Shown: positions 1 to 64,000 of the stretch, one piece after another
Numbering within the stretch: the first letter of the stretch is position 1
Layout: the number at the start of each line of letters is the position of its first letter
Source: a virus
Strand: one strand, 5' to 3'
Virus record (IMG/VR): IMGVR_UViG_3300036791_000462
Coordinates: 1 to 64,000 of that record
DNA: 64,000 nucleotides
The notes under the pieces: generated by a model
The model's input: the letters and a program-made list of their open reading frames with translations, nothing else
Database searches by the model: none
Told to the model about the DNA's origin: nothing
Made by a program: the position numbers and the translations under genes

Positions 1-2128
1 TGTACGTGCCGGTCGCACTGAGACTGAAGGTGACGGCACCGCTGACTTGATACGCCCCGGCGGTCGGTGCGATAAAGCGACCGTTGGGGGTGCTGAGCAG
101 GTTGCCGCCAACATCGAAGGTCTGTGCGTCGAGCGGCACTTTGGTCCAGGTGGTGGCAGGGATTGCCAGCGCAGCGCTGCGAAACCCGCGCGCAGCGGTG
201 GTCGCGGCCGTGGTGCGGTTGGTGAACCCCTGGTCCACCCACGCTCCGCTGACGCGCTGGAAGTGCTCCCCGTCCGTCTTGCGTATCGCCCAGTCGCCGT
301 CAAGCTCGCCGACGAACGTGTTCGGAGCGGGGGTTCCGACGCCGTTGTACATGTACCAGATCGCGCCGCGTTGGCCTGGCGCTCCCTGGATCGCTCCGCC
401 TGGGTTGACCTGCACCCCGGTGACCTTCACGATCAGAGCGACGGCGACGAACGGCGGCATGTTGTTGTGCGGGCCGCCGCCGCCCTGCGCGGAGATCGAG
501 TGCTGGTGGTTCGGGTCGGCGTTGTTGCCGTCGATGCTGTTTCGCATCGTGCTCTGCCAGACGCCGCTCCAAGGGTGGTGGTGGCGGGTGGACGCGCCGT
601 AGGTCGTGACGTTGTGCGTGTGGACAAAGTCAGCCCATTTGTTCCCGTCACCGCCAACAAAAACGCCGTTGTAGGTGATCGCGACGAAGTTCGAGCCGCC
701 GCCAGCGGCGAACACGTTGAAGCCCTGGCCCGTGTTCCAGCTAGGACCGTCGGTGTAGCCGGTGTGCCCGTGGTCGGGCGTATCGTCGCCGGTGTTGCCG
801 CTGTGGTAGTGGTCGGTGCTCGTGAATCCGGTCACGCCACCCGCGCCACCCAGGCCGTCAGCGCGGTGTGAGTGCGACACCATCTCCCCAATCGACAGGA
901 TGTGGGTTTCCTCGCCGCTGCTGGCTCCTATCGCACGGCTGGTCAGCCCCGGCCCACCCCCGGAGCCGACAAGCATCCTGGAGCGCAGGTCGGGGATGTT
1001 GAACGTCGTGGAGCCGTCGCCCTGTCCCCACGGGGAGCTTGCGCTACCGAGCGCGGTGTACAGGTCCGGGTAGCTGACGCGGCTGAGCGCCCGTCCGTCC
1101 GCGAGCATCCAGTTCGTCGGGATCGTCGCCCCCGAGAACGCCTTGACCGTGCCGATCTGGTCGGTGTCGTACACGACGCCCATCGGCCCCTGTGCCCCAG
1201 TTGCCCCCGTTGCCCCGGTCGCGCCGGTCACCCCGACTGGGCCGGTGGGGCCGGTGGGGCCTGGGACGGCTGAGGCTGCGCCCTGAGCACCTTGTGGTCC
1301 TGTCGCGCCGGGCGGTCCGGTTATCCCTGCTGTCCCGGTCGGGCCAGCGATGCCCTGCGGCCCGGCGGGACCGGTACCGGCGGTGAACAGCGTAACCGCG
1401 AGGTACGTGTTCGCTGCCAACGCGGTGACCGCCGTGCCCTGGGCGTTGTACGCCCACAGTTCCAGGTAGTCACCGGCAGTCAACTGCACCTGGTCGATGT
1501 GTTCGATGCTGTAGTAGCTCTGTACCGCCACAATCTTCGCGGCCTGCGAGGACTGGGAGCCGTTGCGGTAAATCGCCGCGCCCACCGTCGTGTACGTACC
1601 GGTTCCCGACAGGCCCGTAAGCTGCACCACGCCGGTCACGTCGTAGACGCCGGTGACGGGGGCGGTGAAACGCCCGTTCGCGAGGTTGAAGCACCCGTTC
1701 GGATCCCTGCTGGCGGTGTCGAGCGGCACCTTCGTCCACACCCCGGCGGGGAGCGTGTACGCGGCGTTGCGGTACGCCCGTGCGGAGATCACCGTGATCT
1801 CGGACGCAGCCCCACCACCGGGGCCTCCGCCGGTGCCGATCTTGCCCGGCACCGTGTCGGAGATGACATCCGTCAGCGTCCAGTCGTCGTTCTCCAGGTG
1901 CATCAGCACCACGTCGCCGACCACGAACTTGACGCTGGTGCGGTACACCTCCGCCCACTGCGACAGGACGAAGTCCTCGTCTTCGAGCAGCGGAATGTCG
2001 TGGTCCTGAAGCTCGACGGTCAGCGGGTTGAGCTTCGTCACGTTCCCGCGCCGCACGCTCTTGTGGCGGCGCACGACCCGCTGGCTCTGCGCCTCCAGCG
2101 CGTCTTTGAGTTGCAGCCTGCCGCTCAC
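1..2128 (-). CDS. Baseplate spike-like (XkdR/DUF2577-like N-terminus) fused to C1q-like, collagen and phage tail-collar domains; runs off the left edge
   Basis: Not in the ORF track because it is open-ended. GTG at 2128 overlaps the upstream stop (GTGA). Manual translation: [36 protein letters not shown]; C1q-like [30 protein letters not shown]; GxY repeats at ~1180-1380; tail-collar [43 protein letters not shown]. Confidence 0.8.
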
Positions 2129-2490
2129 GTCACGACCCCGACGTTGGCGATGATCGGTTCGACAGCGAGCTTCTCCAACTCCAGGTAGCAGCGCCGGGTG
2201 ATCCCCAGGTCGGTCCCGAAGTTCTGGACGCTGCCGATCACGTACACCAGCACGGTCAGCGTGCTCTGCGACAGCAGCGGACGGTAGGCAAGTTCGAGGA
2301 TCTCGCCGACGCAGTCCGCGAGCCCCATCTGCGGGTCAACGACAGCGAAGCTCCCGCGCTCGTCGGAGATAGCGGTGGCGTACCAGCCGATGGTGTAGAA
2401 CCCGCGCGGGACGGCGGAGCCCGAGTACGACGCCTGGGCGTCGAGCAGGCACTGGCGTCCTTCGAGCACGAGCGGTTCGGGGTTGAGCAT
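2125..2490 (-). CDS. Hypothetical baseplate-region protein, possibly a DPBB-like fold
   Basis: 121-aa ORF coupled to both neighbours by stop/start overlaps. Confidence 0.6.
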
Positions 2491-4148
2491 CAGTGCCCCT
2501 TCTTCTCCGACGCCTTCTTCTTCGCCGCCGCAACCGCCTTGGCCTTTCTGAGCGTTGCCGCGTTCTTCTGGTCGGCCTTGTACTTGCGCGTGGCCTGGTC
2601 AACCTGGACGCGCATCTCGGCAGGGTCGAGCACGTTGATGAACCCCATCTGCAGATCCATCGAGTAGCTCCCCGCCGCCACGGTGTGCGCCGCTGAGGTC
2701 ACGAACGCGATCCCCTGGTTGGCGACCGGCAGCCTCGCGGGAACGTTCTTGTCCAGCGGCCCGCTGGGGTTCTGCGGGGCGACCGCGCCGACGTTCGGGT
2801 CGGGCAGGTTGAACAGCGACGGGTCGAGCTTCTCCGCCTCTCTGAGCGCCGCGCCCTGCACCTTCGGGGACACGTCCGAGTAGGGCAGCAGGTTGACGTT
2901 CGTGTACCCCTCCTCAGGCAGGTTGATCTGGATCGCGTCACCACGGCGGATCGTCGCGATCCCAGGGTTCGTCAGTTCGGCGGTGCGCAGCGGCACGAGC
3001 CTGGTCGCGAGCATCCGCTGCGCGAGGATCGCCAGTTCGCGCTCTGACTCGACCCTCCCGAAGTTGACCGTTTTGCGGACCCACCCGTTGCGTTTGATCG
3101 CGCGGTCGTTGCGTGCGGTGACCGCAACCTTGCGCGTCTTCTTCTTCTTCTTGACGCCGGTGATGATCTGGCCGCGTGCGAGGATGACCGTCGCGAAGTC
3201 GGCGCTCTGGGAGCGCCCGAGCGTCGCTTCGGTCAGTTGCTCGCGGAAGGCGTACAGCAGCCGGTTGCGGCGCATCGGTACGACCTCCAAAGCGCCGAAC
3301 GGAAACTGGGTGTTCGGTGCGCCCCAGCGGATGATGAACGTGCGGCCCGTGCGCTTCGTCTCCTCGTGGTAGGCCTCGGTGATCACGTGGATCGGAGAGG
3401 TCAGCGTCGTTTGGGCGTGGCCCAACCCGAAGTAGCTGGTGCCCTGCGCGAGCGTGCGCACAGGGATCCGGTAGCGAACGCACAGGTCGTGGGCGATCTC
3501 GTCGCAGCGCCACCCGTGCGGGCGGATCTTCTTGCCCTTCGTGTACTTGTAGTCCGCGACGTTCTGAGCGATGTTCCAGAGGTCGTCGGCGAGCGTCAGC
3601 GTCCACGACCCGTCCGACAGCGTGACCGACTCGGCGGTGTCGTCGTTGTAGCCGGGCACGACCCGCATCACCCACAGGTTCGTGTACGTATCGCCGTACC
3701 CGACCTGGCAGACGATCTGTGAGCCCATCGCGCCAGGCTGCAGGTAGGTGGAGTTCTTCGAGATCCGGGCGGAGAACGACTCGCCGGGAAAAACGAGCGG
3801 CGCGAGCTTGTCGTACTCGCGCAACGGCGGCTTGTGCAGCGTCACCGAACCGGTCATCGCCGCCTGCGTGTTGATGTTCCGCAGATCGTCGGAGGACTGG
3901 TCCTGCCACGACAGGTTGTCGCACAGCCTGGAGATGTCAACGGTATGCCCTTCCCAGCGGACGAACAGTCGCAACCGCGTCTTCCAGAAGTCCGGCGCTC
4001 GGCGCTCGCCCTCCAGGTTGTCGGCCACGAGCTTCTGGTTGTGGTGAACCTCCGCGATCTCCCTGGCGGTCAGGTGCACGTTCGAGGGCGTTGCCTTCTC
4101 TGTGCGCTGCACCTCCTTGTGGCGGTCCTTGGCTTTGGTCGCGGTCAT
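2490..4148 (-). CDS. Baseplate hub protein (XkdQ/gp27-like)
   Basis: Lies after the LysM-type gene; ATG at 4148 overlaps the upstream TGA; C-terminal IRRGDAIQI..FVTSAAHTVAAGSYSMDL is typical of hub proteins. Confidence 0.7.
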   Translation of the reverse strand: MTATKAKDRHKEVQRTEKATPSNVHLTAREIAEVHHNQKLVADNLEGERRAPDFWKTRLRLFVRWEGHTVDISRLCDNLSWQDQSSDDLRNINTQAAMTGSVTLHKPPLREYDKLAPLVFPGESFSARISKNSTYLQPGAMGSQIVCQVGYGDTYTNLWVMRVVPGYNDDTAESVTLSDGSWTLTLADDLWNIAQNVADYKYTKGKKIRPHGWRCDEIAHDLCVRYRIPVRTLAQGTSYFGLGHAQTTLTSPIHVITEAYHEETKRTGRTFIIRWGAPNTQFPFGALEVVPMRRNRLLYAFREQLTEATLGRSQSADFATVILARGQIITGVKKKKKTRKVAVTARNDRAIKRNGWVRKTVNFGRVESERELAILAQRMLATRLVPLRTAELTNPGIATIRRGDAIQINLPEEGYTNVNLLPYSDVSPKVQGAALREAEKLDPSLFNLPDPNVGAVAPQNPSGPLDKNVPARLPVANQGIAFVTSAAHTVAAGSYSMDLQMGFINVLDPAEMRVQVDQATRKYKADQKNAATLRKAKAVAAAKKKASEKKGH

Positions 4149-5524
4149 CAGCCACCCCTCCGCTTGGTGACCGAGCGCACGGCGGGTTTCTTCGGCGGCT
4201 GTTTGGGCACGATCAAAAACCAGCCGGTGGGTTTCCTGGATCCCTTCGGACCCCAGGTCTGGTAGATCGCGGCGTTGCCGCTGCCGCCGTGCAGGTCGTT
4301 CGCTTTCGCGATGGTGCGCCACTCACCGGGGTCGTGGTAGTAGAAGTGCGCGAGATCGCTGAGGCTGCAGGGCTTGTCGCGCGGCCCGATCTGCCCGATC
4401 TGGTCGTCCCACGCGAGGAACGGCCCGTTCTCCACCAGGTTGTTGGCCTTGAAGTAGACCCTTCCTGGGAGTCGCAACACCGTCTGTTTGGGCACTCTTG
4501 AGCCACGCGGGTCGCGCCACTCCATGAAGCTGACGGCCGACAGGTAGATCGCGTCGCCCTCCCCGTGGCGGTAGTCCTCGTTGAAGGCCGTCAGCAGCGC
4601 GTAGGTGCTGTGGATCGTGGTCGAGTCCTTGAACGCCGCGACGTAGCGGAACGGTGCCCCAGCCTCAAACAGGGTGCGAAGCTGCTCGACGTACCACTCG
4701 GGGCGGCGGTACTGCTGCCCGCCAGGCATTTTCGTCGGGTACGGCACCCAACCGGGGAGGTAGTGCTTGCCGTCCTTCGTCGTCCCGAGGTACATCGCGA
4801 GCGTGTCGAAGGACCAGGTGTCCAACTGCCGGGAGCCGCGTCGGGCGAACTGGTCGTCGTCAATCGTGTCGTAGGTGCCCATGTTGAAGTTGTGCGAGAG
4901 CGTGTACTGCTCCAGCGGGCCGCACTGGAACACGAACGCCTGCGGCAGCAGCGCCCGCCCCTCCTTGTCCACCGTCAGCCCTCCGCCGATGGCGGACAGC
5001 GTGACCTTCACCCCGTCCGGCGGCGCTGGCGGTGGGTCGTGCTTGCTGTCTGCGAGCCCTGCGCGAAGCTCCCGTTCGTAGCGTTTGGCTTTCGCTGTGT
5101 CGTCGGCTTTCGCGAGCGCCTTCTCGTACGGGGTGAGTTGGATCGGCGCCCACGGATCCCCAGGCGGATTGTTCTGGTTCGAGTTGGTCGCCTGCCATAC
5201 CTGCCCGGCGTTGAAGACGTACGCGCCGACCGGGTAGGTGGGCGATGCTGACCACGCCGGAATCTGGTTCCAGCCCGGACCGCCGGGCACGCCTCCCGTG
5301 GTGGTCGTCGCGATCCACGCTGAGCCCGCGTAGGACACGATGCTTCCGGGAGGGTAGGTCGGGTGCCTCGACCAGGCCGGTGCTGCTACGGAACTCCAGT
5401 TTCGGTTGTTCGTGCCTGGCTTGTGGTTCGTGTTCTGCCAGATCGCGGTCCACGTATCCCCGCTGTAGAACACCCGGTCGGCGACGTTGTAGGTCCACGT
5501 GCTGCTCCATCGCGGCGCGCTCAC
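4148..5524 (-). CDS. Tail tube initiator (XkdP-like, C-terminal LysM-like) with N-terminal CBM5/12-like repeats
   Basis: Directly follows the tape measure; SLSDLAHFYYHDPGEWRTIAKANDL is LysM-like; three W-x4/5-Y-xx-[AG]-x-x-V..W repeats at the N-terminus. Confidence 0.7.
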   Translation of the reverse strand: MSAPRWSSTWTYNVADRVFYSGDTWTAIWQNTNHKPGTNNRNWSSVAAPAWSRHPTYPPGSIVSYAGSAWIATTTTGGVPGGPGWNQIPAWSASPTYPVGAYVFNAGQVWQATNSNQNNPPGDPWAPIQLTPYEKALAKADDTAKAKRYERELRAGLADSKHDPPPAPPDGVKVTLSAIGGGLTVDKEGRALLPQAFVFQCGPLEQYTLSHNFNMGTYDTIDDDQFARRGSRQLDTWSFDTLAMYLGTTKDGKHYLPGWVPYPTKMPGGQQYRRPEWYVEQLRTLFEAGAPFRYVAAFKDSTTIHSTYALLTAFNEDYRHGEGDAIYLSAVSFMEWRDPRGSRVPKQTVLRLPGRVYFKANNLVENGPFLAWDDQIGQIGPRDKPCSLSDLAHFYYHDPGEWRTIAKANDLHGGSGNAAIYQTWGPKGSRKPTGWFLIVPKQPPKKPAVRSVTKRRGG

Positions 5525-8500
5525 AGCGTCCTCCCGATGCTGTTCGCAAGCAGCGCCATTTCCTCGTCCACGATCCTCTGCACGTCACCCTTGCGATTGA
5601 CCTCGATGGTCCCGATGTTGATCGTCACCGGACGCCCACCGGCCGTGTTCTGGCTTTGCGGCGTGACGGTCACCCGCTCGCCACCGGGGCCGTCGCCGAC
5701 ACCGATCAGTTGCGGGCGATTCGCGATGAAGTCCGCACCGCCTGCGAACCACGGGATCCGCCCGCCATGCGAGTAGCTGCCGCCGTGCGGGTGGGAGAAG
5801 TGAACCGGATCCTTCGCGCCAGCCCAAACGAGCGTCTGGCCGTACGGCGAGCGCATCAGCACAGCAGAAAGCTGTGCGGCGTCGGTCACGTCAACGGCAC
5901 CGCCGGGATACCGAGTCTGTTCGTGGTTCGAGGTGCCCGGCAGGGCGGCGGGGCGAACGCCCGAGTTGTAGATCGCGGCCTGCGCGGCGTAGCTGCGCCA
6001 CCCGCTGGACACGCTGCCGCCCCACCCGTGTTTGCGCGCGTAGTTGAGGATCGGTTCGATCCACGCAGCGACGGGTTTGCCGGACGGGTCGCGAACGGTG
6101 CCCGCGCCACCTGGAACCATGCTGCCGCCAAAACCACCGGCTCCAAGACCACCGCCGCTCATGCCTGCCGCCGCCTGCAGGATGAAGTTGGCTGCGGCCG
6201 TGTAGTTGTTGACCGCTCCTTGAGCGAACGCCTGCTGGAAACCGAAACCGCCGATGCGCGGCGCACCGAGCATCGGGACACCCAGACCGCCTGTGATCGA
6301 CCCGCCGAGCCTGCCTGTGTACGCCATTTGTGCGTAGCGGATGCGGTTCGCCATCGCGGGGATGCCCGCCTTCTCAAAGCCCTGCTCGAAGATAATCGCG
6401 GCCCCCGCCGGTGTCGCGGAGTTCATCGCACCGCGCAAGCTCACGATCTGTGGGTACATCCGGTTCATCTGGGCGTTCAGCGACCCGCCGGTCCCGCTGC
6501 CGAAGTTCGAGATTTGCTGCCACATCCCGCCGCCGGGAGTGTTCGGATTCAGCGACGATTCCTGCATCGCGTTGCCGAGAATGCCCGCGATAGCTGCCTT
6601 GTCCCACCCGCGCTGGCTGAAGAACTGGTTGACCTCGCCGACGACCCCGCCGGTCGCGTATCCGGGCACTCGTCCGCCGTGCGCGTAATGCGGTCGGGTT
6701 TCCCCGGCGACCTCTTTTCCGAGGGTGGTGCCGTACGCCGCGAGCTTCGTGTTGACACGGTTTTCGGTGTGCCGGTTGACGACCAGTTCGCCACCGTCGG
6801 CGATCCCGAGCAGGCTCCCGCCCCGGCCGTACAGCGGGAGGTGGTCCCCCATCGCGGGGCCGGGCAGCCGCCCGCCTTGCGCGTGGCCGGGAATCGTCGG
6901 AGGGATGTACTTCGCTCCTGCTTGAGCGCCCGCGACGGCTTTCAGCGACCAGTGTTGGGATGCGAGCTTCTTCGCAACACCGGGCGAGATCCCCAGTTCT
7001 TGGAACGCCTTCGTCATCAGCCGGTTGACCTCTGCGATCCCATCCTTGGTGTTCTTGATCACGCCGTCCTTCATCGAGGTCTTCACGGCCTGGGCGGCGA
7101 TTGCGTAGTTGGTTGCCAGGGCGTCGGTCGCAGCCTTGGACTTGGTGCCGAGTTGGTCGGTGATGTCCTGGACGGCGAACTGGGTGCGAAGCTGGATCGC
7201 GCCGAGGTCATCCCCGGCGCTTTTCCTCATGTAGTCAAACTCGGGCTGGACTTTTTGCAGGGCACCGAACAGGCCGGTGGTCGGGTCTTTGAGCGCGTCG
7301 CGCACGTCCCATAGGCCTTGCTTGTATTGCTTGAGGTTCGGGTCGCGTGCGAGCTTGTTGGCCCAGTCCATCAGCCCCTGGAGCGTCTTGGGAGTCAGGT
7401 CCGCGAGATGCCCCTGAACCTCCTTGATGCGGTCCTGGAAGTTCTTCAGCTTCGCGTCGGCGACCTGCGTGTCCCAGCCCTTGGAGCCGAAAGCCTGTCC
7501 TGTCAGCAGCGGATGCAAGAGCGAATGGACGAAACCCCCGTAGCCAGGGATCAGCGAAGTCGGGTCAAGCGCCTCCGCCGCGTTCGCAGCCCGCCCCGGA
7601 AGCGTCTGCTTCTCAGCCCCAGGGAGCACAAAGCCAAGGGCAGCAAAAATCCCTGCGAGGATCGGGACTTTCCCGATCTTCGAGAGCACCGAGAGTCCGG
7701 GGATTTTGCTCGCGGCGCTGCCGCCCTTGCTAGCGAGGGTGGCAGCCCTGTCGTAGAGCGGGATCCGTGTCAGCGCCGACGCGGCCGGGTCGCCCTTTCG
7801 CAGCCAGCTAAAGAGCTTCGATCCGCCAGGGATCTTCGTGACCAAGCGTTCAAAGAGGCCCGGTTTCTTCGCCAGGGCCGCAGCCTCAGTTTCCACCGCC
7901 GCGCCCTTCGTGCCGATGCCGCCGGGACCAAGGCCGAACCCCTCGTTCACGACCTCGACGTACAGTGGTTTCAGCGGTGTCGCGCCCTGCTCGGACAGCG
8001 CGCTTGCGAGCGCCCCCGCGACACCGGATCCGCGACCGCCACGGCTCGCGAACTTGTTGAGCAGACCGGCGACGCCCGAGGCCCCGGACGCGGCACCCTT
8101 GATCGTTTTGAAGCCCAGCCACCCGACCGCGAGCGCGGCCACGGCGTTCGAGGGCAGGTTCCGCAGAAGCCATTCGGTGGCGGAGCCGAGCGGTTTGAAG
8201 ACCTTGTAGATCTCGGCGAGCGAGGTGGCGACGTTCTTGAGAATGGGCCACAGCCGGTCGGTCTGTTTCATCGACTGATCGAAGTAGTTCTTGATCCCGG
8301 TCGTGCCGCCCTTTTTGCTGAGGCTGTCAGCCGCCTTGTTGACCGAATCGGCCCAGCCCTTGACACGGTCGGTGCCGGTCTTGGCTCCCGCTCCGAGCAC
8401 GTCGCCGAGGATCCTCGCGAGCCCCTTGATCAGCCGCGCCCACTCCTTGAAGGAGTCCACCATCTCCTTGACCGCGTTCTTGCCCCTCTTGGAGCCGGTC

Positions 8501-9603
8501 CACTTCTCGAACTCCTTCCCCATTTTCTGGAAGCCGCCGCCTGCCTTATCGAGCGTTGGGAGGATGTCCTTGAGGATGTTCCCGAGCCCTTTGATGATGT
8601 CCACGAACCCCCGCATGAACCCCGGCAGGTTCGTGCGGAACACCCCGCCCAGGTTGCCGATGATCCCCTTGAACGCCTTGGAGTCCAGGAACGGGGCGAG
8701 GATGCTCTTGAAGTCCCTGCTGATCGCACCGACGTTCTTGTTGACCTGGGTCGCGAGGGTCGGCATCAGCTTGTGCAACGTGGAGATCCCGGTGTTCGCG
8801 AGCCCGAAGAAATCCTTCTGAGCGGGCTTGGTGGCCTTGTCCCACTGCTTTTTGAACTCTTTGAGGTTGCCGGATAGCGCAGCGACCTGCGGGTTCTGTT
8901 TCGCGAGGTGATCGACGGTCGCCTGGGCAGACTTGATCGTTGTCTGGTTGCCGGTCGCGATGGCCGTGTTCAGGCGTGTGACGGCCGCGTCGTAGGTCTT
9001 CAGGCTCGCCAGCGCTGGCTTGCCGACAGCGACGAGCGATCCGAGCCCCACCCCGAACGCGCCGAGCAGCCCGCCGCCGAGGATCGCACCACCTCCCACG
9101 GCGAACGTCAGCGACGAAACGAGCGATCCGACCGCCCCAACGAGCGCCACGACCGCCGGTGCAGCGAGCGTCGCTCCTGTGACCAGCAGCGGGAACGCGG
9201 TTGCTGCGCCTTTCACCGCACCGCCAAGCGCGCCGACACCGGTCGCAAGCGCACCGACACCGGTCGTGAGGGCTTTGAGCGCCGGGTGCGCGCCGATCAG
9301 CTTGGAGGTCCAGTCCTTCAGCGTCGTGAGGTGGCGTTTGAAGAACCCGCCGGTCTTTTCCACCTCCTTGCCCAGCTTCTTGATGTCACTGGTCGCTTTG
9401 CCAGTCTCACCGCTCAGGTCTTTCATCCCGCCGCGCGCTGCTTCGAGGTCGCCGGTGAACGACTTCAGCTTGCTGGTCCCGGCGGTGCCGCTGCCCATCG
9501 AGTTCAGCGCCTTGTCGGTCAGGATCGCCTGGCGCTGGATGTCCTTCAGCGGCCTCGACGCCTTGTCCAGGAGCACAAAGGCAGCTTCGACGCTGACGGC
9601 CAC
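5521..9603 (-). CDS. Tape measure protein with C-terminal phage-tail-lysozyme and M15-like peptidase domains
   Basis: 1360 aa, Ala/Gly/Lys-rich with hydrophobic segments, downstream of the chaperone pair; AAIAGILGNAMQESSLNP (lysozyme); SGWRSY..PGTSNHE..AVDV..DPVHF (M15-like). Confidence 0.9.
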   Translation of the reverse strand: MAVSVEAAFVLLDKASRPLKDIQRQAILTDKALNSMGSGTAGTSKLKSFTGDLEAARGGMKDLSGETGKATSDIKKLGKEVEKTGGFFKRHLTTLKDWTSKLIGAHPALKALTTGVGALATGVGALGGAVKGAATAFPLLVTGATLAAPAVVALVGAVGSLVSSLTFAVGGGAILGGGLLGAFGVGLGSLVAVGKPALASLKTYDAAVTRLNTAIATGNQTTIKSAQATVDHLAKQNPQVAALSGNLKEFKKQWDKATKPAQKDFFGLANTGISTLHKLMPTLATQVNKNVGAISRDFKSILAPFLDSKAFKGIIGNLGGVFRTNLPGFMRGFVDIIKGLGNILKDILPTLDKAGGGFQKMGKEFEKWTGSKRGKNAVKEMVDSFKEWARLIKGLARILGDVLGAGAKTGTDRVKGWADSVNKAADSLSKKGGTTGIKNYFDQSMKQTDRLWPILKNVATSLAEIYKVFKPLGSATEWLLRNLPSNAVAALAVGWLGFKTIKGAASGASGVAGLLNKFASRGGRGSGVAGALASALSEQGATPLKPLYVEVVNEGFGLGPGGIGTKGAAVETEAAALAKKPGLFERLVTKIPGGSKLFSWLRKGDPAASALTRIPLYDRAATLASKGGSAASKIPGLSVLSKIGKVPILAGIFAALGFVLPGAEKQTLPGRAANAAEALDPTSLIPGYGGFVHSLLHPLLTGQAFGSKGWDTQVADAKLKNFQDRIKEVQGHLADLTPKTLQGLMDWANKLARDPNLKQYKQGLWDVRDALKDPTTGLFGALQKVQPEFDYMRKSAGDDLGAIQLRTQFAVQDITDQLGTKSKAATDALATNYAIAAQAVKTSMKDGVIKNTKDGIAEVNRLMTKAFQELGISPGVAKKLASQHWSLKAVAGAQAGAKYIPPTIPGHAQGGRLPGPAMGDHLPLYGRGGSLLGIADGGELVVNRHTENRVNTKLAAYGTTLGKEVAGETRPHYAHGGRVPGYATGGVVGEVNQFFSQRGWDKAAIAGILGNAMQESSLNPNTPGGGMWQQISNFGSGTGGSLNAQMNRMYPQIVSLRGAMNSATPAGAAIIFEQGFEKAGIPAMANRIRYAQMAYTGRLGGSITGGLGVPMLGAPRIGGFGFQQAFAQGAVNNYTAAANFILQAAAGMSGGGLGAGGFGGSMVPGGAGTVRDPSGKPVAAWIEPILNYARKHGWGGSVSSGWRSYAAQAAIYNSGVRPAALPGTSNHEQTRYPGGAVDVTDAAQLSAVLMRSPYGQTLVWAGAKDPVHFSHPHGGSYSHGGRIPWFAGGADFIANRPQLIGVGDGPGGERVTVTPQSQNTAGGRPVTINIGTIEVNRKGDVQRIVDEEMALLANSIGRTL

Positions 9604-9873
9604 CTAGCGACCTCCGCCCATCGCTTTGGCGACCTTCACGGCACCCGCTCCGCTCGCGAGCTTGGCGTCCATGTCCATGCCGAACAGCCCAGCCCCGTAG
9701 AGGAAGTGCCGCAGCCGTGTGGGGTAGCGCGGCGGGCGCGGCTCCTCCTCGGGGTGGCCGAGTGGGCGGTAGTCAGCGTCCAGGCCGTTGTACAGCCGGT
9801 AGGGGTCTTCCCTTCCGTATCGCCAGGCCAGGAACAGCATCTGCGCTTCGCCCCCGGCCTTGATCAGTTTTTT
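9604..9873 (-). CDS. Tail assembly chaperone, frameshifted C-terminal extension (gpGT-like)
   Basis: The -1 frame after the slippery site reads KLIKAGGEAQMLFLAWRYG.. and stops immediately before the tape measure start. Confidence 0.8.
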   Translation of the reverse strand, partial: KKLIKAGGEAQMLFLAWRYGREDPYRLYNGLDADYRPLGHPEEEPRPPRYPTRLRHFLYGAGLFGMDMDAKLASGAGAVKVAKAMGGGR

Positions 9874-10505
9874 GCGCTGAGCGCGTCCCGCACGTCCTCG
9901 TCATCGAAGCCGGACAGCGCCATGATCTGCCCGGAGAGTTGGGCGATCAGCCCCGGCTTCGTGCGGAACTGCTTTTGCAACAGCGCCTCGGGGGTCACGC
10001 CGCGATCTCTCGCGAGTGCCTCGATGTCAGGGTCTACCGACCCGGCCATGATGATCTTCAGGTTCCCCAACGTGTCGATGGCGAGGTCGTCCTGACGCCC
10101 CCGTCGGCGCAGCGCCGAGGTGGTGCGCTGAATCCGGCGAAGCTCGTCGGAGTCGATGGGGCGCACGATCCACGACACCCACTTCGGAGCGTCGCCGACT
10201 CCCACGTTGAGTTCGAGGACGTGGGTTGGTTCCGTCTCCTCGTCCGGGTCTTCTGAGAGGAACCACTCCAGGGCAGAGGTCGCCTCGGGCTCGGATACCG
10301 GTCGGTCGTGCCCCAGGTCCGCGAGCACATCGGCGGTGGTGCGATCCTCGTCCTGTGGGCGATCCTCCCGGCCCCTGAGGGTCGTTGGGGGCGGCAGCGC
10401 CTGTTCGGCCTGCTGCGAGCGTTGTCTGCCCGCTACGCGCTGCTGGGGCGGCTCAGGAGACGGGACGCGAACGTCCGGCGCGTCCACAGTTTCGGTGTCT
10501 GACAT
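9864..10505 (-). CDS. Tail assembly chaperone (gpG/XkdN-like)
   Basis: Lies between tail tube and tape measure; ends ..ALSAKN* on a slippery heptamer; KPGLIAQLSGQIMALSGF resembles XkdN. Confidence 0.85.
   Translation of the reverse strand: MSDTETVDAPDVRVPSPEPPQQRVAGRQRSQQAEQALPPPTTLRGREDRPQDEDRTTADVLADLGHDRPVSEPEATSALEWFLSEDPDEETEPTHVLELNVGVGDAPKWVSWIVRPIDSDELRRIQRTTSALRRRGRQDDLAIDTLGNLKIIMAGSVDPDIEALARDRGVTPEALLQKQFRTKPGLIAQLSGQIMALSGFDDEDVRDALSAKN
9867..9873 (-). other. -1 programmed ribosomal frameshift site A AAA AAC
   Basis: Minus strand reads GCA AAA AAC TGA, fitting X XXY YYZ. Confidence 0.85.
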
Positions 10506-10547
10506 GGTGCTCCTTCGGGGCCTGTGGCCTCACGATGGTTTGACAGG

Positions 10548-10754
10548 TCAGCCATGTCGCGTCACCTCGCGGAGTGCTCGTGCAGAGGGCCGTTGTTCCA
10601 AGGGGGTCGGGTCGAAGTTGCGCTCGCCTTCAGGCAGGCGGCACTGCACCTCGATGCGGCTCATTTGCGAGAGAAGATCTCGTTGACCGTGCGAGTTCTT
10701 CCCGACAACGTAGGTCTTCAACTCCAGCCAGGCACGTTCGTAATCAACGATCAC
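10548..10754 (-). CDS. Hypothetical protein
   Basis: 68-aa ORF filling the gap between tube and chaperone. Confidence 0.55.
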   Translation of the reverse strand: MIVDYERAWLELKTYVVGKNSHGQRDLLSQMSRIEVQCRLPEGERNFDPTPLEQRPSARALREVTRHG

Positions 10755-10761
10755 GACGTGC

Positions 10762-11313
10762 CTAGCTGCTCAGCGTGTCCAAATACCGGATTGCGGGCTG
10801 GCCGGTGATCGGGTTCGTCTGCCCCTCGATGATCTCGAAGCTCTGCAACGGCTTCTCTGTCTCCCAGCCGAAGCTGAGCGACTTGTCGATCACGTCGGTG
10901 GTGATGTCGAACCCGAGCGGCAGATCCCACAACTGGCAGCCGTTCAACTGCCAGACCTCGGCACCGAGGGCGTCGGGGTCATCCAGCCAGACCTGCATCG
11001 AGAACGACCGCATCGAGCCTGCCTGCGTGCCTCTTGCTGCGCGGCGGGCCGCGAGGCTCTGGCTCATGTACCCGTGGATGTACTTCTCCCAGTGGGTGTC
11101 GATCTTCTGGATGTTGAACGTGCCGTCGCGCGTTTCACGGCCGGGCTTGATGCCCATGCGGGTCGCCCCGACGAGCGGGATCTCGACCTTCGCGATGGTG
11201 ATCGTCGCCGTGACGTTCGTGATCTCCGCCCTCACGAAACCGTCCATGATGGCGTAGCCGTACATCCCTGAGATGCGATACAGGCCCTCGCTCGATCCAA
11301 CTTCAGCAGCCAT
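10762..11313 (-). CDS. Tail tube protein (XkdM-like)
   Basis: Follows the sheath; ISGMYG..GTFNIQKID..LDDPDALGAEVWQLNGC; GGAGG RBS. Confidence 0.85.
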   Translation of the reverse strand: MAAEVGSSEGLYRISGMYGYAIMDGFVRAEITNVTATITIAKVEIPLVGATRMGIKPGRETRDGTFNIQKIDTHWEKYIHGYMSQSLAARRAARGTQAGSMRSFSMQVWLDDPDALGAEVWQLNGCQLWDLPLGFDITTDVIDKSLSFGWETEKPLQSFEIIEGQTNPITGQPAIRYLDTLSS

Positions 11314-11348
11314 TAGAAGTTCACCTCCTTCTTAGCTCACGTTAGGGG

Positions 11349-12821
11349 TTAGGAGATGTAGACGGTGTTGAAGATCTGCTCGACCGAGCGGCCGAACGCG
11401 ATCCCGTATCTCACCGCGATGAACTCGTCTTCGTCGGTCGGCGGTGGGATCGGGTCAACGCCAACGGTGTAGCCGTCCTGGATCACGCCGAGCCCGGCGC
11501 GCTGCTCCATCACCTGGTGGCCGTAGCCGACAACCAGCGCCCTGGTTTGGTCGTTGACCTGAAGCAGGCCGATGGCGGAGCCGGTCGCCCACTCGGTGAT
11601 GTCCAGTTCGATCCCGTGCATCGTCCGCACGAACTTCGGGTTGCGGTAGATGATGTACGGCTTGGTGCTGTCACCGCCCGTGTAGCACGTCAGGCCCTTC
11701 TCCACACGGATCGGATCGGCGTTGGAGTCCATCCCGAACACGACCACCCCGGCGTTGAAGCACAGGGTCACGTCGGTGTCGGACGGCAGCACCCCGGCGG
11801 TGCACCCGGCCATCCTCGCGAACGTGAGGCTCATCGACTCGCCTCGCGCTGCGAGCACCCCGGCGATGCGCGGAGCTAGCTGCGAGGTGGACAGTGTCCC
11901 TAGCTCGTCGTCTACCAGCGTCCCGACACCCAGGTTGACGATGTTCTCCCCGCCACCGTTGCCCGGCAGCCCGGACATCGCGGTTGAGCGCGTCACCGCA
12001 GTCGTTGCCGAGTCGGTCGGCCCTCCGCCGACCACGACCATGAACCGTTTGCCGGTGCTGTTCAGCATCTGGCTCCACGTCTGGATCGACGTGAGAATCG
12101 ACTGGTCAGTGAGATCAAACGGGGCGAACAGCGAGAAGCGCGAGGCAGACAGCGCGTCGAGTGCGTCCTGCCAGTCGGAGATCAACAGCGTCGCGCCGTC
12201 GTCGCCGCCGGTGAACGGCAGGATCGTGCTCGGGGTTGACGTGTCCAGCGACGTTCCGGTTCCCGCCACGGCGCTGGCCCAGGCCGAGGTCGCGTTGATC
12301 TGCGCAACCATCCCCGGAACGTCACCCGAAGCCCAGGTGTGCACCTCGATGATCGTTCCGGACAGCGTGATCACCACGTCGGTCGTTGTCGGGGCGGTAC
12401 CGACGCGGACACGCGCTCCCAGGTTTTCGGTGGAGTACGTGCCCTCGTACAGCGCCGTCAGCGTGATCGCAGTCGCGGCCGTGGTGGACTTCAGAGCGCA
12501 CGTGCCAGCTTTGGCGCTGGCCCCAATCATCCGGTAGAACAGGATCTCGCCCGCGCCACCTCGGCCTCCGACACCCTCGCCCCGGAAGCACTGCTGCGCC
12601 GCCGCGTAGCCGGGGGTGTCGGTCGAAGGTCCGAAGATTGACTGGAACGCGCCGAGCGACAGGCACGACACGATCTGCTCGGACGGCCCCCAGTCGTGCA
12701 CGATGGGCAGCGCCACAACCGAGCCGATGTTCGGCTGGATCGTGGTGGTCGGCAGCGCCTCCCAGTCGAAGTACGCGCCTGGGCGGACAGGCCGGGCGTC
12801 TTTGGTGAAGGAACCCGGCAT
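11349..12821 (-). CDS. Contractile tail sheath protein (XkdK-like)
   Basis: N-terminal RPGAYF..VALPIVHDWGP; C-terminal IRVEKGLT..KFVRTMH..SVEQIFNTVYI. Confidence 0.93.
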   Translation of the reverse strand: MPGSFTKDARPVRPGAYFDWEALPTTTIQPNIGSVVALPIVHDWGPSEQIVSCLSLGAFQSIFGPSTDTPGYAAAQQCFRGEGVGGRGGAGEILFYRMIGASAKAGTCALKSTTAATAITLTALYEGTYSTENLGARVRVGTAPTTTDVVITLSGTIIEVHTWASGDVPGMVAQINATSAWASAVAGTGTSLDTSTPSTILPFTGGDDGATLLISDWQDALDALSASRFSLFAPFDLTDQSILTSIQTWSQMLNSTGKRFMVVVGGGPTDSATTAVTRSTAMSGLPGNGGGENIVNLGVGTLVDDELGTLSTSQLAPRIAGVLAARGESMSLTFARMAGCTAGVLPSDTDVTLCFNAGVVVFGMDSNADPIRVEKGLTCYTGGDSTKPYIIYRNPKFVRTMHGIELDITEWATGSAIGLLQVNDQTRALVVGYGHQVMEQRAGLGVIQDGYTVGVDPIPPPTDEDEFIAVRYGIAFGRSVEQIFNTVYIS

Positions 12822-12824
12822 CTA

Positions 12825-13142
12825 TCACTCCTCGCTGTCGTCAGGCGGTGGCGTTGCTGGTTGATCGCGCCACCGCTGGATCGTGGCCTTGGCCGTTTCC
12901 ACGCTCATCATCTCGTCCGGGTCGCGGCCGTGCAGCGCCCCGGCGGCTGTCCAGGACGAGTACCCGAGATACGTGCGCGCGCCCTCGATCAACTGGCTGA
13001 CCGGCATCTCCGGAAGTTCCTGCTCGGCTGTGCTCGCTGTTTCCGGCTCGTCGGCCTTGGCTTTGCCCGACCTGCCGCTGCTCCGCGTTGACGCGGTTCC
13101 GCCTTCAGTTTCCACCTCGATGCTCCTCTCTGTGAACCCCAC
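12825..13142 (-). CDS. Small protein, YqzN/YkzM-like
   Basis: VSQLIEGARTYLGYSSWTAAGALHG..MSVETAKATI, upstream of the sheath; the true start may be the later GTG after GAGGAG. Confidence 0.55.
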   Translation of the reverse strand: MGFTERSIEVETEGGTASTRSSGRSGKAKADEPETASTAEQELPEMPVSQLIEGARTYLGYSSWTAAGALHGRDPDEMMSVETAKATIQRWRDQPATPPPDDSEE

Positions 13143-13195
13143 AGGACGGGCTGGGAGCGATACTAAGGCGCTCTACGCGCTTGCCCTCAGATGGA

Positions 13196-13786
13196 TTACG
13201 GCGTGGGCGGTGCCACCAACTCGGGGTGAACTCTGACGCTCTCCAGGGTCGGCCCGGAGGGAATCGTTTCGGCGACTCTGCGCCATGTGAGCCGCACGTC
13301 GCAGATGACGGTCCACAGCGTGTTCACGTCCGGGTCGGGGAACGGCTGGGTGGAGAGATCGTTGACGCGCATGAACGCCTTCGGGTACCAGGTGCCGGTA
13401 TCCCAGTCGTCCGTGCGGTAGTAGTTGTACAGCGGGACGCGCAGCGCCCGGCCGTTCTCAACACCGACACGGAACGCCCGGTACAGCGTGTTCTCGACAC
13501 ACTGGGCGAACAGCAGCGCCTGATCCGGATCACGCCCCTGCTCGGGGTAGGCGCTGATCACGAACGGCTGCACCATGTCCGCCAGCCAGCGCCCGCTGGT
13601 CAGCGGGTAGGTCGTTCCGGCGGCTTGCCACACACGGGCGAACGGTCTGGCGAACGCGCCCTCCTCGCGGGACAGGCGCACCTCCCACTCGTCGCCGAGC
13701 GCAACGGCGACATAGCGCTTGACGCTGCGTAGCGCGTCCTGGTGCGCGCGACCCGAGTCGAGCGGTGGTGGTGGCGCGGTGCTCAC
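13196..13786 (-). CDS. Putative tail terminator/completion protein
   Basis: Position between the gp10-like gene and the sheath. Confidence 0.55.
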   Translation of the reverse strand: MSTAPPPPLDSGRAHQDALRSVKRYVAVALGDEWEVRLSREEGAFARPFARVWQAAGTTYPLTSGRWLADMVQPFVISAYPEQGRDPDQALLFAQCVENTLYRAFRVGVENGRALRVPLYNYYRTDDWDTGTWYPKAFMRVNDLSTQPFPDPDVNTLWTVICDVRLTWRRVAETIPSGPTLESVRVHPELVAPPTP

Positions 13787-14301
13787 TTCAGGGCCACCTG
13801 GGCCTGCACCGCTTGCGCCTCCATCTCGATCTTGAACGTCTGCAGGTCACCGGCCAGGATCTCGTTGACCTCCGCTTCGACCTTCGCGGCCCCGTTCTCG
13901 ATCATGTGCGCACCGGGGCTGCCTGGATGCCACACGTGCCCGGCGTACACACGGTTGCCGCCGACCGGGTCGATCCACGACAGGGCTCGTTTCGGGGCAA
14001 TCGGTTCGATCAGGTACTTGCGGTGCTCCGGTCCCCACAGCCCGGTGCCGTAGTTGACGTACGGCGCGTAATCCACCTCGGTGCGGACGTGGCTTTCGTA
14101 GCGGCTCTCGATGTGCTCGGTCGGCAGGCGGTAGAAGCTGGAGCGCAGGTTGCCGGTCTTGATCGGAGTGTTCTCCGTGATCCGGTGATGCAGCGCGTCG
14201 CCGCCGCTGTCGGCCATCCGGCGGGACGCACGCTCAGCCGGGGTCTGATCGAACAGGTCCGCGAGCTTCGGGCCGATGTAGTGCCACTGCGTTCCGGCTA
14301 T
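13783..14301 (-). CDS. HK97 gp10-like neck/tail-completion protein (start uncertain)
   Basis: TPIKTGNLRSS..VDYAPYVNYGTG..HPGSPGAHMIE motif. Confidence 0.8.
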   Translation of the reverse strand: MAGTQWHYIGPKLADLFDQTPAERASRRMADSGGDALHHRITENTPIKTGNLRSSFYRLPTEHIESRYESHVRTEVDYAPYVNYGTGLWGPEHRKYLIEPIAPKRALSWIDPVGGNRVYAGHVWHPGSPGAHMIENGAAKVEAEVNEILAGDLQTFKIEMEAQAVQAQVALK

Positions 14302-14696
14302 GGCACGGCCCTCACGAACTCGTGCTCGTCCACGCGCGTAACGGTGCCCATCCACCCAAGCATCCGGCGTTTCTTGCGGATCGGCTCAGGGTCGCCGGTA
14401 ACTTCGAAGATCGCCTGGCCGAGTTCCTTGGAGTCAACCTCCAGCCGGTCGGAAGCGATGATGGCGAGCGCGTTCCCGTCCGAGTCTTTCATCGCACACA
14501 TGAACTGCCCGGTGCGCGGCGAGCGCCTGCGCCCTCCCTGCGTGTCGTCGGAGTCCGGCGCAGGCATATACGTGAACCGGCATTTGAACCAAGCCTCGTT
14601 CAGCGTTGCGAACTGGGTGGTGCCCTCCACCCGCACCGGGGTCGGCGTGTCCACCACCCGCCGCGCACGGTCAACGAGGCACCCCTTGAACGCCAC
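14298..14696 (-). CDS. Putative head closure protein
   Basis: Position after the adaptor; predicted beta-rich; DRLEV..FEVTGDPEP. Confidence 0.6.
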   Translation of the reverse strand: MAFKGCLVDRARRVVDTPTPVRVEGTTQFATLNEAWFKCRFTYMPAPDSDDTQGGRRRSPRTGQFMCAMKDSDGNALAIIASDRLEVDSKELGQAIFEVTGDPEPIRKKRRMLGWMGTVTRVDEHEFVRAVP

Positions 14697-14699
14697 GGA

Positions 14700-15308
14700 T
14701 CACGCGCCCCAGGTGTTCGCGTCCGGGAACGGGCGGGTCATCCCGACACCCCAGCTATACGGGTACAGCCCGTCGTAGTTGCCCCAGTCCGCCTCGGTGA
14801 CAGCGAAGCTCGGGATCAGCGACACCGCCGACTGGCCCTGCAGCGTCGCCGTCCAGTACATCCGCATGTCGCTGGTGCAGAGCAGCCAGATGTCACGGTT
14901 CAGCCACGGGTTGGAGTTGATCTCCGGGAGCCCGGTCGTCAGGCCGGTGTAGCGGTCGCGGGGGCTGCGACGCGACTCGGAGTAGTTCCCGGCCGTGAAC
15001 GACTGGACCTGATCGTTGTTGACCGTCTCCGTGTAGTCCTCCTGCTCCTGCATCACCATCTGTTCGATGCGAAGCTGGGTCGCTTCCTGAGCGATGGGCA
15101 CGAGCGGCCCAGGCATCGAGTCATCGAACAGCCGTCCTGTGGTCGCCTCCAGGTACGCGATGGCGCGATCCAGACGGATCTGCAGGTCGGCGTCGGTGAA
15201 CGGATCATCGAGGGAGCCGAAGTCAATCCGGCTCCACGAGTCGATTTGCGCGACAGTCGGCGGCAGCGCCTCCGCAGGCGGGGCGTCCGGGTCGTCAACG
15301 ATGGTCAC
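14700..15308 (-). CDS. Putative head-tail adaptor
   Basis: LQIRLDRAIAYLEATTGRLF..VQSFTAGNYSESR; position downstream of the capsid gene. Confidence 0.65.
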   Translation of the reverse strand: MTIVDDPDAPPAEALPPTVAQIDSWSRIDFGSLDDPFTDADLQIRLDRAIAYLEATTGRLFDDSMPGPLVPIAQEATQLRIEQMVMQEQEDYTETVNNDQVQSFTAGNYSESRRSPRDRYTGLTTGLPEINSNPWLNRDIWLLCTSDMRMYWTATLQGQSAVSLIPSFAVTEADWGNYDGLYPYSWGVGMTRPFPDANTWGA

Positions 15309-15314
15309 GGTGAC

Positions 15315-15758
15315 CTACTTGGACGCGGCTGCTCCAGACGACGCGCCGGTGCGGGAACGCGCGGCAGGCTTCTCCTCGCCGTCGTCGTCGTCCTCGTCGT
15401 CGTCGTCCTTCTTGGCCTGCCCACGGTTCGCGAGCCGCTCGGCCTTTTTCTCCTGGCCCTTCACCGGGTGCGCGGACTTGCGCACCTCGCCGGTTTCGTC
15501 GTCCTCGGTGACGATCACCACGAACGGGCCACGAACGGCGTGACTGACGACCGTCTCGCCCTTCTCAGCGTAGGCCTGCGCCCCGTCCTCGCCCATCTCG
15601 TCGGTGGCTTCCTGGTCGATGGGCCGGTTGCTCGCGGCGCGAAGCTCCTCGGTGAAGCGGGCGGTGTTCTCCGCGATCATGTCCTCCGCATTCGGGGTAA
15701 ACCCTGTGCGAGCTTTGAGTTCCTCACCTGCTGCTTCTGCGTCAGATCCTCTAGGCAC
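15315..15758 (-). CDS. Acidic hypothetical protein
   Basis: 147-aa ORF with a GAGGAGG RBS. Confidence 0.65.
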   Translation of the reverse strand: MPRGSDAEAAGEELKARTGFTPNAEDMIAENTARFTEELRAASNRPIDQEATDEMGEDGAQAYAEKGETVVSHAVRGPFVVIVTEDDETGEVRKSAHPVKGQEKKAERLANRGQAKKDDDDEDDDDGEEKPAARSRTGASSGAAASK

Positions 15759-15918
15759 TATGGCCTCCTCAGTCTCGGGGTTACGTGTCGAAGGCTACCC
15801 TCGCCGGATGTCTCAATCACAAACGAGCCACCGTGCTCTCCAAACAGCCGCGCGACGGCTGCTGGGCCGCGCCAGCCGCTACCCGCTGCGCGAATTACGC
15901 GCCCACCGCCCCAAAGCG

Positions 15919-15941
15919 AAGCGGCGACCGAAGCCGCCGCG
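15919..15941 (-). terminator. Probable intrinsic terminator after the major capsid gene
   Basis: Minus strand GCGGCGGC-TTCG-GTCGCCGC followed by TTCGCTTT. Confidence 0.6.
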
Positions 15942-15974
15942 TCACTCGCTCGGGACGTGAGCTAGTCCGCCTGC

Positions 15975-17033
15975 TCAGGGGACGATTGAGCGGTATGCGC
16001 CGCGCGGGTCGATCACGCCGACGCCGAAGTCCGAGCGGACTTTGAAGTCAACGGAGTCGAGTTCGAACTGGTACGGATCGGTTCCCGCACCGAGCGCCAT
16101 TCTGACCATCGGGTCGCGGAGCATCACCTGCGGTTCCGCCTGGCCGTTCAGGAACCCGATAGCGAACCCTGGCACGTCGTTCGGATCAGCGAACAGGTAC
16201 CAGTCGTTCGAGTCGTGGAACCACGGGTCGCGAATCACGCCGTCGGCCGGGAGGATCCCCGCGAGCGGATTGATCGTCCCCTTGTCCATGTACAGCGTGC
16301 CGGTGCCCTTCGTGCCGCCGGTGTAGGTGACGTTCGTGCCTGTCTGGGTGGAGTTCAGAACGCGCTGGGCGGTCATCTGCATCCGGGCGTTGCGAACCAC
16401 CAGCGCCGACGGGGTGACGACGATCTGGTTGCCGTCGTCGTCCTGCTGTGACTCCATGAACGCGACAGCGTCGGCGAGCGAGTCCTCCGACAGCGGGTCA
16501 ACGACCTGGTTGCCACGGCCGACCGAGTAGAACGGGTTGCCGTCCGGTGCGTTGCCGGGGTTCTCGATCATCGCGATCACGGTCTGCAGGATGAACACAC
16601 CGGCCGCGTACCCCATGTCCGACGGGTTGCGGTTCAGTAGCTCGTTCGAGTCGTCGTTGATGATCGCCTGGCGGGTGATCTGATACACGCCGCCGTACGT
16701 GTCCACCGACAGGGCGGCCGGTGCACGCTCGGTGCGGCGCAGCCCTGGGTAGTGCCCGTGGTCGCCCACGTAGCCGATCCCGAGCAGGCCATTCAGACCA
16801 CGCAGACGCCGCTCGCGGAAGTCGGGCGCGTTCTCCTGCCGGGTGTAGCGCTGGTACTGCGCCTGCGCACGGCTGTAGCCCGTCCACATCGACTGGCGGA
16901 CCGGGCCGTACAGGAAGCTCGGGAAGTCGGCCTTGGAGTCGGCCTCCTCCAGCATCCGTTCGTCGCGCCATTCCTTGTACGCCTCCAGCAGGCGGATCGG
17001 CCTGCCGAACACACCGTATGGGTTGCCGTTCAT
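15975..17033 (-). CDS. Major capsid protein (HK97 fold, Mu gpT-like)
   Basis: 352 aa; DFPSFL..TYGGVYQITRQAIINDD..PSALVV..WYLFADP..FKVRSDFGVGVIDPRGAY; follows protease and cement genes. Confidence 0.92.
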   Translation of the reverse strand: MNGNPYGVFGRPIRLLEAYKEWRDERMLEEADSKADFPSFLYGPVRQSMWTGYSRAQAQYQRYTRQENAPDFRERRLRGLNGLLGIGYVGDHGHYPGLRRTERAPAALSVDTYGGVYQITRQAIINDDSNELLNRNPSDMGYAAGVFILQTVIAMIENPGNAPDGNPFYSVGRGNQVVDPLSEDSLADAVAFMESQQDDDGNQIVVTPSALVVRNARMQMTAQRVLNSTQTGTNVTYTGGTKGTGTLYMDKGTINPLAGILPADGVIRDPWFHDSNDWYLFADPNDVPGFAIGFLNGQAEPQVMLRDPMVRMALGAGTDPYQFELDSVDFKVRSDFGVGVIDPRGAYRSIVP

Positions 17034-17134
17034 CGTTGCTCCTGTGTCGTCAAGGCCAATCCGAGCCCGCTAAGCGCCGTGGCGCTATCAGCCGCTTCCC
17101 AGAGGGGGCCACCTGGGAGGGTCAGAGTCCTAGA

Positions 17135-17521
17135 TCAGAAGCTGTCCTTCGTGTCGAGGTCGATCCGGACGCTGTTGGCGGGGGTGCCGCGCTGCCCGGC
17201 GACCTCCACGATCCGGCCGAACTTCACGTTGCCCGCCGAGGTTGCCGTCAGCGCCCCCGTCGCCGCAACGATGTAGATCGGGTCGCCCTTCACGTTCGCG
17301 GTGATCGGACCGTTCGGCACCTGCACCACGCCCTTCGTGATCAGGAAGAACGGTTCGCTCGCCGCGATCACCGCCGGGGTCTGGAACCCCTGTGTCCACG
17401 GCGGCGTCCTTTGTTTGACCGCGACCCCAACGAAGTTGGCGACTACCGCTGGCGCACCGTGGTTGAGCGCTGTGCCGCCGTTGGTGACGTAGACGCCTGG
17501 GCCTGGGCGGTTATATGGCAT
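17135..17521 (-). CDS. Capsid cement/decoration protein (DUF2190-like)
   Basis: FVGVAV..KGVVQV..KGDPIY..TATSAGNVKFG; between scaffold and capsid genes. Confidence 0.8.
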   Translation of the reverse strand: MPYNRPGPGVYVTNGGTALNHGAPAVVANFVGVAVKQRTPPWTQGFQTPAVIAASEPFFLITKGVVQVPNGPITANVKGDPIYIVAATGALTATSAGNVKFGRIVEVAGQRGTPANSVRIDLDTKDSF

Positions 17522-17551
17522 TGCGTGTGCTCCTTTCCCTTACCCGACGCC

Positions 17552-19036
17552 TCAGTCGTCCCACGCCTTGGCGGGATCGACTCCTGCTTCCTGGAGCACC
17601 GCGCCCCAGAGAGTTCCTTCGCCCTTCGCGGGCTCGTCCTCGCCCTCCCCGCGCTTGGCGGGAGCACCGACGCCCTGGCCGCGTACGGCGGTTGGGTTCG
17701 CGGCTGCGAGTAGCTCGCGCTGGTCGGAGATCGTTGCGGCAACGGACTCGGTCAGCTTCTCGGTCGCCTTTTTGGTCACCTTGCCGTCGTCGTCCACGTC
17801 GTCCACGACATCGAGCGCCGGGGTGGGACCGTTGTCGGCGATCTCGTACAGCGCCTTCGCGCGGCTCGCGAACGCTTCCGGGAGCTTGGACTCCGAGATC
17901 TGCGTGTGCGCCGCGTCGCGCATGTCCCGCAGATCAAGCTGCCGGTCAGCGTCAGCGCGAGCCTCGGCGCGAATCAGTTCGCGCTCGTCGGCGACCGCTG
18001 CCTCGACCAGCGTCTTGACACGCTCGTCCAGCATGCTCTGGAAGTCCTCACTGTGGAGAGCTTCCTGGAGCGCCTCTGGGGTGACACCCATATCTGTCTC
18101 CTCTGTGTTGGCTTCCTCGACTGTCGCTTCCTGGGCGTTCTTGAGAGCTTGCTGCGCCATCGCCTCCGCCTGCTTGTCCGAGAGCTTCGGGTTCTTCTTC
18201 TTGAGCTTGGCGACCATCTCGGCAAGCTCGTCGTCGCCCTGGTCAGCCGCGTCCTCCGCGTCACCGTCGGACTGCTCGGCGAGGAGGTGCGGGCGGACTT
18301 CCTCAACGTAAGCGACGAACTCCTCGTCCGTCATTGACTCCAGCAAACTCATCCCGTCCTCCTTGTAGGCGGCCTCCATCAGTTGGACGACGCGGCCACC
18401 AGCACCGGCTTCCGTCACCCAGTCAACGCTTCCGTGGTCCTCGATCCCTTCGACCAGCCACGCGCGGCGACCGCCGTGCATCGTGGGTTGCACACCCGTG
18501 GCGTTCGCGGAGATCGACGCTTCGACCAGTTCGGGATCGTTTTCGGCAAGCTCGCGGATGAACGGTGTCGGCAGCGACCAGCCAACGACCGCGCCCTGCC
18601 CGAACCCCTTGGACTCGTCGGCGGGCACGTTGCCGTCCCAGTAGCTCTCCACGATCCTGCCACCCAGGTCGCGGATCGAGCGGGGCAGCCCCTTCGCGGC
18701 CTTGCGCGCCTCCGGGCTCAGATGGTCGATGTACTGCCGCCACCCGGAGAACTTGTGCGCGTTCTCCTGCAGCATGTTCGCTTCGTAGATGTGACGGCCC
18801 CGGCCTTTGCCGAGGCACGGGCGCAGGATGTGCAGCGGCACGAGCTTGGAGCGCTCGTCCGCCTCGGTGGCGGTCGCCTCCTGCAGGTCCAGGCCGCGCT
18901 CGACAAGTCGATGGATGCGCTGTTCCTGAAGCTCGGCGGGGAACTCGACCGCGTCGCGCGATAGCGCGTACATCGACTCTCGCAGCACGGTCGCATCGAC
19001 GGGAATCTCTGTGTTTTCAGCCTCAAGCACACTCAT
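17552..19036 (-). CDS. Prohead maturation protease fused to scaffold
   Basis: YIDH..RSIRDLGG..ASISA..SVDWVTEAGAGG protease core, followed by an acidic coiled-coil tail with many LxE motifs. Confidence 0.85.
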   Translation of the reverse strand: MSVLEAENTEIPVDATVLRESMYALSRDAVEFPAELQEQRIHRLVERGLDLQEATATEADERSKLVPLHILRPCLGKGRGRHIYEANMLQENAHKFSGWRQYIDHLSPEARKAAKGLPRSIRDLGGRIVESYWDGNVPADESKGFGQGAVVGWSLPTPFIRELAENDPELVEASISANATGVQPTMHGGRRAWLVEGIEDHGSVDWVTEAGAGGRVVQLMEAAYKEDGMSLLESMTDEEFVAYVEEVRPHLLAEQSDGDAEDAADQGDDELAEMVAKLKKKNPKLSDKQAEAMAQQALKNAQEATVEEANTEETDMGVTPEALQEALHSEDFQSMLDERVKTLVEAAVADERELIRAEARADADRQLDLRDMRDAAHTQISESKLPEAFASRAKALYEIADNGPTPALDVVDDVDDDGKVTKKATEKLTESVAATISDQRELLAAANPTAVRGQGVGAPAKRGEGEDEPAKGEGTLWGAVLQEAGVDPAKAWDD

Positions 19037-19087
19037 TGCGCCGATACTAAGCCCGGCTCAATGGCTTTCCACATACGGATTCGTGAG

Positions 19088-19288
19088 CTAAAGCGGGTAC
19101 AGCCAGTAGATGGCGATCACGATCCGCTCACGCCAGGCGTACGGCAGCCGCGACTCCTGCAGCACCCTGAGAGCGATCCCACGGTGGTGGCGGTGGAGCA
19201 GTCGTTCGCCATACCAGCCGCCGCCGAAGATGAGCGCGTTCCAGAAGGCGACGGCGAGCAGAATGTCGAACGGGATCGTGGTGACCAC
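19088..19288 (-). CDS. Small membrane protein
   Basis: Hydrophobic N-terminus; TAGAGT -10-like box 8 nt upstream. Confidence 0.5.
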   Translation of the reverse strand: MVTTIPFDILLAVAFWNALIFGGGWYGERLLHRHHRGIALRVLQESRLPYAWRERIVIAIYWLYPL

Positions 19289-19339
19289 CGACGGCGACTC
19301 TACGCGAGCAATCCGCGAATCGCGGGTAGTCCTACGCGC

Positions 19340-19498
19340 ATGGTAATTCTCGGATTGGCTCTGCTGATCGTTGGGCTGCTTGTGCCAAAGCTCGCGGTCC
19401 TGTTCACCATCGGGATCATCGTCCTGGTCGTGGGACTGATCCTGTTGGCGATGGGAGCGTCTGGTCGCCCGGTCGGCGGCAGAGCGTATTGGTACTAG
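19340..19498 (+). CDS. Small two-TM membrane protein (DUF6131-like)
   Basis: MVILGLALLIVGLLVPKLAVLFTIGIIVLVVGLILLAMGASGRPVGGRAYWY resembles an actinobacterial family. Confidence 0.7.
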   Translation: MVILGLALLIVGLLVPKLAVLFTIGIIVLVVGLILLAMGASGRPVGGRAYWY

Positions 19499-19538
19499 GG
19501 GGGGGCGGGGGGGCCATCGTTCCGCCCGGCCATCACCA

Positions 19539-19916
19539 TCAGGTCATCCACGTCTTGAGGATCGTCCCGACCCCGATATGGATGCTCTGACCGACGAACG
19601 CCTCGACGCGGTAGCCCCACTTGTAGTGCAGGACGTGATGGTTCCCCGCCGGGCGACCGGCGGTTGAGGCAACGTAATCGGTGCCGTAGCAGGAGTAGTC
19701 GTTCTCGCGCTTCCAGACGCACAGCATCGTGAAGTTCGACGCCTGATCACCGTAACCAGCCCTGTCCAAGCTCTGGGTGACCGCGCGCTCAAAGTCGCCC
19801 TTCACCCTCTGGGTAACGGCCGCTGCACTGGGACTAGCCTGGGCACCGGGTGGTACGAGCGCGAAGGTCGCGGCGATGACAGCCAGCGCTCCGCCAATGG
19901 CGATGATCTTTCTCAT
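19539..19916 (-). CDS. Secreted hypothetical protein
   Basis: Signal peptide MRKIIAIGGALAVIAATFAL..AQA; CGACCGAGGAG upstream. Confidence 0.7.
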   Translation of the reverse strand: MRKIIAIGGALAVIAATFALVPPGAQASPSAAAVTQRVKGDFERAVTQSLDRAGYGDQASNFTMLCVWKRENDYSCYGTDYVASTAGRPAGNHHVLHYKWGYRVEAFVGQSIHIGVGTILKTWMT

Positions 19917-20269
19917 CAGAATGGTTTCTCCTCGGTCGGGTCTGGTGGGAACTGTTCGGCGAACAGGTCTTTGATCCAGCCGGTGTCGGCGCGCACCGGC
20001 TCGTCGTCTTCATCTTCGTCGTCGTCTTCCTTCTCCGGGTCGCCGATGCTCCACTCGCCACACGACGGGCAGGTCGCCATCTCGTAGTAGGCCGGGTCGA
20101 TCCTGGTCGCGCGGTGGTAGCCAGCCTGCCAAAGCTCGCCACAGTTGCCGCACTCGGTGGCGGTTTCCGCCCACTTCTCGTGCTGCGCTTCCACCCAGGC
20201 GTCGTAGACATCGTCGCCGTCGCGAGGGTCGCTGTCGTACGGGTCGTAGTCGAGATCACGTCCGGTCAT
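19916..20269 (-). CDS. Acidic Zn-ribbon hypothetical protein
   Basis: CGNC..CPSC; coupled overlaps with neighbours. Confidence 0.65.
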   Translation of the reverse strand: MTGRDLDYDPYDSDPRDGDDVYDAWVEAQHEKWAETATECGNCGELWQAGYHRATRIDPAYYEMATCPSCGEWSIGDPEKEDDDEDEDDEPVRADTGWIKDLFAEQFPPDPTEEKPF

Positions 20270-20496
20270 CCCGCGCCTCCCCGCTCCGCCTCAAGCTCCG
20301 CGAGCAACCTCGCGTTGCGTTCGGCCTCCTCGCGATACCACTCGTCTTCCTGTGCGCGAGCGTCAGCCATCGCCGCGTAGCCCAACTCGTCAGCGAAGTA
20401 GCGCATGTCGTCCACACCGAGGCTCATTCCCAGCCCGCGTGCCGTGTCGGCGGCGCGGGCCATCTCCTCGCGGACCTCGTCTTCGTAGCGTCCCAT
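20266..20496 (-). CDS. Hypothetical protein
   Basis: MGRYEDEVREEM..; TGATG overlap. Confidence 0.6.
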   Translation of the reverse strand: MGRYEDEVREEMARAADTARGLGMSLGVDDMRYFADELGYAAMADARAQEDEWYREEAERNARLLAELEAERGGAG

Positions 20497-20852
20497 CAGC
20501 CCTCCTGCCGCTCGCGGAAGACCTGCTCGGCCTCGTACTCGCCGCGCGCCGGATCCATGAAGCTGACGTGCTCGTGGCCGAACTCGCACTTCCACGAGCC
20601 GTGCTCGTTGACGGTCAGCTTCCCGCCGCACTCGATGATCCGGTACAGGTCTTCGGGGAAGTCGGGCTCGGGGTTGCCGGACGCGACCTGGATCAGCCAG
20701 CCGCAGCCGTGCTCCTCCTGCGTGCAGAAGTGCTCGCAGTCCCGGACGTTGATCGTTTCGTACTGTTCGCAGCCGCACGCTGGGCAGTGATCTGAGCCGT
20801 GGTATTGCGCGCCGCAGTGGCAGTAGTCGGTGGTGTCGTATCTCTTGGTCAT
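20496..20852 (-). CDS. Cys-rich hypothetical protein
   Basis: Multiple CxC, CxxC and CxxxH pairs. Confidence 0.65.
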   Translation of the reverse strand: MTKRYDTTDYCHCGAQYHGSDHCPACGCEQYETINVRDCEHFCTQEEHGCGWLIQVASGNPEPDFPEDLYRIIECGGKLTVNEHGSWKCEFGHEHVSFMDPARGEYEAEQVFRERQEG

Positions 20853-20983
20853 CGTGCTCCCGTCGTCGCGGCGATCCAGGCCTCAGCCTCCTCGCGCGTG
20901 TAGCGCGTCGCCTGGAACCAGCCGTCGGAGTCAACGACGATGTAGAACTCGCGGTCCTGTATCACCCGGTAGGTGCGGGTCAT
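20849..20983 (-). CDS. Small hypothetical protein
   Basis: MTRTYRVIQDREFY..; ATGA overlap. Confidence 0.55.
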   Translation of the reverse strand: MTRTYRVIQDREFYIVVDSDGWFQATRYTREEAEAWIAATTGAR

Positions 20984-21126
20984 GCGGTCGCTCCCTTCGT
21001 TTCGACAGCGACGATCTCGCCGAGCGAGCCGACGTACTTGCCGAGCTTCTTGGTCGCGGCGTCGATGCTCGCGGCTTTGATCGAGCGGATCGCGCCGCTG
21101 GCGAAGGTCACCTTCACCTTGATCAT
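20980..21126 (-). CDS. Small hypothetical protein (48 aa, below the ORF-track cutoff)
   Basis: MIKVKVTFASGAIRSIKAAS.., directly after CGACCGAGGAGG. Confidence 0.65.
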   Translation of the reverse strand: MIKVKVTFASGAIRSIKAASIDAATKKLGKYVGSLGEIVAVETKGATA

Positions 21127-21131
21127 CTGGC

Positions 21132-21201
21132 CTCCTCGGTCGGAACATCAGTGGCGAGGGCCTTTCCCTCGCACCAACATCATAGCACAGGTCGTGCGCT
21201 A
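21132..21201 (-). promoter_or_regulatory. Palindrome/-10/hairpin/CGACCGAGGAG element, copy 1
   Basis: TAGCGCACG-A-CCTGTGCTA, -10 TATGAT, hairpin GCGAGGG..CCCTCGC. Confidence 0.8.
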
Positions 21202-24200
21202 GGCGTTGCCGCCGAACCAGTTGTCACACAGCACGGTGCCGTTGCCGAGGATGCCCGGCGAACCGCCCGTGTAGGTGGTGTCCGTGAACGTCTGGATCGT
21301 CGTTCCGTTGAGCGACACGGTGAGCGTCGAGCCGTGCGCCGTCAGCCTCAGCCTGTCGCCGGGGCTCGGCGACGAGGTGTAGCCGGTGCCCAGTTGGGTG
21401 TAGTTGGTGTTGTCGCCCCGGTAGAGGTTGATGCTCCCGGAGATCCAGATGACGACGTACATGCTGAGGAGCGGGTCGGTGGTGCTGTTGGAGGAGCCCT
21501 GCATGCGCACCGCTGGGCCGATGGCGTTCCCCGTGAACGTCAGGGGCGCGGCGATCTCCGAGAAGTGATCGCTGGCGTAGGACTCGCCGGTGCGCAGAAG
21601 GCCCGAGTCGTACCCGCCGAGGGTCTGCGAAAGCTGAAGCTGGTTGCTGACGATGGTGCCCTTGGGCTGCTGGGTGAGCCAGTTGGTCCAAGCAGAACCT
21701 GGGTCGCCGTCGGCACGGTTGAAGTTGTCGGAGTAGACGACCGAGGTGTTGAAGTTCTGGAAGATCGCGTTGGCGTCCGTCTCGGTCGAGTAGTGCCCAG
21801 ACCAGAGCCGCACGAACAGCGAGCCAGTCGGAAACGGGTCGGCGATGCTGAACGCGGTTGTCCAACCGCTCCCGTCCGTTGAGTAGTCCCAGTAGATCGT
21901 GCCGCCCGACTCGCGAATCCGGACCCAGCACGGGCTCGCGGGCAGCGTGATCGGCGTCTGCCCGTGCGTCACACCCGCTGTAGTCCAGTAGATCGGCTCT
22001 ATCTGACGGGTACCGCTCGTCGCAACGAACTGCCACGCTGCCCCGCCTTGAGAGGTGCTGCCTGATGCCACGTCCAGTTCCAGTCCGGTCTGGAACGAGT
22101 TGTTGATTCCGGCTGGCGGCGGCGTCACTTGCACGGCCGCGTTTGACCCGGTCAGCGCCCATGCGTGTCGGGAGACGACCGCCGAGTTGGTGGTGCCTGC
22201 GAGTAACGCCAGCCCACTGCTCGATTCGCTGACGGTCCCGGACGTTCCCCATTTGGTGGTGTCAACAGACGCGCTCGCGAATGCGTCTTGCAGGTTTGCC
22301 ATCGGACTCATGGTGACGGTGGCGGTCGCAGCCGACGCGGCCTGCGCCACCGGCGCGAGCGCGACAGTTCCGGGCACCGCGACCGTAGCTGTGGCGCTCG
22401 CCGCCGCCCGTGCGGTGGGCGTGAGCGGCACAGGTGTCACGGCGGAGGCGTTGCCGCCCTGCCAGTTGTCGCAGGCAGCGGCACCGTTACCAGCGATGCC
22501 TGGAAGGCCACTCGTAAAGCGGGAGTCCGTGGTCGTGATGATCGTGGTGCCGTTCAGCGCCACGGTGAGCGTCGAGCCCAGAACCGTCAGCCTGAGCCTG
22601 TCGCCAGGAGTCGGCGTTGAGGCCACGCCGGTACCAAGCTGGGTGCTGCCACCGGTCGAGTCGGTAACGGCAAACAAGCCGATGTTGCCGCCATACCAGA
22701 TGGCTACGTACATGCCGTTCATCGTGCTCACCATGCGAACCGCTGGACCGATGGCGTTGCCGGTGAAGGTCAAAGGAGCCGCGACCTCGGAGAAGTGATC
22801 CGCGCCGTACGTCTCGCCGCCTGCGTTGCGAAGCAGGCCCGAGTCGCTACCGCCAGCATTGGCGAGCACCAGTTGGTTACTGACGATTGACGCGCGAGCC
22901 TGGGCGCTCCAGGTTTGCCAGTTCGGACCCGGATCACCGTCAGCGCGGTTGAAGTTGTCGCTGTAGGTGATCGCGGGCACGGTGATCGTCGCCGTGGCGC
23001 TCGCCTTCGCTTGCGCAGCGGGCGTGAGCGCCACGATGCCGACCATGCTGCCAACGGCTGGCTCGACCCAGCCTGACTGCCACTCGTGGGTGATGTTCGC
23101 CATCGCGCCGAGGGTGTGGGGAACCCCGAGGGAGGTGAGCAGCGCGTCGTAGTTCGTCACGTCCGCCTGGAAGGCGTTGTAGCCCCCGATCCAGATTCGG
23201 TTGGAGCCGGTGAGCGGTCCGCTGAGCGCCGTGACGTTCGCGGTCGAAAGCTGGTAGTTGGCGGCGAAGTTGGCCTGGTTGCCGAAAATGTCCGCGCCGT
23301 AGTCGTTGTAGTTGACCATGCCCTGGGCGGGGAAGTCCCAGGAGGCTGCCTTGGCGAAGATGTTCGGGAAGCGCAGCAGCAGATCCTGCGCCCCCATGCC
23401 TGAGCGCGAGAAGCCGATCAACAGGTTCTTTTCGCCGCCTGATCCGAACGTGCTTTTGACCCACTGGGTCACGTCGCCGACGAGGTAGGTGACGCGCTGG
23501 TCGCCGGTGTCCGTGATGCTGTTCCCGTACCAGTTCGCACCCGACAGGTTCGCGGCGATGATCGTCAGGTTGTACTTGTTGGCGAGCGCGAGCGGGACGG
23601 CCACGTCGCCCATCGGATCGCCGTAGGTCGCGCTGGGGTAGGCCTCGGTGGTGAGCATGTACAGGAAGTTGTGCGCGAGCCCAGGGTTGGGGGCCGTTGG
23701 CTGGAGCACGCGAACGGCGAGCGGGTTGCCGTCGTTGACGATTGGGGTGGTGGCGTTGTAGGTCGCGACGCCGTTGCCGTCCGTGCTCGCGAACAGGAAC
23801 GAGGCGGGCGGTGCAACCAGCGCTCTCGCTGCCGAGGCTGCGCCTGCGGTCGGAGTCAGCGCCGCCGTGCTGATCTGGGCGGTGACGTTCCCCGCCGCAA
23901 AGTTGTCGGCGGTGCATGTCGGGTAAAGCTGATAGCCCGGCTGCCCGGCGGTGCATCGGCTGTCGTTGACCGAGATCAACTCGGTGTTGTTCGCGCGGAT
24001 CGACAGGCGTGTGCCGTACGCCACCCCCGTGTAGACGGTGTTCGTCGGGTTGGGCGCTCCCGCCCCGCTGTTCTGGCAGTTCACGCTTGCGAGCGCCACC
24101 GAGTTTTGTCCGGCCTGGATGAAGTAGATCCGGAAGACCCGGCCCGGCATGAAGTAGCAGTACATGTAGCCGGTGGTCCCGTTCCACCGCAGAATCACAC

Positions 24201-25260
24201 CGATGAACGCGGAGCCTCCCAGCGTCGGCGGGACCGACCCAACACCGATCTGCGCCCACTGGTCGGGGCCGTAGGCTTCGTTGCGCTGCGCGGTGCGGTG
24301 ACCGCTTGAGCCTGAGATGTTGAGTTCGTTGGCAACGATGGTCCCGTCGGTGCTGACAACGCCCGAGAAGCTGACGGTGACGGGCGTCCACATTGACTGG
24401 CCCGCCGAGGCGTTCCCGTTGGCGCGGTTGAAGTTGTCAGAGCCAATCGCCGGGCCGAGCGTCGCGCCCATCGTCGCGTTCCCGCACGCGAAGTTGTCGA
24501 GCGTCATCGTCCCGAACGTGGTGATGCCCGGCGAGCCACCGGCGGGGATGTGGTCGTCCACAACCGCCAGTTGTGGGACGCCGTTGATCGACCCGACGAG
24601 CACGTCGCCGATCACGTAGAACTGCAGGGCGGTGCCGACCGCGAGCGCCCCGGCCAGTTGCACACCGTCGATCAGGGTGTAGGCCCCGACGTTGGTGCGG
24701 TAGTAGAAGTTCAGGACCGGCTGGGAGCCGTTGAAGTAGTAGAGCAGCGCGTATTCGGCGTTGGTGGAGACGTTGTGGCGCAGCGTCAGCCCGACGAAGT
24801 CGTTGACGACGTTGTTGACGGACCCAACGGTGCCCTGCGCAAACTGGTCGCCGCTGTAGGTTTCGCCTGAGCGATAGGCCCCCGCAAGCGACGCGCCGAC
24901 GCCGGACGCTTCGTTGGTGGCGATCACCGCGTTGCCGTCGCCGGTCGCTGTCCACCCGTTCGAGCCGCCGAGCGGCCCGTTGGCACGCTGGAAGTTGTCG
25001 GCGAAAAGCTGGTTCAGCGTCAGTTGCGGAAGCAGCGTCGGGAAGCTGACCGTCGCTGTCGCGGCCGACACCGCGCTCGCGTGCGGGCTCAGGTGCGCAG
25101 CGCCGGGGATGATCACCGCCAGGGTTGCCTGCGTCACCGCCCGCGCGACGACCGTCAGCGCAACCGGGCCGGGCTGCGGAGGAAGCACGGGGGCGGGAGG
25201 TAGCGTTGCCACCGTCGGCTGGGGCGTAAAGAGGACGAACACCCCAGAGCGGTCGATCAT
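21199..25260 (-). CDS. Large virion-appendage protein with four [SA]DNFxRAxG beta-modules and an alpha/beta-hydrolase (esterase) domain
   Basis: ATGA-coupled start MIDRSG; repeated modules; GFSRSG nucleophile elbow and THEW near 23050-23790. Confidence 0.7.
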   Translation of the reverse strand: MIDRSGVFVLFTPQPTVATLPPAPVLPPQPGPVALTVVARAVTQATLAVIIPGAAHLSPHASAVSAATATVSFPTLLPQLTLNQLFADNFQRANGPLGGSNGWTATGDGNAVIATNEASGVGASLAGAYRSGETYSGDQFAQGTVGSVNNVVNDFVGLTLRHNVSTNAEYALLYYFNGSQPVLNFYYRTNVGAYTLIDGVQLAGALAVGTALQFYVIGDVLVGSINGVPQLAVVDDHIPAGGSPGITTFGTMTLDNFACGNATMGATLGPAIGSDNFNRANGNASAGQSMWTPVTVSFSGVVSTDGTIVANELNISGSSGHRTAQRNEAYGPDQWAQIGVGSVPPTLGGSAFIGVILRWNGTTGYMYCYFMPGRVFRIYFIQAGQNSVALASVNCQNSGAGAPNPTNTVYTGVAYGTRLSIRANNTELISVNDSRCTAGQPGYQLYPTCTADNFAAGNVTAQISTAALTPTAGAASAARALVAPPASFLFASTDGNGVATYNATTPIVNDGNPLAVRVLQPTAPNPGLAHNFLYMLTTEAYPSATYGDPMGDVAVPLALANKYNLTIIAANLSGANWYGNSITDTGDQRVTYLVGDVTQWVKSTFGSGGEKNLLIGFSRSGMGAQDLLLRFPNIFAKAASWDFPAQGMVNYNDYGADIFGNQANFAANYQLSTANVTALSGPLTGSNRIWIGGYNAFQADVTNYDALLTSLGVPHTLGAMANITHEWQSGWVEPAVGSMVGIVALTPAAQAKASATATITVPAITYSDNFNRADGDPGPNWQTWSAQARASIVSNQLVLANAGGSDSGLLRNAGGETYGADHFSEVAAPLTFTGNAIGPAVRMVSTMNGMYVAIWYGGNIGLFAVTDSTGGSTQLGTGVASTPTPGDRLRLTVLGSTLTVALNGTTIITTTDSRFTSGLPGIAGNGAAACDNWQGGNASAVTPVPLTPTARAAASATATVAVPGTVALAPVAQAASAATATVTMSPMANLQDAFASASVDTTKWGTSGTVSESSSGLALLAGTTNSAVVSRHAWALTGSNAAVQVTPPPAGINNSFQTGLELDVASGSTSQGGAAWQFVATSGTRQIEPIYWTTAGVTHGQTPITLPASPCWVRIRESGGTIYWDYSTDGSGWTTAFSIADPFPTGSLFVRLWSGHYSTETDANAIFQNFNTSVVYSDNFNRADGDPGSAWTNWLTQQPKGTIVSNQLQLSQTLGGYDSGLLRTGESYASDHFSEIAAPLTFTGNAIGPAVRMQGSSNSTTDPLLSMYVVIWISGSINLYRGDNTNYTQLGTGYTSSPSPGDRLRLTAHGSTLTVSLNGTTIQTFTDTTYTGGSPGILGNGTVLCDNWFGGNA

Positions 25261-25637
25261 GCTGCTCCAGGTAGCGAAAGGTTGCCGAGGATCTGGACTT
25301 CGAGGTAGCTGTCGCTCGGGACGCGGGCGTACACCTGATCGTTGATGTCGTAGAGCGCAAACTCCACGTCGTAGATCCCGGCGGTCGCGGTGTCGGCCGG
25401 GATCCAGTCGTACTCGCACCAGCCGACGTTCGTGCCGGTGATCGCGTCGCCCTGCTGAAGCACGTTCGCTTCGGCATCGGTGGTCGGTGTCGCCCCACCG
25501 CGCTGGCGCATCACAAAGTGAACGTGGTCGGCCTGGCTGAGGTCCACCGGGGTTTTGTCGGCCTGGCTGAGAAGCACCCGGTATGGCGGCGAGGTGGCTC
25601 CCTGCTTGATCGTGAACGGGCCGGTCAAGAACGCCAT
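25257..25637 (-). CDS. BppU-like Ig-fold virion protein
   Basis: FTIKQGATSP..PVDLS..YDWIPADTATAGIYDVEF..VPSDSYLEV. Confidence 0.7.
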   Translation of the reverse strand: MAFLTGPFTIKQGATSPPYRVLLSQADKTPVDLSQADHVHFVMRQRGGATPTTDAEANVLQQGDAITGTNVGWCEYDWIPADTATAGIYDVEFALYDINDQVYARVPSDSYLEVQILGNLSLPGAA

Positions 25638-25675
25638 ACCCGGCATGCTAAGAGCGACTCGGGACGCTCCCCCAC

Positions 25676-28600
25676 TTAGCTTTCGACGCCCGCGAGCATC
25701 CCCGTGTCGATGGTGGGTTGCGCGACGACCTCAAGATCTTCGACGCTGGCGCTGTACCGGCTCAGCAGCACCGTCGTGTACATCCTCAGGTCCACGACGG
25801 CGGCACTGGTGACGCTCGCGACCACTGACGCGCTGAGCGGCGGCTGCAGCGTCGTCAGGAGCGGCGCGACCAGGATCAGGGTCGCGCGAGTGGCTGCTGT
25901 CGCCGTCGCGAAGATCGAGGTTTGCCCTGCGACCGTCATCCTCGCCTGGGTCGCTGCCTGAGCGACGGGCACGAGCGCGACGACGGTGGGAACCTCGACC
26001 GTCGCGCTGGCTCTAGACGCCGCGCTGGCAGCGGGCGCGAGGAAGGCGGCTGTCAAAACACTCGCGGCAGCGGAGGTTTGCGCGCTGGCTGAGAGCACCA
26101 TCCGCACCCTCACGGCAACGGTCGCGGTCGCGGCAGCGGTGGCTCCCGCGCGTGCGAGCAGCGGCACCGCCCCGGCGGTCGCGAACATCACCGCCTGCGT
26201 CTGCGCAAGCGCGTCAGCGGTCAGTGCGACGGGCGCGGTTGTTAGGCTGACCGCCTGCGTCTGCGCCTGGGCGTGCGCCGCGAACTGCACTGGGGCAGTG
26301 AGTGCGGCCTGCGCCTGGGTGGCGGCAGCGGCCCTGGGGCTCAGGATGCTGCCGAGGATCACCGCCGCCAGCGCCTGGCTGCTTGCTGTAGCGCTGAGGT
26401 TCAGCAGGCTCGCGGCACGTGTCGCCGCCAGCGCCTGGCTGCTTGCCCCGGCGACCGGCGCGATGCTGACAACGTTCGCGACGCCCACGGCCATCGTCGC
26501 CTGGGTGGTTGCGGCGGCGCTTGGTGCAAGCTGGACGGCGGGGATGACCGTCGCGGTCGCTTGGGCTGCGGCGCTCGCTGCGGCGCTCAGCCGCATCGGG
26601 GCCTGAAGCTGAGCGGTGGCCTGCGTCACAGCACCGGCGGCGGCAGCGAGCTTCGTGGCGGCACTCAGGGGTGCTTGCGCCTGGGTGGCTGCCTGAGCGG
26701 TCACGATCAGCGCCGTCGCGGCAGTAAGCGGCGCGAGCGCCTGGGTGCTGGCGGCGGCGCTCAACGTCAGGAACGCGACGCCGGGCACCTGCATCCCGCT
26801 TGTCGCCTGCGACGCAGCCGTGGCAGTCAGAGAAAGCTGGACGGTAACGACAACGGTCGCGAGCGCCTGCGTGGAAGCTGCCGCCGTTGGCGCGATTGGC
26901 CGGGCGGGAATGACCGTCGCCTGCGCTTGTGATGTCGCCTGGGCGGTTGGGACGAGCAGCGTCGGGGCGTTGAGTACGCCAGTCGCAGCGGTTGCTGCCT
27001 GGGCGGTTAGGGCCAGCGCCTGCGCAGCTACCGGGATCGTGATCGTCGCGCTCGCCTGCGTCGCCGCCCCGGCCGTGGCGGTGACAGCCACGGGCGCGGC
27101 GTTGATGCTCTGGACGACCGCGTAGGGCACCACGACCGGCGCGGCATTGCCCGGATCGGTCTGGACGTAGAGCCCCACGATGTCGAGCCCCTTGACGTAG
27201 GGTGCCCACGCAAGTGGCGACCCTGCCGCCTCTGTCCACGCCACTGCGTCGGGCGAATACTCCATGTGTAGGTAGCCGTCGCCCGACTCCCTGACCCGCA
27301 GCCAGATGCTTCGGTCGGCGGCGAACGCGGACGACGGAATCCCGTTGCCCGACCCGCCGGGGCTGCTGAAGCTGGCGCACCACCAGTCGCCACCAGCCTT
27401 CGGACCGCCCGCCGCAGCACTCTGGTCGTAGAACTCGAAACCGACGCTGTTGGCGTCCCACGTCTGAATCTGGAAGTACGACCACGGCGGGTTATTCGAG
27501 TCGCCTGGTGTGAAGCGCAGGTACACCGCCGAGTTCGTGAGCCGGTACCAGTTCAGCGTCTGCATCCACTCGCCGCTGGTACCGCCCGAGTTCAACTGCA
27601 CCTGCCCGTTGCCTATCGGAGTCGCGCCATCGCCACTGAAGCTCCACTGGCTCAGGTCGTTGAAGGCATCCCTGAAGCCCGAGATCGGACCGAGGACCGG
27701 AAAGACGTGGCACGTCGCCTTCGTCTTTGCTGTCGCGCTCACCGTGAGCGGCTGTGCAACGACCGGGATCGTGACCGTCGCGACTGCCTGCGTGGCTGCT
27801 CCTGCCTGCACGATGATCGACGCCGCTCCGGTAACGACCGCGACTGTCAAAGCACTCGACGCGAGCGCGGTCGCTGTCAGCGGCTGCTGAGCGGCGACGA
27901 GCCCAGTCGCCTGGGTGCGCGCGGCAGTATTCGCGATCAGCAAGCTCGGCGCGGTGAGCGCGACCGTCGCCTGCGTCGCAGCGTTCGCGACAGCCGTCAG
28001 CGGAACGCCGCCGACGGACATGGTCGCCAGCGCGCTCGTCGCTGCGTACGCTGCTACGCCGCCGACGCCCGCCACGGTGCCCGCGCTGTAGTGGGCGAGC
28101 ACCTGCGTCGGCGTCAACACGTAGTTGTAGATCGCAGCCTCGTCCAGGACGCCGTCGAAGAACTGGGTGGTGCCGGTACCCCCCCAGCCGACCATCAGGT
28201 CGTGGCTCTGGTCGGAGACTGTGAGCGTCGTGTCACCAAGCGTCGTCACTGCTGCGCCATCGACGTACATCACGCATCCGTTCGCGACTCCGGACCGGAA
28301 CGTGAGCACCACATGGTGGGCGTTGCCATCGTTGAGATTCGGCCCGTTGGTGCCGTACCCGCCGCCGCCGCTGTTGAAGAACGCGAACCCGGTCCAGTCG
28401 AAAGCGTCGATGTAGCCGTTCGGATTGACGAAAATCCCGAATCCGTACTGCTTTACGATCACCGCCTGCAACTGGCCGCTCGGCGGCGGCGAGGCCAGCT
28501 TGAACCAGCCCTCGACAGATCCCGTGGTGAGTTGGAACGCGCTGGGATTGCCGCAATCGACGTAGCCGCTCGTGCCGTCGAACGTCGTTGCCTTGTCGGG

Positions 28601-31600
28601 GTCCGACGGGAGCAGGCCGGGCTGGCTCTGCGTGTACCCGCCGGTGTATGTACCGGGATCGCCGGAACCCGAGGAATCGACGGCGGTGGTAGTCGTGTCG
28701 TCCAGCCGCCAGTAGCCGGTCGGCGCGTCGGACAACACCGTGGCCCGGTAGTTGGCGGTCGGCGCTCCACCCAGCAGGACAGCGGCGGTAGTGAAGCCAT
28801 GGGCGCTCGTCGTCGCTTGCGCCGAGAGCGAAAGCGTGACCGCCCCGGTAACCACGACCGTCAGAGCGCTCGACGCGCGGGCGGTCGCTGTAAGCGGCTG
28901 CGGAGCAGTGACGAACGCGGTCGCCTGGGTGATCGCGACAGCGGTCGCGGTCAGCAGGCTCGAAGCGGTAAGCGTGACCGTCGCCTGCGTCACGGCGTTC
29001 GCTACGGCCGTCAGCGGAATGCCGCCGACGGACACGGTTGCGAGCGCCTGCGTAGCCGCTTGCGCGCTCGGAGCCAGCACGCTCGCGGTAGTCAGCGACA
29101 CGCTCGCGGCCGACGTGGCCCCGGCCGTCAGAGCGAGCTTCACCGCTGCGGTGACCGCAACGGTTGCGCTCGTGGTAGCCCCAGCGCTTGCGCTCAGCGC
29201 CGTAGCGGCGCGCAGGACAACAGTCGCCTGGGACGCCGTCGCAGCGGTTGGTGTGAGCAATGACGGCGCGCTCAGAACCGTCGTTGCTTGTGCTGTCGCC
29301 CCGGCGGTTGGAGCAAGCGCCTGGGCGGTGATCGTCGTGACCGTGGCAGTGGCCGCACTCGCGGCCTGAGCGGCGGTCGCCGCAACAACATTGCCGCCGG
29401 ACCAGTTGTCGCCCGTCGCGGTGTTGCTGAAGATGATGATTCCGGGAGCGCCGCCGCTCGGGAACTGGGTGTCGGTCGTCGTCAGCGCCAACGCACCGTT
29501 CTGGTACAGCGACAGCGTCGAGCCCACCACGCTCAGCATCAGCGTGGTGCCCGCTGGCAGCGGGGTCGCGCCGAGCACCGTCGTCGCTAGCGTCGAGCCT
29601 GTGCCTGACACCCGCTTGCCGATCCGCAGTTCGTAGCTGCCGCCGTTGTTGAAGTAGATGAACCGGTAGAGGTTCTGGCCGGTAGCGAGGTCGGCGCGCA
29701 CGCAGGTTCCGATCCAGTCGCTGAGCCCAGGCGGCGTTTCGACCTGGATCTGTGACCACTGGTCGTTGCCGTAAGTCTCGCCGCGAAGGATCTCGTGCCA
29801 GGTCGCGCTGGTCACGCCTTTGATCTGTTGGGAGACGATCACCGGCGCGGCGTCGAACCCGGTGACCCAGCCACCACCGACAGCGCCGTCGGCACGATTG
29901 AAGTCGTCGGAGGCGACTTGCACATTCCCCCCGGCCGCGCCACCGGGTTGCAACCAGACGGGCGCGGTGAGCGGAGCCAGCGCCTGTGTCGCAGCACTCG
30001 CTGTCGGCGTCAGTAGCTGAGCGGTCGGCGCAGTAACGGTGGCGGTCGCCTGGCTGGCTGCGCCAGCGGTCGGGGTCAGCCGCGTAGCGGCGAAGACCGT
30101 TGCGGTCGCTGCAGACGCAGTCCCGGCGCTCGCTGTGAGCTTCGCTGCGGCGGTTGTGGCAGCGAGCGCCTGGCTGGCCGCACCGGCCACTGGCGCGATT
30201 GGTATTGCGGTCGGCGCTGTGACGGTGGCGGTCGCCTGGCTCGCGGCCCTGGCGACCGGGGCCATGTACGGCTGACCCGTACCGATGCCGTAGTGGGTGG
30301 CAACCTGCGCCGCGCTCAGCACAACGCCGTAGACAGCAACCTCGTCAATCGAGCCCTGGAAGTTGCTGCCACTGCCGGGGTTGCGGTCGAAGATGCAGAG
30401 CGCGCCGTTGGTCGCGATTGAGTTCGCGGTCGCTGCCGCCGTCCCGACCTGTACGCCGTTGATGTAGCACTTCAGCACGGTCGCCGGGTCGTAGGTCATG
30501 ACGATGTGCTGCGTCACTCCAACCTGCGCGACAGGCGAGTTGACTGCGGTTGTGATTCGCGCCGCAGCGGAGTCGAAGACGTTGAACTCCCAGCGCCCAT
30601 CACCGGTCTGGTAGTGGCGGATGTACCACAACTGGTCGCTGCCACGAGAGATGACCTGCGGGCTGCCGCTGGCCGGTATCCCCGAGGGCTTGACCCACGC
30701 TTCGACGGTCAGCGCGGTGGTCACGTCCAGGCTGGCGCTCGTCGGGATGTTGATGTAGCTGGTGGTGCTGCCGAACGCGGGAGCGTTGCTCGCGGCGGCG
30801 TCTGCGCTGTTCGTAATCAAGCCGCCCGCGTTGTAGGCGATGCTCGACCCGACCGTGGTCGATGGGTTGGTGCCCTTTGAGTCCTGGAACTGGCCGGACG
30901 TTTCATCGAGCCGCCAGTAGGAGATCAGCCCCGCTTCGGACAGAATCAGGTCGCGGTAGGCGGTGGTCGGGATGATGACGTTCGCCGCCGCCTGGCTGGC
31001 CGCCCCGGCGGTAGCGTTCAAAGGCTGCGCTACCGGTGGAACGTTGAAGTTGTCAAAGGTGGCGTTGGTGTCAGTCTCAGCCGCGTAGTACCCCGCCCAA
31101 AGCTGCGGGAACATCGCACCGGTCGGGAACGGATCGGCGATGCTGAACTGGTTCGTCCAGTTGACCGCGTCCGTCGAGTAGTCCCAGTAGAGCGTCCCGG
31201 CCGACTCGCGGATCCGAACCCAGAGCGTGCTGGCTGGCAGCGTGATCGCGGTCTGCAGGTGCGACGTGCCTCCCGTGTCCCAGTAGACCGGCTGTATCTG
31301 CCGCGTGCCGCTGGTCGCGACGAACTCCCACGCCGCGCCGCCCTGGCTGTTCGAGCCCTGTGCAATGTCGATCTCGACACCGGTCTGAAACGAGTTGTTG
31401 GTACCAGCCGGTGGCGGCGTCACCTGCGCGAGCATGCTTGAGCCAGTCAGCACCCACGGTCGCTGGGCGATAACCCCCGAGTAGGCGGTCGTCGCGAGCA
31501 CCGCCAAGGTGCCGCCCGACTCGGTGACGGTGCCGTACGTCGTCCACTTGCCGGTGTCAACAGACGCGCCCGAGAACGTGTCGGTCAGCGTCGCCAGCGG

Positions 31601-31660
31601 TGCCGCCTGCCAGGTCGGCAGGACAGGGTGCGACGGGTATGTCCTGCCGGTGCGAGCCAT
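25676..31660 (-). CDS. Giant Ala/Thr-repeat fibre-like protein with two LamG/ConA-like domains
   Basis: 1994 aa; ~20-aa LxxxAxAxxQAxxxV repeats; YWRLDE/YWRLDD..TVEAWVK..IDEVAVY..L motifs. Confidence 0.8.
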   Translation of the reverse strand: MARTGRTYPSHPVLPTWQAAPLATLTDTFSGASVDTGKWTTYGTVTESGGTLAVLATTAYSGVIAQRPWVLTGSSMLAQVTPPPAGTNNSFQTGVEIDIAQGSNSQGGAAWEFVATSGTRQIQPVYWDTGGTSHLQTAITLPASTLWVRIRESAGTLYWDYSTDAVNWTNQFSIADPFPTGAMFPQLWAGYYAAETDTNATFDNFNVPPVAQPLNATAGAASQAAANVIIPTTAYRDLILSEAGLISYWRLDETSGQFQDSKGTNPSTTVGSSIAYNAGGLITNSADAAASNAPAFGSTTSYINIPTSASLDVTTALTVEAWVKPSGIPASGSPQVISRGSDQLWYIRHYQTGDGRWEFNVFDSAAARITTAVNSPVAQVGVTQHIVMTYDPATVLKCYINGVQVGTAAATANSIATNGALCIFDRNPGSGSNFQGSIDEVAVYGVVLSAAQVATHYGIGTGQPYMAPVARAASQATATVTAPTAIPIAPVAGAASQALAATTAAAKLTASAGTASAATATVFAATRLTPTAGAASQATATVTAPTAQLLTPTASAATQALAPLTAPVWLQPGGAAGGNVQVASDDFNRADGAVGGGWVTGFDAAPVIVSQQIKGVTSATWHEILRGETYGNDQWSQIQVETPPGLSDWIGTCVRADLATGQNLYRFIYFNNGGSYELRIGKRVSGTGSTLATTVLGATPLPAGTTLMLSVVGSTLSLYQNGALALTTTDTQFPSGGAPGIIIFSNTATGDNWSGGNVVAATAAQAASAATATVTTITAQALAPTAGATAQATTVLSAPSLLTPTAATASQATVVLRAATALSASAGATTSATVAVTAAVKLALTAGATSAASVSLTTASVLAPSAQAATQALATVSVGGIPLTAVANAVTQATVTLTASSLLTATAVAITQATAFVTAPQPLTATARASSALTVVVTGAVTLSLSAQATTSAHGFTTAAVLLGGAPTANYRATVLSDAPTGYWRLDDTTTTAVDSSGSGDPGTYTGGYTQSQPGLLPSDPDKATTFDGTSGYVDCGNPSAFQLTTGSVEGWFKLASPPPSGQLQAVIVKQYGFGIFVNPNGYIDAFDWTGFAFFNSGGGGYGTNGPNLNDGNAHHVVLTFRSGVANGCVMYVDGAAVTTLGDTTLTVSDQSHDLMVGWGGTGTTQFFDGVLDEAAIYNYVLTPTQVLAHYSAGTVAGVGGVAAYAATSALATMSVGGVPLTAVANAATQATVALTAPSLLIANTAARTQATGLVAAQQPLTATALASSALTVAVVTGAASIIVQAGAATQAVATVTIPVVAQPLTVSATAKTKATCHVFPVLGPISGFRDAFNDLSQWSFSGDGATPIGNGQVQLNSGGTSGEWMQTLNWYRLTNSAVYLRFTPGDSNNPPWSYFQIQTWDANSVGFEFYDQSAAAGGPKAGGDWWCASFSSPGGSGNGIPSSAFAADRSIWLRVRESGDGYLHMEYSPDAVAWTEAAGSPLAWAPYVKGLDIVGLYVQTDPGNAAPVVVPYAVVQSINAAPVAVTATAGAATQASATITIPVAAQALALTAQAATAATGVLNAPTLLVPTAQATSQAQATVIPARPIAPTAAASTQALATVVVTVQLSLTATAASQATSGMQVPGVAFLTLSAAASTQALAPLTAATALIVTAQAATQAQAPLSAATKLAAAAGAVTQATAQLQAPMRLSAAASAAAQATATVIPAVQLAPSAAATTQATMAVGVANVVSIAPVAGASSQALAATRAASLLNLSATASSQALAAVILGSILSPRAAAATQAQAALTAPVQFAAHAQAQTQAVSLTTAPVALTADALAQTQAVMFATAGAVPLLARAGATAAATATVAVRVRMVLSASAQTSAAASVLTAAFLAPAASAASRASATVEVPTVVALVPVAQAATQARMTVAGQTSIFATATAATRATLILVAPLLTTLQPPLSASVVASVTSAAVVDLRMYTTVLLSRYSASVEDLEVVAQPTIDTGMLAGVES

Positions 31661-32463
31661 CAGCCCAGGTAGACGCCTGCGAACGCGGGACGTTCAGGGA
31701 GCCAGAGGCGAGGACGCCACCAGTTGCGCCGCGCGTCGGCTTGCATTCTGCTGGCGGCACGGCCGACCGCCTGGCCGAGGATGACCGGTTGCCCGCTGAC
31801 CGGGGCGGCCGGGGGGAGCTTGTAGGTGCTGACCACTACCCCGATGTAGTTCGGCGATCCACTAACCGCCAGCGAGTCCGAGGTGGCGGCTGCGTTGCTG
31901 GTCGTTATGCCGTAGCCAAAGTTGTAGTGCGCCGTGGTCGAAGTGCTGTTGTTGTTGGTTGACGTAATGGTGACGCCGTTGTTGACCGTGTGCGTGAGCG
32001 TGGCGGTCGCGGACATCGAGGCCGTGGACACGCCTGCGACACATACCAGTTCGCCGGGGCCTGTGTCGGCTCCGGTCGCGGTGGCTACGACCGGACTCGT
32101 TGTCCCGTTCGTCCCGCCGTCCCTATCGAGTGGCAGTGAGACGTTTGCGTTGCCCGAAAACTCGTAGAGTTGCGCCGTGAGGACACTGCTCGTTATCGCC
32201 GCAACGGTCGGAGCGGCATCGGCACCCGCTGCCTCTTTGTTGAATATCACAATGTTGTGACTGATGGCGTCGCCCGTCCCGGGCGCGAAGCTGTTCCAAC
32301 CCGTAGGGTTGTTCGGCACGGCACTGCCACCGTTAGAGAAGACCACGAGAAGCAGCAAGTTCCCAACCGAGCGGTTCGAGCCGGTGCCCCAGGCTGGCGT
32401 GACCGCCGCGCCCGAAGAACCGATTGAAACGACACCCGCCGATCCCACGAGCGCGGGGGGCAC
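31660..32463 (-). CDS. Putative virion structural protein (Ser/Thr/Gly-rich)
   Basis: VGNLLLLVV..PTGW..; coupled to the giant gene. Confidence 0.6.
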   Translation of the reverse strand: MPPALVGSAGVVSIGSSGAAVTPAWGTGSNRSVGNLLLLVVFSNGGSAVPNNPTGWNSFAPGTGDAISHNIVIFNKEAAGADAAPTVAAITSSVLTAQLYEFSGNANVSLPLDRDGGTNGTTSPVVATATGADTGPGELVCVAGVSTASMSATATLTHTVNNGVTITSTNNNSTSTTAHYNFGYGITTSNAAATSDSLAVSGSPNYIGVVVSTYKLPPAAPVSGQPVILGQAVGRAASRMQADARRNWWRPRLWLPERPAFAGVYLG

Positions 32464-32982
32464 CTACACCCTCCAGATCCGGTCGGCGACCGGCTCGGAC
32501 CAGTCGGGCGCGGGGTCGCTGGAGAACCAGTACGACGCACCGGGTCGCATGCGGCCCATGATCAGCCGGTTGATCTGCTGCTGGTGCTCAAGGTCGAGCG
32601 CGAGCCCGTTGCAGTGGACCACGTCGTAGTCCGAGTACGCCGTGAACTCCTCGGCGTTGACGCAGGTCGCGCGCAGCTTGGGGTACAGGCTCAGTGACGC
32701 CTCGACGTAGGGCTCGTACCGTTCGATGCCGTCAGCGCCAAACCCCAGGATGTCGGCCAGGAACAGCTTGCTGCCGATCCCGGAGCCCACGTCCAGGAAG
32801 CGGTAGCGGCCCTCGCCCAACAGCCGCCGAACACGGTCGATGCCGTCGTAGAACTCCACGACGGCCGAGGGCTGGTAGGAGTACCACACCTGCTCGTCAT
32901 CCGGAAACGGCGGCGTGAATGCCGTTTCAAGATGCGTGACAAGCTGCTGTGCCGCCTCCTGAAAGATCGGATAGCCGTTCAT
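32464..32982 (-). CDS. Class I SAM-dependent methyltransferase
   Basis: FLDVGSGIG motif I, GIE, YDVV, MRPGA. Confidence 0.85.
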   Translation of the reverse strand: MNGYPIFQEAAQQLVTHLETAFTPPFPDDEQVWYSYQPSAVVEFYDGIDRVRRLLGEGRYRFLDVGSGIGSKLFLADILGFGADGIERYEPYVEASLSLYPKLRATCVNAEEFTAYSDYDVVHCNGLALDLEHQQQINRLIMGRMRPGASYWFSSDPAPDWSEPVADRIWRV

Positions 32983-32995
32983 CTCGCACCGTGGG

Positions 32996-33643
32996 CTATT
33001 CCTCCCATTCGAGGTAGCTGTCGCTGTTCGGCGTGCCGGTCGAGGTGGTCAGCCTGAGGCAAAGCCCCTTGCCCGCCGTCCCAGCGGTGACGATGCCCGT
33101 CGTTTCGCGGCCGAGCGGGGACTGTAGGACCAACGGCCCGCCGGGGAGGTTGAAACGCCAGCGTTTGACGCCCGAGGTCGTGAGCACGGTGGGTTCGGCG
33201 GTGTAGTTGATGCCAGCCGTGTTCGCGCTCGCCTGGGCGGGCCAGCCGCGCAACTGGTTGGGGGTCGGACTCGTTGTCGGCGTTCCGGCCGTCGCCTGCG
33301 TAGACTGGCAAAGCTCGACTAGCAGGTTGCCGCTCGTGCCGTCGCACGAGACGCCAAACTCGATGATTGACGGCTGGTTGGAGGTTCCGGAGATCAGGTC
33401 GATCACCGTCTTCGGCGTCGTTCCCACCGGGAAGAAGTTGGCGACGACCGTGTAGGCGTTGCCCGGCACGCTCGCCGACGGCTGTCCGGAGCGCAGCACG
33501 TCGCGCAGCATCCGGCCCCACTCGCGCCGCTGGCAGTCGCGCTCACGGCTCAGATCGAACGTCTCCCAGCTACGCAGGAAGTCCGACTCGATCAGATCCT
33601 CGGGGACCGGGACGAGCGCGCCTCGTTCGCGGGTCCACCGCAT
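32996..33643 (-). CDS. Putative virion structural protein
   Basis: Beta-rich Thr/Gly ORF ending WEE, inside the appendage operon. Confidence 0.55.
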   Translation of the reverse strand: MRWTRERGALVPVPEDLIESDFLRSWETFDLSRERDCQRREWGRMLRDVLRSGQPSASVPGNAYTVVANFFPVGTTPKTVIDLISGTSNQPSIIEFGVSCDGTSGNLLVELCQSTQATAGTPTTSPTPNQLRGWPAQASANTAGINYTAEPTVLTTSGVKRWRFNLPGGPLVLQSPLGRETTGIVTAGTAGKGLCLRLTTSTGTPNSDSYLEWEE

Positions 33644-33649
33644 CGAGCC

Positions 33650-34093
33650 TCAGTTCCGGCCTTCGGTGTCCCCGGCCTCCGTCTTGGCCCAGGTGCCGTC
33701 GTCGCGCTGCTCGACCAGGCCCGCTTCCTCCAACTGATCGAGGTGCTTCTGGACGGCCCCCTCCTCGCTGTACTCGACGGCGCTGAACGGGTCCGAAGCC
33801 ATGTCCTCGGTGATCACCGCGACGGTGTTGCGCGGCCTGCCGAGATGCTCCTCGTCGGTCACGAACGCGAGCACGCGACGGGTGGTGCCGAGCGGATCGA
33901 AGTGGGGTTCGTAGCCAGGAACCTGACCTGGGGCAAGCTCCTCGCCCGTGTATTGCGGCGGGTTTGACCAACTGGTGATCTCCCCGGCCTCGTTGCGGTA
34001 CACGAGCGACCCTTCGGGGATCGGGATCTCCTCGCCGGTGTCCGGGTGGACGTAGACGCTGTCGTCCGGTTCGTCTGCCTTCGCCTTCGCCAT
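33650..34093 (-). CDS. Hypothetical protein with C-terminal winged-helix-like motif
   Basis: AVQKHLDQLEEAGLVEQRDDGTWAKTEAG; GAGGA RBS. Confidence 0.6.
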   Translation of the reverse strand: MAKAKADEPDDSVYVHPDTGEEIPIPEGSLVYRNEAGEITSWSNPPQYTGEELAPGQVPGYEPHFDPLGTTRRVLAFVTDEEHLGRPRNTVAVITEDMASDPFSAVEYSEEGAVQKHLDQLEEAGLVEQRDDGTWAKTEAGDTEGRN

Positions 34094-34104
34094 TGCCGTT
34101 CCTC

Positions 34105-34764
34105 TCAGGTTCCCGTGACGCTCACAGCCAGCGCACCGGCAGCAATCGTCGGCGGCGTCTGGGTGGTCGAGATGACCGTGCTCGTCAGTGTGCCGTACCA
34201 CAGCGCGTTGCCCGCGTTGACGGTCGCGGAGTCAGCGACCAGGAACCCGACGAGAGTCGCGGTGCCTGCGGTGCAGTTGCCGAACGTGATCGTGGCGGCG
34301 TTCGCGCCGACGGACGGAGTCGCGGCGGTCGCAGCAACCCAGCCCGCGCCCGCGATTGTCTGGCGGGCGTAGCCGGTGTACGCCGCTTCGTTCGCGCCCA
34401 GGGCTCCGGTGCTGATTGACGTAGGCGCTGAGTTGATGCCAAGCGCGAGCGCGCAAACGGACGGCATCGTGAACGACGTTTTGCCGTTCAGATGGTCCAC
34501 GATGTGCGACATCGCGTACTGCGAGATGCCTGAGGTGATCGCAACCGGCACGTTCTCCTCACGGAGAATCCGGTCGATCTCGTCCCACATCCCTGCTTCG
34601 TATTCGGCGAGCTTCGCCACGTCGAGCAGCACGCCACGGTAGCGCTCAAGCTCGGTCCACGTGTCGTCCATCCACCGCTTGCCGTACTCGGTTGGCTGCA
34701 TGGGGCCAGCGGGCTCCAGGAGGACCGCGCCGCGTTCCAGCAACCGCTCGATTTCGTTGTCCAC
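34105..34764 (-). CDS. Phage fibre/neck-associated structural protein
   Basis: ISQYAMSHIVDH..YTGYARQTI..NAATITF..DSATVNAGNALWYGTL; a second RBS plus GTG at 34551. Confidence 0.65.
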   Translation of the reverse strand: MDNEIERLLERGAVLLEPAGPMQPTEYGKRWMDDTWTELERYRGVLLDVAKLAEYEAGMWDEIDRILREENVPVAITSGISQYAMSHIVDHLNGKTSFTMPSVCALALGINSAPTSISTGALGANEAAYTGYARQTIAGAGWVAATAATPSVGANAATITFGNCTAGTATLVGFLVADSATVNAGNALWYGTLTSTVISTTQTPPTIAAGALAVSVTGT

Positions 34765-34828
34765 CAGAGCCTCCTTCGCTGAACTCTGCTAGAGCCTAAG
34801 CGAGGATGGCGACACTTCCGGATTCGGA

Positions 34829-35068
34829 TTAGTGCTCGGCGATACCGAGCCGCGCGAGGCGCAGCTTTGAGTAGAGCATCGCTATCGCGCTGATCAGCGC
34901 ATCTATCGTCTCCTCGCCCGACATTTCGGTATCGAGGTAAAGCTGGCCCTGGCGGGTTTTGGTCATCGTGATGCCCTCCACCGTGCTCTCGGCCAGCGCT
35001 TCGTTGAGGAACTCCGGTCCGATCTTGAACGACTCGGGCTCGGCCCCTGTTCGCTTGCGTAGTCTCAC
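34829..35068 (-). CDS. Hypothetical protein
   Basis: 79-aa ORF with GAGGAGG RBS and GTGA overlap. Confidence 0.55.
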   Translation of the reverse strand: MRLRKRTGAEPESFKIGPEFLNEALAESTVEGITMTKTRQGQLYLDTEMSGEETIDALISAIAMLYSKLRLARLGIAEH

Positions 35069-36894
35069 ATCCCCTCCTCTCCCTGCGTCGTGGTTTGCAG
35101 TTCCTTGAGCTTCGCCTGGTCGGCCTCCAGCCGGTTGATCAGCCTGGTCAGCCGGTCGATCTGCTCCTGGTAGTAGCGCTTCCAGTCGCCGCTGTCGGCG
35201 TGGCTCAGCGAGTCGTTGTAGTCGTTGTAGCTCGCGCGAGCCGCGTCGATCTGCTCGTCCAGCATCGTGGGGTCGAGCCGCCGCAGACGGTCCTGCTCGC
35301 GCTCAGCGGCGGTTTTCGTGACCTCGATCTCGGTGGCCTCAGCGTCAGCCTCGACCACCGTGATCGAGCGGAGGTTGGTCACCTGGGTGACCTTCCCGCC
35401 GCCGTTGTAGGAGTCCGTCTCGTGCTTCTTGATCGTCGCGCTGCAGGTGACCGTGGTGCCCTGGTCGATCCCGCCAGCACCCCACCAGATGATCCCGTTG
35501 CCGTCCCGGTCATAGCCCTTCGTCAGCCACCGGGTGCCGTACTGGCCCTCGAAGCTCTTGACGAACGTGACGGTGAAGGTCAGGCCCTTGATCCGGTCGC
35601 CAACGGAGCCGATCCACTCCGAGCCCGCCGTCCGCTTGGCCTCCAGTTGACGCTGCAACTCCCGCTGGTAGGCCCCGATGGCGGAGGCGACGAACCCGTC
35701 GCCCTTCTCGCCCAGGTAGTCGGCGCGGCAGTAAGTGGTCAGGTTGTGCTCGAACTCTGAAAGCTCGTCACGCTCGCTCAGGTCATCGCGGACCCAGTCC
35801 AGGGCGGTGGTCGCGATCTCGCGATCCTCGTCGGTGGTCGCGACCCGCAGCTTCGCGTTGCGCTCCAGGTAGTTGTCCTTCGCCCGGTCGGCGGTCGCGC
35901 CGTAGTTCCGGGTGAAGTCCCCGTAGGAATCGTCCCGCGTCCACCGGGGCGTCCACCCGAACTCGCGAATCATCGCCGCGACGTTCGTCAGGAAGTCCCG
36001 TGTGGGGATCGCGATCCGGCCGCCGCCGATCCCGACATCGCCGAACCCGTCGTCGCCGGACTCGAACCCGAGGTCGGCGTACAGCGCCTCCAGCCACTCG
36101 GCCCACGCTGCGACACGCTCGGGATTGTGAGCGCCGGTGTAGTCGCCCAAGCAAGTTGACCCAATCTGCCTCAGTTCGCCGGTTGCGACCTCGAACAGGA
36201 TGTAGGTCTGCTTGCGGCGGCGGTTGAAACCGCAGTGGTCGCAGTCAGGCCCGGCGTGCCGGTAGCTGGTCAGGTCAGCGGCCTCAACGGCCGCAGCGGC
36301 CTCCTCACCGATCTTGTTCTTGAGGAACGTTCCGACGGGCGCGCGGCGGATGCCGACACTCTCGTCAGCGCCCTGGTCGGCGTCGTGATCCAAAGTTGCA
36401 AGAAAAACCCACCCCCCAATCTGCGGCGTCTCGCCGTTGACGGTGATGAAGGTGAAGTCGATGACCCGCTCGACGTAATCGCGGGTCGTGCCCTCGACCG
36501 CCAGCAGCGCCGCCGACACACTGTCGGTGGCGGGGCGCATCTCGCGGCGGACCTCCTGGTCCTTCTCGTCAGAGACGGTCAGCGTGATCTCGCCGGTCCC
36601 GAGCTTGACGGCCTTCTTGTTCAGCTTGGTGATCCGCTCGCGAAGCTCGGCCATCTTGGAGTCAACAACGCGGAAGACGCGCCCGCCGACCTCCTCGCGC
36701 AGCGCGGCGACCTCGGCGATCAGCCGGTCGGCCTTCGCCTGGGCGGCGATCACGGTGGGGTGCTCGTAAACGTTGACGCGCTCACGGGCGCGAGCGTCAA
36801 GGCTCCAGTAGATGTCCTCGTAAGCGACAGACACCTCGGTCCGCGCTTCACGCGCATCCTGCTGGCGCTCGTAAACAGTTCTCAGGTCAGTCAT
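35065..36894 (-). CDS. Conserved phage protein with Zn-binding motif and C-terminal OB-fold-like domain
   Basis: CDHCGFNRRR..QIGSTCL; SEWIGSVGDRI..YG..IIWW..ATIKKH. Confidence 0.65.
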   Translation of the reverse strand: MTDLRTVYERQQDAREARTEVSVAYEDIYWSLDARARERVNVYEHPTVIAAQAKADRLIAEVAALREEVGGRVFRVVDSKMAELRERITKLNKKAVKLGTGEITLTVSDEKDQEVRREMRPATDSVSAALLAVEGTTRDYVERVIDFTFITVNGETPQIGGWVFLATLDHDADQGADESVGIRRAPVGTFLKNKIGEEAAAAVEAADLTSYRHAGPDCDHCGFNRRRKQTYILFEVATGELRQIGSTCLGDYTGAHNPERVAAWAEWLEALYADLGFESGDDGFGDVGIGGGRIAIPTRDFLTNVAAMIREFGWTPRWTRDDSYGDFTRNYGATADRAKDNYLERNAKLRVATTDEDREIATTALDWVRDDLSERDELSEFEHNLTTYCRADYLGEKGDGFVASAIGAYQRELQRQLEAKRTAGSEWIGSVGDRIKGLTFTVTFVKSFEGQYGTRWLTKGYDRDGNGIIWWGAGGIDQGTTVTCSATIKKHETDSYNGGGKVTQVTNLRSITVVEADAEATEIEVTKTAAEREQDRLRRLDPTMLDEQIDAARASYNDYNDSLSHADSGDWKRYYQEQIDRLTRLINRLEADQAKLKELQTTTQGEEGM

Positions 36895-36898
36895 CAGT

Positions 36899-36954
36899 CT
36901 CCTCGGTCTGCGGCTCTCTTACCGCACTAACATCATAGCACAGATCGTGCGCTA
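36899..36954 (-). promoter_or_regulatory. Repeat element, copy 2
   Basis: TAGCGCACG-A-TCTGTGCTA, TATGAT, hairpin TGCGG..CCGCA, AGACCGAGGAG. Confidence 0.8.
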
Positions 36955-37530
36955 GGAGCGCGCCGCCAGGATCGTCTTCAGATCCTCGTCGGAGTTCAGA
37001 GCCCCCCACACGTCGTTGCGGCGCAGAATCTCCAACAGCGCCTGCTTCTCGACGGCGATCCCAAAGTATTGGGCGCGCTCCAGCGTCGGATGCTCGCCGT
37101 CACGCTCGCCAGTGCCATCGCACCACCGGCACGTCACCCACCAGGTGCTCTCGTCACCCTCGTCGTAGCCGTCGTCGTCTTCGTCAAGCTCGATCTCACC
37201 GTTGTCGCAGAAGCCGCACTCGGTGCCGCCGTCGCGCCACGTGACCTCCAGGGCCTTCCCCTCGGCGTTGATGACCCAGGCGTGGTGGATGAGTATCCCC
37301 GAGCGGCTGGCGAACCCCTCGACGTAGGTCAACTCGCCGTCGCTGGCGAGCGCGGCGGTCGCGGCGTTCTGGAAGCACTCTCTCAGCTTCCCGTTCGGGG
37401 CTGACGCCTCACGGTCAAGCTCGTACACCTGGCCGTGCTCCAGGACTGCTGCCTGGAGGTTCTGTTCGCGCGGAACACCCAGGCGCTCCCAGCCTTCGGC
37501 TTCCCAGCGCAGCGTCTCCTCGATGTTCAT
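36952..37530 (-). CDS. Putative transglutaminase/papain-like protein with inserted Zn finger
   Basis: ECFQNA..YVEGFA..HHAWV..LEVTW; CGFC and CRWCDGTG. Confidence 0.55.
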   Translation of the reverse strand: MNIEETLRWEAEGWERLGVPREQNLQAAVLEHGQVYELDREASAPNGKLRECFQNAATAALASDGELTYVEGFASRSGILIHHAWVINAEGKALEVTWRDGGTECGFCDNGEIELDEDDDGYDEGDESTWWVTCRWCDGTGERDGEHPTLERAQYFGIAVEKQALLEILRRNDVWGALNSDEDLKTILAARS

Positions 37531-37682
37531 CGCCGCGCCTCGAACGCCAGTGCGATCATCTCCGCGACGATCTCGTCGGCGCGAGCCCGGTCGGCGCATT
37601 CGTAACCCCAGTGCAGCCGCGTGCGCTCGTAGCGCAGTTCGCGCAGACGCCGTTCGGCGGCGGCTCGCTGCTGGTCGGTCAT
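37527..37682 (-). CDS. Small hypothetical protein
   Basis: MTDQQRAAAERR.. after CGACCGAGGAGG. Confidence 0.6.
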   Translation of the reverse strand: MTDQQRAAAERRLRELRYERTRLHWGYECADRARADEIVAEMIALAFEARR

Positions 37683-37687
37683 GCTGC

Positions 37688-37746
37688 CTCCTCGGTCGCT
37701 GCGGGGCCTTTCCCCACACCAACATCTTAGCACACGACACGCGCTT
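37688..37746 (-). promoter_or_regulatory. Repeat element, copy 3
   Basis: AAGCGCGTG-T-CGTGTGCTA, TAAGAT, hairpin TGTGGGG..CCCCGCA. Confidence 0.8.
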
Positions 37747-37859
37747 GAGAGGACGGCCCGGTGCTGGGTGCAATGACCTTCTTCCCAGTCACCGGCTTAC
37801 GCGGTGTCCAGTCGACCGCCCTCCACCCTACTGTGGCCGCACCAGCCCCAAAGTCGGGA

Positions 37860-38369
37860 TCAGGCGGCGGACTTCGCTGCCGTCTTCGCGTGCGACGCGG
37901 CCTTCTTCGCTTCCCACTCGGCGAGCGCCTTGGCGGCTGCGGCGCGGACCTCGGGGCTGACCTTGCCGCGTCCGCTGGCCCAGTTCTTCATCACCCCGAT
38001 AGCCATCTGGATCGCCTGAGATTCGGAGTGTCCGGACTTGATGATGCCTTTGGCGACATTCTGGATATATGCCGGGAGTCCTCCGACGCGGGCGACCCAG
38101 TTGCTCGTTTTGCTCGTGCTGAACGGTGACGGGGTGACCGAATACCCGGCGGTCTTCTCCGACTCCTCAAGCTGCGTCTCAGTTGGCAGCCACTCCTCGG
38201 CTTGCTCATCGAGCGCGGCCCACGCCGCTTCCTGGCTCTCGACGTTGGCTTTCAGCGCACGCAGGTGCGCCATCGCCTTCTCGTGACTGGAGTGGTGTTT
38301 GACGACCTCGCCCGTGTCGGAGCGGATCACGTCGTTGCCCTTGCAGGTGTATGGCATAGCCCCGCTCAT
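37860..38369 (-). CDS. Putative head-associated protein
   Basis: Two small modules, [23 protein letters not shown] and [25 protein letters not shown], joined by a QEA/LEES linker. Confidence 0.55.
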
Positions 38370-38905
38370 TTCCGTGCGTTTTCAATGCAGGTGTAGATCT
38401 TGACCTTCCCGCCCGGCTGGTTGATCACCAAGATGCCCGGCGAGTAGCCGGTGTAGCACGAGAAGCTGCCAGCCGGACCCTGTACGCCCTGCGGTCCCGT
38501 ATCGCCCTTCGGACCCTGCGAGCCCGCCGGACCGGTTGCGCCCTGCGGGCCGGTAGCACCAGTCGGGCCTGCTGGCCCCGTTGGACCCGTCCCACCCGTA
38601 CCGCCGCCACCAGCAGGACCAGTCGCTCCCGTGTCGCCCTTCGGTCCGGCCACGCCCTGTGGTCCCTGTAGCCCGACGCCGCCGGTTACGCCCGCTGGTC
38701 CGGTCGCCCCCGTCGCGCCAGTGTGCCCTGCTGGCCCTGCCGGTCCCGTGTGACCTCGCGGGCCTCGCGGACCTGGCGACAGGCTCACCGTCACCGTTCT
38801 CGTTGGTGGTGGCGCGGAGCTTGTCACCGCTGCTGCTGTTGCGAGCCCGCCTGCGGACACAAACGCCGCACCTCCGACCACCGTGAACACGCGGCTAGCT
38901 TTCAT
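38366..38905 (-). CDS. Secreted or membrane-anchored collagen-like protein
   Basis: N-terminal hydrophobic signal, long Gly-X-Y run, C-terminal Cys pair. Confidence 0.8.
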
Positions 38906-39155
38906 CTGGGGGCTCCACGTCGATGCCCAAGTCGAGCTTCAGGTCGTTCAACTCCATCTTCACCTTGTGCAGTTCCACCGAGTATTCCTCGGCCTCAGCG
39001 CGAGCTTCCCTCAGATGCTCCAAACACGCTTCGTGATCTTCGCTGCGGCTCCTGCGTAACGCCATGATGGTCGATGCGATACCGCCGGTGGCGGTCACGA
39101 GGGCTGCGAGCCCCAGCAGCGTCGGCTGGTCGATTGCGGCGATGGCCCAGACCAT
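38895..39155 (-). CDS. Single-TM coiled-coil protein (possibly holin-like)
   Basis: [21 protein letters not shown] followed by a charged coiled coil. Confidence 0.5.
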
Positions 39156-39169
39156 GCACCAACATCACA

Positions 39170-39544
39170 TCAGGCGGTAGCGGTGGCCCAGCCCGCCGGG
39201 AGCTTGCCGGTCAACCCGAGCGCCTTCGCGCGCTTGATGATGAACGCCTTGATCGCACCCTTGTCATCGGGGTTGCCACGCCCGAACGCCTGGATCGCGT
39301 TCGCCAGGTCGGCGGGCGTTTCGATTGGGTAGCGCCCGCCGGGCATCGCGTGACCCTTCTTCTCCAGCGCCGCGCGCCTCTTGGTGGTGAACAGCCGCTC
39401 CTCCAACTGGCGGCGAAGCACCCGCTCGCGTGCGTACGCGCGGACGAACTCCTGCGAACTTGCAGCCGTCTTGCGCAGGTGGGTGGCTTCCTCAAGCTGA
39501 TACCACGGGTGCGCTGCTACGGGTGCTTCTTCGAGCACGGTCAT
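39170..39544 (-). CDS. Putative head-associated protein
   Basis: AMPGGRYPIETPADLANAIQAFGRG..IKAFIIKRAKALG resembles a module found in actinophage head genes; LEE motifs. Confidence 0.6.
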   Translation of the reverse strand: MTVLEEAPVAAHPWYQLEEATHLRKTAASSQEFVRAYARERVLRRQLEERLFTTKRRAALEKKGHAMPGGRYPIETPADLANAIQAFGRGNPDDKGAIKAFIIKRAKALGLTGKLPAGWATATA

Positions 39545-39546
39545 GT

Positions 39547-41385
39547 CTACCTCCTCGTGCTGGACGCAAGCCCTACGGTCAGCTTGCCTGTCAGGTCGCC
39601 GCGCCGCTGCTGGATGGCCTGAACCTTCTGGCGCTCCTCATTGGTCGCGCCGCTGCCCGGCTGCAGGCGTTTCTGTAGCTGCGCGCCACCGAGATCCTCC
39701 AGATGCACCAGGTGAATCGGAACGTGCGTCAGCCCGCGCTCCTGCGCGACCTGGAACGTGGAGTTGCCGTCGAGGATCCGCATCGTCCCGTCAGGCTCAC
39801 GGCGGACCATCAGCGGCTTGCGTTTATCCATCTCTCCGCGCTTGGCCTTGTCCATGAACCCTGCCGCTTTCGCGACGTGCTCGGCGGTGTCCTGTCGCGA
39901 CGGGGTGAGATCGCGGACACGCACCAAGTCGTGCGGCTTGCGCAGGTCGAAGTAGTCGGATGCCATCTCCGCTCCGTGCGCTGCGCTACCACCCCCGCTC
40001 GGTTTTAGGCGGTTGAACACCTCCGACCATTTCCCGCCGCGCCCCCTCGGGTGCAGGCGAGCGTTCCAGAACGCCTCAGCCAGCCTGGCGCGGAGCACAC
40101 GTTCGCGAGCAAGGGCGCGAGTGAACTCCGTGCCGTTGGCGGCTGCCTTCCGGGCGATGATCGCCTCGGCCAGCGCCGTCACCGCTGGCGCGAGATCACG
40201 CCCATCCAGGATCGTCGTGTCCGCCGGTGGCGGTGGCTGCTCGGCACGCCCGTCCGGGATCGTGAGGTCCGGCAGGTCACGAACACCGGTCCGGGTCCAG
40301 ATCGGCAGGTCGCAGTCGGGTGTCTGCTCGCGCCCGTCGGGGATCGACATTGACGGGTCGCCGCCGTAACCGAACGCGACGGTTGTTTCCTCCAGGTCCG
40401 GTTGCTGGGCTGGGATCTGCGCGGAGGTCGCAACCTGCACCTTCCCCGTCCGGTGCGGAGTTGCCCCACCTTTCTTCGGCGCGGTGAGCTTCATCTTCGG
40501 CCCGCCGCCGCCGCTGGGTTTGTGCGCCTTCCCGCGTTCGAGCACCGCGACCTCGCCCGGCAGCGGAGCTTGTGCTCGCGCGATCTTCGCGGCCTCCTGC
40601 TTCGCTAGCTGTTTCTTGAGTGCCTTCACGGCCCTGAGTGCTCCTCTCGCGTTCTTCTGGGCGGTTCTCGCGGTACGTGCCGCTGCTTGCGCGTCCCTGT
40701 GCGCGATGGCGCTGCCGCCGACGGCGGCGGCTTTGGCTTCCTTCGCGAGCTTCTCGGCGTTCGCGGCAGCGGTCTGTGCCTGCGCGGCGTCGTGGCGTGC
40801 CCACATCAGGTTTGTGTCGTGTCCCGTCTGACGCGCTTCCTTGGACGTTTGCTGCCCGGCGGCGATGGCGGCTTTCGTTTCACCGGAGACGGTCGTGTTC
40901 GCCTGCGCCTGCGCGGGAGTGATCTTCGCGACGGACGCTCTCGACGTGCTCGACTTCGAGGTGGACCTGCTGGTGGACCTGGACTTCTTGGGGGCGTACG
41001 GGCCGATGCCCCGCATGCGCTGCACCTGATCGAGCGTCTGCGGCGGCGGGTTCTGCAGCAGCGTCATCGTCGCGGCGTCCACGCCCATGCTCGGACTCAG
41101 CCCGTAGCGCTTCTGGAACGTCTGCACCGCCTGGGTGGTCGCCGGACCGTACTGGCCGTCCACCGGCACCTTGAACCCAAGCTCGTTCAGGCGCTGCTGC
41201 AGTTGCGCGGTCGTCTGATCAGGGCCGCTGGCGGTGTACCCGTCGCCGTGTTTGACGATCCACTGCCCACCACGCCCGCGTGGGTGAAGCTGATTGAAGT
41301 TCCCACCGGCCGTCCCACCGGTGCGGCTCTGCGGTTTGGTCTGCGGTTTGGGTGGCGGAGGCGGCTTCGGTGAGATCAGCGGCAC
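39547..41385 (-). CDS. Multidomain protein: HPRGRGG tags, peptidoglycan-binding domain, C-terminal ParB/Srx-like domain
   Basis: LQQRLNELGF..VDGQYGPATTQAVQTFQKRYGL; KPLMVRREPDGTMRILDGNSTF. Confidence 0.75.
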   Translation of the reverse strand: MPLISPKPPPPPKPQTKPQSRTGGTAGGNFNQLHPRGRGGQWIVKHGDGYTASGPDQTTAQLQQRLNELGFKVPVDGQYGPATTQAVQTFQKRYGLSPSMGVDAATMTLLQNPPPQTLDQVQRMRGIGPYAPKKSRSTSRSTSKSSTSRASVAKITPAQAQANTTVSGETKAAIAAGQQTSKEARQTGHDTNLMWARHDAAQAQTAAANAEKLAKEAKAAAVGGSAIAHRDAQAAARTARTAQKNARGALRAVKALKKQLAKQEAAKIARAQAPLPGEVAVLERGKAHKPSGGGGPKMKLTAPKKGGATPHRTGKVQVATSAQIPAQQPDLEETTVAFGYGGDPSMSIPDGREQTPDCDLPIWTRTGVRDLPDLTIPDGRAEQPPPPADTTILDGRDLAPAVTALAEAIIARKAAANGTEFTRALARERVLRARLAEAFWNARLHPRGRGGKWSEVFNRLKPSGGGSAAHGAEMASDYFDLRKPHDLVRVRDLTPSRQDTAEHVAKAAGFMDKAKRGEMDKRKPLMVRREPDGTMRILDGNSTFQVAQERGLTHVPIHLVHLEDLGGAQLQKRLQPGSGATNEERQKVQAIQQRRGDLTGKLTVGLASSTRR

Positions 41386-41412
41386 ACCCGGAAGCGTATG
41401 GCCGCCGGGAAG

Positions 41413-41577
41413 CTATCCGTCAGGCGGATTGCGTTCCTCCCAGGCTCGCATCAGGAGCGCGACGCCAAGGACTGCAAGGATGGCGGTGAACTCCCACGCC
41501 TTGCGTGTCGCGAAGATCCCGGCGAGCAGCAGGCTCGGGATCGACAGGACCAGCCAGAGAAGCGATCTACGTCGCAC
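41413..41577 (-). CDS. Small two-TM membrane protein
   Basis: Manual translation MRRRSLLWLVLSIPSLLLAGIFATRKAWEFTAILAVLGVALLM.. Confidence 0.55.
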   Translation of the reverse strand: MRRRSLLWLVLSIPSLLLAGIFATRKAWEFTAILAVLGVALLMRAWEERNPPDG

Positions 41578-41634
41578 TCACGCCTCGCGGGGTCTAACCC
41601 AGATGATGCACGCGCGCATCATTTGCGGTTCTAA

Positions 41635-42024
41635 TCAGATGGTGCCGAGTCCGCGCGTGAAGTCCGGGAGCGGACGTTTGGTCAAGCAGTGCCAGGCGTG
41701 CGCGACCTCGGCGATGTTGACGTGTTCCTCCATCGGGGGGATCACGACGATCCCGAGCGCGTTCGGGCCGCAGACCTCGTGGAACACGTCGCGCGTCTGT
41801 TCCCACGTCGGCATCTTGTCATCGTCGCGGGATAGCGACACGTGCTCCCAGACCTCGCCGTCCTGCTCGACCGCGATGGAGTGGATCAGGTGCAGCCTGC
41901 GCGGCCCGTGTCGCCACGCACCGAGCCCGTCCCCGCCCTTGGTGACCTGCTTCCAGCGGTTGCGCTGCAGGTGTGCGCTGGCTGCCCGCAGGCGATCCTG
42001 CAGCGCGGCGACATCGACCATCAC
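41635..42024 (-). CDS. Conserved phage protein (WEHVS..PTW family)
   Basis: WEHVSLSRDDDKMPTWEQ..PPMEEHVNIAEVAHAW. Confidence 0.65.
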   Translation of the reverse strand: MMVDVAALQDRLRAASAHLQRNRWKQVTKGGDGLGAWRHGPRRLHLIHSIAVEQDGEVWEHVSLSRDDDKMPTWEQTRDVFHEVCGPNALGIVVIPPMEEHVNIAEVAHAWHCLTKRPLPDFTRGLGTI

Positions 42025-42488
42025 CGCACCCTCATCGAGCGTTGCCACTGCCTCCGCAGGGCGTTGCGGATCTCCGGGGCGGTCGCGCTTCCGGCGTCAC
42101 CCAGTTCGCGAGTCAGCCGCAGACGCTGCGCGGGGTTCAGCTTTGAGAGCGCGTTCTCGACGGTCTTCGACAGGTCCGGATTGTCGAGCAGCGCGTTGCC
42201 CATCGCCGTCAACCGCCACCGTTGCGTCCACACCCACGTCCCGTCAGTCTGCTCGATCCGCTCGCGCTCACCGCGTTCGATCCACCCGTACCGGCGCAGC
42301 CACGCGAGGCGCGGGCCGACGCCGGACTTGCGGTCTGACTGGTCCATCTTCTCGCCCAGTTGGACGCGCACGGCGTAGGTCGAGGTCCACCCGTTCTCGT
42401 CAGCGAGGTCGTCCAGGATTCCGAGGATCTCGGAGTCGGAGATCCCGAATAGGCTCGCGTCAACGCGACCGTTTCGTGAGGCGCTCAT
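42021..42488 (-). CDS. Winged-helix-like DNA-binding protein
   Basis: VGPRLAWLRRYGWIER..WRLTAMG. Confidence 0.55.
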   Translation of the reverse strand: MSASRNGRVDASLFGISDSEILGILDDLADENGWTSTYAVRVQLGEKMDQSDRKSGVGPRLAWLRRYGWIERGERERIEQTDGTWVWTQRWRLTAMGNALLDNPDLSKTVENALSKLNPAQRLRLTRELGDAGSATAPEIRNALRRQWQRSMRVR

Positions 42489-42964
42489 GCGTTCAGAGCC
42501 TCACGGGTCAGGCGGTAGAACTTCGAGTTGCCCTCGATCCGGGATACGCGCAGCACGTTGCGCTGGCGAAGCTCCTCGAACGCGAGCGCGCTCATCCCGG
42601 AGGTCATCGTCCCGCCGGACGGCAACTGGCTGTACGCGGCCCGGAGGTCAACCTGGCGGAACTCCTCGTGGTCGGCGGCGTACTCGCGGACCAGCGTTTC
42701 GATCTCACCGATGCGTTCCTCGCTCAGCTTCGACGGCTTCGTGCGCTCGCCCGACTGGCCTTGCTTCGGCCTCCCGGCTTTCTTCGGCTCCCCGGTGAGC
42801 GCTGCCAGCGCTTTCTCGTAGGTGCGTAGCTCGGTGACGATCTTGTCGCGCACGAGGTCGTGTTTCGCGAGCGCGTTCTCCCGGTCGGTGACCAGCGCGT
42901 GTAGTTGCAAAGCGATCTCGCTCGCCTGCGGCAGCGCGGGAGCGTCGCCGTTCTCATCGGACAT
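42485..42964 (-). CDS. Coiled-coil plus winged-helix-like protein
   Basis: ALAFEELRQRNVLRVSRIEGNSKFYRLT; TATACT -10 upstream. Confidence 0.5.
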   Translation of the reverse strand: MSDENGDAPALPQASEIALQLHALVTDRENALAKHDLVRDKIVTELRTYEKALAALTGEPKKAGRPKQGQSGERTKPSKLSEERIGEIETLVREYAADHEEFRQVDLRAAYSQLPSGGTMTSGMSALAFEELRQRNVLRVSRIEGNSKFYRLTREALNA

Positions 42965-43022
42965 CTGGGGTTCCTCTCGGTCGGGCATACAGACACTCGC
43001 GAGTATAAACGCCCGACGTGAG

Positions 43023-43772
43023 CTACGCGGTCCTGCGTGTCAGCGCGTCGGACCCGATTCGCAGCAGCCGCTCCCTGACGTTCCCGGCGAGGATCACGAC
43101 ACGCTTGGCGTCGAAGTCCGCAGCGAACACCTCGGGCACCAGTTCGCGCAGCCGCGCCGGGCTGCCGTCGTACTCGTCGCCCGCGAGATCCTCCACGATG
43201 GCCTGAGCGCTCGTGTGCGGCCCCGTGCCGCCGTAGCCGAACTCGAACTGGCCGTCTTCGCCGGGCGCGAGGTCGCGGCGCTCACCGTCGGCGTCAACGT
43301 GGTACAGCCGTACCTCGGTTTGCTTGGGTCCGTCGGCGTTGAACTTCTCGGCCTGCTCGCGCTCCCAACCGTACACGTTCACCCACCGCTCGACGGTGAT
43401 CGGCTCGCGGACGATCTCGAAGTGCTCACCGAGGGGTTTCAGCCAACCGGCGGCGTACACGTACCCGTATGACGCCTGGGTCGAGCCGACGATGATCCCC
43501 TGCTCATCCTCGTAGAGCACCAGTTCCTGATCGAAGTCCTGCCGAAACATCCAGTAGTTCTCGCCGAGCCACTCGCGCATCTTCGCGATAGCGCCGGTGC
43601 CCTCCGGTGAGCCGTTCAGCCACGCGACCAACTTGCTCTTGGCCTCGTCGTTCTCGGCGACGAGATCCTGACGGTCCCAGACGAGGTCGCTCGGGGCGAT
43701 CAGCCGCGCGCCCCACGCCGTTTTGATGTCTTTCGGAACGCCGGTCCGGCGTCCGTAGGCCAGGTCATCCAT
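43023..43772 (-). CDS. Hypothetical protein with C-terminal DUF6166-like motif
   Basis: FEFGYGGTGPHTSAQAIV. Confidence 0.6.
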   Translation of the reverse strand: MDDLAYGRRTGVPKDIKTAWGARLIAPSDLVWDRQDLVAENDEAKSKLVAWLNGSPEGTGAIAKMREWLGENYWMFRQDFDQELVLYEDEQGIIVGSTQASYGYVYAAGWLKPLGEHFEIVREPITVERWVNVYGWEREQAEKFNADGPKQTEVRLYHVDADGERRDLAPGEDGQFEFGYGGTGPHTSAQAIVEDLAGDEYDGSPARLRELVPEVFAADFDAKRVVILAGNVRERLLRIGSDALTRRTA

Positions 43773-43777
43773 GCTTC

Positions 43778-43824
43778 CTCCTCGGTCGTTTCTCTACATC
43801 CAGCTTAGCACACAACGCGCGTTA
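43778..43824 (-). promoter_or_regulatory. Repeat element, copy 4
   Basis: TAACGCGCG-T-TGTGTGCTA, TAAGCT, CGACCGAGGAGG. Confidence 0.8.
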
Positions 43825-44091
43825 GAAGCAGGTGTCGCAGGTGCAGTGTGGCTGCTTGCCGCTTCTGCAGGTCGCCATCGCTTTGTGCCTCGGCATGAAC
43901 GGGTCGAGCAGCGGGTGCTCAACGATCTCGCGACACTGCTCGCAGTTGGGGTCGTAGATGCCGAGCTTCTCCCAGCGCGCGAGGCGCTCCTCGCGGGTTT
44001 CGCTGGCCCCGAACGGCGAGATCGCGAACACGGTCTGGTTGCCGTTCTCGTCAAAGCGCTCGACGCTGCGGTCAATCAGCGGTTGTCCCAT
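43822..44091 (-). CDS. Cys/His-rich small protein
   Basis: CEQC..PRH..CRSG..HCTCDTCF. Confidence 0.6.
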   Translation of the reverse strand: MGQPLIDRSVERFDENGNQTVFAISPFGASETREERLARWEKLGIYDPNCEQCREIVEHPLLDPFMPRHKAMATCRSGKQPHCTCDTCF

Positions 44092-44450
44092 CAGTCCTGC
44101 CACCTCCTGGTTCCGGCTTCCTCGAACTCCTCGCGGGTGATCTCCTGCACCTCGGCGAGCGGCACGAACCCCGGCTCGCCACGCGGCTCCATCACCGAGT
44201 AGCACCACGCACAGAAGCTCTCGCGCATCGACCAGGCGTAGCGGGCGGAGTCGGCATCCTCGCCGTACAGACGGATGCTGTACCCGTAGATCGTGATCGC
44301 CTTGGCGGGTGCCATCGAGACGTACACGATCCCGTCGCGCTCGAACGGCTCCTGCGGGTTGCCGCCCCAGCGGCGTTTGAAGTAGAGCGGCTGGCCGTCG
44401 AGCGCGAACGGCGCGTCCGGCTCGGCCTGGTAGTCGAAGGTCGTGCTCAT
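44091..44450 (-). CDS. Hypothetical protein
   Basis: Coupled ORF; WCYSVMEPRGEPGFV. Confidence 0.6.
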   Translation of the reverse strand: MSTTFDYQAEPDAPFALDGQPLYFKRRWGGNPQEPFERDGIVYVSMAPAKAITIYGYSIRLYGEDADSARYAWSMRESFCAWCYSVMEPRGEPGFVPLAEVQEITREEFEEAGTRRWQD

Positions 44451-44683
44451 GCGTTCGCGAGATCGTCGTGCATCCGCCCGATCTCGGTCGCCCGGCGGAT
44501 CTCGCGCAGGTCCGCCTGATCCTCCAGGTAGCGGGCGTTGAGTCGCATCGCGGCGATCTCCGCGTCAGCGAGCGACGGGTAGGTCTTCGCGTTCTGGGTG
44601 CTGTTCGGGTAGCGCTGGTCGATCACCTTGAAAAACGGCGTGTTCAGCGCGTAGGTGGTGGTCGCCTCGTATGGCAGGTTCAT
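44447..44683 (-). CDS. Hypothetical protein
   Basis: Preceded by CGACCGAGGAGG. Confidence 0.6.
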   Translation of the reverse strand: MNLPYEATTTYALNTPFFKVIDQRYPNSTQNAKTYPSLADAEIAAMRLNARYLEDQADLREIRRATEIGRMHDDLANA

Positions 44684-45088
44684 CTAGCCCTCCTCGGTCG
44701 TGGTTTGCAGCCGGTCGATCAGCGCGTCGATCCGCGCGTCCATGAGATCGCCCAACGTGGGATCCCTGTAGCGCCACGTGGCGAGATCGAAGTCGAAGTC
44801 GTAGAAGGCGATCAGCGCCCGCTGCGCACGGTCAAGACGCTGGAACGCTCGGGTCGCGTGCGACCGGTTCGCGGGGCTGCGCCCGTCCTTGACCGCCACC
44901 ACCTGGAACGTCGCGTCGGCTTCGAGCACCGTGCGCACGAGCGCTAGCTCGCGCCGGTAGAGCTTCGCGTCGTCACCGTCGGCGCGGAACATCCGGCGCT
45001 GCTCGGCGGCGATCAGCTTGACCTTCGACTGCTGCTCGGCGCTGTACGCGCGAGCCCAGGCGACCTTGCGTTTCATCAGCTTGCTCAC
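44684..45088 (-). CDS. Hypothetical protein
   Basis: 134-aa coupled ORF. Confidence 0.6.
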   Translation of the reverse strand: MSKLMKRKVAWARAYSAEQQSKVKLIAAEQRRMFRADGDDAKLYRRELALVRTVLEADATFQVVAVKDGRSPANRSHATRAFQRLDRAQRALIAFYDFDFDLATWRYRDPTLGDLMDARIDALIDRLQTTTEEG

Positions 45089-45264
45089 GCGGCGGTCTGC
45101 TCCTCGTAGAACCCCTGCGCGCGCTCCTGTGTGGAGAAGCGGTGAACCTGGATCGCCGCGCCCTGCTTGATCGTCACGATCCAGTCGGGCGTCCGTTTGG
45201 TGGTCGCGGTTCGGTGGTCGATGTACGGAGCGGTGACGGTCCGCTCAGAAGTGGTGCTCATCAT
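45085..45264 (-). CDS. Small hypothetical protein (59 aa)
   Basis: MMSTTSERTVTAPY.. directly after CGACCGAGGAG. Confidence 0.6.
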   Translation of the reverse strand: MMSTTSERTVTAPYIDHRTATTKRTPDWIVTIKQGAAIQVHRFSTQERAQGFYEEQTAA

Positions 45265-45266
45265 GG

Positions 45267-45324
45267 CTCCTCGGTCGGTGCGGCCTCATCACCGCACCTA
45301 CATCATAACACACGATGCGTGTTA
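45267..45324 (-). promoter_or_regulatory. Repeat element, copy 5
   Basis: TAACACGCA-T-CGTGTGTTA, TATGAT, hairpin GGTGCGG..CCGCACC. Confidence 0.8.
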
Positions 45325-45519
45325 GGACAAGTCCGCCATGCAGGTCGAGAGCATCTCGCGCACGATGTCGCGCTGCTCGTCACGATCCAACCCCACCCAG
45401 GCGTACAACCAGAGCGCGCTCTTGGCCTCGGCGTGCAGCCGCGTCTGCTCGATCCGATCCTCGATGGTGCCGAACTCGATCCCCTCGGCGAGCATCACGT
45501 CGATGTGCTCAGGGTCCAT
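45322..45519 (-). CDS. Small hypothetical protein
   Basis: MDPEHIDVML..KSALWLYAW. Confidence 0.55.
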   Translation of the reverse strand: MDPEHIDVMLAEGIEFGTIEDRIEQTRLHAEAKSALWLYAWVGLDRDEQRDIVREMLSTCMADLS

Positions 45520-45585
45520 TGCAGGCGCAGTCTCGCACCTCCCAACCCTGAAAACTAGAGCGTCTGACGTGAGCTTTCCTCGCAA

Positions 45586-46011
45586 TTAGCGGGATTCGGC
45601 AAGCTCGCGCGTCTCGATCCCCTCGCGCTCGATCAGCGACTTCGCGAACGAGATCGCCTGGCGCGCTCTGTTGCGCCGGAAGCAGTAGCTCTCCGCCCCC
45701 TCCAACTCATCGCAGTCGAGCCAGCCGGTGAACACGTCGCTGCCCATCCACTCCTCGATCTGCTCGTCGGTCGTGAGCCCGTTGATGTCGAGCGCCCGGC
45801 CGTCCGGCAGGGCGACGTAGACGTGGTCAAGCTCGCCGTCGCGCCAGGCTCCCATCAGTTCCGCGCCGGGGATCAGTTCGCACAGCGCGAGCGCAAGGCT
45901 GTGGCAGTGGCCGCGTGAGAACACGTCATGCGCGTTCTCGTCCAGGACGCCGGGTTCAAGCTCAATCTCTGTGTCGCGCCCGAACCATCCGTTGTAGGTC
46001 CAGGTGGACAA
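45586..46011 (-). CDS. Putative papain/transglutaminase-like protein
   Basis: GHCHSLALAL..DHVYV..LDING, a Cys-His-Asp pattern. Confidence 0.55.
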   Translation of the reverse strand: MSTWTYNGWFGRDTEIELEPGVLDENAHDVFSRGHCHSLALALCELIPGAELMGAWRDGELDHVYVALPDGRALDINGLTTDEQIEEWMGSDVFTGWLDCDELEGAESYCFRRNRARQAISFAKSLIEREGIETRELAESR

Positions 46012-46018
46012 TTTCTAC

Positions 46019-46079
46019 CTCCTCGGTCGGTTGGAGGGGGAGCGTTTCCCACTAACATCCTAGCACAAAACGTGCGCTA
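46019..46079 (-). promoter_or_regulatory. Repeat element, copy 6
   Basis: TAGCGCACG-T-TTTGTGCTA, TAGGAT, CGACCGAGGAGG. Confidence 0.8.
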
Positions 46080-46083
46080 GCGG

Positions 46084-46107
46084 AAACTATTCATGCTTGA
46101 ATAGTTT
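46084..46107. repeat. AT-rich perfect inverted repeat
   Basis: AAACTATTCA-TGCT-TGAATAGTTT. Confidence 0.8.
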
Positions 46108-46220
46108 GCTGCAGCTACGAGAAGCGGCCGTTGACCAGAACCAAGCAGATCGCGTACGTCGCAAAGACGCAGAGGAAGTACAGGAAGGTGCGGCTGGTCA
46201 AACCGCCCGGATGGTACGGC

Positions 46221-46514
46221 TCAGGCTCGGCAGAGCCCCAGATACGTTGCCGCCGCCGCGATCACGGTCGGCAACCCGATCCAGAAGATCAGCGGGTCCA
46301 CCGTCACCGCGAGAATCGAGAGGATCGGAACGGCGACCCAGCGCGCGAGCCCCCACACGGCGCGAGCCTCGGCTCCGTGGTCGCGCAGGCGTTCGGCCAG
46401 TTCCTGCGGCCCCGGTTCTGGGGCGCGCAGACGTTGGCGTTCGGCCTGCTCCTCCAGACGCCGCCGTTCGGCTCTGCGCCCGCTCGCTCTGCCGAGTAGG
46501 AGCCAGCCAAGCAT
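46221..46514 (-). CDS. Membrane protein
   Basis: Two C-terminal hydrophobic helices; TGATG overlap. Confidence 0.55.
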   Translation of the reverse strand: MLGWLLLGRASGRRAERRRLEEQAERQRLRAPEPGPQELAERLRDHGAEARAVWGLARWVAVPILSILAVTVDPLIFWIGLPTVIAAAATYLGLCRA

Positions 46515-46813
46515 CAGCGGGAGGGCACCTCGCCGTCGAGCGGCACCCCGAAGCGCTGCAGGATGACCATCACGCCCCACAGCACCTTCAGCAGGTCAAC
46601 CTCAGCGTCCGCGACAGGCCCAACGGCGGTGTAGTCACCAGTCGAGGCCTCCAGGTCGTACGCGCGTTTCCACGCTCTCGCGAACGTGTTGTCGTCCATG
46701 TGCGCAAGCGCGCTCGACACGTCCTTGCCTCGGTACTCGCACTCGGCGCAGTGGTCGTGAAGGATCTGCCGGGCGTCGAACCCGTCGAGCCCGTCGTGGT
46801 AGCTATGCGTCAC
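46514..46813 (-). CDS. Hypothetical protein
   Basis: Preceded by CGACCGAGGGGGAG; HDHCAEC. Confidence 0.6.
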   Translation of the reverse strand: MTHSYHDGLDGFDARQILHDHCAECEYRGKDVSSALAHMDDNTFARAWKRAYDLEASTGDYTAVGPVADAEVDLLKVLWGVMVILQRFGVPLDGEVPSR

Positions 46814-47210
46814 GGTTCTCCCCCTCGGTCGGCTTGTCGGGAAAACGCTGCAAATACTGCGGCGAAGCGATCAGCTTCGCCCCCTGGTTCAGCACCTCGG
46901 TAACGGAATGCCACGAGTCGTACAGGTACACGGGAACGTCCACCGTCAGCGCTTCGCCGAGCCCCAGCGTCAGCGCATCGTCACCGAGATCAACCTTCAA
47001 CTGCTTGGTGAACCACAGGTGCGCAGCGCAGCGGTAGAGCGGGTCATCGCGCATCAGATTCTGGGCCAGGATCCGAAAGACGGCGATGCCCTTCGGGTCA
47101 AGCTGAGGGATCACCTCCAGCGGAAGCTGCTTCTCGTAGCCGTGCTCTCTGCCCAGCGCGTACACCGTGAACACGCCCTGCAGATCGACTGCTTTGGCGT
47201 CGTCAAGCAC
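46803..47210 (-). CDS. Hypothetical protein
   Basis: Coupled ORF with probable GTG start. Confidence 0.55.
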   Translation of the reverse strand: MLDDAKAVDLQGVFTVYALGREHGYEKQLPLEVIPQLDPKGIAVFRILAQNLMRDDPLYRCAAHLWFTKQLKVDLGDDALTLGLGEALTVDVPVYLYDSWHSVTEVLNQGAKLIASPQYLQRFPDKPTEGENRDA

Positions 47211-47643
47211 GTGGCGTCCTGTCCGGCATGCGCTGGATGAACTCGCGCTCGCGCAGCGCCGGGTAGATGCTCGGCGCGTGCTCGCGCCTGCCGTTGCGCC
47301 GCCCATCCTCGTAGGCGGGCGAGCGGTCAAACTCGGGGTCGTCGCTGTGACGCTGGTAGAGCTTGGTCGCGAACTCTGGGGCACCGAACGCGAGCGTCAA
47401 CGCTGGCTGGTCGCGCGTGAAGTTCTCCAGCGCGTCAGCCATCCCGTCAGCGAACCCCTGCCCGTACGGGATCAGGTCTTCGTTCAGCAGCGGATCGTTG
47501 GGGTGGGGTTCGCGCTGCTGCTGGTAGCGCATCGCGGCGAACGCGGCGTTTGGTGCGGTGTAGCCAAGCTGCAGCTTCTCGCGGTCGCCGCGCATCAGCG
47601 CAGCGGTCGTTTCGCGCAGCGACATCTCATACGGTTCAGCCAT
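47203..47643 (-). CDS. Hypothetical protein
   Basis: MAEPYEM.. after CGACCGAGGAG. Confidence 0.6.
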   Translation of the reverse strand: MAEPYEMSLRETTAALMRGDREKLQLGYTAPNAAFAAMRYQQQREPHPNDPLLNEDLIPYGQGFADGMADALENFTRDQPALTLAFGAPEFATKLYQRHSDDPEFDRSPAYEDGRRNGRREHAPSIYPALREREFIQRMPDRTPRA

Positions 47644-47649
47644 CCGGCT

Positions 47650-47692
47650 CTCCTCGGTCGGGTAGACCAAGGGTAGCACACGACAGGAGCTA
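47650..47692 (-). promoter_or_regulatory. Repeat element, copy 7
   Basis: TAGCTCCTG-T-CGTGTGCTA, TACCCT, CGACCGAGGAG. Confidence 0.7.
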
Positions 47693-47977
47693 CGGGAAAC
47701 GCATGTCGCTGTGATGCTTGGTGCTTGACCGACGCGCCGTGAGCCTCACCTCGAAGATCACCAAGGCGCTCATGTCCACCACCCACACCCGGCCCTCGTA
47801 CGCGGCGCGGTACGCGGGCTCTGCCCACTGGATCGTACGCTTCCACTCGTGGCGCTCATCGCGGTCATGCGGCCAGCGGATCCGGGCGACCGCCCACGGC
47901 CACACCCGGCTCCAGTCGGTAATCCCCTGCATCTTCTTGCGGCCCAGCAGCACACGAATCTGCTCCGCCGGGGTCAT
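47690..47977 (-). CDS. Trp-rich hypothetical protein
   Basis: MTPAEQIRVLL..; its stop overlaps the palindrome. Confidence 0.5.
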   Translation of the reverse strand: MTPAEQIRVLLGRKKMQGITDWSRVWPWAVARIRWPHDRDERHEWKRTIQWAEPAYRAAYEGRVWVVDMSALVIFEVRLTARRSSTKHHSDMRFP

Positions 47978-48017
47978 CGCCCGACCCGTGAACTCGTCGG
48001 GATGCCCGCGCGGCAGA

Positions 48018-48749
48018 CTAGCCTGCAGCGGCTCCAGTATCGCCCCCACTTCCTCCGGTCCTTTCATCGTCGGACTGCAAGTCACGCGGAACCCCGAAGT
48101 CGGCAGCCAGTTGCGGGTCGATGGGAGGTGCCCCTTGATCCCACCCCGGCGGCGGTGTCCACGTTTGCTTGCCCGCACCCTTGCGATAGCGCAGCGGTTC
48201 CGGGGAGCCCGCCTCGAACGGCACGTCGATTCGCATCCCGGCGTCACGAATCTGCGTTTCGGTCATCCCCCCGGCCGGTAGCTCACTGGCCTGCGGGGGG
48301 TTCGGCAGGTCGCTGCTTGAGTCCGCTTCGCTCAACTGGTTCAAGTCCTGCAGCCACTGCGGGTCGTCGCCCGCGAAGTCCTCGTCCACCGGTCCTTCGG
48401 GCTCGGCGACGCCCTGCACCGGCTCGGTCAGACGGTGCCTGCCGCCGACCATCCCGGCGATCTCCTCGGCGCTGGACGGCCACAGGTCATCCTGCGCCTG
48501 GGGGTTGGTCATCCACCCGTTGTCGTTCTCAGAGAACGTGTCGCCGTCACCCGGTCCTGTCTGGCGGTACGGTGTCGTCCCGTCACGCAGCCAGTAGGTG
48601 TAGTCGCCGCCTTCGTAGTCCGATCTTGGTGGTCCCGGCAGCGGGCGTTGCGGCAGTGTTTGCGACGGGTCCGTTTCGCGGTTGACCGTCCCGCCTGGAT
48701 CGACTGGTGCGAGCGGGTCGCGGGCCTCGTCCAACTCGTCGGCCATCAC
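48018..48749 (-). CDS. Acidic Pro/Asp-rich protein coupled to the polyvalent gene
   Basis: 243 aa, GTGA overlap, LDEA and LSEA motifs. Confidence 0.6.
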   Translation of the reverse strand: MMADELDEARDPLAPVDPGGTVNRETDPSQTLPQRPLPGPPRSDYEGGDYTYWLRDGTTPYRQTGPGDGDTFSENDNGWMTNPQAQDDLWPSSAEEIAGMVGGRHRLTEPVQGVAEPEGPVDEDFAGDDPQWLQDLNQLSEADSSSDLPNPPQASELPAGGMTETQIRDAGMRIDVPFEAGSPEPLRYRKGAGKQTWTPPPGWDQGAPPIDPQLAADFGVPRDLQSDDERTGGSGGDTGAAAG

Positions 48750-51604
48750 GCCACCCTCGGGCGCAGCACCCCGGTGAGCCGATTGCCCCGACGGGCGCGG
48801 TTACCTGTTGGTTCCTGGGTGCCTGCCAGGATCGCGTTGGTGCGCGCGGTCAGGCCCTTCAGTTCTCTGGCGGCAGCGCGCTGCTCGTCGCGGGTGCCGA
48901 GAATCACCTCGTGCGGGTCCGCGACGAGCCCGCCGTGCTGGGACACGCCCCACGCCCGGTCGTAGTACGGCTTCGCGGCTTTCTGCAGGTCCGCGACAAC
49001 CTGTTTCTCGGCCGGTGTCGGCTCGCGTTTCTGCTGTTTGGCAAGCTCCTCGACCTGGCGTTCCAACTCGTAGTAGTGGTGGCCCGGCCCGATCTCCTTC
49101 GTCCACCACAGCGGGTTGGTGTTGACCTGAAGCTCGGTCGTCAGCCCACCGGCGGACTCGGGTGCGCGCAGGATCAGGGTCGTGTCGCCGTACCCGTTCT
49201 CCGTCGAGCGGTTCGACCCGTTCGCGTCCACCAGACGGCGTTTCATCCGCTCCACCGTCCAGCCCTTCGCAGCGACCTGCTGGCGGATCGTCGCGAGCGT
49301 GTGTTCGAGATCCTGCGCGGTCGGGACGGTCACCGTCGCACGAACCGCGTCGTGCAGGTCAGAGAAGTCGTTCGCGTGACCCAGCGACGCCTGCTTCGCA
49401 ATCGCTCGCTTCAGGCTCTTGATCGGCGCGACGATCAGGTGCGGCTGGTCCATGTTGTGCTGGATGTCCTGCCCGGTCTGCTGGAAGCTCTTGCCCTGCG
49501 AAATGTCGTGCTTGGTCCCGCCAAGCTGGTCGATCACGCCGGTGCCGATGTCGAGGATCTGCTGCAACGCCGGAAGCGTTTTCGACTCGCCTCGCGCGAG
49601 AAGCTCCTGCGGGTCGCTGACCGGCTGTTTCTTCTTCTCCCCGTCGCCGGTGATCCCGAACTGGTCGCGCATCGACTGAAACTCCTTCGAGACGTTGCGG
49701 CCCACACGACGCTCGACCTCGGGGTTCGTTCGGGTCGTCTGCCCGCCCGTTTTCCAGACGCCGCGCTTCGGGCCTGCCACGTCACGCACGCCAGGTAGCT
49801 GCTCGTGCGCCTTGGCGAGCACCTGCGCGTACGCGCGGTCGGCAGGGATCGCGTAGTCCGAACCGTCGAGCTTCTTGTCCTCCGCGCCCGACGGGAAGCT
49901 GATCTTGCCGTCCGGCAGCGCTTGGGCTACGAGCCTCGGTGGGTTCGGTCGGCCGGACGCTTCGTCCAACCCCTGGTTGGTGTCGTACACGTGGACTCGC
50001 GCGCCCATCTGCGCCGCCTTGTCCATCACGCCGGGGATCGTCGCGGACACGTCGCGGTGGACCGCGCGCATGATCACGTCGGGGATCATGCGACCGCCCG
50101 CCTCGGCGTTCGCACGCGCCTTCTCGGCACGGTCCTTCGCGCGGCTGATCGCGTCGTTCGTCGGCGTGCTGACGTAGGAGATGCGCGGGTTGACGTACCC
50201 CGCGTCGGTGAACGACTTGACGCGCTTGGCGACCTCGTCGGCGTTCGTGTTCGTGATCCCGTCCACGATCACGTTCAGCTTGCGCTTCTGCGCCTCCGCC
50301 ATCACGTGCTGCGCGATGTCCCACGCCTCGGCGTACACCCGCAGGTTCGCCTCCGGGTCATCCGCCGAGCTTGCCTGAAACTCGGGTAGCTCCGCCTTGA
50401 TCAGGTCCGGGTCGAGGAGCAGCGCGTTCTGAGGCAGCGCATCCGGGTCGTCAGGGTGCTTCTGGCTGAGCATGTGCAACAGCCCGCCCTTCCCGGCCGC
50501 GTACCCACCGCCGGTGAACATCACGGTCGGCTTGCCGGACGGCGCTTTCAGATACGAGTTCGTTTTGCTGAGCCCCCGGTCGTTGCCCTTCGCGTCCAGG
50601 TTGTGCTCGCGCAGCATCATGTCGATGATCCGCGCGTGCAGCTTCGCGCGGGACTGGTCCCACGTGCCGTCCGGGTTGCGGTACATCTCAGCGGTCGTCG
50701 GCCTGGTGGTCGCATCCTCCGCGTACGCCAACAGCGTTTTCTGGGACACGCGGCCCGCATCGTTGAAGTGAACCTCCGCTTGGCTCAGATCATGCTCACC
50801 GCGAACCTGCCCAGCGGCCGGGGTTGAGCGTGACAGCCCGACGCGACGCACCCGGCGGCCGATCCGCTTCTCCAGCGACTTGGTGCGCCGTTCGTACAGC
50901 GCCGACTGGCCGTGCGCGAGCGTCTGCTTACGGTCGTGGATCGCGTTGGTGTGCGCCTGCTCCTTCGCGAAGTGCTCCGCCGCCGCCGCGTGGTCACCAC
51001 GTTTCGCTGCCGCGTTGCCCGCCTTGCGTTCCTGGGTCGCGAGCCGCTCCAGGCGCTGGCGTCCAGCGAGGTGAACCTTCTGCGCGTCGGTGGCCTCCTG
51101 TTTGAACTGGCGCAGGCTCATCGCCTCCGGGAGCGTGCCGCCAGTCTGCACCGCCTTACCCGCAGGATGCGGTTCGGGGGTCGCGAACACGGGAAACTTC
51201 CCGCCTCTGACGCCAGCCCGGCGGCCCTTCAGCACCTTGATCTCGCCCGGCATCCGCTCCGTCGGTGGGCGCTGGATCGTTTTCAGACGCGGGCCTGAGT
51301 GAACCGCTTTCGCGATCCGGTTCTGCGGCACGACCTCGTGGGAGCGGAGCTTCGCGTCGGCAAACGCGCCGCCGAGCTTGTCGATCCACTTCCCGCCACG
51401 GCCGCGCGGGTGCAGCACCTCGGTCCAGTCAACCTCCTGCAGGCCGGTGAGCGCCAGGTCGAGCACGCCTGCCTGCTCCCACAGGTCAAGTTCGGTGTGC
51501 GACACCCAGCCGATCCGGTCCAGATCGTCGGTGGTGGCGAGCCCCCGGCGCAAGAACTCCTCTCGGAGGGTGGCGTTCTCGCGCGCAATGGTGGCAGCCT
51601 CCAT
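48746..51604 (-). CDS. Polyvalent protein: HPRGRGG tag, Zeta-toxin-like P-loop kinase, RelA/SpoT-like nucleotidyltransferase
   Basis: MFTGGGYAAGKG..LDPDLIKAELP..NVIVDGIT..RMIPDVIMRAVH; PIKSLKRAIAK..LHDAVRATV..NGYGD..TELQVNT..GHHYYE. Confidence 0.8.
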   Translation of the reverse strand: MEAATIARENATLREEFLRRGLATTDDLDRIGWVSHTELDLWEQAGVLDLALTGLQEVDWTEVLHPRGRGGKWIDKLGGAFADAKLRSHEVVPQNRIAKAVHSGPRLKTIQRPPTERMPGEIKVLKGRRAGVRGGKFPVFATPEPHPAGKAVQTGGTLPEAMSLRQFKQEATDAQKVHLAGRQRLERLATQERKAGNAAAKRGDHAAAAEHFAKEQAHTNAIHDRKQTLAHGQSALYERRTKSLEKRIGRRVRRVGLSRSTPAAGQVRGEHDLSQAEVHFNDAGRVSQKTLLAYAEDATTRPTTAEMYRNPDGTWDQSRAKLHARIIDMMLREHNLDAKGNDRGLSKTNSYLKAPSGKPTVMFTGGGYAAGKGGLLHMLSQKHPDDPDALPQNALLLDPDLIKAELPEFQASSADDPEANLRVYAEAWDIAQHVMAEAQKRKLNVIVDGITNTNADEVAKRVKSFTDAGYVNPRISYVSTPTNDAISRAKDRAEKARANAEAGGRMIPDVIMRAVHRDVSATIPGVMDKAAQMGARVHVYDTNQGLDEASGRPNPPRLVAQALPDGKISFPSGAEDKKLDGSDYAIPADRAYAQVLAKAHEQLPGVRDVAGPKRGVWKTGGQTTRTNPEVERRVGRNVSKEFQSMRDQFGITGDGEKKKQPVSDPQELLARGESKTLPALQQILDIGTGVIDQLGGTKHDISQGKSFQQTGQDIQHNMDQPHLIVAPIKSLKRAIAKQASLGHANDFSDLHDAVRATVTVPTAQDLEHTLATIRQQVAAKGWTVERMKRRLVDANGSNRSTENGYGDTTLILRAPESAGGLTTELQVNTNPLWWTKEIGPGHHYYELERQVEELAKQQKREPTPAEKQVVADLQKAAKPYYDRAWGVSQHGGLVADPHEVILGTRDEQRAAARELKGLTARTNAILAGTQEPTGNRARRGNRLTGVLRPRVA

Positions 51605-51641
51605 TTGGGCGGCAATGCTAACGCCGCTGCAGGCGGTTACC

Positions 51642-51905
51642 TCAGACGAACGGTGAGCGCTCCTGCGGGCGCGTCAACCGCCACCACTTCCGTGCCTGCT
51701 CCACTTTCTGTCTGATCGCGGGTCGCTGGTCCTCGTAGATGCAGTGGTCGCACACCGCTTCGAACTGCAGCAGCCGCTCTTTCGCGAACCGGCCGCAACA
51801 CCGGCAGCGACACTGGTGCAGCGCATGTCGTTGGCTGGCCTCGCGGCGGTCGTCGTCCACATCCTGCGGTGAGACGAACAGTCGCAGGCTGCTTCGGTCG
51901 GGCAT
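51642..51905 (-). CDS. Small Zn-finger protein
   Basis: CRCCGRF..CDHC. Confidence 0.5.
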   Translation of the reverse strand: MPDRSSLRLFVSPQDVDDDRREASQRHALHQCRCRCCGRFAKERLLQFEAVCDHCIYEDQRPAIRQKVEQARKWWRLTRPQERSPFV

Positions 51906-51914
51906 GCGCGGACT

Positions 51915-52148
51915 CTATCGTGCGCTTGCGACCCACTCTCGATAGAGGCTCATCACCTCATCCGGCGCGTAGCTGCGCGCGTCCAGGTCAAGCCACTCCA
52001 GGAACCGTAGTGCGCGGTCCTCCGAGGACTCGCCATCTTCGCCTTCCTCGAACACCGGTCCGAACGCGATCCCGGTCACGCTGTCGTACAGCACCGCGAC
52101 CTCGCGGGAGTCGCCCGTCTCAAACCCGATGATGATCCTGACGCTCAC
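51915..52148 (-). CDS. Hypothetical protein
   Basis: AVLYDSVTGIAFGPVF..DARSY. Confidence 0.6.
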   Translation of the reverse strand: MSVRIIIGFETGDSREVAVLYDSVTGIAFGPVFEEGEDGESSEDRALRFLEWLDLDARSYAPDEVMSLYREWVASAR

Positions 52149-52158
52149 GTTGATCCTG

Positions 52159-52200
52159 CGACCCCCAGGACTTGGTGGTCCACCGTTGTCCTGGGGGTCG
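52159..52200. terminator. GC-rich stem-loop, probable terminator
   Basis: 13-bp inverted repeat CGACCCCCAGGAC..GTCCTGGGGGTCG just after the 52214 stop. Confidence 0.65.
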
Positions 52201-52213
52201 GTAGGTCAGGCGA

Positions 52214-53965
52214 TCAGGTCGCCTGAATCCGGACGTGCATCGCCTTGCGGTTCAGCACGACGCGGACCTGGTGCCCGTTGCGGATCAGACGGCGCAGAAC
52301 GCCGCATGTCTGGCCCTTCCCATTCAGTTCGCGAATGAGAACCTCACATGAGGTCTTCGAGCCCTTCGAGTTGAGCCACAGCACGTTGCGATGACCCTTG
52401 CGCAGGTAGCTCACTCGCTCGCCAACGAGGCAGCGCAGCACCGGCGGCTTGCTACCAGTGGGGGCCACGTACGGAGGCGGCGTGTCAACGACAGGCATCG
52501 GGTAGACGCCCGGCATCGTCGGGGTCGTGACCGGCACGACAGTCGGCGCTGGGGTTGTCGCCCCGGTGCCTGAGCCCGTCCCTGAGCCCGTGCCCGTAGC
52601 GGGCGGGATGACCGGCAGCGGCGGGGTGCCAGCAGTGGCGTTCGTGAACGTCACCTCGGTCACACCAGCGCTGATCGTGGCTGTGATCGTCCCTGCGGAC
52701 AGGCTGTCCGAGACGAAGTCGGCCGATGGGTCAACCGCTTCGCCGATGACCGACAGTCCGGTCGTGGGCGTTTCGGTGATCGTCTCGGTCGCGCTGAGCG
52801 GGAACGAGCCCGCGATGGCGCAGAAGCCAGCCGGGACGCTCAGCGTCTGGCCGCCGATGGTGAACTTGAACACCTGGCCGACGGTGACGCCGGTACCCGC
52901 GTTCTTGCAGACCTTCAGCAGACCCGGTGCGGCCGGGACGTTGGTGTAGAACACGTCCGTCTCGCCGGACCCGAGCGTCACGCTGACGTTCCCGCCATTG
53001 AGGTCGGTCGAGCCTGGCACCGCGCGGTTGTCGGTCACGTTGATCGCGCTGACAGCCGTGCCTGGGACGGCGGTTTCGTGGATGTTCAGAACGGTCCCGC
53101 CTGGGTACGGAGTCGGGATCAGCACACAGCTACCTGGGAACGGTTCGGCAACGGCGGTGTACGTGTTGCCGCCGACCGTGAACGAGTAGATCGTCCCGTT
53201 CAGGCTGGACGCCCCCGCGATCTTGCAGATCTTCAGCCGCGAGGTTGAGTTGACGAACGTCTCGATGACTTCGTTGTTGACATCGGTGCCCTGCGGGACG
53301 TTGACCTCGGTCGTGTCAGCGGCGAGGTTGTCGGACAGCAGGTCGGTCGAGGGGATCGTGGAGACGGCCACCAGGTCGGTGTTGTTCGACCCGATCTCGT
53401 TGACCTGATCCGTTCCGGCTGGCACCCGGAACGAGTCCGAGCAAGCGCCGACCGGCACGCCCGAGACGACCTTGTCGAAGCCCATCGGCCCCTTGACCTC
53501 GAACGTGAACGTGCCCGTCAACCCGGAGCCCTGCGCTGCTGATTTGCAGATCTCCAGAGTGCCGAACATCTCTTTGTTCGTGTATTCGACCGTGGTCGCG
53601 GTCGAGATGTCGCCCGCCGCGACCGTGACCACATCCGTGCGTGTGCTCAGGTTCGAGGACACGAGGTCGGCCTGCGGGATCGTGTCGGTCGCCGTCTCAG
53701 CCGTGAAGGTGTTCGACGCCTCCACGACCGTGTGGTTGCCAGCAGGCACCTGCAGCGGTGCCGAACACTGCCCGGTGAGCACAACTACCTGGTGCCCATC
53801 GACCGTGAACGTGAACGGCCCCGTCACCGGCGCGGTGGAGTCTGAGTGCTTGCAGATCTCCAGGAATCCGGTTGGTACGGCGGTCGGTACGGACGCGCTC
53901 GCGAGCGCCGGTACGACCAGGGCGGCGACAGCGACAGCTACCGCCACCAGAATGACTTTCTTCAT
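52214..53965 (-). CDS. Secreted protein with four Cys-containing Ig/prealbumin-like repeats and a Pro/Thr linker
   Basis: Signal peptide ..ALASA; repeats GFLEICK, GTLEICK, SRLKICK, GLLKVCK. Confidence 0.75.
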   Translation of the reverse strand: MKKVILVAVAVAVAALVVPALASASVPTAVPTGFLEICKHSDSTAPVTGPFTFTVDGHQVVVLTGQCSAPLQVPAGNHTVVEASNTFTAETATDTIPQADLVSSNLSTRTDVVTVAAGDISTATTVEYTNKEMFGTLEICKSAAQGSGLTGTFTFEVKGPMGFDKVVSGVPVGACSDSFRVPAGTDQVNEIGSNNTDLVAVSTIPSTDLLSDNLAADTTEVNVPQGTDVNNEVIETFVNSTSRLKICKIAGASSLNGTIYSFTVGGNTYTAVAEPFPGSCVLIPTPYPGGTVLNIHETAVPGTAVSAINVTDNRAVPGSTDLNGGNVSVTLGSGETDVFYTNVPAAPGLLKVCKNAGTGVTVGQVFKFTIGGQTLSVPAGFCAIAGSFPLSATETITETPTTGLSVIGEAVDPSADFVSDSLSAGTITATISAGVTEVTFTNATAGTPPLPVIPPATGTGSGTGSGTGATTPAPTVVPVTTPTMPGVYPMPVVDTPPPYVAPTGSKPPVLRCLVGERVSYLRKGHRNVLWLNSKGSKTSCEVLIRELNGKGQTCGVLRRLIRNGHQVRVVLNRKAMHVRIQAT

Positions 53966-54310
53966 GCGAAGAACTCTCCCGTCACAAGATTTACAGAGAA
54001 ACAGTTGATCCGTTGTGTCTCGTTTCTGCTAATTGCCCCCTCCCGAGCCCAGCGTCTGCGCAGCGGTTAGCTGCTCCACTTACACAGACAGTGGACTTAG
54101 ATCAGCTTTACCAGGTGCCACGGTGCCATCGCGGCGGGGGGATCTTACTCCCTGTGACGAACCCAACCAGGGTTTTTCTGGTGATCGTCTGTGGTCACCT
54201 CTCGCGCTCCCGATAGCCGCAGCCGCAGCACACGCGGTAGATCCGCCACGGCAGCCAGCCACGCACCCGAATGAAGTTGTGCCCCAACTCGCCCCACTTC
54301 GGACAGACGC

Positions 54311-54514
54311 TCATGGCGGCGTGCGGTTCGCGTCGGGGTGAGCGGCAAGCCAGTTCCGGTGAAGTTCTGGCGTAAGCCTTGGATCGGGTTCCTTCGTCGC
54401 CCACAGGCGACCCCGATGCGCGTTCCCTCGCGGCGTATGACAGCGCTCGCCGACGCCTGCGCCGCAACTAGGACAGCCAATCGCAAGCGCATACCGTTCT
54501 GCCTGCTCGCTCAA
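54311..54514 (-). CDS. Small Zn-finger protein
   Basis: CPSCGAGVGERCHT..H. Confidence 0.5.
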   Translation of the reverse strand: MSEQAERYALAIGCPSCGAGVGERCHTPRGNAHRGRLWATKEPDPRLTPELHRNWLAAHPDANRTPP

Positions 54515-54515
54515 A

Positions 54516-54713
54516 TCACCACAGCCCTTCGGCAGCCGTGCGGAGGTCGGCGATGAACTCCTCAACCTCGTCGCGCGAGTACAAGGCCGGTCCTTCGCTG
54601 TCGGCTGTCCCACCGTTCGCGCGGTACACGACCAGCACGCGGCGTTGGCGTTCGCGTGTCCCGTCGCCCCAGACCTGCTCGGCGATCACCCAGCCCTTGT
54701 CCTCGTCAACCAC
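54516..54713 (-). CDS. Hypothetical protein
   Basis: MVDEDKGW..; chained ORF. Confidence 0.5.
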   Translation of the reverse strand: MVDEDKGWVIAEQVWGDGTRERQRRVLVVYRANGGTADSEGPALYSRDEVEEFIADLRTAAEGLW

Positions 54714-54906
54714 CCTGTCCCCCGTTCGTGAGCGGGGCTCGCCCGAACAGGATGCAGATCGCCTCGGAGGCAAGCGTGTCGCAACCCGCCTCGCAGATCT
54801 CCCACGGCTCCGTGTGACCCAGCGCATCGTGCAGCCGCATCGACAGGCCCCAGTGGCGCTCAATCGGGATGTGCTCAAAGTCGAGCGTGCCGCCAGGCTC
54901 GGCCAT
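54706..54906 (-). CDS. Hypothetical protein
   Basis: MAEPGGTL..; TGATG overlap. Confidence 0.5.
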   Translation of the reverse strand: MAEPGGTLDFEHIPIERHWGLSMRLHDALGHTEPWEICEAGCDTLASEAICILFGRAPLTNGGQGG

Positions 54907-55157
54907 CAGTTCCACGGCGCGGCTCGGCGCATGTCGGCAAAGTGATCGTCGGGGGTGATCTCCGGGTGCATCCACTTCCAGATCTCCCAGCGCCCAAGAG
55001 CGAACACGAAGCCGATGCCGACGCCGACCGCGACCCCTTCCAGCGGCGTCACCGACACGAGCGTCAGGACGCCGAACACGACGGCGGCGCTGAGCAACGC
55101 GTTCGGCCAGTAGCGCGGTGTCCACGCCCGGCGGGTGCGACTGTAAAACCTACTCAT
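54906..55157 (-). CDS. Small two-TM membrane protein
   Basis: Two hydrophobic helices. Confidence 0.55.
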   Translation of the reverse strand: MSRFYSRTRRAWTPRYWPNALLSAAVVFGVLTLVSVTPLEGVAVGVGIGFVFALGRWEIWKWMHPEITPDDHFADMRRAAPWN

Positions 55158-55419
55158 CGCCCACGATCCCGCGTCGTCGGCATTCGCGTTCAAGCTCCGC
55201 CATCAGCGACCGTTCGGGCTCGATCCCACGCTTGAACTGGTGGCGGCGATCAAGCTCCTGGAGGATGTCCAGCAGGCAGTAGGCCTCGGCGTCGCTGAAC
55301 CCGTCCCAGCGCTTGCGGCGGTCGCGGCGACGCAGGCGGCGCGGCTGTCTCGGCACGTCGGACAGCGTGGCATCCATCTGCGGCATCCGGAAGACCGTGG
55401 TGTCGTCAGCGTCGGCCAT
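55150..55419 (-). CDS. Hypothetical protein
   Basis: Chained ORF. Confidence 0.5.
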   Translation of the reverse strand: MADADDTTVFRMPQMDATLSDVPRQPRRLRRRDRRKRWDGFSDAEAYCLLDILQELDRRHQFKRGIEPERSLMAELERECRRRGIVGDE

Positions 55420-55738
55420 ACGGCCCACCCGCGCGGTTGACCGCGTCGATCAGGTCCGGCATCGCGTTGAGAGCCGCCTGCCGGGAGATCGCCCGCATCC
55501 TGACCACGTCGCACGCGGCCTCCTCGATGTCGAGCAACTGCTCCAGCCGCTCTGTGCGCCAGCACGCCCTGAAACGCTCCCAGCGGGTTTTGGCCTGGTG
55601 GTAGCGACAGTAGGTGCCGCGCCCCGATTTCAGGATCGCGATGTGGTGGGTGCGGGTGCAACGGCCCACGTAATGCTTGCCCAGGCGCATGCGGCGGACA
55701 GCGGGGCGGGCTTCACCGCGAGAGCGGTCAGCCTTCAT
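55406..55738 (-). CDS. Hypothetical protein
   Basis: Chained ORF. Confidence 0.5.
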   Translation of the reverse strand: MKADRSRGEARPAVRRMRLGKHYVGRCTRTHHIAILKSGRGTYCRYHQAKTRWERFRACWRTERLEQLLDIEEAACDVVRMRAISRQAALNAMPDLIDAVNRAGGPYGRR

Positions 55739-55762
55739 CTCGGTCCATCACCCTAACCCCGC

Positions 55763-56056
55763 CTACCGGGTTCCTATCCCGGAATCGGCCTGCTGACCGG
55801 CCGATACCTTGAGCAATTCCAGCAACTCCATCGCGCGGTCGTGCGTGTTGTTGAAGTCCTCCTCGTCGCCGTCCGGCGTGACCCATTCTTTGTACTGGTG
55901 CTCAGCGTCGGCGTAGACGCCGTCGATCTGTTTGTGACCCGCGACCCAGCGCACAAACTGGTTCAGCCACACGGCCTCGGTTTTCAGCCGCTCGTTCTCG
56001 ACGGTCAACTGCTCGATCACGCGCTCGGCCGCTCGCATCGCTGGCGGTTGAGGCAT
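55763..56056 (-). CDS. Hypothetical protein
   Basis: 97-aa ORF. Confidence 0.55.
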   Translation of the reverse strand: MPQPPAMRAAERVIEQLTVENERLKTEAVWLNQFVRWVAGHKQIDGVYADAEHQYKEWVTPDGDEEDFNNTHDRAMELLELLKVSAGQQADSGIGTR

Positions 56057-56059
56057 CAG

Positions 56060-56230
56060 TCAGTCGGCCTGCTGCTCGGCCGATGTCTCTGAGGTCTTCG
56101 TGCGCTTGGCGTTAGCGCGACTGATCGCCACCTGCTCGCGCACACGCAGGTCGGGGTTGCCCTCGTTCGCGTCGGCGTAAGCGCCGGGACCGATCACCTC
56201 GTCGCAGACCTGCCGGGCGATGTCCCACAT
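56060..56230 (-). CDS. Small hypothetical protein
   Basis: MWDIARQV.. after CGACCGAGAGGAG. Confidence 0.55.
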   Translation of the reverse strand: MWDIARQVCDEVIGPGAYADANEGNPDLRVREQVAISRANAKRTKTSETSAEQQAD

Positions 56231-56235
56231 GTGAT

Positions 56236-56288
56236 CTCCTCTCGGTCGGGAACCGGTTTGGAGCATAACGCACGACGGGTGATAGAGT
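56236..56288. promoter_or_regulatory. Repeat element, copy 8, possibly bidirectional
   Basis: Palindrome at 56266-56284; minus-strand -10 TATGCT; plus-strand -10 TAGAGT. Confidence 0.7.
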
Positions 56289-56430
56289 CCCGCGCTTCCT
56301 TACCGGTCGTTTAGCCACCAACGAAAGGAGCCGCACCACACGACCAACTAGCTGAGCCCCCGGAACGTAAGCGAGTACGGGAACAGGCTCGGCGTGCTGA
56401 TCAGTGACCTCAGACCGTCAGGAGGAGTCT

Positions 56431-57024
56431 TTGAAACGCTTGACTCTCGCGGCCAGCATCTTTGCGCTGGCCGTTGCTCTACCTGGAGCCGCCGACGCGC
56501 GGTTATCCGACGCGCAGTACCACGCCTACTACCACGCCTACGCGCACGTGGTTCAGCAGTTCGGCCTACGCGCCGCCGGTTGCAAGCTGATGGGTGCGGA
56601 CCGCACCTGCCACGAACAGCCAACCGACCAGCGGGTGCTGGCCTCGACGGACGTGCTGCACAGGATCGTCGGGCCTGTCGCGTACCCAGCAGCGGCGCAC
56701 CAGTCGCATCACTTCCGTCCGAACCTGCCCGCGAGCACGCCGTCGGTGCCGACCCCGGCGATGAACGGACCGGTGCTCGCGTCCTACTACGACCTCTCCG
56801 GTGATGGTGCGTGCGGCGCACCGGCGCAGTCGGGCTACCAGTTCGCTTCGCTGATCCTGCCGTGCGGGACGCGGATCGTGATCTGCAACGGCTCGACGTG
56901 CGTGACCGCGACGATGAACGACCACGGCCCCTACGTCGCTGGGCGCACGTTCGACCTGAATGTGGCGTTGAAGGATGCGCTGGGCTGCGGCGGGCTCTGT
57001 GAGGTGACCTGGCGACCAGCCTAG
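56431..57024 (+). CDS. Secreted RlpA-like (DPBB) lytic-transglycosylase-family protein
   Basis: AGGAGG RBS, TTG start, signal peptide; ASYY..LPCGTRIVI..NDHGPYVAGRTFDL. Confidence 0.8.
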   Translation: MKRLTLAASIFALAVALPGAADARLSDAQYHAYYHAYAHVVQQFGLRAAGCKLMGADRTCHEQPTDQRVLASTDVLHRIVGPVAYPAAAHQSHHFRPNLPASTPSVPTPAMNGPVLASYYDLSGDGACGAPAQSGYQFASLILPCGTRIVICNGSTCVTATMNDHGPYVAGRTFDLNVALKDALGCGGLCEVTWRPA

Positions 57025-57096
57025 GATGTGTGCTGCGCCGCTCTCCCGTGCCCTTTCGAGCGGGACGCTCGTCGGGAGAGCGGCGCGAACGAATCT

Positions 57097-57303
57097 GTGG
57101 CGCAGCCGCCCGGCGGCCGGATCATCTGGCGGGTGCTCGCGTTCATGATCCGCGTTGACGGTGGGGTGGAGATCTCCGGGAACGTTCGCGACCTCGCCGA
57201 CCTGATCGGCTGGATCGCGGTCGCGGTCAAGCACGGTGAGGCGACCGCCGCGTACGTGACCGACGAGACGCTCACGAGACTGCGAATCGAACTGCTGGAC
57301 TAG
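57097..57303 (+). CDS. Hypothetical protein (start uncertain)
   Basis: ORF following the RlpA-like gene, converging on 57300. Confidence 0.4.
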   Translation: MAQPPGGRIIWRVLAFMIRVDGGVEISGNVRDLADLIGWIAVAVKHGEATAAYVTDETLTRLRIELLD

Positions 57304-57488
57304 TCGATCAGCAGTCGCTGGCCCATGCCCATCCCCAGGCCGCGTCCGAACCTTTCAAAGCACGGAACGCATTGATACGCCCACGGTCCCATCGTGGTCG
57401 CGGCATCGTACGCTGCCGGTCGTTCCTTGCAGATGTCGCAGGTCGGTCGTTCGCTGAGCACGTCGGTGGCGGTGTCGTCGTACAGCAC
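57300..57488 (-). CDS. Small Zn-finger phage protein
   Basis: CDIC..YDAATTMGPWAYQCVPC..GLGMGMGQ. Confidence 0.65.
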   Translation of the reverse strand: MLYDDTATDVLSERPTCDICKERPAAYDAATTMGPWAYQCVPCFERFGRGLGMGMGQRLLID

Positions 57489-57495
57489 GCGGCAT

Positions 57496-57543
57496 TCCTC
57501 TCGGTCGGTGTCCCACCACCAGCATAGCGCACGTCGTGCGTTA
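57496..57543 (-). promoter_or_regulatory. Repeat element, copy 9 (near-perfect palindrome)
   Basis: TAACGCACG-A-CGTGCGCTA, TATGCT, CGACCGAGAGGA. Confidence 0.8.
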
Positions 57544-57566
57544 GCGCAATGGTTTGCGCGACACGC

Positions 57567-57791
57567 CTACGACGCGAGGTCCAGCGACCCCTGGCCCGTC
57601 AACCCGCGCTTCATCTTCTGCACACAGTCGTCGTGCGCGAACACGTCGAGGTAGCGGTACACAACCCGGTCGGACATGTCGCGGCGGTTACCTGACGCGC
57701 GCAGCCGCTTGCGGGCGGTGAAGCACGACGTGGCCTGCCACACCTGCAGCCCATCCGGGTCAATCGGCTTCTTGCAGAAGAAACAGTTCAT
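57567..57791 (-). CDS. Small Zn-finger protein
   Basis: MNCFFCKK..HDDC after CGACCGAGGAG. Confidence 0.6.
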   Translation of the reverse strand: MNCFFCKKPIDPDGLQVWQATSCFTARKRLRASGNRRDMSDRVVYRYLDVFAHDDCVQKMKRGLTGQGSLDLAS

Positions 57792-58183
57792 GGCTCTCCT
57801 CGGTCGCGGGACATCCCGTCGCGAAATGTACGCGCAGCCGCAGACACCGCCCTTCCAAGACGCACGAACCAGGCTCCCAGGCGTTTGCAGGCTCCCTGAG
57901 CCCACCTCAGCGCCGTGGCGGCGATCCCAGCGACCCACACGGCCCCTGCAGCGACCAGCGCGCCGAGCGCCAGCACAGCCGCCCAGAGGCGCATCAGCAC
58001 CGTCGGCCGCTCCAGTTGGATCCTCGGCGGTCCTGTCTGCCACTCCGGTTTGAAGCCGCTGACCCACATCGTTTCGGACCGGTGGCAGCGTTCGCACACG
58101 CGCGTCCTTGTCGGCAGGTCCGAGCCGTTGCGCCAGTCGGAGAACTCGTGGCCGTACAGCGCGCAGCGAACCCTGCCGGTCAG
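57788..58183 (-). CDS. Hypothetical membrane protein (start uncertain)
   Basis: CALYGH..CERC plus one TM helix. Confidence 0.5.
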   Translation of the reverse strand: MTGRVRCALYGHEFSDWRNGSDLPTRTRVCERCHRSETMWVSGFKPEWQTGPPRIQLERPTVLMRLWAAVLALGALVAAGAVWVAGIAATALRWAQGACKRLGAWFVRLGRAVSAAARTFRDGMSRDRGEP

Positions 58184-59199
58184 AGATACTCGCGGTTGGC
58201 GATCACCTGGTCGCGGTATTTCGGTGGCAGTGTCTCGCACAGAAGCAGCCGGTCGGACGATTCGCGCGCCTGCTCGATCTCACCGAGATGCCAGGCGGCG
58301 ATGGATAGCTCAAATTCGCAGCCCCATTCGTACACCCAGCGGTGGACGAACAGCGCGTCTTCGGACATCGGGATCCGCGTGCCACGCTCAGCGACAACGT
58401 GCGCGGCGGCCCAGAACGCACGGTGACGCATCCGCCACGCGATCTCGTACAGCGGCTCGGCTCTGCTCGGGCGAAAGCTCCACGCTGCCAGCAGCCGCTC
58501 GATGTCGCCGGTCAGCTTGCCGATCTCGTACAGCGCGCAGAAGTGCTCCTCGGTCCAGCCGCCGAGCGCGGCGCGGTGCTCGTAGACGCTGAGCGCCTCG
58601 TCGCGACGGCCGAGGTCGCGCAGCGTGTTCGCGAGGTAGAAGACGGTGCGCGGGTCGTTGGGGTGGCGCTCGTTCTCGTCGGACAGGAGCTTCAGGTCAC
58701 GCTCGAACTTCTCCGGGCGATGCCCACCATCGCCGCTGTGCAGCACCGTGATCGACCGCAGACGCTGCGGCGGGATCTCCGCCTCGTTCGTCGCGATGTA
58801 CTCGTGCGTCGGCCCCACGAAAAACCAGTGTTTGTGACCTGACACCAATCGTTTGATCCAATACTCCGGGTCACCCTCATGGCGCAGCATGTAACTATCC
58901 ACCGCAAGGTTCAGTTCGACCTCGTCGTATGTGACAGTGTGGTCGGCGTCGAGCAGCAGCAGCCAGTCAGCTTTCCCGTACGCCAACTCCATCAGTTCGG
59001 TGCGGTTGTGACCAAAGTTCACCCATTCGCGTTCGTGCAGTTCACCGGGTATTCCGCTGCTTTCGATCAGGCGTTGGGTGCCGTCCTGGCTGCCGGTGTC
59101 AACGACCACAAACCTGTCCACCAGGCGGCGAACAGACTCCAGGCAGCGAACAATCGTGCTCGCCTCATCCCGAACGATCATCGCCAGCGCGATGCTCAG
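58180..59199 (-). CDS. Family 2 glycosyltransferase with TPR-like C-terminus (start uncertain)
   Basis: AMIVRDEA..VVVDTGSQDGT..NFGHNRT..LLLDAD..THEY..DPRTVFYLA..RPSRAEPLY. Confidence 0.88.
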   Translation of the reverse strand: MSIALAMIVRDEASTIVRCLESVRRLVDRFVVVDTGSQDGTQRLIESSGIPGELHEREWVNFGHNRTELMELAYGKADWLLLLDADHTVTYDEVELNLAVDSYMLRHEGDPEYWIKRLVSGHKHWFFVGPTHEYIATNEAEIPPQRLRSITVLHSGDGGHRPEKFERDLKLLSDENERHPNDPRTVFYLANTLRDLGRRDEALSVYEHRAALGGWTEEHFCALYEIGKLTGDIERLLAAWSFRPSRAEPLYEIAWRMRHRAFWAAAHVVAERGTRIPMSEDALFVHRWVYEWGCEFELSIAAWHLGEIEQARESSDRLLLCETLPPKYRDQVIANREYL

Positions 59200-59290
59200 G
59201 ACCGCCCCCGCCTTCGGCTCTCGCGTGCCATCGGTAGCAGGATCAGCAGCAGGTATGCGACACAGCCCACCTGCAACCCCGAACCGGCCA

Positions 59291-59533
59291 TCAGGCGTCG
59301 CCCCACCATTCCTCGTCCTGGGTTTCGGTGTACCAGCGCGAGCCGTGCTGAGGCATTGGTCGTGCGCTCCGTCCGTGCGGGCCGGGGAGCGCCCCGGCTG
59401 CCCACGCTGTGCCACTGGGCGGGCATGACTGGCTACCCCGCAGGTGGACCGGGTCAGGGGTGGTGCAAGCATCGGCGATGGCGTCGAGGCGACGCAGAGC
59501 GTGCTCGCGAGCGAGGTCGTGCGTGAAGGTCAT
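59291..59533 (-). CDS. Hypothetical protein
   Basis: MTFTHDLARE..; ATGA overlap. Confidence 0.45.
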   Translation of the reverse strand: MTFTHDLAREHALRRLDAIADACTTPDPVHLRGSQSCPPSGTAWAAGALPGPHGRSARPMPQHGSRWYTETQDEEWWGDA

Positions 59534-59823
59534 CCGCCGCTCCGAAGCGGCTGTCGGTGGGCCATCCGTACAGCCTCTTTCCACCGAGCCCATGTCCCCG
59601 ACGGCGGCTCACCTTCGCGCCCTGGGAACTCGACCACCTTCTTGCAAATGGTGCAGACCGCGACACCATCGGGGTATCGCGTGAGGTCGTGAACCGGCTG
59701 GCCTGGTCGGCATACCTTCCGGACTCCTGAGCCGCCGCACGTCGGGCATGTATCGACCGGCGGGTCGTCCAGCCACTCGGGTCTGTGGCTCACGCCCGTG
59801 CCATCGCAGTCGGAGCATTGCAT
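59530..59823 (-). CDS. DnaJ-type Zn-finger small protein
   Basis: CSDCDGTG..CPTCGGSG. Confidence 0.55.
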   Translation of the reverse strand: MQCSDCDGTGVSHRPEWLDDPPVDTCPTCGGSGVRKVCRPGQPVHDLTRYPDGVAVCTICKKVVEFPGREGEPPSGTWARWKEAVRMAHRQPLRSGG

Positions 59824-60077
59824 CAGCGTCTCCACCCGATCACGAGCGCGCGCTGGGACAGGTACTCGCCCCACTCGTTGCGACGCCACGGGCGCAGGAT
59901 GATCGCCTTGCTCGCATACCGGTTGCCCTCGCGGTCCAGCGTTGTGGCCTCGTCCACGATCCGGTAGCAGGTGCCCTGAATGCAGGTCGTGACGATCAGC
60001 CGCCCGAAGCGCTGGGCACGGAAGCGGTAGCGTCGCTCGGGTTCACGGCCCGCGCTCCTGCTCGCATAGTCGTTCAT
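59823..60077 (-). CDS. Hypothetical protein
   Basis: MNDYASRS..; ATGA overlap. Confidence 0.45.
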   Translation of the reverse strand: MNDYASRSAGREPERRYRFRAQRFGRLIVTTCIQGTCYRIVDEATTLDREGNRYASKAIILRPWRRNEWGEYLSQRALVIGWRR

Positions 60078-60622
60078 GCCTGCGACCGCCACGACGACGC
60101 CCACATGAACGGGAACCCAGCGAGCTTCGCGCACTGCTCATCCTCAGGCCGGTCGCCGACGAACAGTCCCAGATGCGGCGGGTACATCTCGTCGTAGCGG
60201 TGGGCGATGTCGAGCGCCGCTTCGATCAGCAGCCCCGGCGATGGTTTGCGACACCAGCACCACGCCATCTCGGGGTCATCAGCGTGGGGGTGATGGGAGC
60301 ACCACGCGAGCTTGTCGAACAGCTTGTCGGCCTGGTTGTACGTCTCGGTCATCGCAGCCTGCACCAGGCCGTAGCTGACGAGCCCAAGCGCGATCCCGCC
60401 CTGGTTCGAGACGCCGATGATCCTGCCGCCCTGGCGTTTCCAGACGCGCATCCGCTCCACGGCTTCGGGGAACACGACCACGTCCTCGGGGCCGTTCACG
60501 AACCGGCCGAGCGGGTCGTCCTTGCCTTGGCGGACGGTGCCGTCGATGTCGAGCACGAGCAGCGGCACGCGCTTCTCGACAGCAAACTCGCTGGCCCGTG
60601 CTGCGGCTTGGCTTTGGCTCAT
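60074..60622 (-). CDS. HAD-IIIA phosphatase (GmhB/HisB-N-like)
   Basis: LDIDGTV, VSNQGGI, CSHHP..CWCRKPSPGL, FVGDRPEDEQCA. Confidence 0.9.
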   Translation of the reverse strand: MSQSQAAARASEFAVEKRVPLLVLDIDGTVRQGKDDPLGRFVNGPEDVVVFPEAVERMRVWKRQGGRIIGVSNQGGIALGLVSYGLVQAAMTETYNQADKLFDKLAWCSHHPHADDPEMAWCWCRKPSPGLLIEAALDIAHRYDEMYPPHLGLFVGDRPEDEQCAKLAGFPFMWASSWRSQA

Positions 60623-61086
60623 AGCCATCCCATTCGCTTCGCGGTGTTGTACAGCAACAGCCGGACCTCCGGGCCGTAGTCAAACCGTGTCGAGTTCTGC
60701 ACGATGCTGCGACCCAGGTCACCGTCGGCGTGGCGGAGCGTCGCGGCTTTCCAGTCGGCGAGCATCTCCAGCACCTGGATCAGGTCCATGTCCCGCATCC
60801 CGTTCTCGAAATGCTCGGGGTGATGGTCGTTCTGGCGGTAGTGGTGTTTCAGCCCCTCGCCCATCCCGAGCAGGAAACGCTTGTACTCCTCAGAGCCGTA
60901 GGTGCTGTCTCGCAGCTTCGGGGTGTACTCGTTGAAAACCGCCAGTTCGGGCTCGACCATCTTTGACTCGTCGTGGTGCTCAGCGCGGATCTGCAGGTCC
61001 ACGATCACGGCTGCCAGCAGTTGCCGAACCTCGACTATGTGATCGAGCGTGTCCCGGCGGCTGTCGTAGCTCGTTGCCTCAGCCAC
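60619..61086 (-). CDS. HD-like protein (DUF5662-like)
   Basis: HI..HDESK..HHYRQNDHHPEHF..EMLADW. Confidence 0.8.
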   Translation of the reverse strand: MAEATSYDSRRDTLDHIVEVRQLLAAVIVDLQIRAEHHDESKMVEPELAVFNEYTPKLRDSTYGSEEYKRFLLGMGEGLKHHYRQNDHHPEHFENGMRDMDLIQVLEMLADWKAATLRHADGDLGRSIVQNSTRFDYGPEVRLLLYNTAKRMGWL

Positions 61087-61510
61087 GCGCGTAGCCCTCG
61101 ATACCGAACTCGGCGAGGAGCGCGATCACGCCCTCGCTGATCTCACGGTCGGGCATCACCACGTCGGGAGCTTCGCGCATCACCGCGCCCGAGCCCGCAC
61201 CGGCCGCCTGGAACGCGATCTCGCGGACACGGTCATCGAACCCGCGTTTGCGCTCGGTGCGGACGCCCTCGTCGTAGCCGGACATGATCGCGTTCGCGAA
61301 CCAGCCGATCATCGTGCCCTCGTCCGTCGGGATTCCGGGGTTCAAGCGGACGATCCGGGCGAACTCCTGCGCCCACGTCTGCGCGTCGGTGTTGCCGACT
61401 AGCTCCATCTCAACGTTGCTCACGGCATCTCCCTCGTGTGAGGCTTGGGCCTTCAGGTATCGGTAGCGCCGCTCGGCCACGCGGCCCGGTTCATCGTTAC
61501 TCACGCTCAC
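61079..61510 (-). CDS. Hypothetical protein
   Basis: DAQTWAQEF..MIGWFANAIMSG phage-like motif. Confidence 0.6.
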   Translation of the reverse strand: MSVSNDEPGRVAERRYRYLKAQASHEGDAVSNVEMELVGNTDAQTWAQEFARIVRLNPGIPTDEGTMIGWFANAIMSGYDEGVRTERKRGFDDRVREIAFQAAGAGSGAVMREAPDVVMPDREISEGVIALLAEFGIEGYARG

Positions 61511-61941
61511 GGAAGCTCCTTCATTCGGTGATCCACACACTCCTGGAACTCCGCTGCGAACCTACCGCCGCCACGAGCCGCCAGGCCGAATATCTGCGTC
61601 ACGATCCCCGCTGCGCCATCAGGGCCGAACAGGTACATCTGCTTGACGCGGTCGGTGGCGTAGTTGATCCGGCCCTCCATGATCAGCGCCATCGACGGGG
61701 CCTCGTCGCGTTTGGAGTCCACCAGGATCACCTCGTTGTAGTCGAGCAGCACCGCGCCGCGCATGTCGAGCAGCGAGTCGCCCCGGCCGTACGGGGAGCC
61801 GCCGACGCTGTCACCGCCGCTGCGAGCCGGATCGTGAAGTTGTTCGGCGTGCTCGCGCATCACCGCGCGCAGGCGTTCCACCTCACGCGCAAGGTCGGCT
61901 TTCGGCCAGTCCATCAGACGGGCGGGAGGCGGTCCGCTCAC
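61507..61941 (-). CDS. Hypothetical protein
   Basis: Chained ORF, GTGA overlap. Confidence 0.55.
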   Translation of the reverse strand: MSGPPPARLMDWPKADLAREVERLRAVMREHAEQLHDPARSGGDSVGGSPYGRGDSLLDMRGAVLLDYNEVILVDSKRDEAPSMALIMEGRINYATDRVKQMYLFGPDGAAGIVTQIFGLAARGGGRFAAEFQECVDHRMKELP

Positions 61942-62411
61942 ACTGTTTCCGGCAGCGCCAGCAGCGGCGCTTCTAGCTCGATCCGGCCGTCGTGAGCAAG
62001 CTCCTCGTAGACGGTCCTGTTGGTGCGCGGGTTGATCAGGTGCGGCAGGAACGCCTGCTCGAAGCTCTCCAGACCCTCGTCCACGGCCACCATCCGGGCC
62101 TTGAGGTTCCACGCCAAGACACGCCAGATCCGCCGCTCCTCCTGCGCGTACATCTCGTTGCGAATCTGGGCGACGGTTTTGACGTGCGCGCGCACCGCTT
62201 TGGCTCGCACGTCGTGCTCGTTGACGAGCGTCAGCGGCACGCGCATGCGCACGGTGTGAGCCTTGATCGTGAACGTGATCGCTGCCCACCGCCAGTTGCC
62301 TTCGCGCTCCTCACCGAACGCGAGCCGGTCAGCGCCGTGGTCTTGCAGCAGCTTGCGGATCTCCGCCTGCGAGCGTTCAACTGCGACGGTAGTGGTTGCG
62401 TATGCGGTCAT
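61938..62411 (-). CDS. Conserved phage hypothetical protein
   Basis: YATTTVAVERSQAEI..WRVLAWNLKARM..FEQAFLPHL. Confidence 0.65.
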   Translation of the reverse strand: MTAYATTTVAVERSQAEIRKLLQDHGADRLAFGEEREGNWRWAAITFTIKAHTVRMRVPLTLVNEHDVRAKAVRAHVKTVAQIRNEMYAQEERRIWRVLAWNLKARMVAVDEGLESFEQAFLPHLINPRTNRTVYEELAHDGRIELEAPLLALPETV

Positions 62412-62617
62412 GTCGCACTTGGCCCCCGGCTCGTGGCTTCGGATAGCGCTCGTCGCGTTTCGGCTTCGATCTCCTCAAGCCATGCCGACGTTTGGAGCGC
62501 CTGAGCGCTGTCGGCAGGGAGCATTTTGGCTTGGTTCATGTGCTCGACCGTGGCCCGTAAGAACACGGCGGCAGCGAAAGACAGGGTGACCGTGACTGAC
62601 GCTTCGCTTCGGCCCAT
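62408..62617 (-). CDS. Hypothetical protein
   Basis: MGRSEASV..; TGATG overlap. Confidence 0.5.
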   Translation of the reverse strand: MGRSEASVTVTLSFAAAVFLRATVEHMNQAKMLPADSAQALQTSAWLEEIEAETRRALSEATSRGPSAT

Positions 62618-62820
62618 CAGGATTCGGACTCGGCGCACATCGGGCAGCGGTAGCGCTCGGCAAACTCGCGCCACAGGGATTCGGTCATCCCGACCTTGGC
62701 GGCTGCCGGTGGGATGTCCGGCAGGAAGTCGAGCAGCGTGCCGGTGCCGAGTGGTTGGTCGCAGGCGACGCATCGTGGGGGTTGGGCACGCACGACGCCT
62801 TGTGTTTCGTAGCTGCTCAT
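62617..62820 (-). CDS. Small Zn-finger protein
   Basis: CVAC..CPMC. Confidence 0.55.
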   Translation of the reverse strand: MSSYETQGVVRAQPPRCVACDQPLGTGTLLDFLPDIPPAAAKVGMTESLWREFAERYRCPMCAESES

Positions 62821-63107
62821 ACGCTCAGGTCGATGGCGTTGCGGTGATACCCGGAGTCGGGGTCGGCTTCGTGCTCGGCTAGCAGCCGCATCACCCGGTC
62901 GGTCACGAGCGGCTGTAGATCCTCGGGGACGCTGTCGTAGAAGGCCTCCAGCGGGATGCCCTGAAAGAACCCGCCGTCGCGGATGATCTCCTCGTCGGAG
63001 GGTTGCTTGGCGAACTCTTGCCAGAACGCCCCGTTGCATGGGTGGTCGTATCCAACGACAACTCGTTCCTGGCCGGTTGGGTATCTGCTCAGGATGATTC
63101 GGCTCAC
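62817..63107 (-). CDS. Hypothetical protein
   Basis: MSRIIL..VVVGYDHPCNGAFWQ after CGACCGAGGAG. Confidence 0.6.
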   Translation of the reverse strand: MSRIILSRYPTGQERVVVGYDHPCNGAFWQEFAKQPSDEEIIRDGGFFQGIPLEAFYDSVPEDLQPLVTDRVMRLLAEHEADPDSGYHRNAIDLSV

Positions 63108-63114
63108 GGCATTG

Positions 63115-63173
63115 CTCCTCGGTCGGTGGGTAGAAAACCAACCCTAGCGTACGCACCTGACGTGTGTTAGGTT
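63115..63173. promoter_or_regulatory. Repeat element, copy 10, possibly bidirectional
   Basis: TAACACACG-TC-AGGTGCGTA (20 bp); minus-strand -10 TACGCT; plus-strand -10 TAGGTT. Confidence 0.65.
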
Positions 63174-63249
63174 TCCCGCAACGAGCGGTCCTGAGTACGG
63201 CAGGGGAGCCGCCTCAAGCCAGCCTGTCGCCCCCGGCAGGCTCGCAGCG

Positions 63250-63295
63250 AACAGGAGCCCCGGTTCTGAGCACAATCAGCCGGGGCTCCTGTTTT
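63250..63295 (+). terminator. Strong intrinsic terminator-like hairpin
   Basis: AACAGGAGCCCCGG..CCGGGGCTCCTGTT followed by TT. Confidence 0.75.
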
Positions 63296-64000
63296 GACAT
63301 TTCGCGGCGCAACGCTCCTTCTAGGTAGGTATGGGCTACTACACGTTCGCGACTACCAACCACGCGCCGCGCTGCCAGCGGCAGATCGAGCCGGTGCTCG
63401 TCCGCCTCACCAAGGCTCGCTACAACCTTGCGCCGCTTCAGACGGTGCGTTTCACGCCTCGGTACTTCGAGCCGGTGTCGTGCACCCGGCCGATGGTTTA
63501 CGGCGTCGGAGGTGTCTCGCCGCGCATTCGCATGCGCCGCCAGGATCAGCTTGGGGTGCGCCGGATGCCGACGGATCGTTACGAGCCGATTGGGTAGAAA
63601 GAAGGTGCCCTCCGGACAACGGCGTCCTTGGCCGGTGAAGCGGGGCAGGGGTGGTGGGAAGTGCTCTGGCAACCACCACCAGATGAATGCAACTGCATAC
63701 CCGGTGGTGGACGCCAGCCGTGGCCGGGGGGTTCGGCTGACGCCCACCTCCTGGTTGGGAGGAGGGGCGTCGGCGCTTCGGGAGCGACCGGATTTGTTAG
63801 TAGCCGCCGACGCCGCTTGCAATGGTGCGGCCTGGTGCTTTTCGGCAGGTGAAGTTTTCGGTGCTTTGGACGGATAGGCAGGCGCGTCGGACTGTCTGGC
63901 AGGGGGGCGACAGCCGACGCGCCTAACGATTCAACGTAGGCGACCGGGCCGGACTTTGGGCTACAACGCGTGAATCGGGCGGAGGTCCACCGGCTGGCCG

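Follow-up and report, generated by a model that had tools for sequence, protein, structure and literature searches.

Nearly all transcription units of an uncultivated high-GC tailed phage, known from metagenomes alone, start with the same cassette, in which a 19-bp symmetric dyad is fused to a predicted promoter and followed by an optional RNA hairpin and then by a fixed ribosome-site box. About 22 copies are found in the 107-kb genome, 11 of them in the 64,000-nt stretch that we analyzed here (the window). Our preferred reading, to which we give a probability of roughly 60%, is a modular expression cassette in use across the phage lineage, which would combine an extended -10 promoter, the operator of a dimeric protein, a leader hairpin and the box.

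Copies of the cassette and the genes they precede

A search of the window with TARCRCACGNCGTGYGYTA, allowing up to three mismatches, returned 10 matches, where 0.35 would be expected by chance and 100 shuffles gave 3 at most. All ten palindromes listed in a preliminary description of this DNA are present: nine are among these matches, and the remaining 20-bp copy (63150-63169) is real but degenerate. The tenth match (43007-43025) had not been listed; it is also degenerate, with its -10 box displaced by 2 nt. Every copy in the window lies at a gene boundary on the minus strand, which is the gene strand (Table 1). The element was also proposed to be phage-wide, which holds for the whole genome and for five related metagenomic phage genomes, where a stricter setting of up to two mismatches detects 5-22 dyads each and reversed-pattern controls give 0. 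Four relatives that were fetched whole have 20-28 strong sites each. The set of strong sites used below comprises 126 dyads from five genomes. About 90% of sites are at gene boundaries, and just 13 of the 126 strong sites fall wholly within CDS calls in genomes that are ~90% coding. At 37 of the 126, the stop codon of the upstream gene forms bases 1-3 of the dyad. Genes that diverge on the two strands share the dyad at 105557-105575.

The preliminary description assigned these cassettes to host takeover and stated that none heads a structural gene. This does not hold for the copy at 21183, the sole promoter of its class upstream of the gene run from 21126 to 1, which includes the major capsid protein (15975-17033), tail sheath (11349-12821) and tape measure protein (5521-9603). 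The element also precedes giant-protein genes and the gene of the candidate regulator described below, and a plus-strand dyad-promoter-hairpin at 68654, without the box, stands ahead of non-coding sequence and tRNA-Glu. Because the capsid/tail operon and this tRNA transcript are headed by it as well, the element is not specific to host-takeover genes; it is a general promoter module of the phage.

Table 1. Cassette copies and stand-alone boxes in the window
Feature	Span	Strand	Dyad	-10 box	Leader	Box	Start codon and gene
Copy 1	21126-21201	-	21183-21201, 1 mismatch; first TAG is stop codon of upstream 1353-aa gene	TATGAT 21179-21184	hairpin within 21143-21178, MFE -17.7	CGACCGAGGAG 21132-21142	ATG 21126; heads small-gene run leading on into capsid/tail operon
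Copy 2	36894-36954	-	36936-36954; TAG is upstream stop codon	TATGAT	short hairpin GCGG/CCGC	AGACCGAGGAG 36899-36909	ATG 36894; heads 609-aa gene (phrog_2319)
Copy 3	37682-37746	-	37728-37746, 3 mismatches	TAAGAT	hairpin GTGGGG/CCCCGC (-11.8)	37688-37698	ATG 37682 (51 aa)
Copy 4, degenerate, newly found	42964-43025	-	43007-43025, 3 mismatches	TATACT, shifted 2 nt	no hairpin	CGACCGAGAGG 42973-42983	ATG 42964 (159 aa)
Copy 5, short-leader	43772-43824	-	43806-43824; TAA is upstream stop codon	TAAGCT	13 nt, no hairpin	43778-43788	ATG 43772 (249 aa)
Copy 6	45264-45324	-	45306-45324; TAA is upstream stop codon	TATGAT	hairpin GTGCGGT/GCCGCAC (-11.6)	45267-45277	ATG 45264 (59 aa)
Copy 7	46011-46079	-	46061-46079	TAGGAT	weak hairpin (-5.3)	46019-46029	TTG 46011 (141 aa)
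Copy 8, short-leader	47643-47692	-	47674-47692, left arm degenerate	TACCCT	9 nt	47650-47660	ATG 47643 (146 aa)
Copy 9, short-leader	56230-56284	-	56266-56284, left arm degenerate	TATGCT		CGACCGAGAGG 56238-56248	ATG 56230 (56 aa)
Copy 10, short-leader	57488-57543	-	57525-57543, 0 mismatches	TATGCT		CGACCGAGAGG 57497-57507	GTG 57488 (62 aa, phrog_23287)
Copy 11, degenerate	63107-63169	-	63150-63169, 20 bp	TACGCT		63115-63125	GTG 63107 (96 aa)
Boxes without dyad		-				17756-17766, 19928-19938, 44690-44700, 46821-46831, 57796-57806	

Predicted promoter, leader hairpin and box

As noted before, a minus-strand TAnnnT starts at the final TA of the palindrome in all ten copies listed originally (TATGAT in three, TATGCT in two, and TAAGAT, TAAGCT, TAGGAT, TACCCT and TACGCT in one each). 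Among the 126 strong sites of the five genomes, TAnnnT comes next in 118, TGn is present in 107 and TRTG in 101. From this sequence pattern, we predict that the palindrome's downstream arm serves as an extended -10 promoter (TRTGnTAnnnT) without a -35 element. Upstream of the dyad, information content does not exceed 0.17 bits per position, and a generic -35/-10 scan of 36000-48500 yielded a number of sites not above chance. At about 12 sites, an ATG located 6-9 nt past the -10 box opens an ORF of up to 1056 aa, a spacing that fits leaderless mRNAs and therefore supports the predicted extended -10. The arm and the next four bases would be used as a host sigma-70/SigA-type promoter for which a -35 is not needed, and transcription would begin 6-8 nt downstream of the -10 box. 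With regard to the use of host RNA polymerase, we found no Sigma70_r2 domain in the phage genome, and an r4-type match was sub-threshold only.

GC-rich hairpins stand at the beginning of long leaders, 47 of 56 of which fold with z < -1.5 (mean MFE -13). In the window they occur in 6 of the 11 copies and are missing from those with short leaders. The stems differ even between orthologous sites and the loops are 82% purine so that, opposite to the palindrome, structure is kept while sequence varies. The hairpin probably stabilizes the 5′ end of the mRNA. Farther downstream, the sequence CGACCGAGRRG lies 9-36 nt after the -10 box and is followed within 3-8 nt by a start codon, in agreement with the order reported earlier, with one copy reading AGACCGAGGAG. 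The window has 15 boxes (0.47 expected), and since five of these occur without a palindrome, the box is an independent module. Each genome carries 40-49 copies of the CGACCGAGGAG box compared with 2-5 in the control; about 40% of them go with a dyad, and most are separated from the start codon by 5-6 nt. The box consists of a Shine-Dalgarno sequence plus five conserved bases without an obvious rRNA partner, and is absent before leaderless genes and before the tRNA. It would act in translation initiation as a separate module.

The dyad and its candidate regulator

The suggestion that a dimeric regulator binds over the promoter fits the symmetric conservation of the arms at predicted positions -29 to -11. 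C4 and C6 of the left arm are conserved equally to G14 and G16 of the right arm, and the left arm is within three deviations of the consensus at 126 of the 179 sites with a right arm and -10 box, in comparison with 2.3% of random 9-mers. There are 785 Watson-Crick pairs between the arms (794 ± 6.7 in column shuffles) and 19 compensatory double changes (25.3 expected), and the center base is A at 81 sites, T at 43, C at 1 and G at 0. Because the arms are conserved without covarying around an A/T center, the palindrome behaves as the site of a dimeric DNA-binding protein rather than as an RNA stem. Between the arms, sense-strand G.U combinations exceed A.C combinations (182 versus 72), as would also be expected of an RNA stem, but this excess can mostly be put down to the constraints that the promoter places on the right arm. 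Most likely, the whole dyad would be the operator of one phage-encoded dimeric protein and, since this protein would bind every dyad, all 20-30 transcription units would form a single regulon.

Three winged helix-turn-helix candidates that had been proposed as regulators gained no support and were rejected: neither 42021-42488 nor 42485-42964 encodes a product with a Pfam or PHROG match, the product of 33650-34093 has a sub-threshold match to HTH_20 only, and none of the three is conserved in all relatives. By elimination, the best candidate is a MerR-like HTH_17 protein encoded outside the window at genome positions 98039-98368. HTH_17 is the only helix-turn-helix family searched that reaches the cut-off anywhere in the genome, and the protein is the only conserved one with this motif, being kept in four out of four relatives with an invariant recognition helix. 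Its predicted fold is a MerR-superfamily winged helix-turn-helix with RacA, NmlR, BldC and GlnR/TnrA as best PDB matches. The gene is located directly behind a variant-dyad promoter, and mostly leaderless, in each ortholog checked (eight lineage loci plus the phage itself). Against the candidate, HTH_17 proteins often bind direct repeats, as BldC and D29 Gp36 do, or serve as DNA-binding domains of small terminases or excisionases, and the gene of the large terminase subunit is found four genes downstream of this one. In addition, DNA-binding folds invisible to Pfam and PHROGs may be present among the many uncharacterized phage proteins. There is a precedent in Gp36 of the lytic actinobacteriophage D29, a small MerR-like repressor of phage genes (PMC12266134).

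The effect of the regulator would most likely be repression (global shut-off or tuning), since the operator overlaps TGn and the first bases of the -10 box. The direction is uncertain because a global repressor covering the promoter of the structural operon would be awkward in a phage in which no integrase was detected, and activation from within the spacer in a MerR/TnrA-type manner is a less likely alternative. A separate and rather unlikely explanation makes the dyad an activator or promoter-specificity site, where an early phage protein at -29 to -11 would replace the missing -35 contact, either by sigma appropriation as with T4 MotA/AsiA or by MerR/TnrA-type co-binding with RNA polymerase. 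In that case, promoters with the cassette would be middle or late and factor-dependent instead of repressible. Although the lack of a -35 at every copy is consistent with this, extended -10 promoters normally work without an activator, and MerR-type activation realigns -35 and -10 elements across a 19-20-bp spacer. The same module ahead of the structural operon is hard to square with simple shut-off, and the predicted MerR-superfamily fold of the candidate and the deviant dyad at its own promoter would also suit an activator; however, TGn and the first -10 bases, which sigma itself has to read, are covered by the right arm of the dyad, and MotA boxes are asymmetric and centered at -30. A more distant relative has a second promoter class with a true TTGAC(A/G) -35 and a partial dyad only, and its HTH_17 gene is found downstream of this class, which would fit an early factor-independent class making the factor for the full-dyad class.

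Slightly less likely again is that the palindrome, folded as an RNA or DNA stem-loop, would end or attenuate transcription arriving from upstream, as in the promoter-early stem-loop (PeSL) cassettes of T4-type phages, with the ~60-bp cassettes being mainly homologous linkers that shuffle gene cassettes between phages. The layout is as published (upstream stop codon, promoter with stem-loop over the -10, Shine-Dalgarno, start codon), as are the tens of copies mostly ahead of small genes of unassigned function (PMC2839356, PMC4122927). The upstream stop codons that open 37 of the 126 dyads and the sense-strand G.U excess point the same way, but the arms lack covariation, compensatory changes are in deficit and the center and inner positions are conserved in sequence. 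In addition, the palindrome is weak as RNA (mean MFE -6.3), at least five T in the next 8 nt are found at only 3 of 126 sites, a terminator scan flags no dyads, and copies occur in divergent intergenic regions where upstream transcription is nil. One conserved and one non-conserved neighbor flank 56% of element junctions versus 41%, yet alignment breakpoints between relatives are no commoner at elements than at random gene junctions (p 0.29-0.91), and the copies are not homogenized by recombination because leader hairpins 10 nt from the dyad vary.

An operator of a host transcription factor, tying all phage promoters to a host physiological signal, would account for a dyad consensus unchanged across phage genomes with proteins only 40-80% identical, but is improbable given that a search for the exact consensus across 596 Gb of representative bacterial and archaeal genomes gave only six isolated matches in unrelated MAGs, none clustered and none with promoter or box context, that the phages themselves encode a conserved helix-turn-helix protein whose recognition helix is invariant, and that the dyad fits no operator consensus known to us. 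We take CIRCE to have only TAGCAC in common with it, at other spacing, and the PafBC RecA-NDp motif presumably does not match.

Comparison with known phage elements

The cassette is a clear variation on the repeated regulatory cassettes of other phages. The SAS/ESAS elements originally offered as its analogue are apt for the CGACCGAGGAG box, but the closer published analogue is the PeSL cassette of T4-type myoviruses (Arbiol et al. 2010, PMC2839356; Comeau et al. 2014, PMC4122927). Both combine a host-type promoter, an inverted repeat, often over the -10, and a Shine-Dalgarno sequence, and both are found in tens of copies per genome of a large lytic myovirus, for the most part ahead of small genes of unassigned function, with a few in core modules. 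A -35 and an AT-rich region upstream are part of PeSL promoters, whereas the phage here has the extended -10 only, and the PeSL stems are terminators of variable position and sequence, in contrast to a dyad that is fixed in both, non-covarying and without a T-tract. The phage further differs in its second, truly structural hairpin in the leader, in showing no breakpoint enrichment, and in having no sequence or phylogenetic relationship to these elements.

SAS/ESAS of cluster K mycobacteriophages (Pope et al. 2011, PMC3203893), with similar motifs in Microbacterium cluster EF phages (PMC7302621), share a conserved asymmetric box over the ribosome-binding site with some bases unable to pair with 16S rRNA. 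They too occur in a single orientation and many copies, about half with an upstream inverted-repeat feature, and are kept across diverged relatives ahead of unrelated genes. The box sequences (CGACCGAGGAG versus GGGATAGGAGCCC) and copy numbers (40-49 versus 11-19) differ. In ESAS, two 17-bp repeats separated by 4-13 bp lie immediately ahead of SAS, while the phage here has a contiguous 19-bp dyad fused to the -10 and a variable-sequence hairpin between dyad and box, and its element is not limited to non-structural genes. Cluster O mycobacteriophages have 17-bp dyad repeats (PMC4351075) and Microbacterium cluster EG phages 18-bp inverted repeats (PMC7302621), which like the dyad here are short and symmetric, number in the tens (8-10 in cluster EG), lie mostly between genes and close to gene starts, are conserved cluster-wide and are presumed to bind a protein. 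About one third of cluster O copies are within genes, and the repeats are apart from predicted SigA promoters (PMC4351075), whereas our dyad is physically fused to a promoter, with the box after it, and is unrelated to these repeats in sequence. The operators and stoperators of cluster A mycobacteriophages (L5 gp71; PMC9283540) offer one phage DNA-binding protein with more than 20 genome-wide sites, in short intergenic regions and oriented with transcription, for genome-wide control. These are 13-bp asymmetric, monomer-bound sites of temperate phages, most of which block elongation rather than sit on promoters (PMC9283540), unlike the symmetric promoter-embedded site of a phage in which an integrase was not found.

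For the candidate regulator, D29 Gp36, GlnR/TnrA, RacA and BldC share its predicted minimal MerR-superfamily winged helix-turn-helix. Classical MerR operators lie between -35 and -10 elements at 19-20 bp, in contrast to the promoters here, which have no -35. Gp36 and BldC bind direct repeats, whereas the putative target of the candidate is a dyad; GlnR/TnrA and RacA bind dyads as dimers.

Copies of the cassette and their gene context

The preliminary description listed ten copies of an imperfect palindrome in the window, and all ten are present. A degenerate form of this 19-bp dyad (9+1+9) matches 10 times, compared with 0.35 expected by chance; nine of these matches are listed copies, the tenth is an extra degenerate copy at 43007, and the listed 20-bp copy at 63150 is present in degenerate form. 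Each of the ten listed palindromes does end in a TA that opens a minus-strand TAnnnT hexamer, and the order claimed for the rest of the cassette holds as well: the start-associated box CGACCGAGRRG stands 9-36 nt past the -10 (AGACCGAGGAG in one copy), with a start codon 3-8 nt further on. The element had been called phage-wide, and the whole record of 107,110 bp (66% GC, CheckV completeness 86%, nearly all genes on the minus strand) holds about 22 good copies, with matches also in related genomes; the window is the opening 64 kb of this record.

A nucleotide search of the 50,697 phage records in INPHARED returned no match to this phage, and no close isolated phage was found; its tail-sheath protein matches only Bacillus and Clostridium phage proteins of 20-24% identity. 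In IMG/VR, 31 loci encode a capsid protein with 78-100% identity; contigs of 110-125 kb are among them, and two of these have terminal repeats. Four of these related genomes (G001-G004) were fetched whole, and a more distant one (G006, 134 kb) was added later. The five relatives have 5-22 dyads each at up to two mismatches, while a reversed-pattern control gave zero; a longer exact pattern was too strict and matched nothing in IMG/VR. Using a position weight matrix built from the sites, we identified 126 strong sites in five genomes, with 20-28 in each of the four relatives fetched whole. Just 13 of the 126 lie wholly within coding-sequence calls in genomes that are about 90% coding, and at 37 the upstream gene ends on the TAG or TAA with which the dyad opens. 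The observation is confirmed and reaches well beyond the window. As for its interpretation, a phage-wide element with a probable dimer-type site on the promoter is supported, while takeover specificity and the proposed winged-helix regulators are not.

By its PHROG matches the phage is a myovirus (see table). Within the window, the genes first in line behind the copies are small ones with no known function and one gene of 609 aa. For the run that contains the capsid, sheath and tape measure genes, the copy at 21183 is the sole upstream promoter of its class, contrary to the earlier statement that none heads a structural gene, and relatives keep the site upstream of the same operon. The element is therefore a general promoter module and not a marker of takeover genes.

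Two copies outside the window extend this range. One, on the plus strand, consists of dyad, promoter and hairpin ahead of about 370 nt of non-coding sequence and tRNA-Glu(CTC). The Rfam search of this region recognized only the tRNA and no known leader family, and the non-coding stretch may therefore be the long leader of the tRNA or a structured RNA not yet known. The other is a single dyad between divergent genes in which each arm gives TGnTAnnnT for one direction and each side has its own box, which makes it a bidirectional promoter-operator.

Several other features of the genome were recorded. Two giant genes lie between the gene run of the 36936 cassette and the capsid operon; both proteins are poorly conserved, with 9-14% of their length matching in relatives, and the 1353-aa protein has no PHROG match. 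The gene for a protein with a Zeta-toxin/AAA_33 kinase domain is kept in all four relatives; a 243-aa gene follows and overlaps it. The tRNA-Pro called by ARAGORN has no support from Rfam and is therefore probably a false positive.

Features of the phage genome discussed in the text
Feature	Position	Strand	Remarks
Tail protein	2490-4148		PHROG match
Tape measure protein	5521-9603		PHROG match
Weaker ACGTGAGCTA motif	10754-10765		past the sheath gene
Tail sheath gene	11349-12821		PHROG match
Major capsid protein	15975-17033		PHROG match
tRNA-Pro call (ARAGORN)	17366-17465	-	100 nt; within well-supported coding gene 17135-17521
Two giant genes	21199-31660	-	1353 and 1994 aa
AT-rich perfect inverted repeat	46084-46107	-	10-bp arms AAACTATTCA / TGAATAGTTT, 4-nt spacer
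Zeta-toxin/AAA_33 kinase-domain protein	48746-51604	-	952 aa; Pfam 1.7e-22
Dyad-promoter-hairpin of tRNA-Glu(CTC)	68654-68672	+	region 68654-69122; outside window
Large terminase subunit gene	94336-96087		outside window
HTH_17 paralog 1	98039-98368	-	109 aa; orthologs in all relatives
HTH_17 paralog 2	104278-104517	+	79 aa; this genome only; convergent with 335-aa gene of unknown function
Dyad between divergent genes	105557-105575		genes from 105521 leftwards and 105602 rightwards

Separable modules of predicted promoter, leader and ribosome site

Among the 126 strong sites, the dyad is followed by TAnnnT in 118, TGn is present in 107, and TRTG stands directly upstream of the hexamer in 101, so that the downstream arm together with the next four bases forms a predicted extended -10 promoter. 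Information content upstream of the dyad does not exceed 0.17 bits per position; both a -35 element and an AT-rich tract are absent, and a generic -35/-10 scan of 12.5 kb found no more sites than chance. These properties are those of the extended -10 (TGn) class read by the sigma-70/SigA holoenzyme, in which TGn accompanies TAnnnT/TATAAT, a -35 is not needed, and transcription starts 6-8 nt downstream. The distance from dyad to start codon is bimodal. One group of sites has its start codon 27-60 nt away behind a leader that carries the box; the second, about 12 sites, has an ATG 6-9 nt past the -10 that opens ORFs of up to 1056 aa. The latter is the arrangement of a leaderless mRNA and gives independent support to a transcription start 6-8 nt past the hexamer.

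No Sigma70_r2 domain was found in the genome, and a search for r4-type domains gave only a sub-threshold match; a search for phage-type RNA polymerase was uninformative, its own control giving no signal. On present evidence, the dyad promoters are likely read by the host holoenzyme. The 66% GC content, the TAnnnT promoters and the leaderless genes only suggest an actinobacterium-like host, and a search of the Atlas with the SSB protein returned no usable taxon.

Two further elements were noted around these promoters. Just upstream of the 46061 dyad is an AT-rich perfect inverted repeat, unusual for a genome of 66% GC, which could be a terminator or a second operator. Past the sheath gene, a weaker ACGTGAGCTA motif recurs in relatives (at 29424 in G003) and precedes the strong AAGGAGGTG ribosome site of the next tail gene; the motif is similar to the dyad's right arm and has no proper -10.

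The dyad itself has the properties of a DNA site. Right arm and -10 occur together at 179 sites, and the left arm deviates from consensus at no more than three positions in 126 of them, compared with 2.3% of random 9-mers. Conservation of the left arm is almost that of the right (1.8 bits at C4 and C6, versus 1.9 at G14 and 1.7 at G16), and 124 of 125 distinct sites have A or T at the centre despite the 66% GC of the genome. These features would fit a site for a symmetric dimer, extending from about -29 to -11 and overlapping TGn and the first bases of the -10. The absence of covariation, the weak fold energy and the T-tail counts speak against a stem acting in the RNA. Watson-Crick combinations between the arms number 785, against 794 +/- 6.7 in column shuffles, and there are 19 compensatory double changes where 25.3 would be expected; at positions 9/11, CA is found 19 times and TG 48 times as single deviations, and an A-T pair that would compensate is found at no site. 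The RNA form of the palindrome has a weak fold (mean MFE -6.3 kcal/mol), a T-rich tail follows the dyad at 3 of the 126 sites, and a terminator scan flagged no dyad. Derivation from a host regulon or a prophage was also rejected: when 596 Gb of sequence from representative prokaryotes was scanned for the exact consensus, it yielded six isolated matches free of context. To our knowledge, the PafBC/RecA-NDp and CIRCE motifs differ from the dyad in sequence or spacing.

Downstream of the dyad, the leader hairpin shows the reverse pattern: its structure is conserved and its sequence is not. Among the long-leader copies, 47 of 56 fold with z < -1.5 (mean MFE -13), and the stem starts 5-7 nt past the hexamer, at the inferred 5' end of the transcript. 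Stems differ widely even at the orthologous capsid-operon site (GCGAGGG/CCCTCGC, GCGGGC/GCCCGC, GGAGGG/CCCTCC). Folding was done per sequence; RNAalifold on six orthologous leaders was uninformative due to misalignment of the length-variable hairpins by MAFFT. The loops are 82% purine compared with 55% for leaders overall, and no T-tract follows the hairpin. By analogy with known 5'-end-dependent RNA decay, the most economical reading is that the hairpin would serve as a stabilizing stem-loop at the 5' terminus.

The box CGACCGAGGAG is more numerous than the dyad, which accompanies about 40% of its copies. At up to one mismatch there are 40-49 boxes per genome, compared with 2-5 for a reversed control, and in the window the box alone has 15 copies against 0.47 expected; most are on the gene strand, with a spacer to the start codon of usually 5-6 nt. 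The box is absent ahead of leaderless genes and from the tRNA-Glu(CTC) copy, and it therefore belongs to translation, while the dyad and promoter belong to transcription. The distant relative G006 keeps the dyad but has another box, AGAGAGGTAG. We know of no pairing partner for CGACC in the standard anti-Shine-Dalgarno tail.

The modules thus occur together and apart: dyad and -10 alone at leaderless genes, dyad, -10 and hairpin at the tRNA, and the box alone inside operons, with the hairpin present only in long leaders. This pattern allows a role to be assigned to each from sequence alone: transcription for the dyad, the 5' end of the mRNA for the hairpin and translation for the box.

Candidate regulator and direction of control

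Three winged-helix proteins (42021-42488, 42485-42964 and 33650-34093) had been put forward as regulators. They have no credible DNA-binding match or family support, and two to three of the four relatives lack them. When the complete genome was searched in six frames, no XRE-type, WhiB or sigma domain was found, and the only helix-turn-helix domains detected are those of two HTH_17 paralogs. Only for paralog 1 does every relative have an ortholog; identity is 71-78%, and the recognition helix is invariant. PHROGs group it with excisionase/MerR-like regulators, and the core of its AlphaFold model (pLDDT about 84) is closest to DNA-bound winged helix-turn-helix domains of the MerR superfamily, with Foldseek matches to RacA, NmlR, BldC, MtaN and GlnR/TnrA at weak E-values of 7e-3 and above. 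We found the ortholog in 19 related IMG/VR loci and scanned nine for promoter context. In eight of the nine, as in the genome studied here, the gene lies directly behind a deviant-dyad promoter, often GCGCCCATCTTGCGC, with a mostly leaderless transcript; in the ninth, G006, it lies within an operon behind -35-bearing promoters. Only by elimination is this protein the best candidate regulator of the dyad. Its gene is four genes upstream of that for the large terminase subunit, and the protein could serve packaging instead.

We consider repression the probable direction of control (about 60%), because the dyad overlaps TGn and the -10. Activation has a clearly smaller share of our expectation, which it keeps because there is no -35, the same module drives late genes, and G006 has a second promoter class upstream of its HTH_17 gene. 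The promoters of G006 fall into two classes, one with a full dyad and no -35, the other, TTGAC(A/G)-N1-AGCACACG..GTTAGCTAtAnT, with a true -35 and a partial dyad; the HTH_17 gene is downstream of the latter, and the two may reflect temporal classes. A repressor of lysogeny is unlikely since searches for tyrosine and serine integrases found neither in G001-G004, two of which are complete genomes, and no tyrosine integrase in the genome studied here.

A more far-reaching scheme, which we regard as improbable, would have strictly lytic myoviruses of 107-134 kb run almost their whole programme (early genes, structural operon and tRNA) from one -35-less promoter type. A minimal MerR-like dimer bound in the spacer with RNA polymerase would then be the master on-switch rather than a steric repressor, and the lineage-specific box would be read by a phage translation factor or an RNase. 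If this were true, it would be the first system to give the SAS-type and dyad-type repeats of actinobacteriophage-like genomes each a function.

Comparison with known phage cassettes and operators

Repeated regulatory cassettes are already known in phages, and the variant described here is new. SAS/ESAS elements, PeSLs and the dyads of clusters O and EG are on record from many phages, for the most part with no function assigned. The present cassette is unusually easy to dissect because its modules are also found separately. Each genome supplies 20-30 natural variants of the promoter, and for this uncultivated group of high-GC phages there is one clear candidate for the regulator. Such an organization suggests that temperate phages are not the only ones to place a whole genome under one type of operator.

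The closest published architecture is the PeSL of T4-type phages, in which an upstream stop codon, a promoter with a stem-loop often overlapping the -10, a Shine-Dalgarno sequence and a start codon recur in about 50 copies per genome (PMC2839356, PMC4122927). The multi-copy layout is shared, with about 22 copies here, a stop codon within the dyad at 37 of 126 sites, and box and start codon after it. In contrast, the PeSL promoter is a sigma-70-like early promoter with -35, -10 and AT-rich upstream sequence, whereas the one here has a -10 with TGn and lacks the -35 and AT-rich tract. The PeSL stem-loop terminates or attenuates upstream transcription; the dyad, fixed in sequence and non-covarying unlike the PeSL, folds weakly as RNA (mean MFE -6.3) and has a T-rich tail at 3/126 sites. 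PeSLs are also described as recombination linkers that give rise to mini-circles, with indels and replacements between relatives ending at them. Such shuffling was rejected here: across seven genome pairs the elements showed no breakpoint excess over randomly drawn gene junctions (p 0.29-0.91), a weak test because the genomes are at least 16% diverged; junction synteny gave only a weak hint of it.

The box has a counterpart in the SAS of phages of clusters K and EF, to which no function has been assigned (PMC3203893, PMC7302621, PMC12699233). Like the SAS of cluster K, it appears to be an asymmetric box that overlies, in one orientation, the ribosome-binding sites of some of the genes, extending past the rRNA complementarity, but it differs in sequence from the SAS consensus GGGATAGGAGCCC, and the phage is not a member of cluster K. 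ESAS are paired imperfect 17-bp inverted repeats, 4-13 bp apart, that directly precede about half of the SAS; here, a contiguous 9+1+9 dyad is fused to the -10, 13-40 nt upstream of the box, at about 40% of boxes.

As a putative operator, the dyad has counterparts in the cluster O and EG repeats (PMC4351075) and, by the logic of its regulon, in the stoperators of cluster A (PMC9283540). The latter are asymmetric 13-bp sites bound by a monomeric immunity repressor in temperate phages, in contrast to the symmetric site and absence of a detected integrase here. In MerR-type operators, a MerR-family dimer binds a dyad in an over-long spacer of 19-20 bp between -35 and -10. The present promoters lack the -35, and the candidate protein has no long coiled coil or effector domain, yet the dyad covers the spacer region (-29 to -11) and the candidate has a predicted winged helix-turn-helix of the MerR superfamily. 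A small MerR-like repressor in a lytic phage has a precedent in Gp36 of phage D29 (PMC12266134).

Follow-up and report, generated by a model that had tools for sequence, protein, structure and literature searches.

Why should a short repeated palindrome in a phage genome so often begin exactly where the upstream gene stops? The question arises from a 64,000-nucleotide stretch of viral DNA (positions 1 to 64,000 of IMG/VR record IMGVR_UViG_3300036791_000462; here, the window), for which a preliminary description had suggested that the repeats double as recombination points for gene cassettes, in the manner of integron attC sites. We consider another explanation of the whole to be probable, namely, that the palindrome belongs to a reused promoter cassette, that its overlap with stop codons arose by genome compaction, and that the cassette serves occasionally as a crossover point.

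The palindrome occurs much more often than chance predicts. Allowing up to three mismatches, there are 16 matches against 2.96 expected, a count reached in 0 of 100 shuffles, and a weight-matrix scan found eight good and two weak copies in the window; the whole 107-kb contig has 18. Six genomes provided 118 copies, after de-duplication, from which anatomy and consensus were derived. The core is a 19-bp imperfect dyad, TAGCRCACGWYGTGTGCTA as read on the minus (coding) strand, whose right arm matches an extended -10 element (TGTGCTAnnnT); the -35 element is absent, and a standard two-hexamer (-35/-10) scan called only one of these sites. The TGTG at dyad positions 13 to 16 is 84 to 100% conserved across the copies, as are the -10 positions T18, A19, and T23 at 91 to 99%, while the four scored positions 5′ of the dyad carry no information. 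On its 3′ side, most copies have a covarying hairpin, usually followed by CGACCGAGGAGG as a strong ribosome-binding block and then by a start codon. These leader hairpins are GC rich, with stem sequences that vary between copies and pairing that is retained; for 13 of this genome's 18 copies, the best leader fold is at or below -9 kcal/mol. From dyad position 1 to the start codon, the median distance is 65 nt (interquartile range, 55 to 70), and the whole gene-start cassette spans 50 to 75 bp with the dyad at its upstream end. Most copies are intergenic (105/118), and for 91 of 118 a gene on the same strand starts within 150 nt; in this genome, 17 of 18 copies are oriented as their gene is. 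Taken on its anatomy, the cassette appears to be a transcription and translation start unit, of which the dyad is one part and not a recombination site that stands alone.

This phage family reuses its gene-start cassette about 20 times per genome. The simplest reader of the extended -10 would be the housekeeping sigma factor of the host, and the GC-rich hairpin would lie at the 5′ end of the predicted transcript in most copies, where it may have a function of its own. A phage-encoded polymerase or sigma factor that has escaped recognition could also read the motif. A search of this contig and four relatives (G000 to G004) for the T7-type RNA polymerase family PF00940 gave no match; because control genomes likewise gave none, this search has little power and is weak evidence. 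Across the same five, a sigma factor matched only in G003. The left arm mirrors the right about 10 bp upstream, and a dimer bound there would block RNA polymerase; therefore, we infer that the left arm is a putative operator half-site for a phage regulator. The analysis turned up no candidate for a protein that binds the dyad.

In the window, the claim that five upstream stops coincide with the first triplet of the palindrome is borne out: five ORFs, all on the minus strand (21199..25419, 36952..37773, 43822..44208, 45322..45585, and 47690..48247), end at the outermost TAG or TAA of the 19-bp dyad. The first copy (21126..21201, minus strand; dyad, 21183-21201) provides the TAG at 21199-21201 that terminates a 1,353-amino-acid gene (21199-25260), which is the 4-kb gene that had been listed among the overlaps. 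After the extended -10 TGTGCTATGAT come the hairpin and CCGACCGAGGAGG, and the head/tail gene block opens with a start codon at 21126. The second copy (36894..36954, minus; dyad, 36936-36954) supplies the TAG that ends gene 36952-37530, and its hairpin and ribosome-binding site lead into a conserved 609-amino-acid gene starting at 36894. The fourth (43772..43824, minus; dyad, 43806-43824) lacks the hairpin; its TAA closes gene 43822-44091, and a conserved 249-amino-acid gene starts at 43772. The fifth (45264..45324, minus; dyad, 45306-45324) retains the hairpin, contributes its TAA as the stop of conserved gene 45322-45519, and heads five genome-specific small genes. The seventh (47643..47692, minus; dyad, 47674-47692) has a degenerate left arm and no hairpin; conserved gene 47690-48049 ends at its TAG, and the copy stands at the head of two genome-specific genes.

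The count of 5 in 10 comes with a correction: other copies either lack the triplet or leave it unused. The third copy (37682..37746, minus) has no stop overlap because its dyad, at 37728-37746, opens with AAG; the upstream gene stops 115 nt earlier, and the copy heads genome-specific genes 37527-37682 and 36952-37530. The sixth (46011..46079, minus) has a dyad at 46061-46079 that opens with a TAG serving no recognizable gene, and its start codon is a TTG at 46011. The eighth (57488..57543, minus; dyad, 57525-57543) opens with a TAA that is likewise unused, the upstream frame ending 25 nt earlier. A weak copy (56230..56284, minus) consists of a left arm, TATCACC, then TGCGTTATGCT, CGACCGAGAGGAG, and an ATG at 56230.

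Across the six related genomes, the same pattern recurs. Among 91 copies with a recognizable upstream frame, 38 have that frame stopping exactly at dyad position 1, and no other single position collects more than 5 stops. A further 27 of the 91 frames end within 13 nt 5′ of the dyad (positions -13 to 0), and only 9 end inside or past it. The excess at position 1 is strong against stops spread evenly over 20 codon slots (binomial P = 1.6e-25) and against a frame-based null of 0.15 (P = 7e-10). Against a ceiling of one-third, which assumes that every gene runs into an always-present TAG, the observed 42% is barely in excess (P = 0.057), and compaction is thus the favored, if unproven, reading. 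TAG is intrinsic to the dyad: copies not used as a stop nevertheless carry a stop triplet at positions 1 to 3 in 40 to 52% of cases, and in used copies T1 is invariant (100%), with TAA or TGA tolerated. The overlap is also labile, as evidenced by the orthologue of one gene that ends at position 1 in G002 and two codons earlier in G001. Because genes almost never enter the dyad, the best reading of the overlap is genome compaction, which the preliminary description had offered as an alternative. Mechanistically, the TAG mirrors the CTA with which the -10 begins. With coding sequence almost always kept out of the dyad and intergenic DNA trimmed, it would thus be the last permissible end for an upstream gene, and about 40% of upstream genes do end there, probably through compaction.

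A more ambitious explanation is modeled on the promoter-early stem-loop (PeSL) cassettes of T4-like phages (Arbiol et al. 2010, PMC2839356; Comeau et al. 2014, PMC4122927). It casts the cassettes as the chief driver of gene shuffling and holds that copies excise, insert, invert, and swap genes, and that the in-repeat stop codon exists so that moving modules spare their neighbors from truncation. Published PeSLs span the upstream stop to the downstream start and mediate exchanges (PMC2839356; PMC4122927), and individual junctions here point the same way. In L039, a relative from a metagenome assembly, one copy joins the outer flanks of the copies found here at 91048 and 87195, 3.85 kb apart, although an assembly misjoin is possible. 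The slot upstream of the 609-amino-acid gene holds one (in L083), two, or three copies across 11 contigs, and genes at 92.2 to 92.9 kb of this genome, which two copies enclose, have their homologues in G001 to G003 in another copy-bounded slot. Within the window, the module between copies 3 and 2 (36952..37682, minus) comprises two genes that are absent from G001, G002, G003, and G005, and relatives carry other genes with one to three cassette copies in that slot. The module between copies 5 and 4 (43822..45264, minus) comprises five small genes without syntenic counterparts, and four relatives have different genes there.

Quantitative comparisons argue against cassettes as the main engine, which we regard as unlikely. 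Synteny in relatives, a check suggested in the preliminary description, gave a divided answer. Repeat-bearing junctions do break somewhat more often (179 of 209, against 1,126 of 1,631 other junctions; by nucleotide flanks, 82 of 105 against 649 of 1,013), for an overall share of 78 to 86% versus 64 to 69%, and 83 of 105 inter-genome copy pairs have homology on one flank only. Homology-block ends, however, fall in repeat regions at 8.1%, compared with the 8.0% expected for any gene boundary. Of 39 clean indels, 31 are free of the repeat at both ends, and not one is flanked by copies on both sides. In the closest pair, G001 and G002 (84% identity), repeat junctions show no excess of breaks, at 5 of 12 to 13 cases versus 44 to 49 of 94 to 101 others. 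Adjacency to a copy does not differ significantly among unique (14%), core (16%), and translocated (22%) genes, and inside copy-bounded slots, including 43822..45264, gene gains and losses and order changes also occur at repeat-free junctions. Breakpoints overall follow gene boundaries rather than the repeat, and the suggestion that the repeats explain the patchwork of genes fails on these figures. The narrower claim that they can act as recombination points survives in part, on the strength of the L039 junction, the slot with one to three copies, and the more frequent synteny breaks, even though most breakpoints lie elsewhere. Short-homology recombination at the cassette seems to occur occasionally, because the cassette is a 30- to 70-bp repeat scattered through the genome. 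The RecT-type annealing protein encoded by relatives G001 to G004 would be a likely crossover agent; SSB and RusA are encoded in this genome. Such crossovers would be a side effect of the reused promoter cassette, with no dedicated system for cassette capture.

Judged by arrangement, PeSL cassettes nevertheless appear to be the closest known analogue. Both are repeated intergenic cassettes, present in dozens of copies, that run from an upstream stop through a sigma-70-type promoter (here a predicted one) and stem-loop to a ribosome-binding site and start codon; here, too, the dyad overlaps the -10, and a stem-loop adjoins or overlaps the predicted promoter. In both, some copies flank variable small genes and relatives differ by two-copy and one-copy variants. 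The two share no sequence or lineage relationship, the present family being high-GC myoviruses of about 120 kb with terminal repeats. In contrast to PeSLs, the predicted promoter here is an extended -10 that lacks both a -35 and AT-rich sequence upstream of it, the dyad keeps one 19-bp sequence where PeSLs have a poly-G/poly-C stem that varies, the leader contains a second hairpin, and copies show no preference for unique genes. Moreover, the promoter and terminator activities and mini-circles of PeSLs were demonstrated experimentally (PMC2839356; PMC4122927), whereas the promoter activity of the present cassette is predicted.

Two other repeat families bear comparison. Cluster O mycobacteriophages carry more than 30 copies per genome of a 17-bp dyad-symmetric repeat of unknown function (Cresawn et al. 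2015, PMC4351075), which resembles the present one as a short palindrome of a high-GC phage, mostly intergenic or near gene starts. Its sequence differs (TGTTCGG-N3-CCGAACA), it lies outside predicted SigA promoters and lacks orientation bias, and stop-codon overlap is not reported for it; one Cluster O gene lies between copies of a 17-bp direct repeat, unrelated to the palindrome, that occurs once in relatives (PMC4351075). Halovirus HF2, like the phage studied here, reuses one intergenic repeat family as promoters, according to the abstract of that study (PMC8707807). HF2 belongs to the archaeal viruses, its repeats are AT rich and measure 29 or 58 bp, and the abstract mentions neither a dyad nor stop-codon overlap.

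Could the dyad instead act only in RNA? It would then be the 3′ hairpin of the upstream message (a terminator, attenuator, or processing/stability site), with its right arm incidental and the stop codon placed in the stem, as is common for terminators of compact genomes. PeSL stem-loops do overlap the -10 box and act as terminators (PMC2839356). The dyad can fold into a 6- to 8-bp stem with a 3- to 5-nt loop, and its commonest mismatch, G5 with T15, seen in 65 of 118 copies, would pair as G-U in the sense-strand RNA. The arms, however, are complementary at only 6 to 7 of 9 positions with no compensatory changes among the 118 copies, a pattern that is consistent with protein binding, and 23 copies have T-T at the 5:15 pair. 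A U-tract after the stem is absent, a terminator scan of 36000-48000 was empty at all six copies there, and the bases 3′ of the dyad are those of the -10 hexamer, which T23, outside the stem, completes at 91% conservation. Furthermore, for 27 of 118 copies no coding frame on the same strand ends within the 150 nt upstream, and two sites in this genome serve divergent genes. We judge a purely RNA-level element to be very unlikely.

Finally, the palindrome as the recognition site of a dedicated cassette-capturing recombinase, integron-like or otherwise, is extremely improbable. Like attC, it is an imperfect palindrome at the 3′ ends of small accessory genes, beginning at cassette stop codons and bounding variable genes, and about 14% of this genome is absent from the contig. 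Integron attC sites are structured elements of 57 to 141 bp, with inverse core and core sites (RYYYAAC ... GTTRRRY), that keep their structure more than their sequence, are recognized as folded single strands, and require an adjacent IntI tyrosine recombinase, and integron cassettes are promoterless and expressed from a common upstream promoter. Those features are absent here: the repeat is 19 bp and highly conserved in sequence, the dyad contains no GTTRRRY core or other attC anatomy, each cassette has its own extended -10 and ribosome-binding site, and most breakpoints fall outside the repeat. The earlier remark that the window shows no recombinase extends to the 107-kb contig and four relatives, two of them complete with terminal repeats: six-frame searches of G000 to G004 matched neither tyrosine (PF00589; controls matched in 14 of 14 genomes) nor serine (PF00239; controls likewise matched) recombinases, and Pfam scans of 72 further proteins found no recombinase domains. 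An integron-like mechanism is thus unsupported, and the comparison with attC does not hold.

The reused promoter cassette has consequences for a family represented by more than 10 large contigs in public metagenomes and by no cultured relative. It would provide a working transcription map for these uncultured myoviruses of about 120 kb, and the presence of about 20 promoters per genome with one dyad points to a single regulator of the whole program. A bolder combination, which we think unlikely, is that the dyad is one phage regulator's operator gating some 20 promoters and that RecT-driven exchange between copies additionally makes the promoter-gene units mobile within this family, excised circles included; if true, this would be integrase-free gene capture in a high-GC phage lineage, with one repeat acting as promoter, operator, stop, and homology together. 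The stop-codon overlap offers an example of a fixed regulatory motif shaping gene ends in a compact genome. The family also allows a quantitative test of whether repeated promoters drive phage mosaicism, and the answer here is that they do so occasionally and are not its main cause.

The palindrome of this phage opens a gene-start cassette, for which we infer promoter activity with the host polymerase as its reader. At the five sites cited in the preliminary description, the palindrome is real, with the minus strand reading C-TAG/TAA-CRCAC...TGTGCTA, and the window holds 16 matches against 2.96 expected, a count that 0 of 100 shuffles reached. Alignment of the copies revealed that it is merely the first segment of a longer unit. 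An iterated weight matrix recovered 118 non-redundant copies across six genomes, including 18 in the contig that holds the window, and the consensus of the 19-bp dyad is TAGCRCACGWYGTGTGCTA. Positions 13 to 23 read TGTG-C-TAnnnT, with T18, A19, and T23 conserved at 91 to 99%, and the -10 hexamer is frequently TACAAT, TATGAT, or TATCCT; judged by its sequence, this stretch is an extended -10 promoter signature of the sigma-70 family. The four scored positions 5' of the dyad carry zero information, which is why a two-hexamer scan misses the cassette sites.

In most copies, a GC-rich hairpin starts 6 to 8 nt past the hexamer, at the expected transcription start. In 13 of the contig's 18 copies, the leader has an optimal fold at or below -9 kcal/mol, and the stems vary in sequence among copies while pairing is kept; at gathering thresholds, Rfam detected no known RNA family within the window. 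The hairpin is followed by CGACCGAGGAGG or a variant of it, and next by the start codon, which lies a median of 65 nt from the first dyad base. Copies are intergenic in 105 of 118 cases, 91 have a same-strand gene start at most 150 nt away, and their orientation matches that of the genes. Moreover, the predicted starts agree with gene calls (e.g., 36894, 43772, 45264, and 47643). The block GACCGAGGAG occurs 28 to 35 times in each of the contig (G000) and relatives G001 to G003, exceeding the promoter dyad count, so it also precedes genes within operons; the more distant G004 retains the dyad promoter and has only 2 copies of the block. Two copies lie near tRNA genes: one, on the plus strand, sits ~380 nt 5' of a tRNA-Glu(CTC) gene at 69049-69122 (together 68654-69122 of the contig, or L009:4654-5122, beyond the window), and one in G001 directly follows a tRNA 3' end. 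A separate ARAGORN call, a tRNA-Pro(GGG) of 100 nt at 17366-17465 on the minus strand of the window, is unusually long, falls inside coding ORF 17135-17521, and is probably a false positive.

The contig measures 107,110 bp and is estimated to be 86% complete; the window, its bases 1 to 64000, is 66% G+C and carries nearly all genes on the minus strand. Tail sheath, tape-measure, and capsid/protease-type head proteins are encoded in the window and the large terminase beyond it, and the phage is therefore contractile tailed. Cultured relatives of the capsid and terminase proteins share only 24 to 28% identity, and when 8 kb of the window was searched against cultured phages at near identity, no DNA match was returned. 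Neither the capsid protein nor a sheath alignment, each used to scan bacterial genomes, turned up a related prophage. Most homologues of the GH19 lysin come from metagenomes; a few bear actinobacterial names and one a myxobacterial name, which is not decisive for the host. An exact-pattern scan of IMG/VR located the cassette in ~20 other contigs. Five whole contigs of 45 to 125 kb (G001 to G005), two of which have direct terminal repeats and were counted complete, served for comparison. They share 68 to 74% identity with the contig across 8 to 36% of its length (20 to 36% for the four largely collinear relatives and just 8% for G004), and the pair G001/G002 shares 84% identity.

One region of the window (21199-31660, minus strand) holds two giant genes (1353 and 1994 aa), packed with internal direct repeats of 45 to 300 nt. 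The 1994-aa gene encodes two Laminin_G_3 (concanavalin-like) domains, and no relative has a counterpart of the 1353-aa gene, suggesting that these proteins evolve rapidly; the two products may be fibre or decoration proteins. For the repeat-rich region of the window, a metagenome scan for close relatives found nothing; closer homologues sit on 72-kb and 118-kb contigs, and the top homologue of a 609-aa gene in this region is 75% identical. Other large proteins, all encoded on the minus strand, carry a Zeta-toxin-type kinase domain (window 48746-51553), an ADP-ribosyltransferase domain (L009:13053-14381), and a cytidylate-kinase domain (L009:14642-16468).

The preliminary description had noted that the TAG or TAA of the palindrome is the stop codon of ORFs ending at 21199, 36952, 43822, 45322, and 47690. 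This observation holds, and the coincidence is real and family-wide. Among 91 copies with an upstream coding frame recognisable by local GC3, the frame stops at dyad position 1 in 38; another 27 frames end between positions -13 and 0, and just 9 end within or past the dyad. The spike at position 1 has a probability of 1.6e-25 under a uniform null and 7e-10 under a frame-based null, and it barely exceeds a one-in-three ceiling (p = 0.057). In copies that do not use the triplet as a stop, a stop triplet is still there in 40 to 52%, where a few per cent would be expected, and the triplet is part of the dyad motif. Copies that do use it always have T1 and tolerate TAA or TGA, which make a weaker dyad while preserving the stop. 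The overlap changes readily in evolution: one small gene stops on the dyad TAG in G002, and its orthologue in G001 stops two codons sooner. Taken together, these results favour genome compaction, initially raised only as an alternative. Coding sequence would be excluded from the dyad and spacers trimmed, leaving the dyad's own TAG as the final possible gene end.

Homologous recombination at the cassette is plausible. The genomes of four relatives include a gene for a RecT-family annealing protein of ~400 aa (G001:64757-65293, G002:75345-75881, G003:49054-49596, and G004:8855-9361); by collinearity, this gene falls within the ~21 kb missing from the incomplete contig, which itself encodes SSB and RusA. 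Phage annealing proteins are reported to recombine diverged sequences (PMC3945230, PMC5499656). Individual junctions fit the earlier proposal that the repeats are recombination points. For instance, the upstream flank of the single copy in L039, a relative, matches the contig's copy 91048 and its downstream flank matches copy 87195, 3.85 kb and eight genes away. The slot that separates a 165-aa gene from the 609-aa gene varies in copy number, with one copy in contig L083, two copies in each of five other contigs, and three copies in each of three. In the window, two sets of genes, those from copy 37728 to copy 36936 and those from 45306 to 43806, are flanked by conserved genes and lack syntenic counterparts in the four collinear relatives. 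Between G001 and G002, the dyad's left edge marks the beginning of homology four times, and once homology stops after the hairpin; 83 of 105 inter-genome copy pairs with at least one homologous flank have only one. Breaks are modestly commoner at copy-bearing junctions (odds ratio, 2 to 2.7, from crude gene calls and non-independent genome pairs). Compared with the contig, G001 to G003 carry a 219-aa gene and its cassette in inverted orientation with respect to the neighbouring genes (99765-100532 in the contig; 74838-75604 in G001). The G001 piece has cassette copies at both ends, and the far end of the contig's piece carries a unit of promoter-like TGCTATAAT, hairpin, and CGACCGAGGAG without the left dyad arm.

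Most block ends and indels, on the other hand, ignore the copies. Whether synteny breakpoints fall within the repeat had been proposed as a test. Nucleotide-homology blocks end in cassette regions at 8.1%, compared with 8.0% for gene boundaries generally and 2.3 to 2.7% for random positions. No clean indel among the 39 is bounded by copies on both sides, and 31 lack a copy altogether at their ends. In the closest genome pair, the presence of a copy does not raise the frequency of broken junctions, and gene gain, loss, and reordering within copy-bounded slots occur at copy-free junctions. Copies adjoin 14% of unique, 16% of core, and 22% of translocated genes, which is not a significant difference. 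With the stop directly against the dyad and the whole intergenic space taken up by the cassette, any viable joint at a gene boundary there must map in the repeat, which makes precise-looking breakpoints weaker evidence than they seem at first sight; at 70 to 80% identity, the breakpoint analysis within cassettes is too noisy to place crossovers to the nucleotide. Site-specific recombination at the cassette is not supported and the integron-like reading is wrong: the lack of a visible recombinase extends to the whole contig and four relatives (two complete), which have no tyrosine or serine recombinase domain although controls responded, and a scan of 72 further proteins found none.

The present element is thus not an integron, and its closest analogue is the promoter-early stem-loop (PeSL) cassette of T4-like phages. 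As described, a PeSL runs from the upstream stop codon through a sigma-70 promoter and its stem-loop, the latter often overlapping the -10, as far as the ribosome-binding site and start codon; these cassettes mediate indels and mini-circles (PMC2839356; PMC4122927). The layout is alike, whereas sequence and lineage are unrelated: the present cassette has a fixed dyad and lacks a -35, and it does not share the preferential association of PeSLs with orphan genes. A PeSL-like role in recombination is occasional at most. Cluster O mycobacteriophages carry >30 copies of a different 17-bp dyad with no assigned function (PMC4351075).

Regarding the reader of the cassette, no T7-type polymerase was found, in a search with little power since its controls were silent too, and a sigma factor was found in just one relative. 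The dyad was rejected as a general bidirectional promoter, as the opposite strand shows no conservation of the bases needed to complete a -10. Divergent use at two sites of the contig, 93035 and 105557, is the exception; there, beyond the window, the dyad scores on both strands (93027-93061 and 105549-105583). At 105549-105583, both strands carry a ribosome-binding site and a start codon of their own, so that one dyad is shared by back-to-back divergent promoters, as would be expected of a regulatory switch region. The dyad was also rejected as an RNA hairpin. Its arms are complementary at 6 to 7 of 9 positions and show no compensatory changes or covariation, and the commonest asymmetry sets G5 against T15, itself part of the TGTG element, which together argue against hairpin selection. 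The dyad would instead fit the site of a dimeric protein, centred ~20 bp 5' of the transcription start, where a bound protein would exclude polymerase, and it is therefore read as a promoter plus operator for a putative regulator.

Follow-up and report, generated by a model that had tools for sequence, protein, structure and literature searches.

A phage protein combining a zeta/AvrRxo1-type kinase and a Tas1-like synthetase with a peptide tag common to other enzyme-bearing proteins

We identified a 952-aa phage protein, P0001, that joins a zeta/AvrRxo1-type P-loop kinase and a Tas1/Apk-like RelA/SpoT-homologue synthetase in one chain and is tied by a short common peptide to portal-adjacent enzyme proteins. 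What is new here is the domain combination, as the kind itself is known from MuF-fused Apk2 and MuF-zeta fusions. To our knowledge, the (p)ppApp synthetases (Apk2) and the zeta-type kinases described so far from phages all occur fused to MuF. Judging from sequence and predicted structure, the reading that we somewhat favour as a whole is that P0001 is a polyvalent effector of the infection phase, with carriage in the virion probable, and that its two enzymes probably form a weapon aimed at the adenine-nucleotide metabolism of the host. The protein offers a testable system for two questions. One is whether nucleotide-modifying toxins are injected by phages as a means of taking over or disarming the host; the other is how cargo proteins of unrelated kinds find their way to the capsid.

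The source is an IMG/VR virus record of 107,110 bp (86% complete) with a large terminase, portal, major head protein, tail sheath and tape measure; it is an uncultured high-GC, contractile-tailed phage of the lytic type, and its host is probably a high-GC actinobacterium. A sequence-only reading of this DNA had claimed the P0001 gene, and we found its minus-strand frame open through all 952 aa, with a codon-position GC of 0.69/0.46/0.87, as in real genes of the same genome. The same reading had placed a kinase and a RelA/SpoT-like synthetase in this polypeptide and had staked the proposal on profile and structure searches; both folds were recovered by profile and fold searches, and all of the motifs that it quoted (GGGYAAGKG, DPDLIK, IVDG, RMIP, K-S-x-x-R-A-x-x-K as KSLKRAIAK, DAVR, GYGD and ELQVNT) were present. 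Chance does not account for these matches. The features are listed in the table.

Features of the P0001 locus; positions refer to the window, that is, the whole 64,000-nucleotide stretch of DNA analysed
Feature	Residues	Position	Strand	Basis or remark
Small conserved downstream gene	~110-124 aa	47690..48064	(-)	tblastn, GC3 frame plot; syntenic in relatives
Acidic Pro/Gly-rich partner ORF	242 aa	48018..48746	(-)	ATG at 48746; homologues, synteny
Gene for tag + kinase + synthetase protein (P0001)	952 aa	48746..51604	(-)	open frame, translation; N-terminus aligns with 19 homologues
Tas1/Apk-like RelA-SpoT-homologue synthetase (pyrophosphokinase)	~663-896	48917..49618	(-)	profile and fold searches
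ELQVNT	824-829	49118-49135	(-)	synthetase motif
GYGD	804-807		(-)	synthetase motif
DAVR	752-755		(-)	synthetase motif
KSLKRAIAK	729-737	49394-49420	(-)	synthetase motif
Zeta/AvrRxo1-type P-loop kinase	~300-607	49784..50707	(-)	Pfam core residues 355-541 = 49982-50542
RMIP	505-508		(-)	kinase motif
VIVDGITNT	445-453		(-)	kinase motif
DPDLIK	398-403	50396-50413	(-)	kinase motif
GGGYAAGKG	365-373	50486-50512	(-)	P-loop
Basic middle region	~100-260	50825..51307	(-)	whole-protein model: small beta unit, then long helical hairpin
Peptide tag LQEVDWTEVLHPRGRGGKWIDKL	53-77	51374..51448	(-)	common to other proteins of genome, related phages and GodonK gp67
N-terminal helical leader (ARENATLREEFLRRGL...)	1-55	51440..51604	(-)	conserved; alignment A1; whole-protein model
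Small conserved upstream gene	87 aa	51642..51905	(-)	syntenic in relatives

We found 19 full-length homologues, sharing 45-83% identity and located on viral contigs of 105-126 kb. The Walker A Lys, the DPD Asp, KSxxRAxxK, DxxR, GYG and ExQ were invariant in their alignment. At the residue level, K372 of the P-loop (GGGYAAGK372G) and D398-P-D400 were invariant among the 19, K729/R733/K737, D752, Y805 and E824-x-Q826 of the synthetase were invariant both there and in the wider alignment, and H842 of GHxYYExxR was near-invariant among the 19 and invariant in the wider A3 alignment. Read from the alignments, this conservation shows strong purifying selection on both enzymes throughout a clade of phages of ~105-126 kb. 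Moreover, in one homologue (P0021) an intein (Hom_end + LAGLIDADG) interrupts the P-loop between GGGYA and SGKG, an insertion site typical of functionally constrained ATPases. Loss of catalysis in one or both domains, which would then serve the particle as structural or binding parts, is hardly credible given this intein and the invariant or near-invariant state of all checked catalytic-motif residues in the homologues and the wider family, even though P0001 falls below the Pfam RelA_SpoT threshold and inactive enzyme folds do occur in head proteins, such as the inactive PBECR in the Mu MuF protein (Iyer et al., PMC5512222).

The kinase domain matched Pfam Zeta_toxin (PF06414) at E 1.7e-22, with 80.3 bits against a cut-off of 22.3, over profile positions 12-186 of 199, and it has the zeta/PezT fold. 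Its closest structural similarity is to AvrRxo1, and it carries the xPDxxK catalytic motif. The basis for this preference for AvrRxo1 over zeta is a margin of 3 Z units together with one motif, and the substrate is not readable from the sequence. Epsilon/zeta and PezAT toxin kinases are UDP-GlcNAc 3'-kinases; the phage kinase differs from them in being structurally closer to AvrRxo1, in being embedded in a 952-aa multidomain protein and in lacking a recognisable epsilon/PezA-like antitoxin at its locus, where the neighbouring genes had no Pfam, PHROG, PADLOC, NCBIfam or PDB match. AvrRxo1 itself, a type III effector from Xanthomonas, acts as a kinase on NAD/NAAD at the adenosine 3'-OH (PMC5087710, PMC5491322). 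Its sequence identity to the phage kinase is low, its NAD/NAAD specificity is putative for the phage domain, and the P-loop variant GGGYAxGKG is specific to a phage subfamily that includes gp030 of cyanophage P-SS2. If the phage kinase is a NAD 3'-kinase like AvrRxo1, phages would have a further, new move in their NAD-centred arms race against bacterial defences.

For the C-terminal domain, which has the synthetase fold, 390 relatives were recovered at E<=1e-3 among 1.8 billion representatives. Against solved structures, the family profile matched Tas1 (PDB 6ox6) with 81.5 bits and E 7.5e-22, compared with 30.2 bits for SaEAS, a secreted (p)ppApp/(p)ppGpp synthetase, and about 20 bits for long RSH and SAS, while CapRel was not matched at E<=10. 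The structural match to Tas1 likewise had the lowest rmsd and the highest identity (2.3 A, 23%), and the Tas1 signatures APxKSxxRAxxK, ExQVN and GHxYYExxR are common to P0001. Pfam RelA_SpoT (PF04607) did not match P0001 or its C-terminal 313 aa at E<=1, and matched 27/49 and 17/62 sequence relatives. The residue roles (basic helix for the donor phosphate, Mg-binding Asp, G-loop Tyr and catalytic Glu-x-Gln) were assigned by analogy with FaRel2, whose reference residues are R64/K66/S70/K74/R77, D90 and Y128 (PMC11782079). By profile and fold, the synthetase groups with the Tas1/Apk (p)ppApp synthetases and not with the tRNA-targeting toxSAS; among the options named in the sequence-only reading, the (p)ppApp side gained support and the tRNA side did not. 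A tRNA 3'-CCA pyrophosphokinase of the CapRel/PhRel/FaRel2 kind, which would shut off host translation, is quite improbable when Tas1 leads in both profile and structure, CapRel is unmatched and the Tas1-specific APxK and ExQVN variants are present.

Both Tas1 and Apk2, the latter fused to MuF in phages, have been proven to be toxins that synthesise (p)ppApp (PMC10083569). Tas1/Apk1 of Pseudomonas aeruginosa is a T6SS effector, delivered by PAAR/T6SS and neutralised by Tis1, whereas a phage protein is the carrier here, and both its N-terminus and the gene next to it differ. Closer to P0001 is Apk2 (BcTas1), from the MuF-fused (p)ppApp synthetase toxins of temperate phages (Ahmad et al. 2023, PMC10083569; for Apk2-type toxins see also Bartoli et al. 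2023, as cited there). Like P0001, Apk2 is a large phage protein with a C-terminal Tas1-like RSH synthetase, for which virion delivery has been proposed and whose toxicity a downstream gene is suspected of holding in check. In contrast, P0001 has an HPRGRGGKW-type tag in place of the MuF domain and carries a second enzyme, the zeta/AvrRxo1-type kinase; searches for a Tis1-like or Aph hydrolase gene, an integrase or prophage copies found none; and its probable actinobacterial host differs from the Bacteroides/Streptococcus hosts of Apk2. Among 62 long relatives, we found synthetase-family fusions to portal (5), InPase (4), MuF (2), ART (2), Acb1 (1) and NUDIX (1) domains. These partners agree with the earlier statement that both domains occur in phage polyvalent or MuF-associated proteins, as do PMC5512222 and PMC10083569. 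Zeta-like kinase and RelA/SpoT are among the domains listed for polyvalent proteins, where the concept is the same, with enzymes residing in large portal/MuF-linked proteins thought to be injected (Iyer et al. 2017, PMC5512222). With at least two conflict-type enzyme domains in one phage polypeptide, the 952-aa chain resembles this class in its domain make-up.

We then considered the N-terminal part. In the whole-protein model, the leader formed helices with a pLDDT of about 59-75 and no known fold was found for it; residues 56-100 had a pLDDT below 50, which places the tag in a predicted disordered stretch; and the middle region reached a pLDDT of up to 97 over residues 170-250, with no Pfam, PHROG or Atlas match. 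Residues 1-280 have a pI of 10.3. The tag, with the consensus [LI]xE..[WF]....HPRGRGG[KEQ]W, occurs in 7-8 copies in seven proteins of the genome, namely P0001 and six other enzyme-bearing proteins. Four of the seven are encoded directly after the portal gene, and it is these four that carry CMP-kinase, ADP-ribosyltransferase and DUF7178 domains. The codons of the tag copies differ synonymously, indicating that selection acts on the peptide. Related phages have the tag as well, and in Gordonia phage GodonK it lies N-terminally in the portal-adjacent gp67 (1479 aa). In T4, cargo proteins (Alt and internal proteins) carry a capsid-targeting sequence that is cleaved at (L/I)xE. That signal, too, is short, N-terminal and common to several unrelated proteins, and the [LI]xE start of the tag resembles the T4 prohead-protease site. 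However, the HPRGRGGKW core has no T4 counterpart, no prohead protease of the T4 or HK97 type was recognisable in the genome, and packaging or cleavage of the tag proteins is hypothetical.

A second line pointing to the virion comes from P-SS2 gp030, a 1499-aa 'head morphogenesis' protein with MuF and zeta kinase domains, whose gene adjoins the portal gene. Its kinase belongs to the same phage-specific subfamily as that of P0001 (33% identity over about 225 columns, hhalign probability 98.8), and its GGGPASGKG and DADEIK align with the P-loop and D398-P-D400. The P-SS2 virion proteome study places ORF 030 within a cluster of virion-detected proteins and states that all six structural proteins assigned from sequence were detected (PMC2784084). 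P0001 differs in having neither the MuF domain nor the portal-adjacent gene, in adding the synthetase, and in its apparent dependence on the short tag. P0001 had no Pfam match to Phage_Mu_F (PF04233), hhalign against gp030 aligned the kinase alone and no MuF, and the sole match to PF04233 in the genome was sub-threshold (13.4 bits; plus strand, 75674-75769), opposite the coding strand of the four effector genes.

These observations bear on whether P0001 is packaged at all. The same enzymes might act in the producing cell as a regulated pair for host takeover or nucleotide rewiring, with the acidic ORF as regulator and the tag serving a common partner, localisation or proteolytic control. The P0001 gene is co-oriented and coupled with conserved small genes, amid a long block of small, non-structural-looking genes, and ~30 kb separate it from the portal cluster, as they do from the capsid and tail genes, so its position by itself is no head-gene marker; the missing MuF domain and the putative nature of the tag's packaging role fit as well. 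Yet four large tagged proteins occupy the classical MuF slot behind the portal, as does the tagged gp67 of GodonK, portal/MuF fusions occur among relatives of both domains, and gp030 sits in its virion-detected cluster. We therefore regard an unpackaged enzyme pair as unlikely, though worth keeping in view beside carriage in the virion.

Directly behind P0001 lies the acidic ORF, which the sequence-only reading had described as an overlapping ORF of 243 aa. It is real and conserved, with a length of 242 aa from its likely start, an ATG that overlaps the upstream stop as TGATG; on the evidence of this overlap, it is translationally coupled to the P0001 gene. Its product has a pI of 4.05 and 22 homologues with conserved short motifs; identity is about 52% in three related phages, and the ORF is syntenic in L001-L003. 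It is kept in relatives without the synthetase, accompanying the kinase core rather than the synthetase, and in one of these (L007) the kinase protein bears the core motif of the ORF as an in-frame fusion. Complex prediction of P0001 with this partner gave an ipSAE of 0.51 against 0.00 for the best control, which was rated weak support: the mark was reached by 58/80 solved complexes and 2/110 mismatched pairs, with scores <=0.60 found in only 7 of the 80 solved complexes and in both passing mismatches. Contact agreement between runs was at least 15% and partner pLDDT at least 48. The partner profile matched no solved structure, Tis1 (6ox6) included, and HD_4 (Aph-type HD hydrolase) had no match anywhere in the genome. 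The partner could be an unrelated inhibitor.

A coupled, conserved ORF with this predicted contact also brings to mind a toxin-immunity module as in the MuF polymorphic toxins of temperate phages, with P0001 as a weapon against competing bacteria or phages, or as a device for superinfection or addiction, and with immunity provided by the acidic ORF; the nearest characterised system, Apk2 with BcTis1/Aph1, has its immunity genes after the toxin. Against this, the 107-kb record (86% complete) yielded neither an integrase nor a serine recombinase, and a search of 185,579 species-representative genomes of bacteria and archaea turned up no relative, hence no sign of prophages. Together with a partner that resembles neither Tis1 nor any solved structure and that persists without the synthetase, these results make such a module very improbable.

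Returning to the infection-phase effector, we propose that the tag would dock P0001 to some part of the head (portal, scaffold or shell interior), which may allow a small number of copies to be packed in the capsid and ejected with the DNA; if unpacked, the protein would act from within once expressed. In the host cytoplasm, the C-terminal domain is predicted to use ATP as pyrophosphate donor and the 3'-OH of adenine nucleotides as acceptor, a reaction that would make (p)ppApp, drain ATP and block purine synthesis, as Tas1 and Apk2 do. The kinase may phosphorylate the 3'-OH of a second nucleotide, either NAD (as AvrRxo1) or a UDP-sugar (as zeta/PezT), and both enzymes together could arrest host metabolism or starve nucleotide-dependent defences. 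In the producing cell, the enzymes would be kept quiet by a brake or chaperone, for which the coupled acidic ORF is the likeliest candidate. An ATP drain of Tas1 grade at the onset of infection would harm the phage too, which calls for attenuation or timing of the activity. One joint reading goes further: the tag would be a cargo-loading (perhaps protease-processing) signal for a capsid arsenal of seven enzymes, in which P0001, as a dual adenosine-3'-OH modifier (NAD to 3'-NADP by the kinase, ATP/ADP to (p)ppApp by the synthetase), is ejected to disable NAD-/ATP-dependent abortive-infection defences in the first minutes of infection. Taken as a single claim, this is decidedly unlikely.

Two further small genes flank the locus. 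The upstream one had no PADLOC match, and its counterpart lies immediately upstream of the homologous gene in L001-L003 at ~50% identity (tblastn). For the downstream one, to which searches assigned no family, tblastn gave 69-73% identity in L001-L003, starting at residue ~62-77 of the long ORF.

The reading frame of P0001, the 952-residue kinase-synthetase protein, is open over all 952 codons, and its codon-position GC (0.69/0.46/0.87) is in line with that of other real genes in this 66% GC sequence. The window covers the first 64 kb of the IMG/VR record. This record is linear, 107,110 bp long and 86% complete (CheckV), and almost all of its genes lie on the minus strand. The sequence-only reading had spoken of a phage, and the gene content bears this out: because a large terminase, portal, major head protein, tail sheath and tape measure are encoded (see table), the DNA is assigned to a contractile-tailed phage. 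Two endolysins are also encoded. The structural genes are split, with terminase, portal and an effector array at 72-96 kb and the major head, sheath and tape measure genes at 5-19 kb; the ~50 kb between the two blocks, on a single strand, are made up largely of small genes, together with lysis genes and the P0001 gene. Family searches of the phage's own genome gave no usable match for tyrosine integrase, resolvase, MuF (PF04233), the HD_4 alarmone hydrolase, Peptidase_S77 or Peptidase_S78, which is not proof of absence because the record is incomplete.

Features of the phage genome discussed in the text
Feature	Coordinates	Strand	Remarks
P0001 gene	48746-51604	-	kinase + synthetase; tag in residues 53-77
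Acidic partner ORF	48018-48746	-	directly downstream of P0001 gene
Tape measure	5521-9603
Tail sheath	11349-12821
Major head protein	15975-17033
Portal	genome 81806-83899
Large terminase	genome 94336-96087
Tag-bearing 612-aa protein	window 39547-41385	-	PG_binding_1 (peptidoglycan-binding) domain; two tag copies, 41286 and 40053
Small ORF with tag variant	genome ~69388		HPRNRSGEF
Tag-bearing 868-aa protein, post-portal	genome 72844-81248 array	-	cytidylate-kinase domain
Tag-bearing 530-aa protein, post-portal	genome 72844-81248 array	-	ADP-ribosyltransferase (+GNAT-like)
Tag-bearing 515-aa protein, post-portal	genome 72844-81248 array	-	DUF7178
Tag-bearing 891-aa protein, post-portal	genome 72844-81248 array	-	no family
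tRNA-Pro(GGG)	window 17366-17465	-	100 nt (ARAGORN)
1994-aa protein	window 25676-31660	-	two Laminin_G_3 (ConA-like lectin) domains
583-aa protein	window 52214-53965	-	internal repeats
Repeated element	window 43774-43791, 46015-46032, 56295-56312

We found both enzymes that the sequence-only reading had described in this one phage polypeptide. The frame is open throughout, and the profile and Foldseek searches proposed there as a check of the folds recovered a zeta kinase (Pfam, Foldseek) and a RelA/SpoT-type synthetase (Tas1 profile); both fold assignments are solid. Pfam Zeta_toxin matched residues 355-541 (E 1.7e-22), the kinase domain spans residues ~300-607 of the AlphaFold whole-protein model (pLDDT 76.7), and its top Foldseek matches were zeta (3q8x, 1gvn), AvrRxo1 (4z8t and others) and PezT (2p5t). 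The P-loop GGGYAAGK372G, D398-P-D400, VxVD448G and an R505/R513/R517 cluster are invariant in 19/19 full-length homologues. In one of these (P0021), a ~390-residue Hom_end/LAGLIDADG intein (Hom_end and LAGLIDADG_3 in precomputed Pfam) lies exactly between GGGYA and SGKG of the P-loop, at columns ~536-922 of the alignment of P0001 with its homologues. Inteins of such placement are typically found in conserved, functionally constrained ATPase sites. The first residue of this intein is apparently neither Cys nor Ser, and it may thus belong to class 2 or class 3.

With regard to the acceptor, the catalytic D193 of AvrRxo1 lies within NPDVFK, as read off the printed D193N mutagenesis primer (PMC5087710), and this motif has an xPDxxK pattern in common with DPDLIK of P0001. 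AvrRxo1 keeps the ATP-binding residues of PezT and not the UNAG-binding ones, and its target is the adenosine 3'-OH of NAD, with ATP and ADP being slower (PMC5087710). Since AvrRxo1 shares xPDxxK and phosphorylates this hydroxyl, we infer that an adenine dinucleotide or nucleotide is at least as likely an acceptor of the phage kinase as UDP-GlcNAc, by a modest margin. The phage-specific kinase subfamily of P0001 is also found in gp030 of cyanophage P-SS2 (33% identity, hhalign probability 98.8), a 1499-aa protein with MuF and zeta domains that adjoins the portal. The paper on the P-SS2 virion proteome names ORF 030 as the recognisable member of the capsid module within a cluster of proteins detected in virions, and says that all six structural proteins assigned by sequence were among those detected (PMC2784084). 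These data give a hint, and the nearest experimental pointer, that this kinase subfamily may be particle-borne.

The synthetase is divergent, as had been stated, because Pfam RelA_SpoT gave no match to P0001. When residues 640-952 were run through an exhaustive phmmer search, 390 relatives came up at E<=1e-3; RelA_SpoT matched 27 of 49 short and 17 of 62 long relatives. Tas1 was reached only with a broad family profile, not with single-sequence or narrow-family PDB searches: the profile of the 49 short relatives matched Tas1 (6ox6) at E 7.5e-22, a Streptomyces exported alarmone synthetase (8vx3) at 3e-6 and RelA, RelQ and RelP at ~1e-3, and did not reach CapRel. The narrower searches returned only fungal PVL-type lectin repeats and botulinum light-chain segments at E>0.7. 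We rejected these as chance: they covered short stretches of 30 residues around GWxVE...G..R....GYG, and their per-domain E-values were not significant. K729/R733/K737, D752 with R755, Y805 and E824-x-Q826 are invariant in the 19 homologues; by analogy with FaRel2 (PMC11782079), we take all of them as putatively catalytic, with K729/R733/K737 as the donor-phosphate helix, D752 as the Mg-binding residue and Y805 in the G-loop. P0001 and Tas1 also have three sequence quirks in common, namely APxK (not RxK), ExQVN (not ExQxR) and GHxYYExxR. Because experiments have proven that Tas1 (Apk1) and Apk2, the MuF-fused phage enzyme, synthesise (p)ppApp and kill via ATP drain (PMC10083569), (p)ppApp synthesis is the most likely activity, the main alternative being that the domain instead pyrophosphorylates tRNA.

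Among the 62 long relatives, the synthetase is fused to zeta kinase (6), portal (5), InPase (4), topoisomerase IB, ART and MuF (2 each), Acb1 and NUDIX (1 each), as well as ParB and GNAT. This repertoire is that of the phage polyvalent proteins of Iyer et al., who list both zeta-like kinase and RelA/SpoT and argue for packaging and injection (PMC5512222), and the BFVD fold matches agree with the polyvalent-protein picture. In three loci from related phages (L005-L007) the leader, tag and kinase are kept and the synthetase is missing, indicating that, by domain architecture, the synthetase is a modular C-terminal addition.

The N-terminal region of P0001 is basic throughout (pI 10.3) and consists of a conserved helical leader (residues 1-55), a predicted disordered stretch (56-100) and a small beta unit with a long helical hairpin that is modelled confidently (~100-260). 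It has no family in Pfam or PHROG, and residues 1-262 gave no usable match in the ESM Atlas (TM <=0.39). When P0001 was searched against the phage's own genome, its residues ~33-91 proved similar to the N-terminal parts of other large proteins, the common element being a ~20-residue peptide, [LI]xE..[WF]....HPRGRGG[KEQ]W. Seven copies of this tag and one variant were counted across seven proteins including P0001, four of them in the post-portal array (genome 72844-81248, corresponding to L012:8844-17248). The nine core codons differ synonymously between copies (81% mean nucleotide identity), and therefore it is the peptide that is conserved, not the DNA. The tag is present in orthologous proteins of related phages, and at residue ~22 of gp67 of Gordonia phage GodonK (1479 aa, directly after the portal); in many P0001 orthologues it is replaced by WGLG..FNRR..RGRGGRF, with the RGRGG[KR][WF] core kept. 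Giant proteins of related phages, of 1813 aa (L006:343-5769) and 2618 aa (L007, from ~13.7 kb), have four tags each, spaced ~270-850 residues apart as if one tag per module. A signal that addresses proteins to the capsid, or marks them for processing, would be expected to look like this tag, which is short, predicted to be disordered, conserved as a peptide and carried by enzymes that are unrelated and grouped around the MuF slot; such a role is putative. LHPRDxxGRF-like motifs may also occur in MuF-like proteins of actinophages. Searches for Peptidase_S77 and Peptidase_S78 found no prohead protease in the phage's own genome, and searching the literature for the letter string of the tag gave nothing relevant.

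The acidic partner ORF most likely starts at ATG 48746, which overlaps the P0001 stop as TGATG and has GAGGG eight bases upstream. Its 242-aa product (pI 4.05) is one quarter Pro and Gly and had no match in Pfam, PHROGs, PADLOC, NCBIfam or the PDB; 22 homologues share conserved short motifs with variable acidic linkers between them. A frameshift joining this ORF to the next, hinted at by the GC3 frame plot, was rejected because, in relatives, conservation of the acidic ORF runs right up to its end and that of the next gene begins only at residue ~62-77. The partner follows the orthologous P0001 gene in three related phages (L001-L003). In a fourth, its core motif (…MxExQIRxAGLRIDxP…WTPPPGW…) lies in-frame at the C-terminus of a synthetase-less kinase protein (L007:9818-12001 and 11597-11740), by sequence a Rosetta-stone-type link between the partner and the kinase protein, and L005 has a shorter copy after a synthetase-less protein. 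Because neither the fusion nor the L005 copy comes with a synthetase, gene arrangement places the partner with the kinase/leader core, not with the synthetase, and it is no Tis1 analogue. Complex prediction of P0001 residues 281-935 with the partner gave an ipSAE of 0.51 against 0.00 for the best control, classed as weak support and with no interface given: 58 of 80 solved complexes and 2 of 110 mismatched pairs reached the mark, and only 7 of those 80 complexes but both passing mismatches were at <=0.60. At least 15% of contacts agreed between runs, with partner pLDDT of at least 48. A role as brake, chaperone or assembly adaptor is plausible.

Altogether, homology and context best support P0001 as a two-enzyme effector against host adenine nucleotides, probably virion-delivered and restrained by the acidic partner. 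It is not new in kind, as phage Apk2 toxins, MuF-zeta fusions and polyvalent proteins have already been described; new is that an AvrRxo1-like kinase and a Tas1-like synthetase are joined, in phages that appear to be lytic, on a carrier that lacks MuF and is predicted to be addressed by the tag. All 19 full-length homologues (45-83% identity) come from metagenomic contigs, which mostly measure 105-126 kb. A contig scan found no P0001 relatives in 185,579 species-representative genomes, megablast of 12 kb against phages gave no match, and P-SS2 was the only match in tblastn with whole P0001. P0001 and its neighbours had no PADLOC or NCBIfam match. Gordonia phages of ~122 kb are the only cultivated ones with anything in common nearby, and because of this similarity and the GC content, the host is likely an actinobacterium. 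Among cultivated phages, those nearest to this one that carry the tag are the Gordonia phages GodonK and Phendrix.

Several other features were observed. The repeated element CTTCCTCCTCGGTCG(T/G)TT (reverse complement ...CGACCGAGGAGG...) occurs as CGACCGAGGAGG-type leader copies just upstream of two minus-strand genes, which end at 43772 and 46011, and of another gene near 56266, with no copy directly upstream of the P0001 gene. The tRNA-Pro(GGG) is unusually long and lies between the major head gene and a 494-aa upstream gene, and the 1994-aa protein is probably a tail fibre or host-recognition protein. The 583-aa protein has a signal-like hydrophobic segment at its N-terminus and a basic tail at its C-terminus, which a Pro/Thr-rich stretch precedes; within the protein, a ~100-aa unit that contains Cys (...LEICK...G.C...P.G...) is repeated about four times. 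Neither Pfam nor PHROG gave a match to this protein, nor did tblastn in the seven related loci L001-L007. Its neighbour ORF87, which adjoins the P0001 gene, is conserved in L001-L003.
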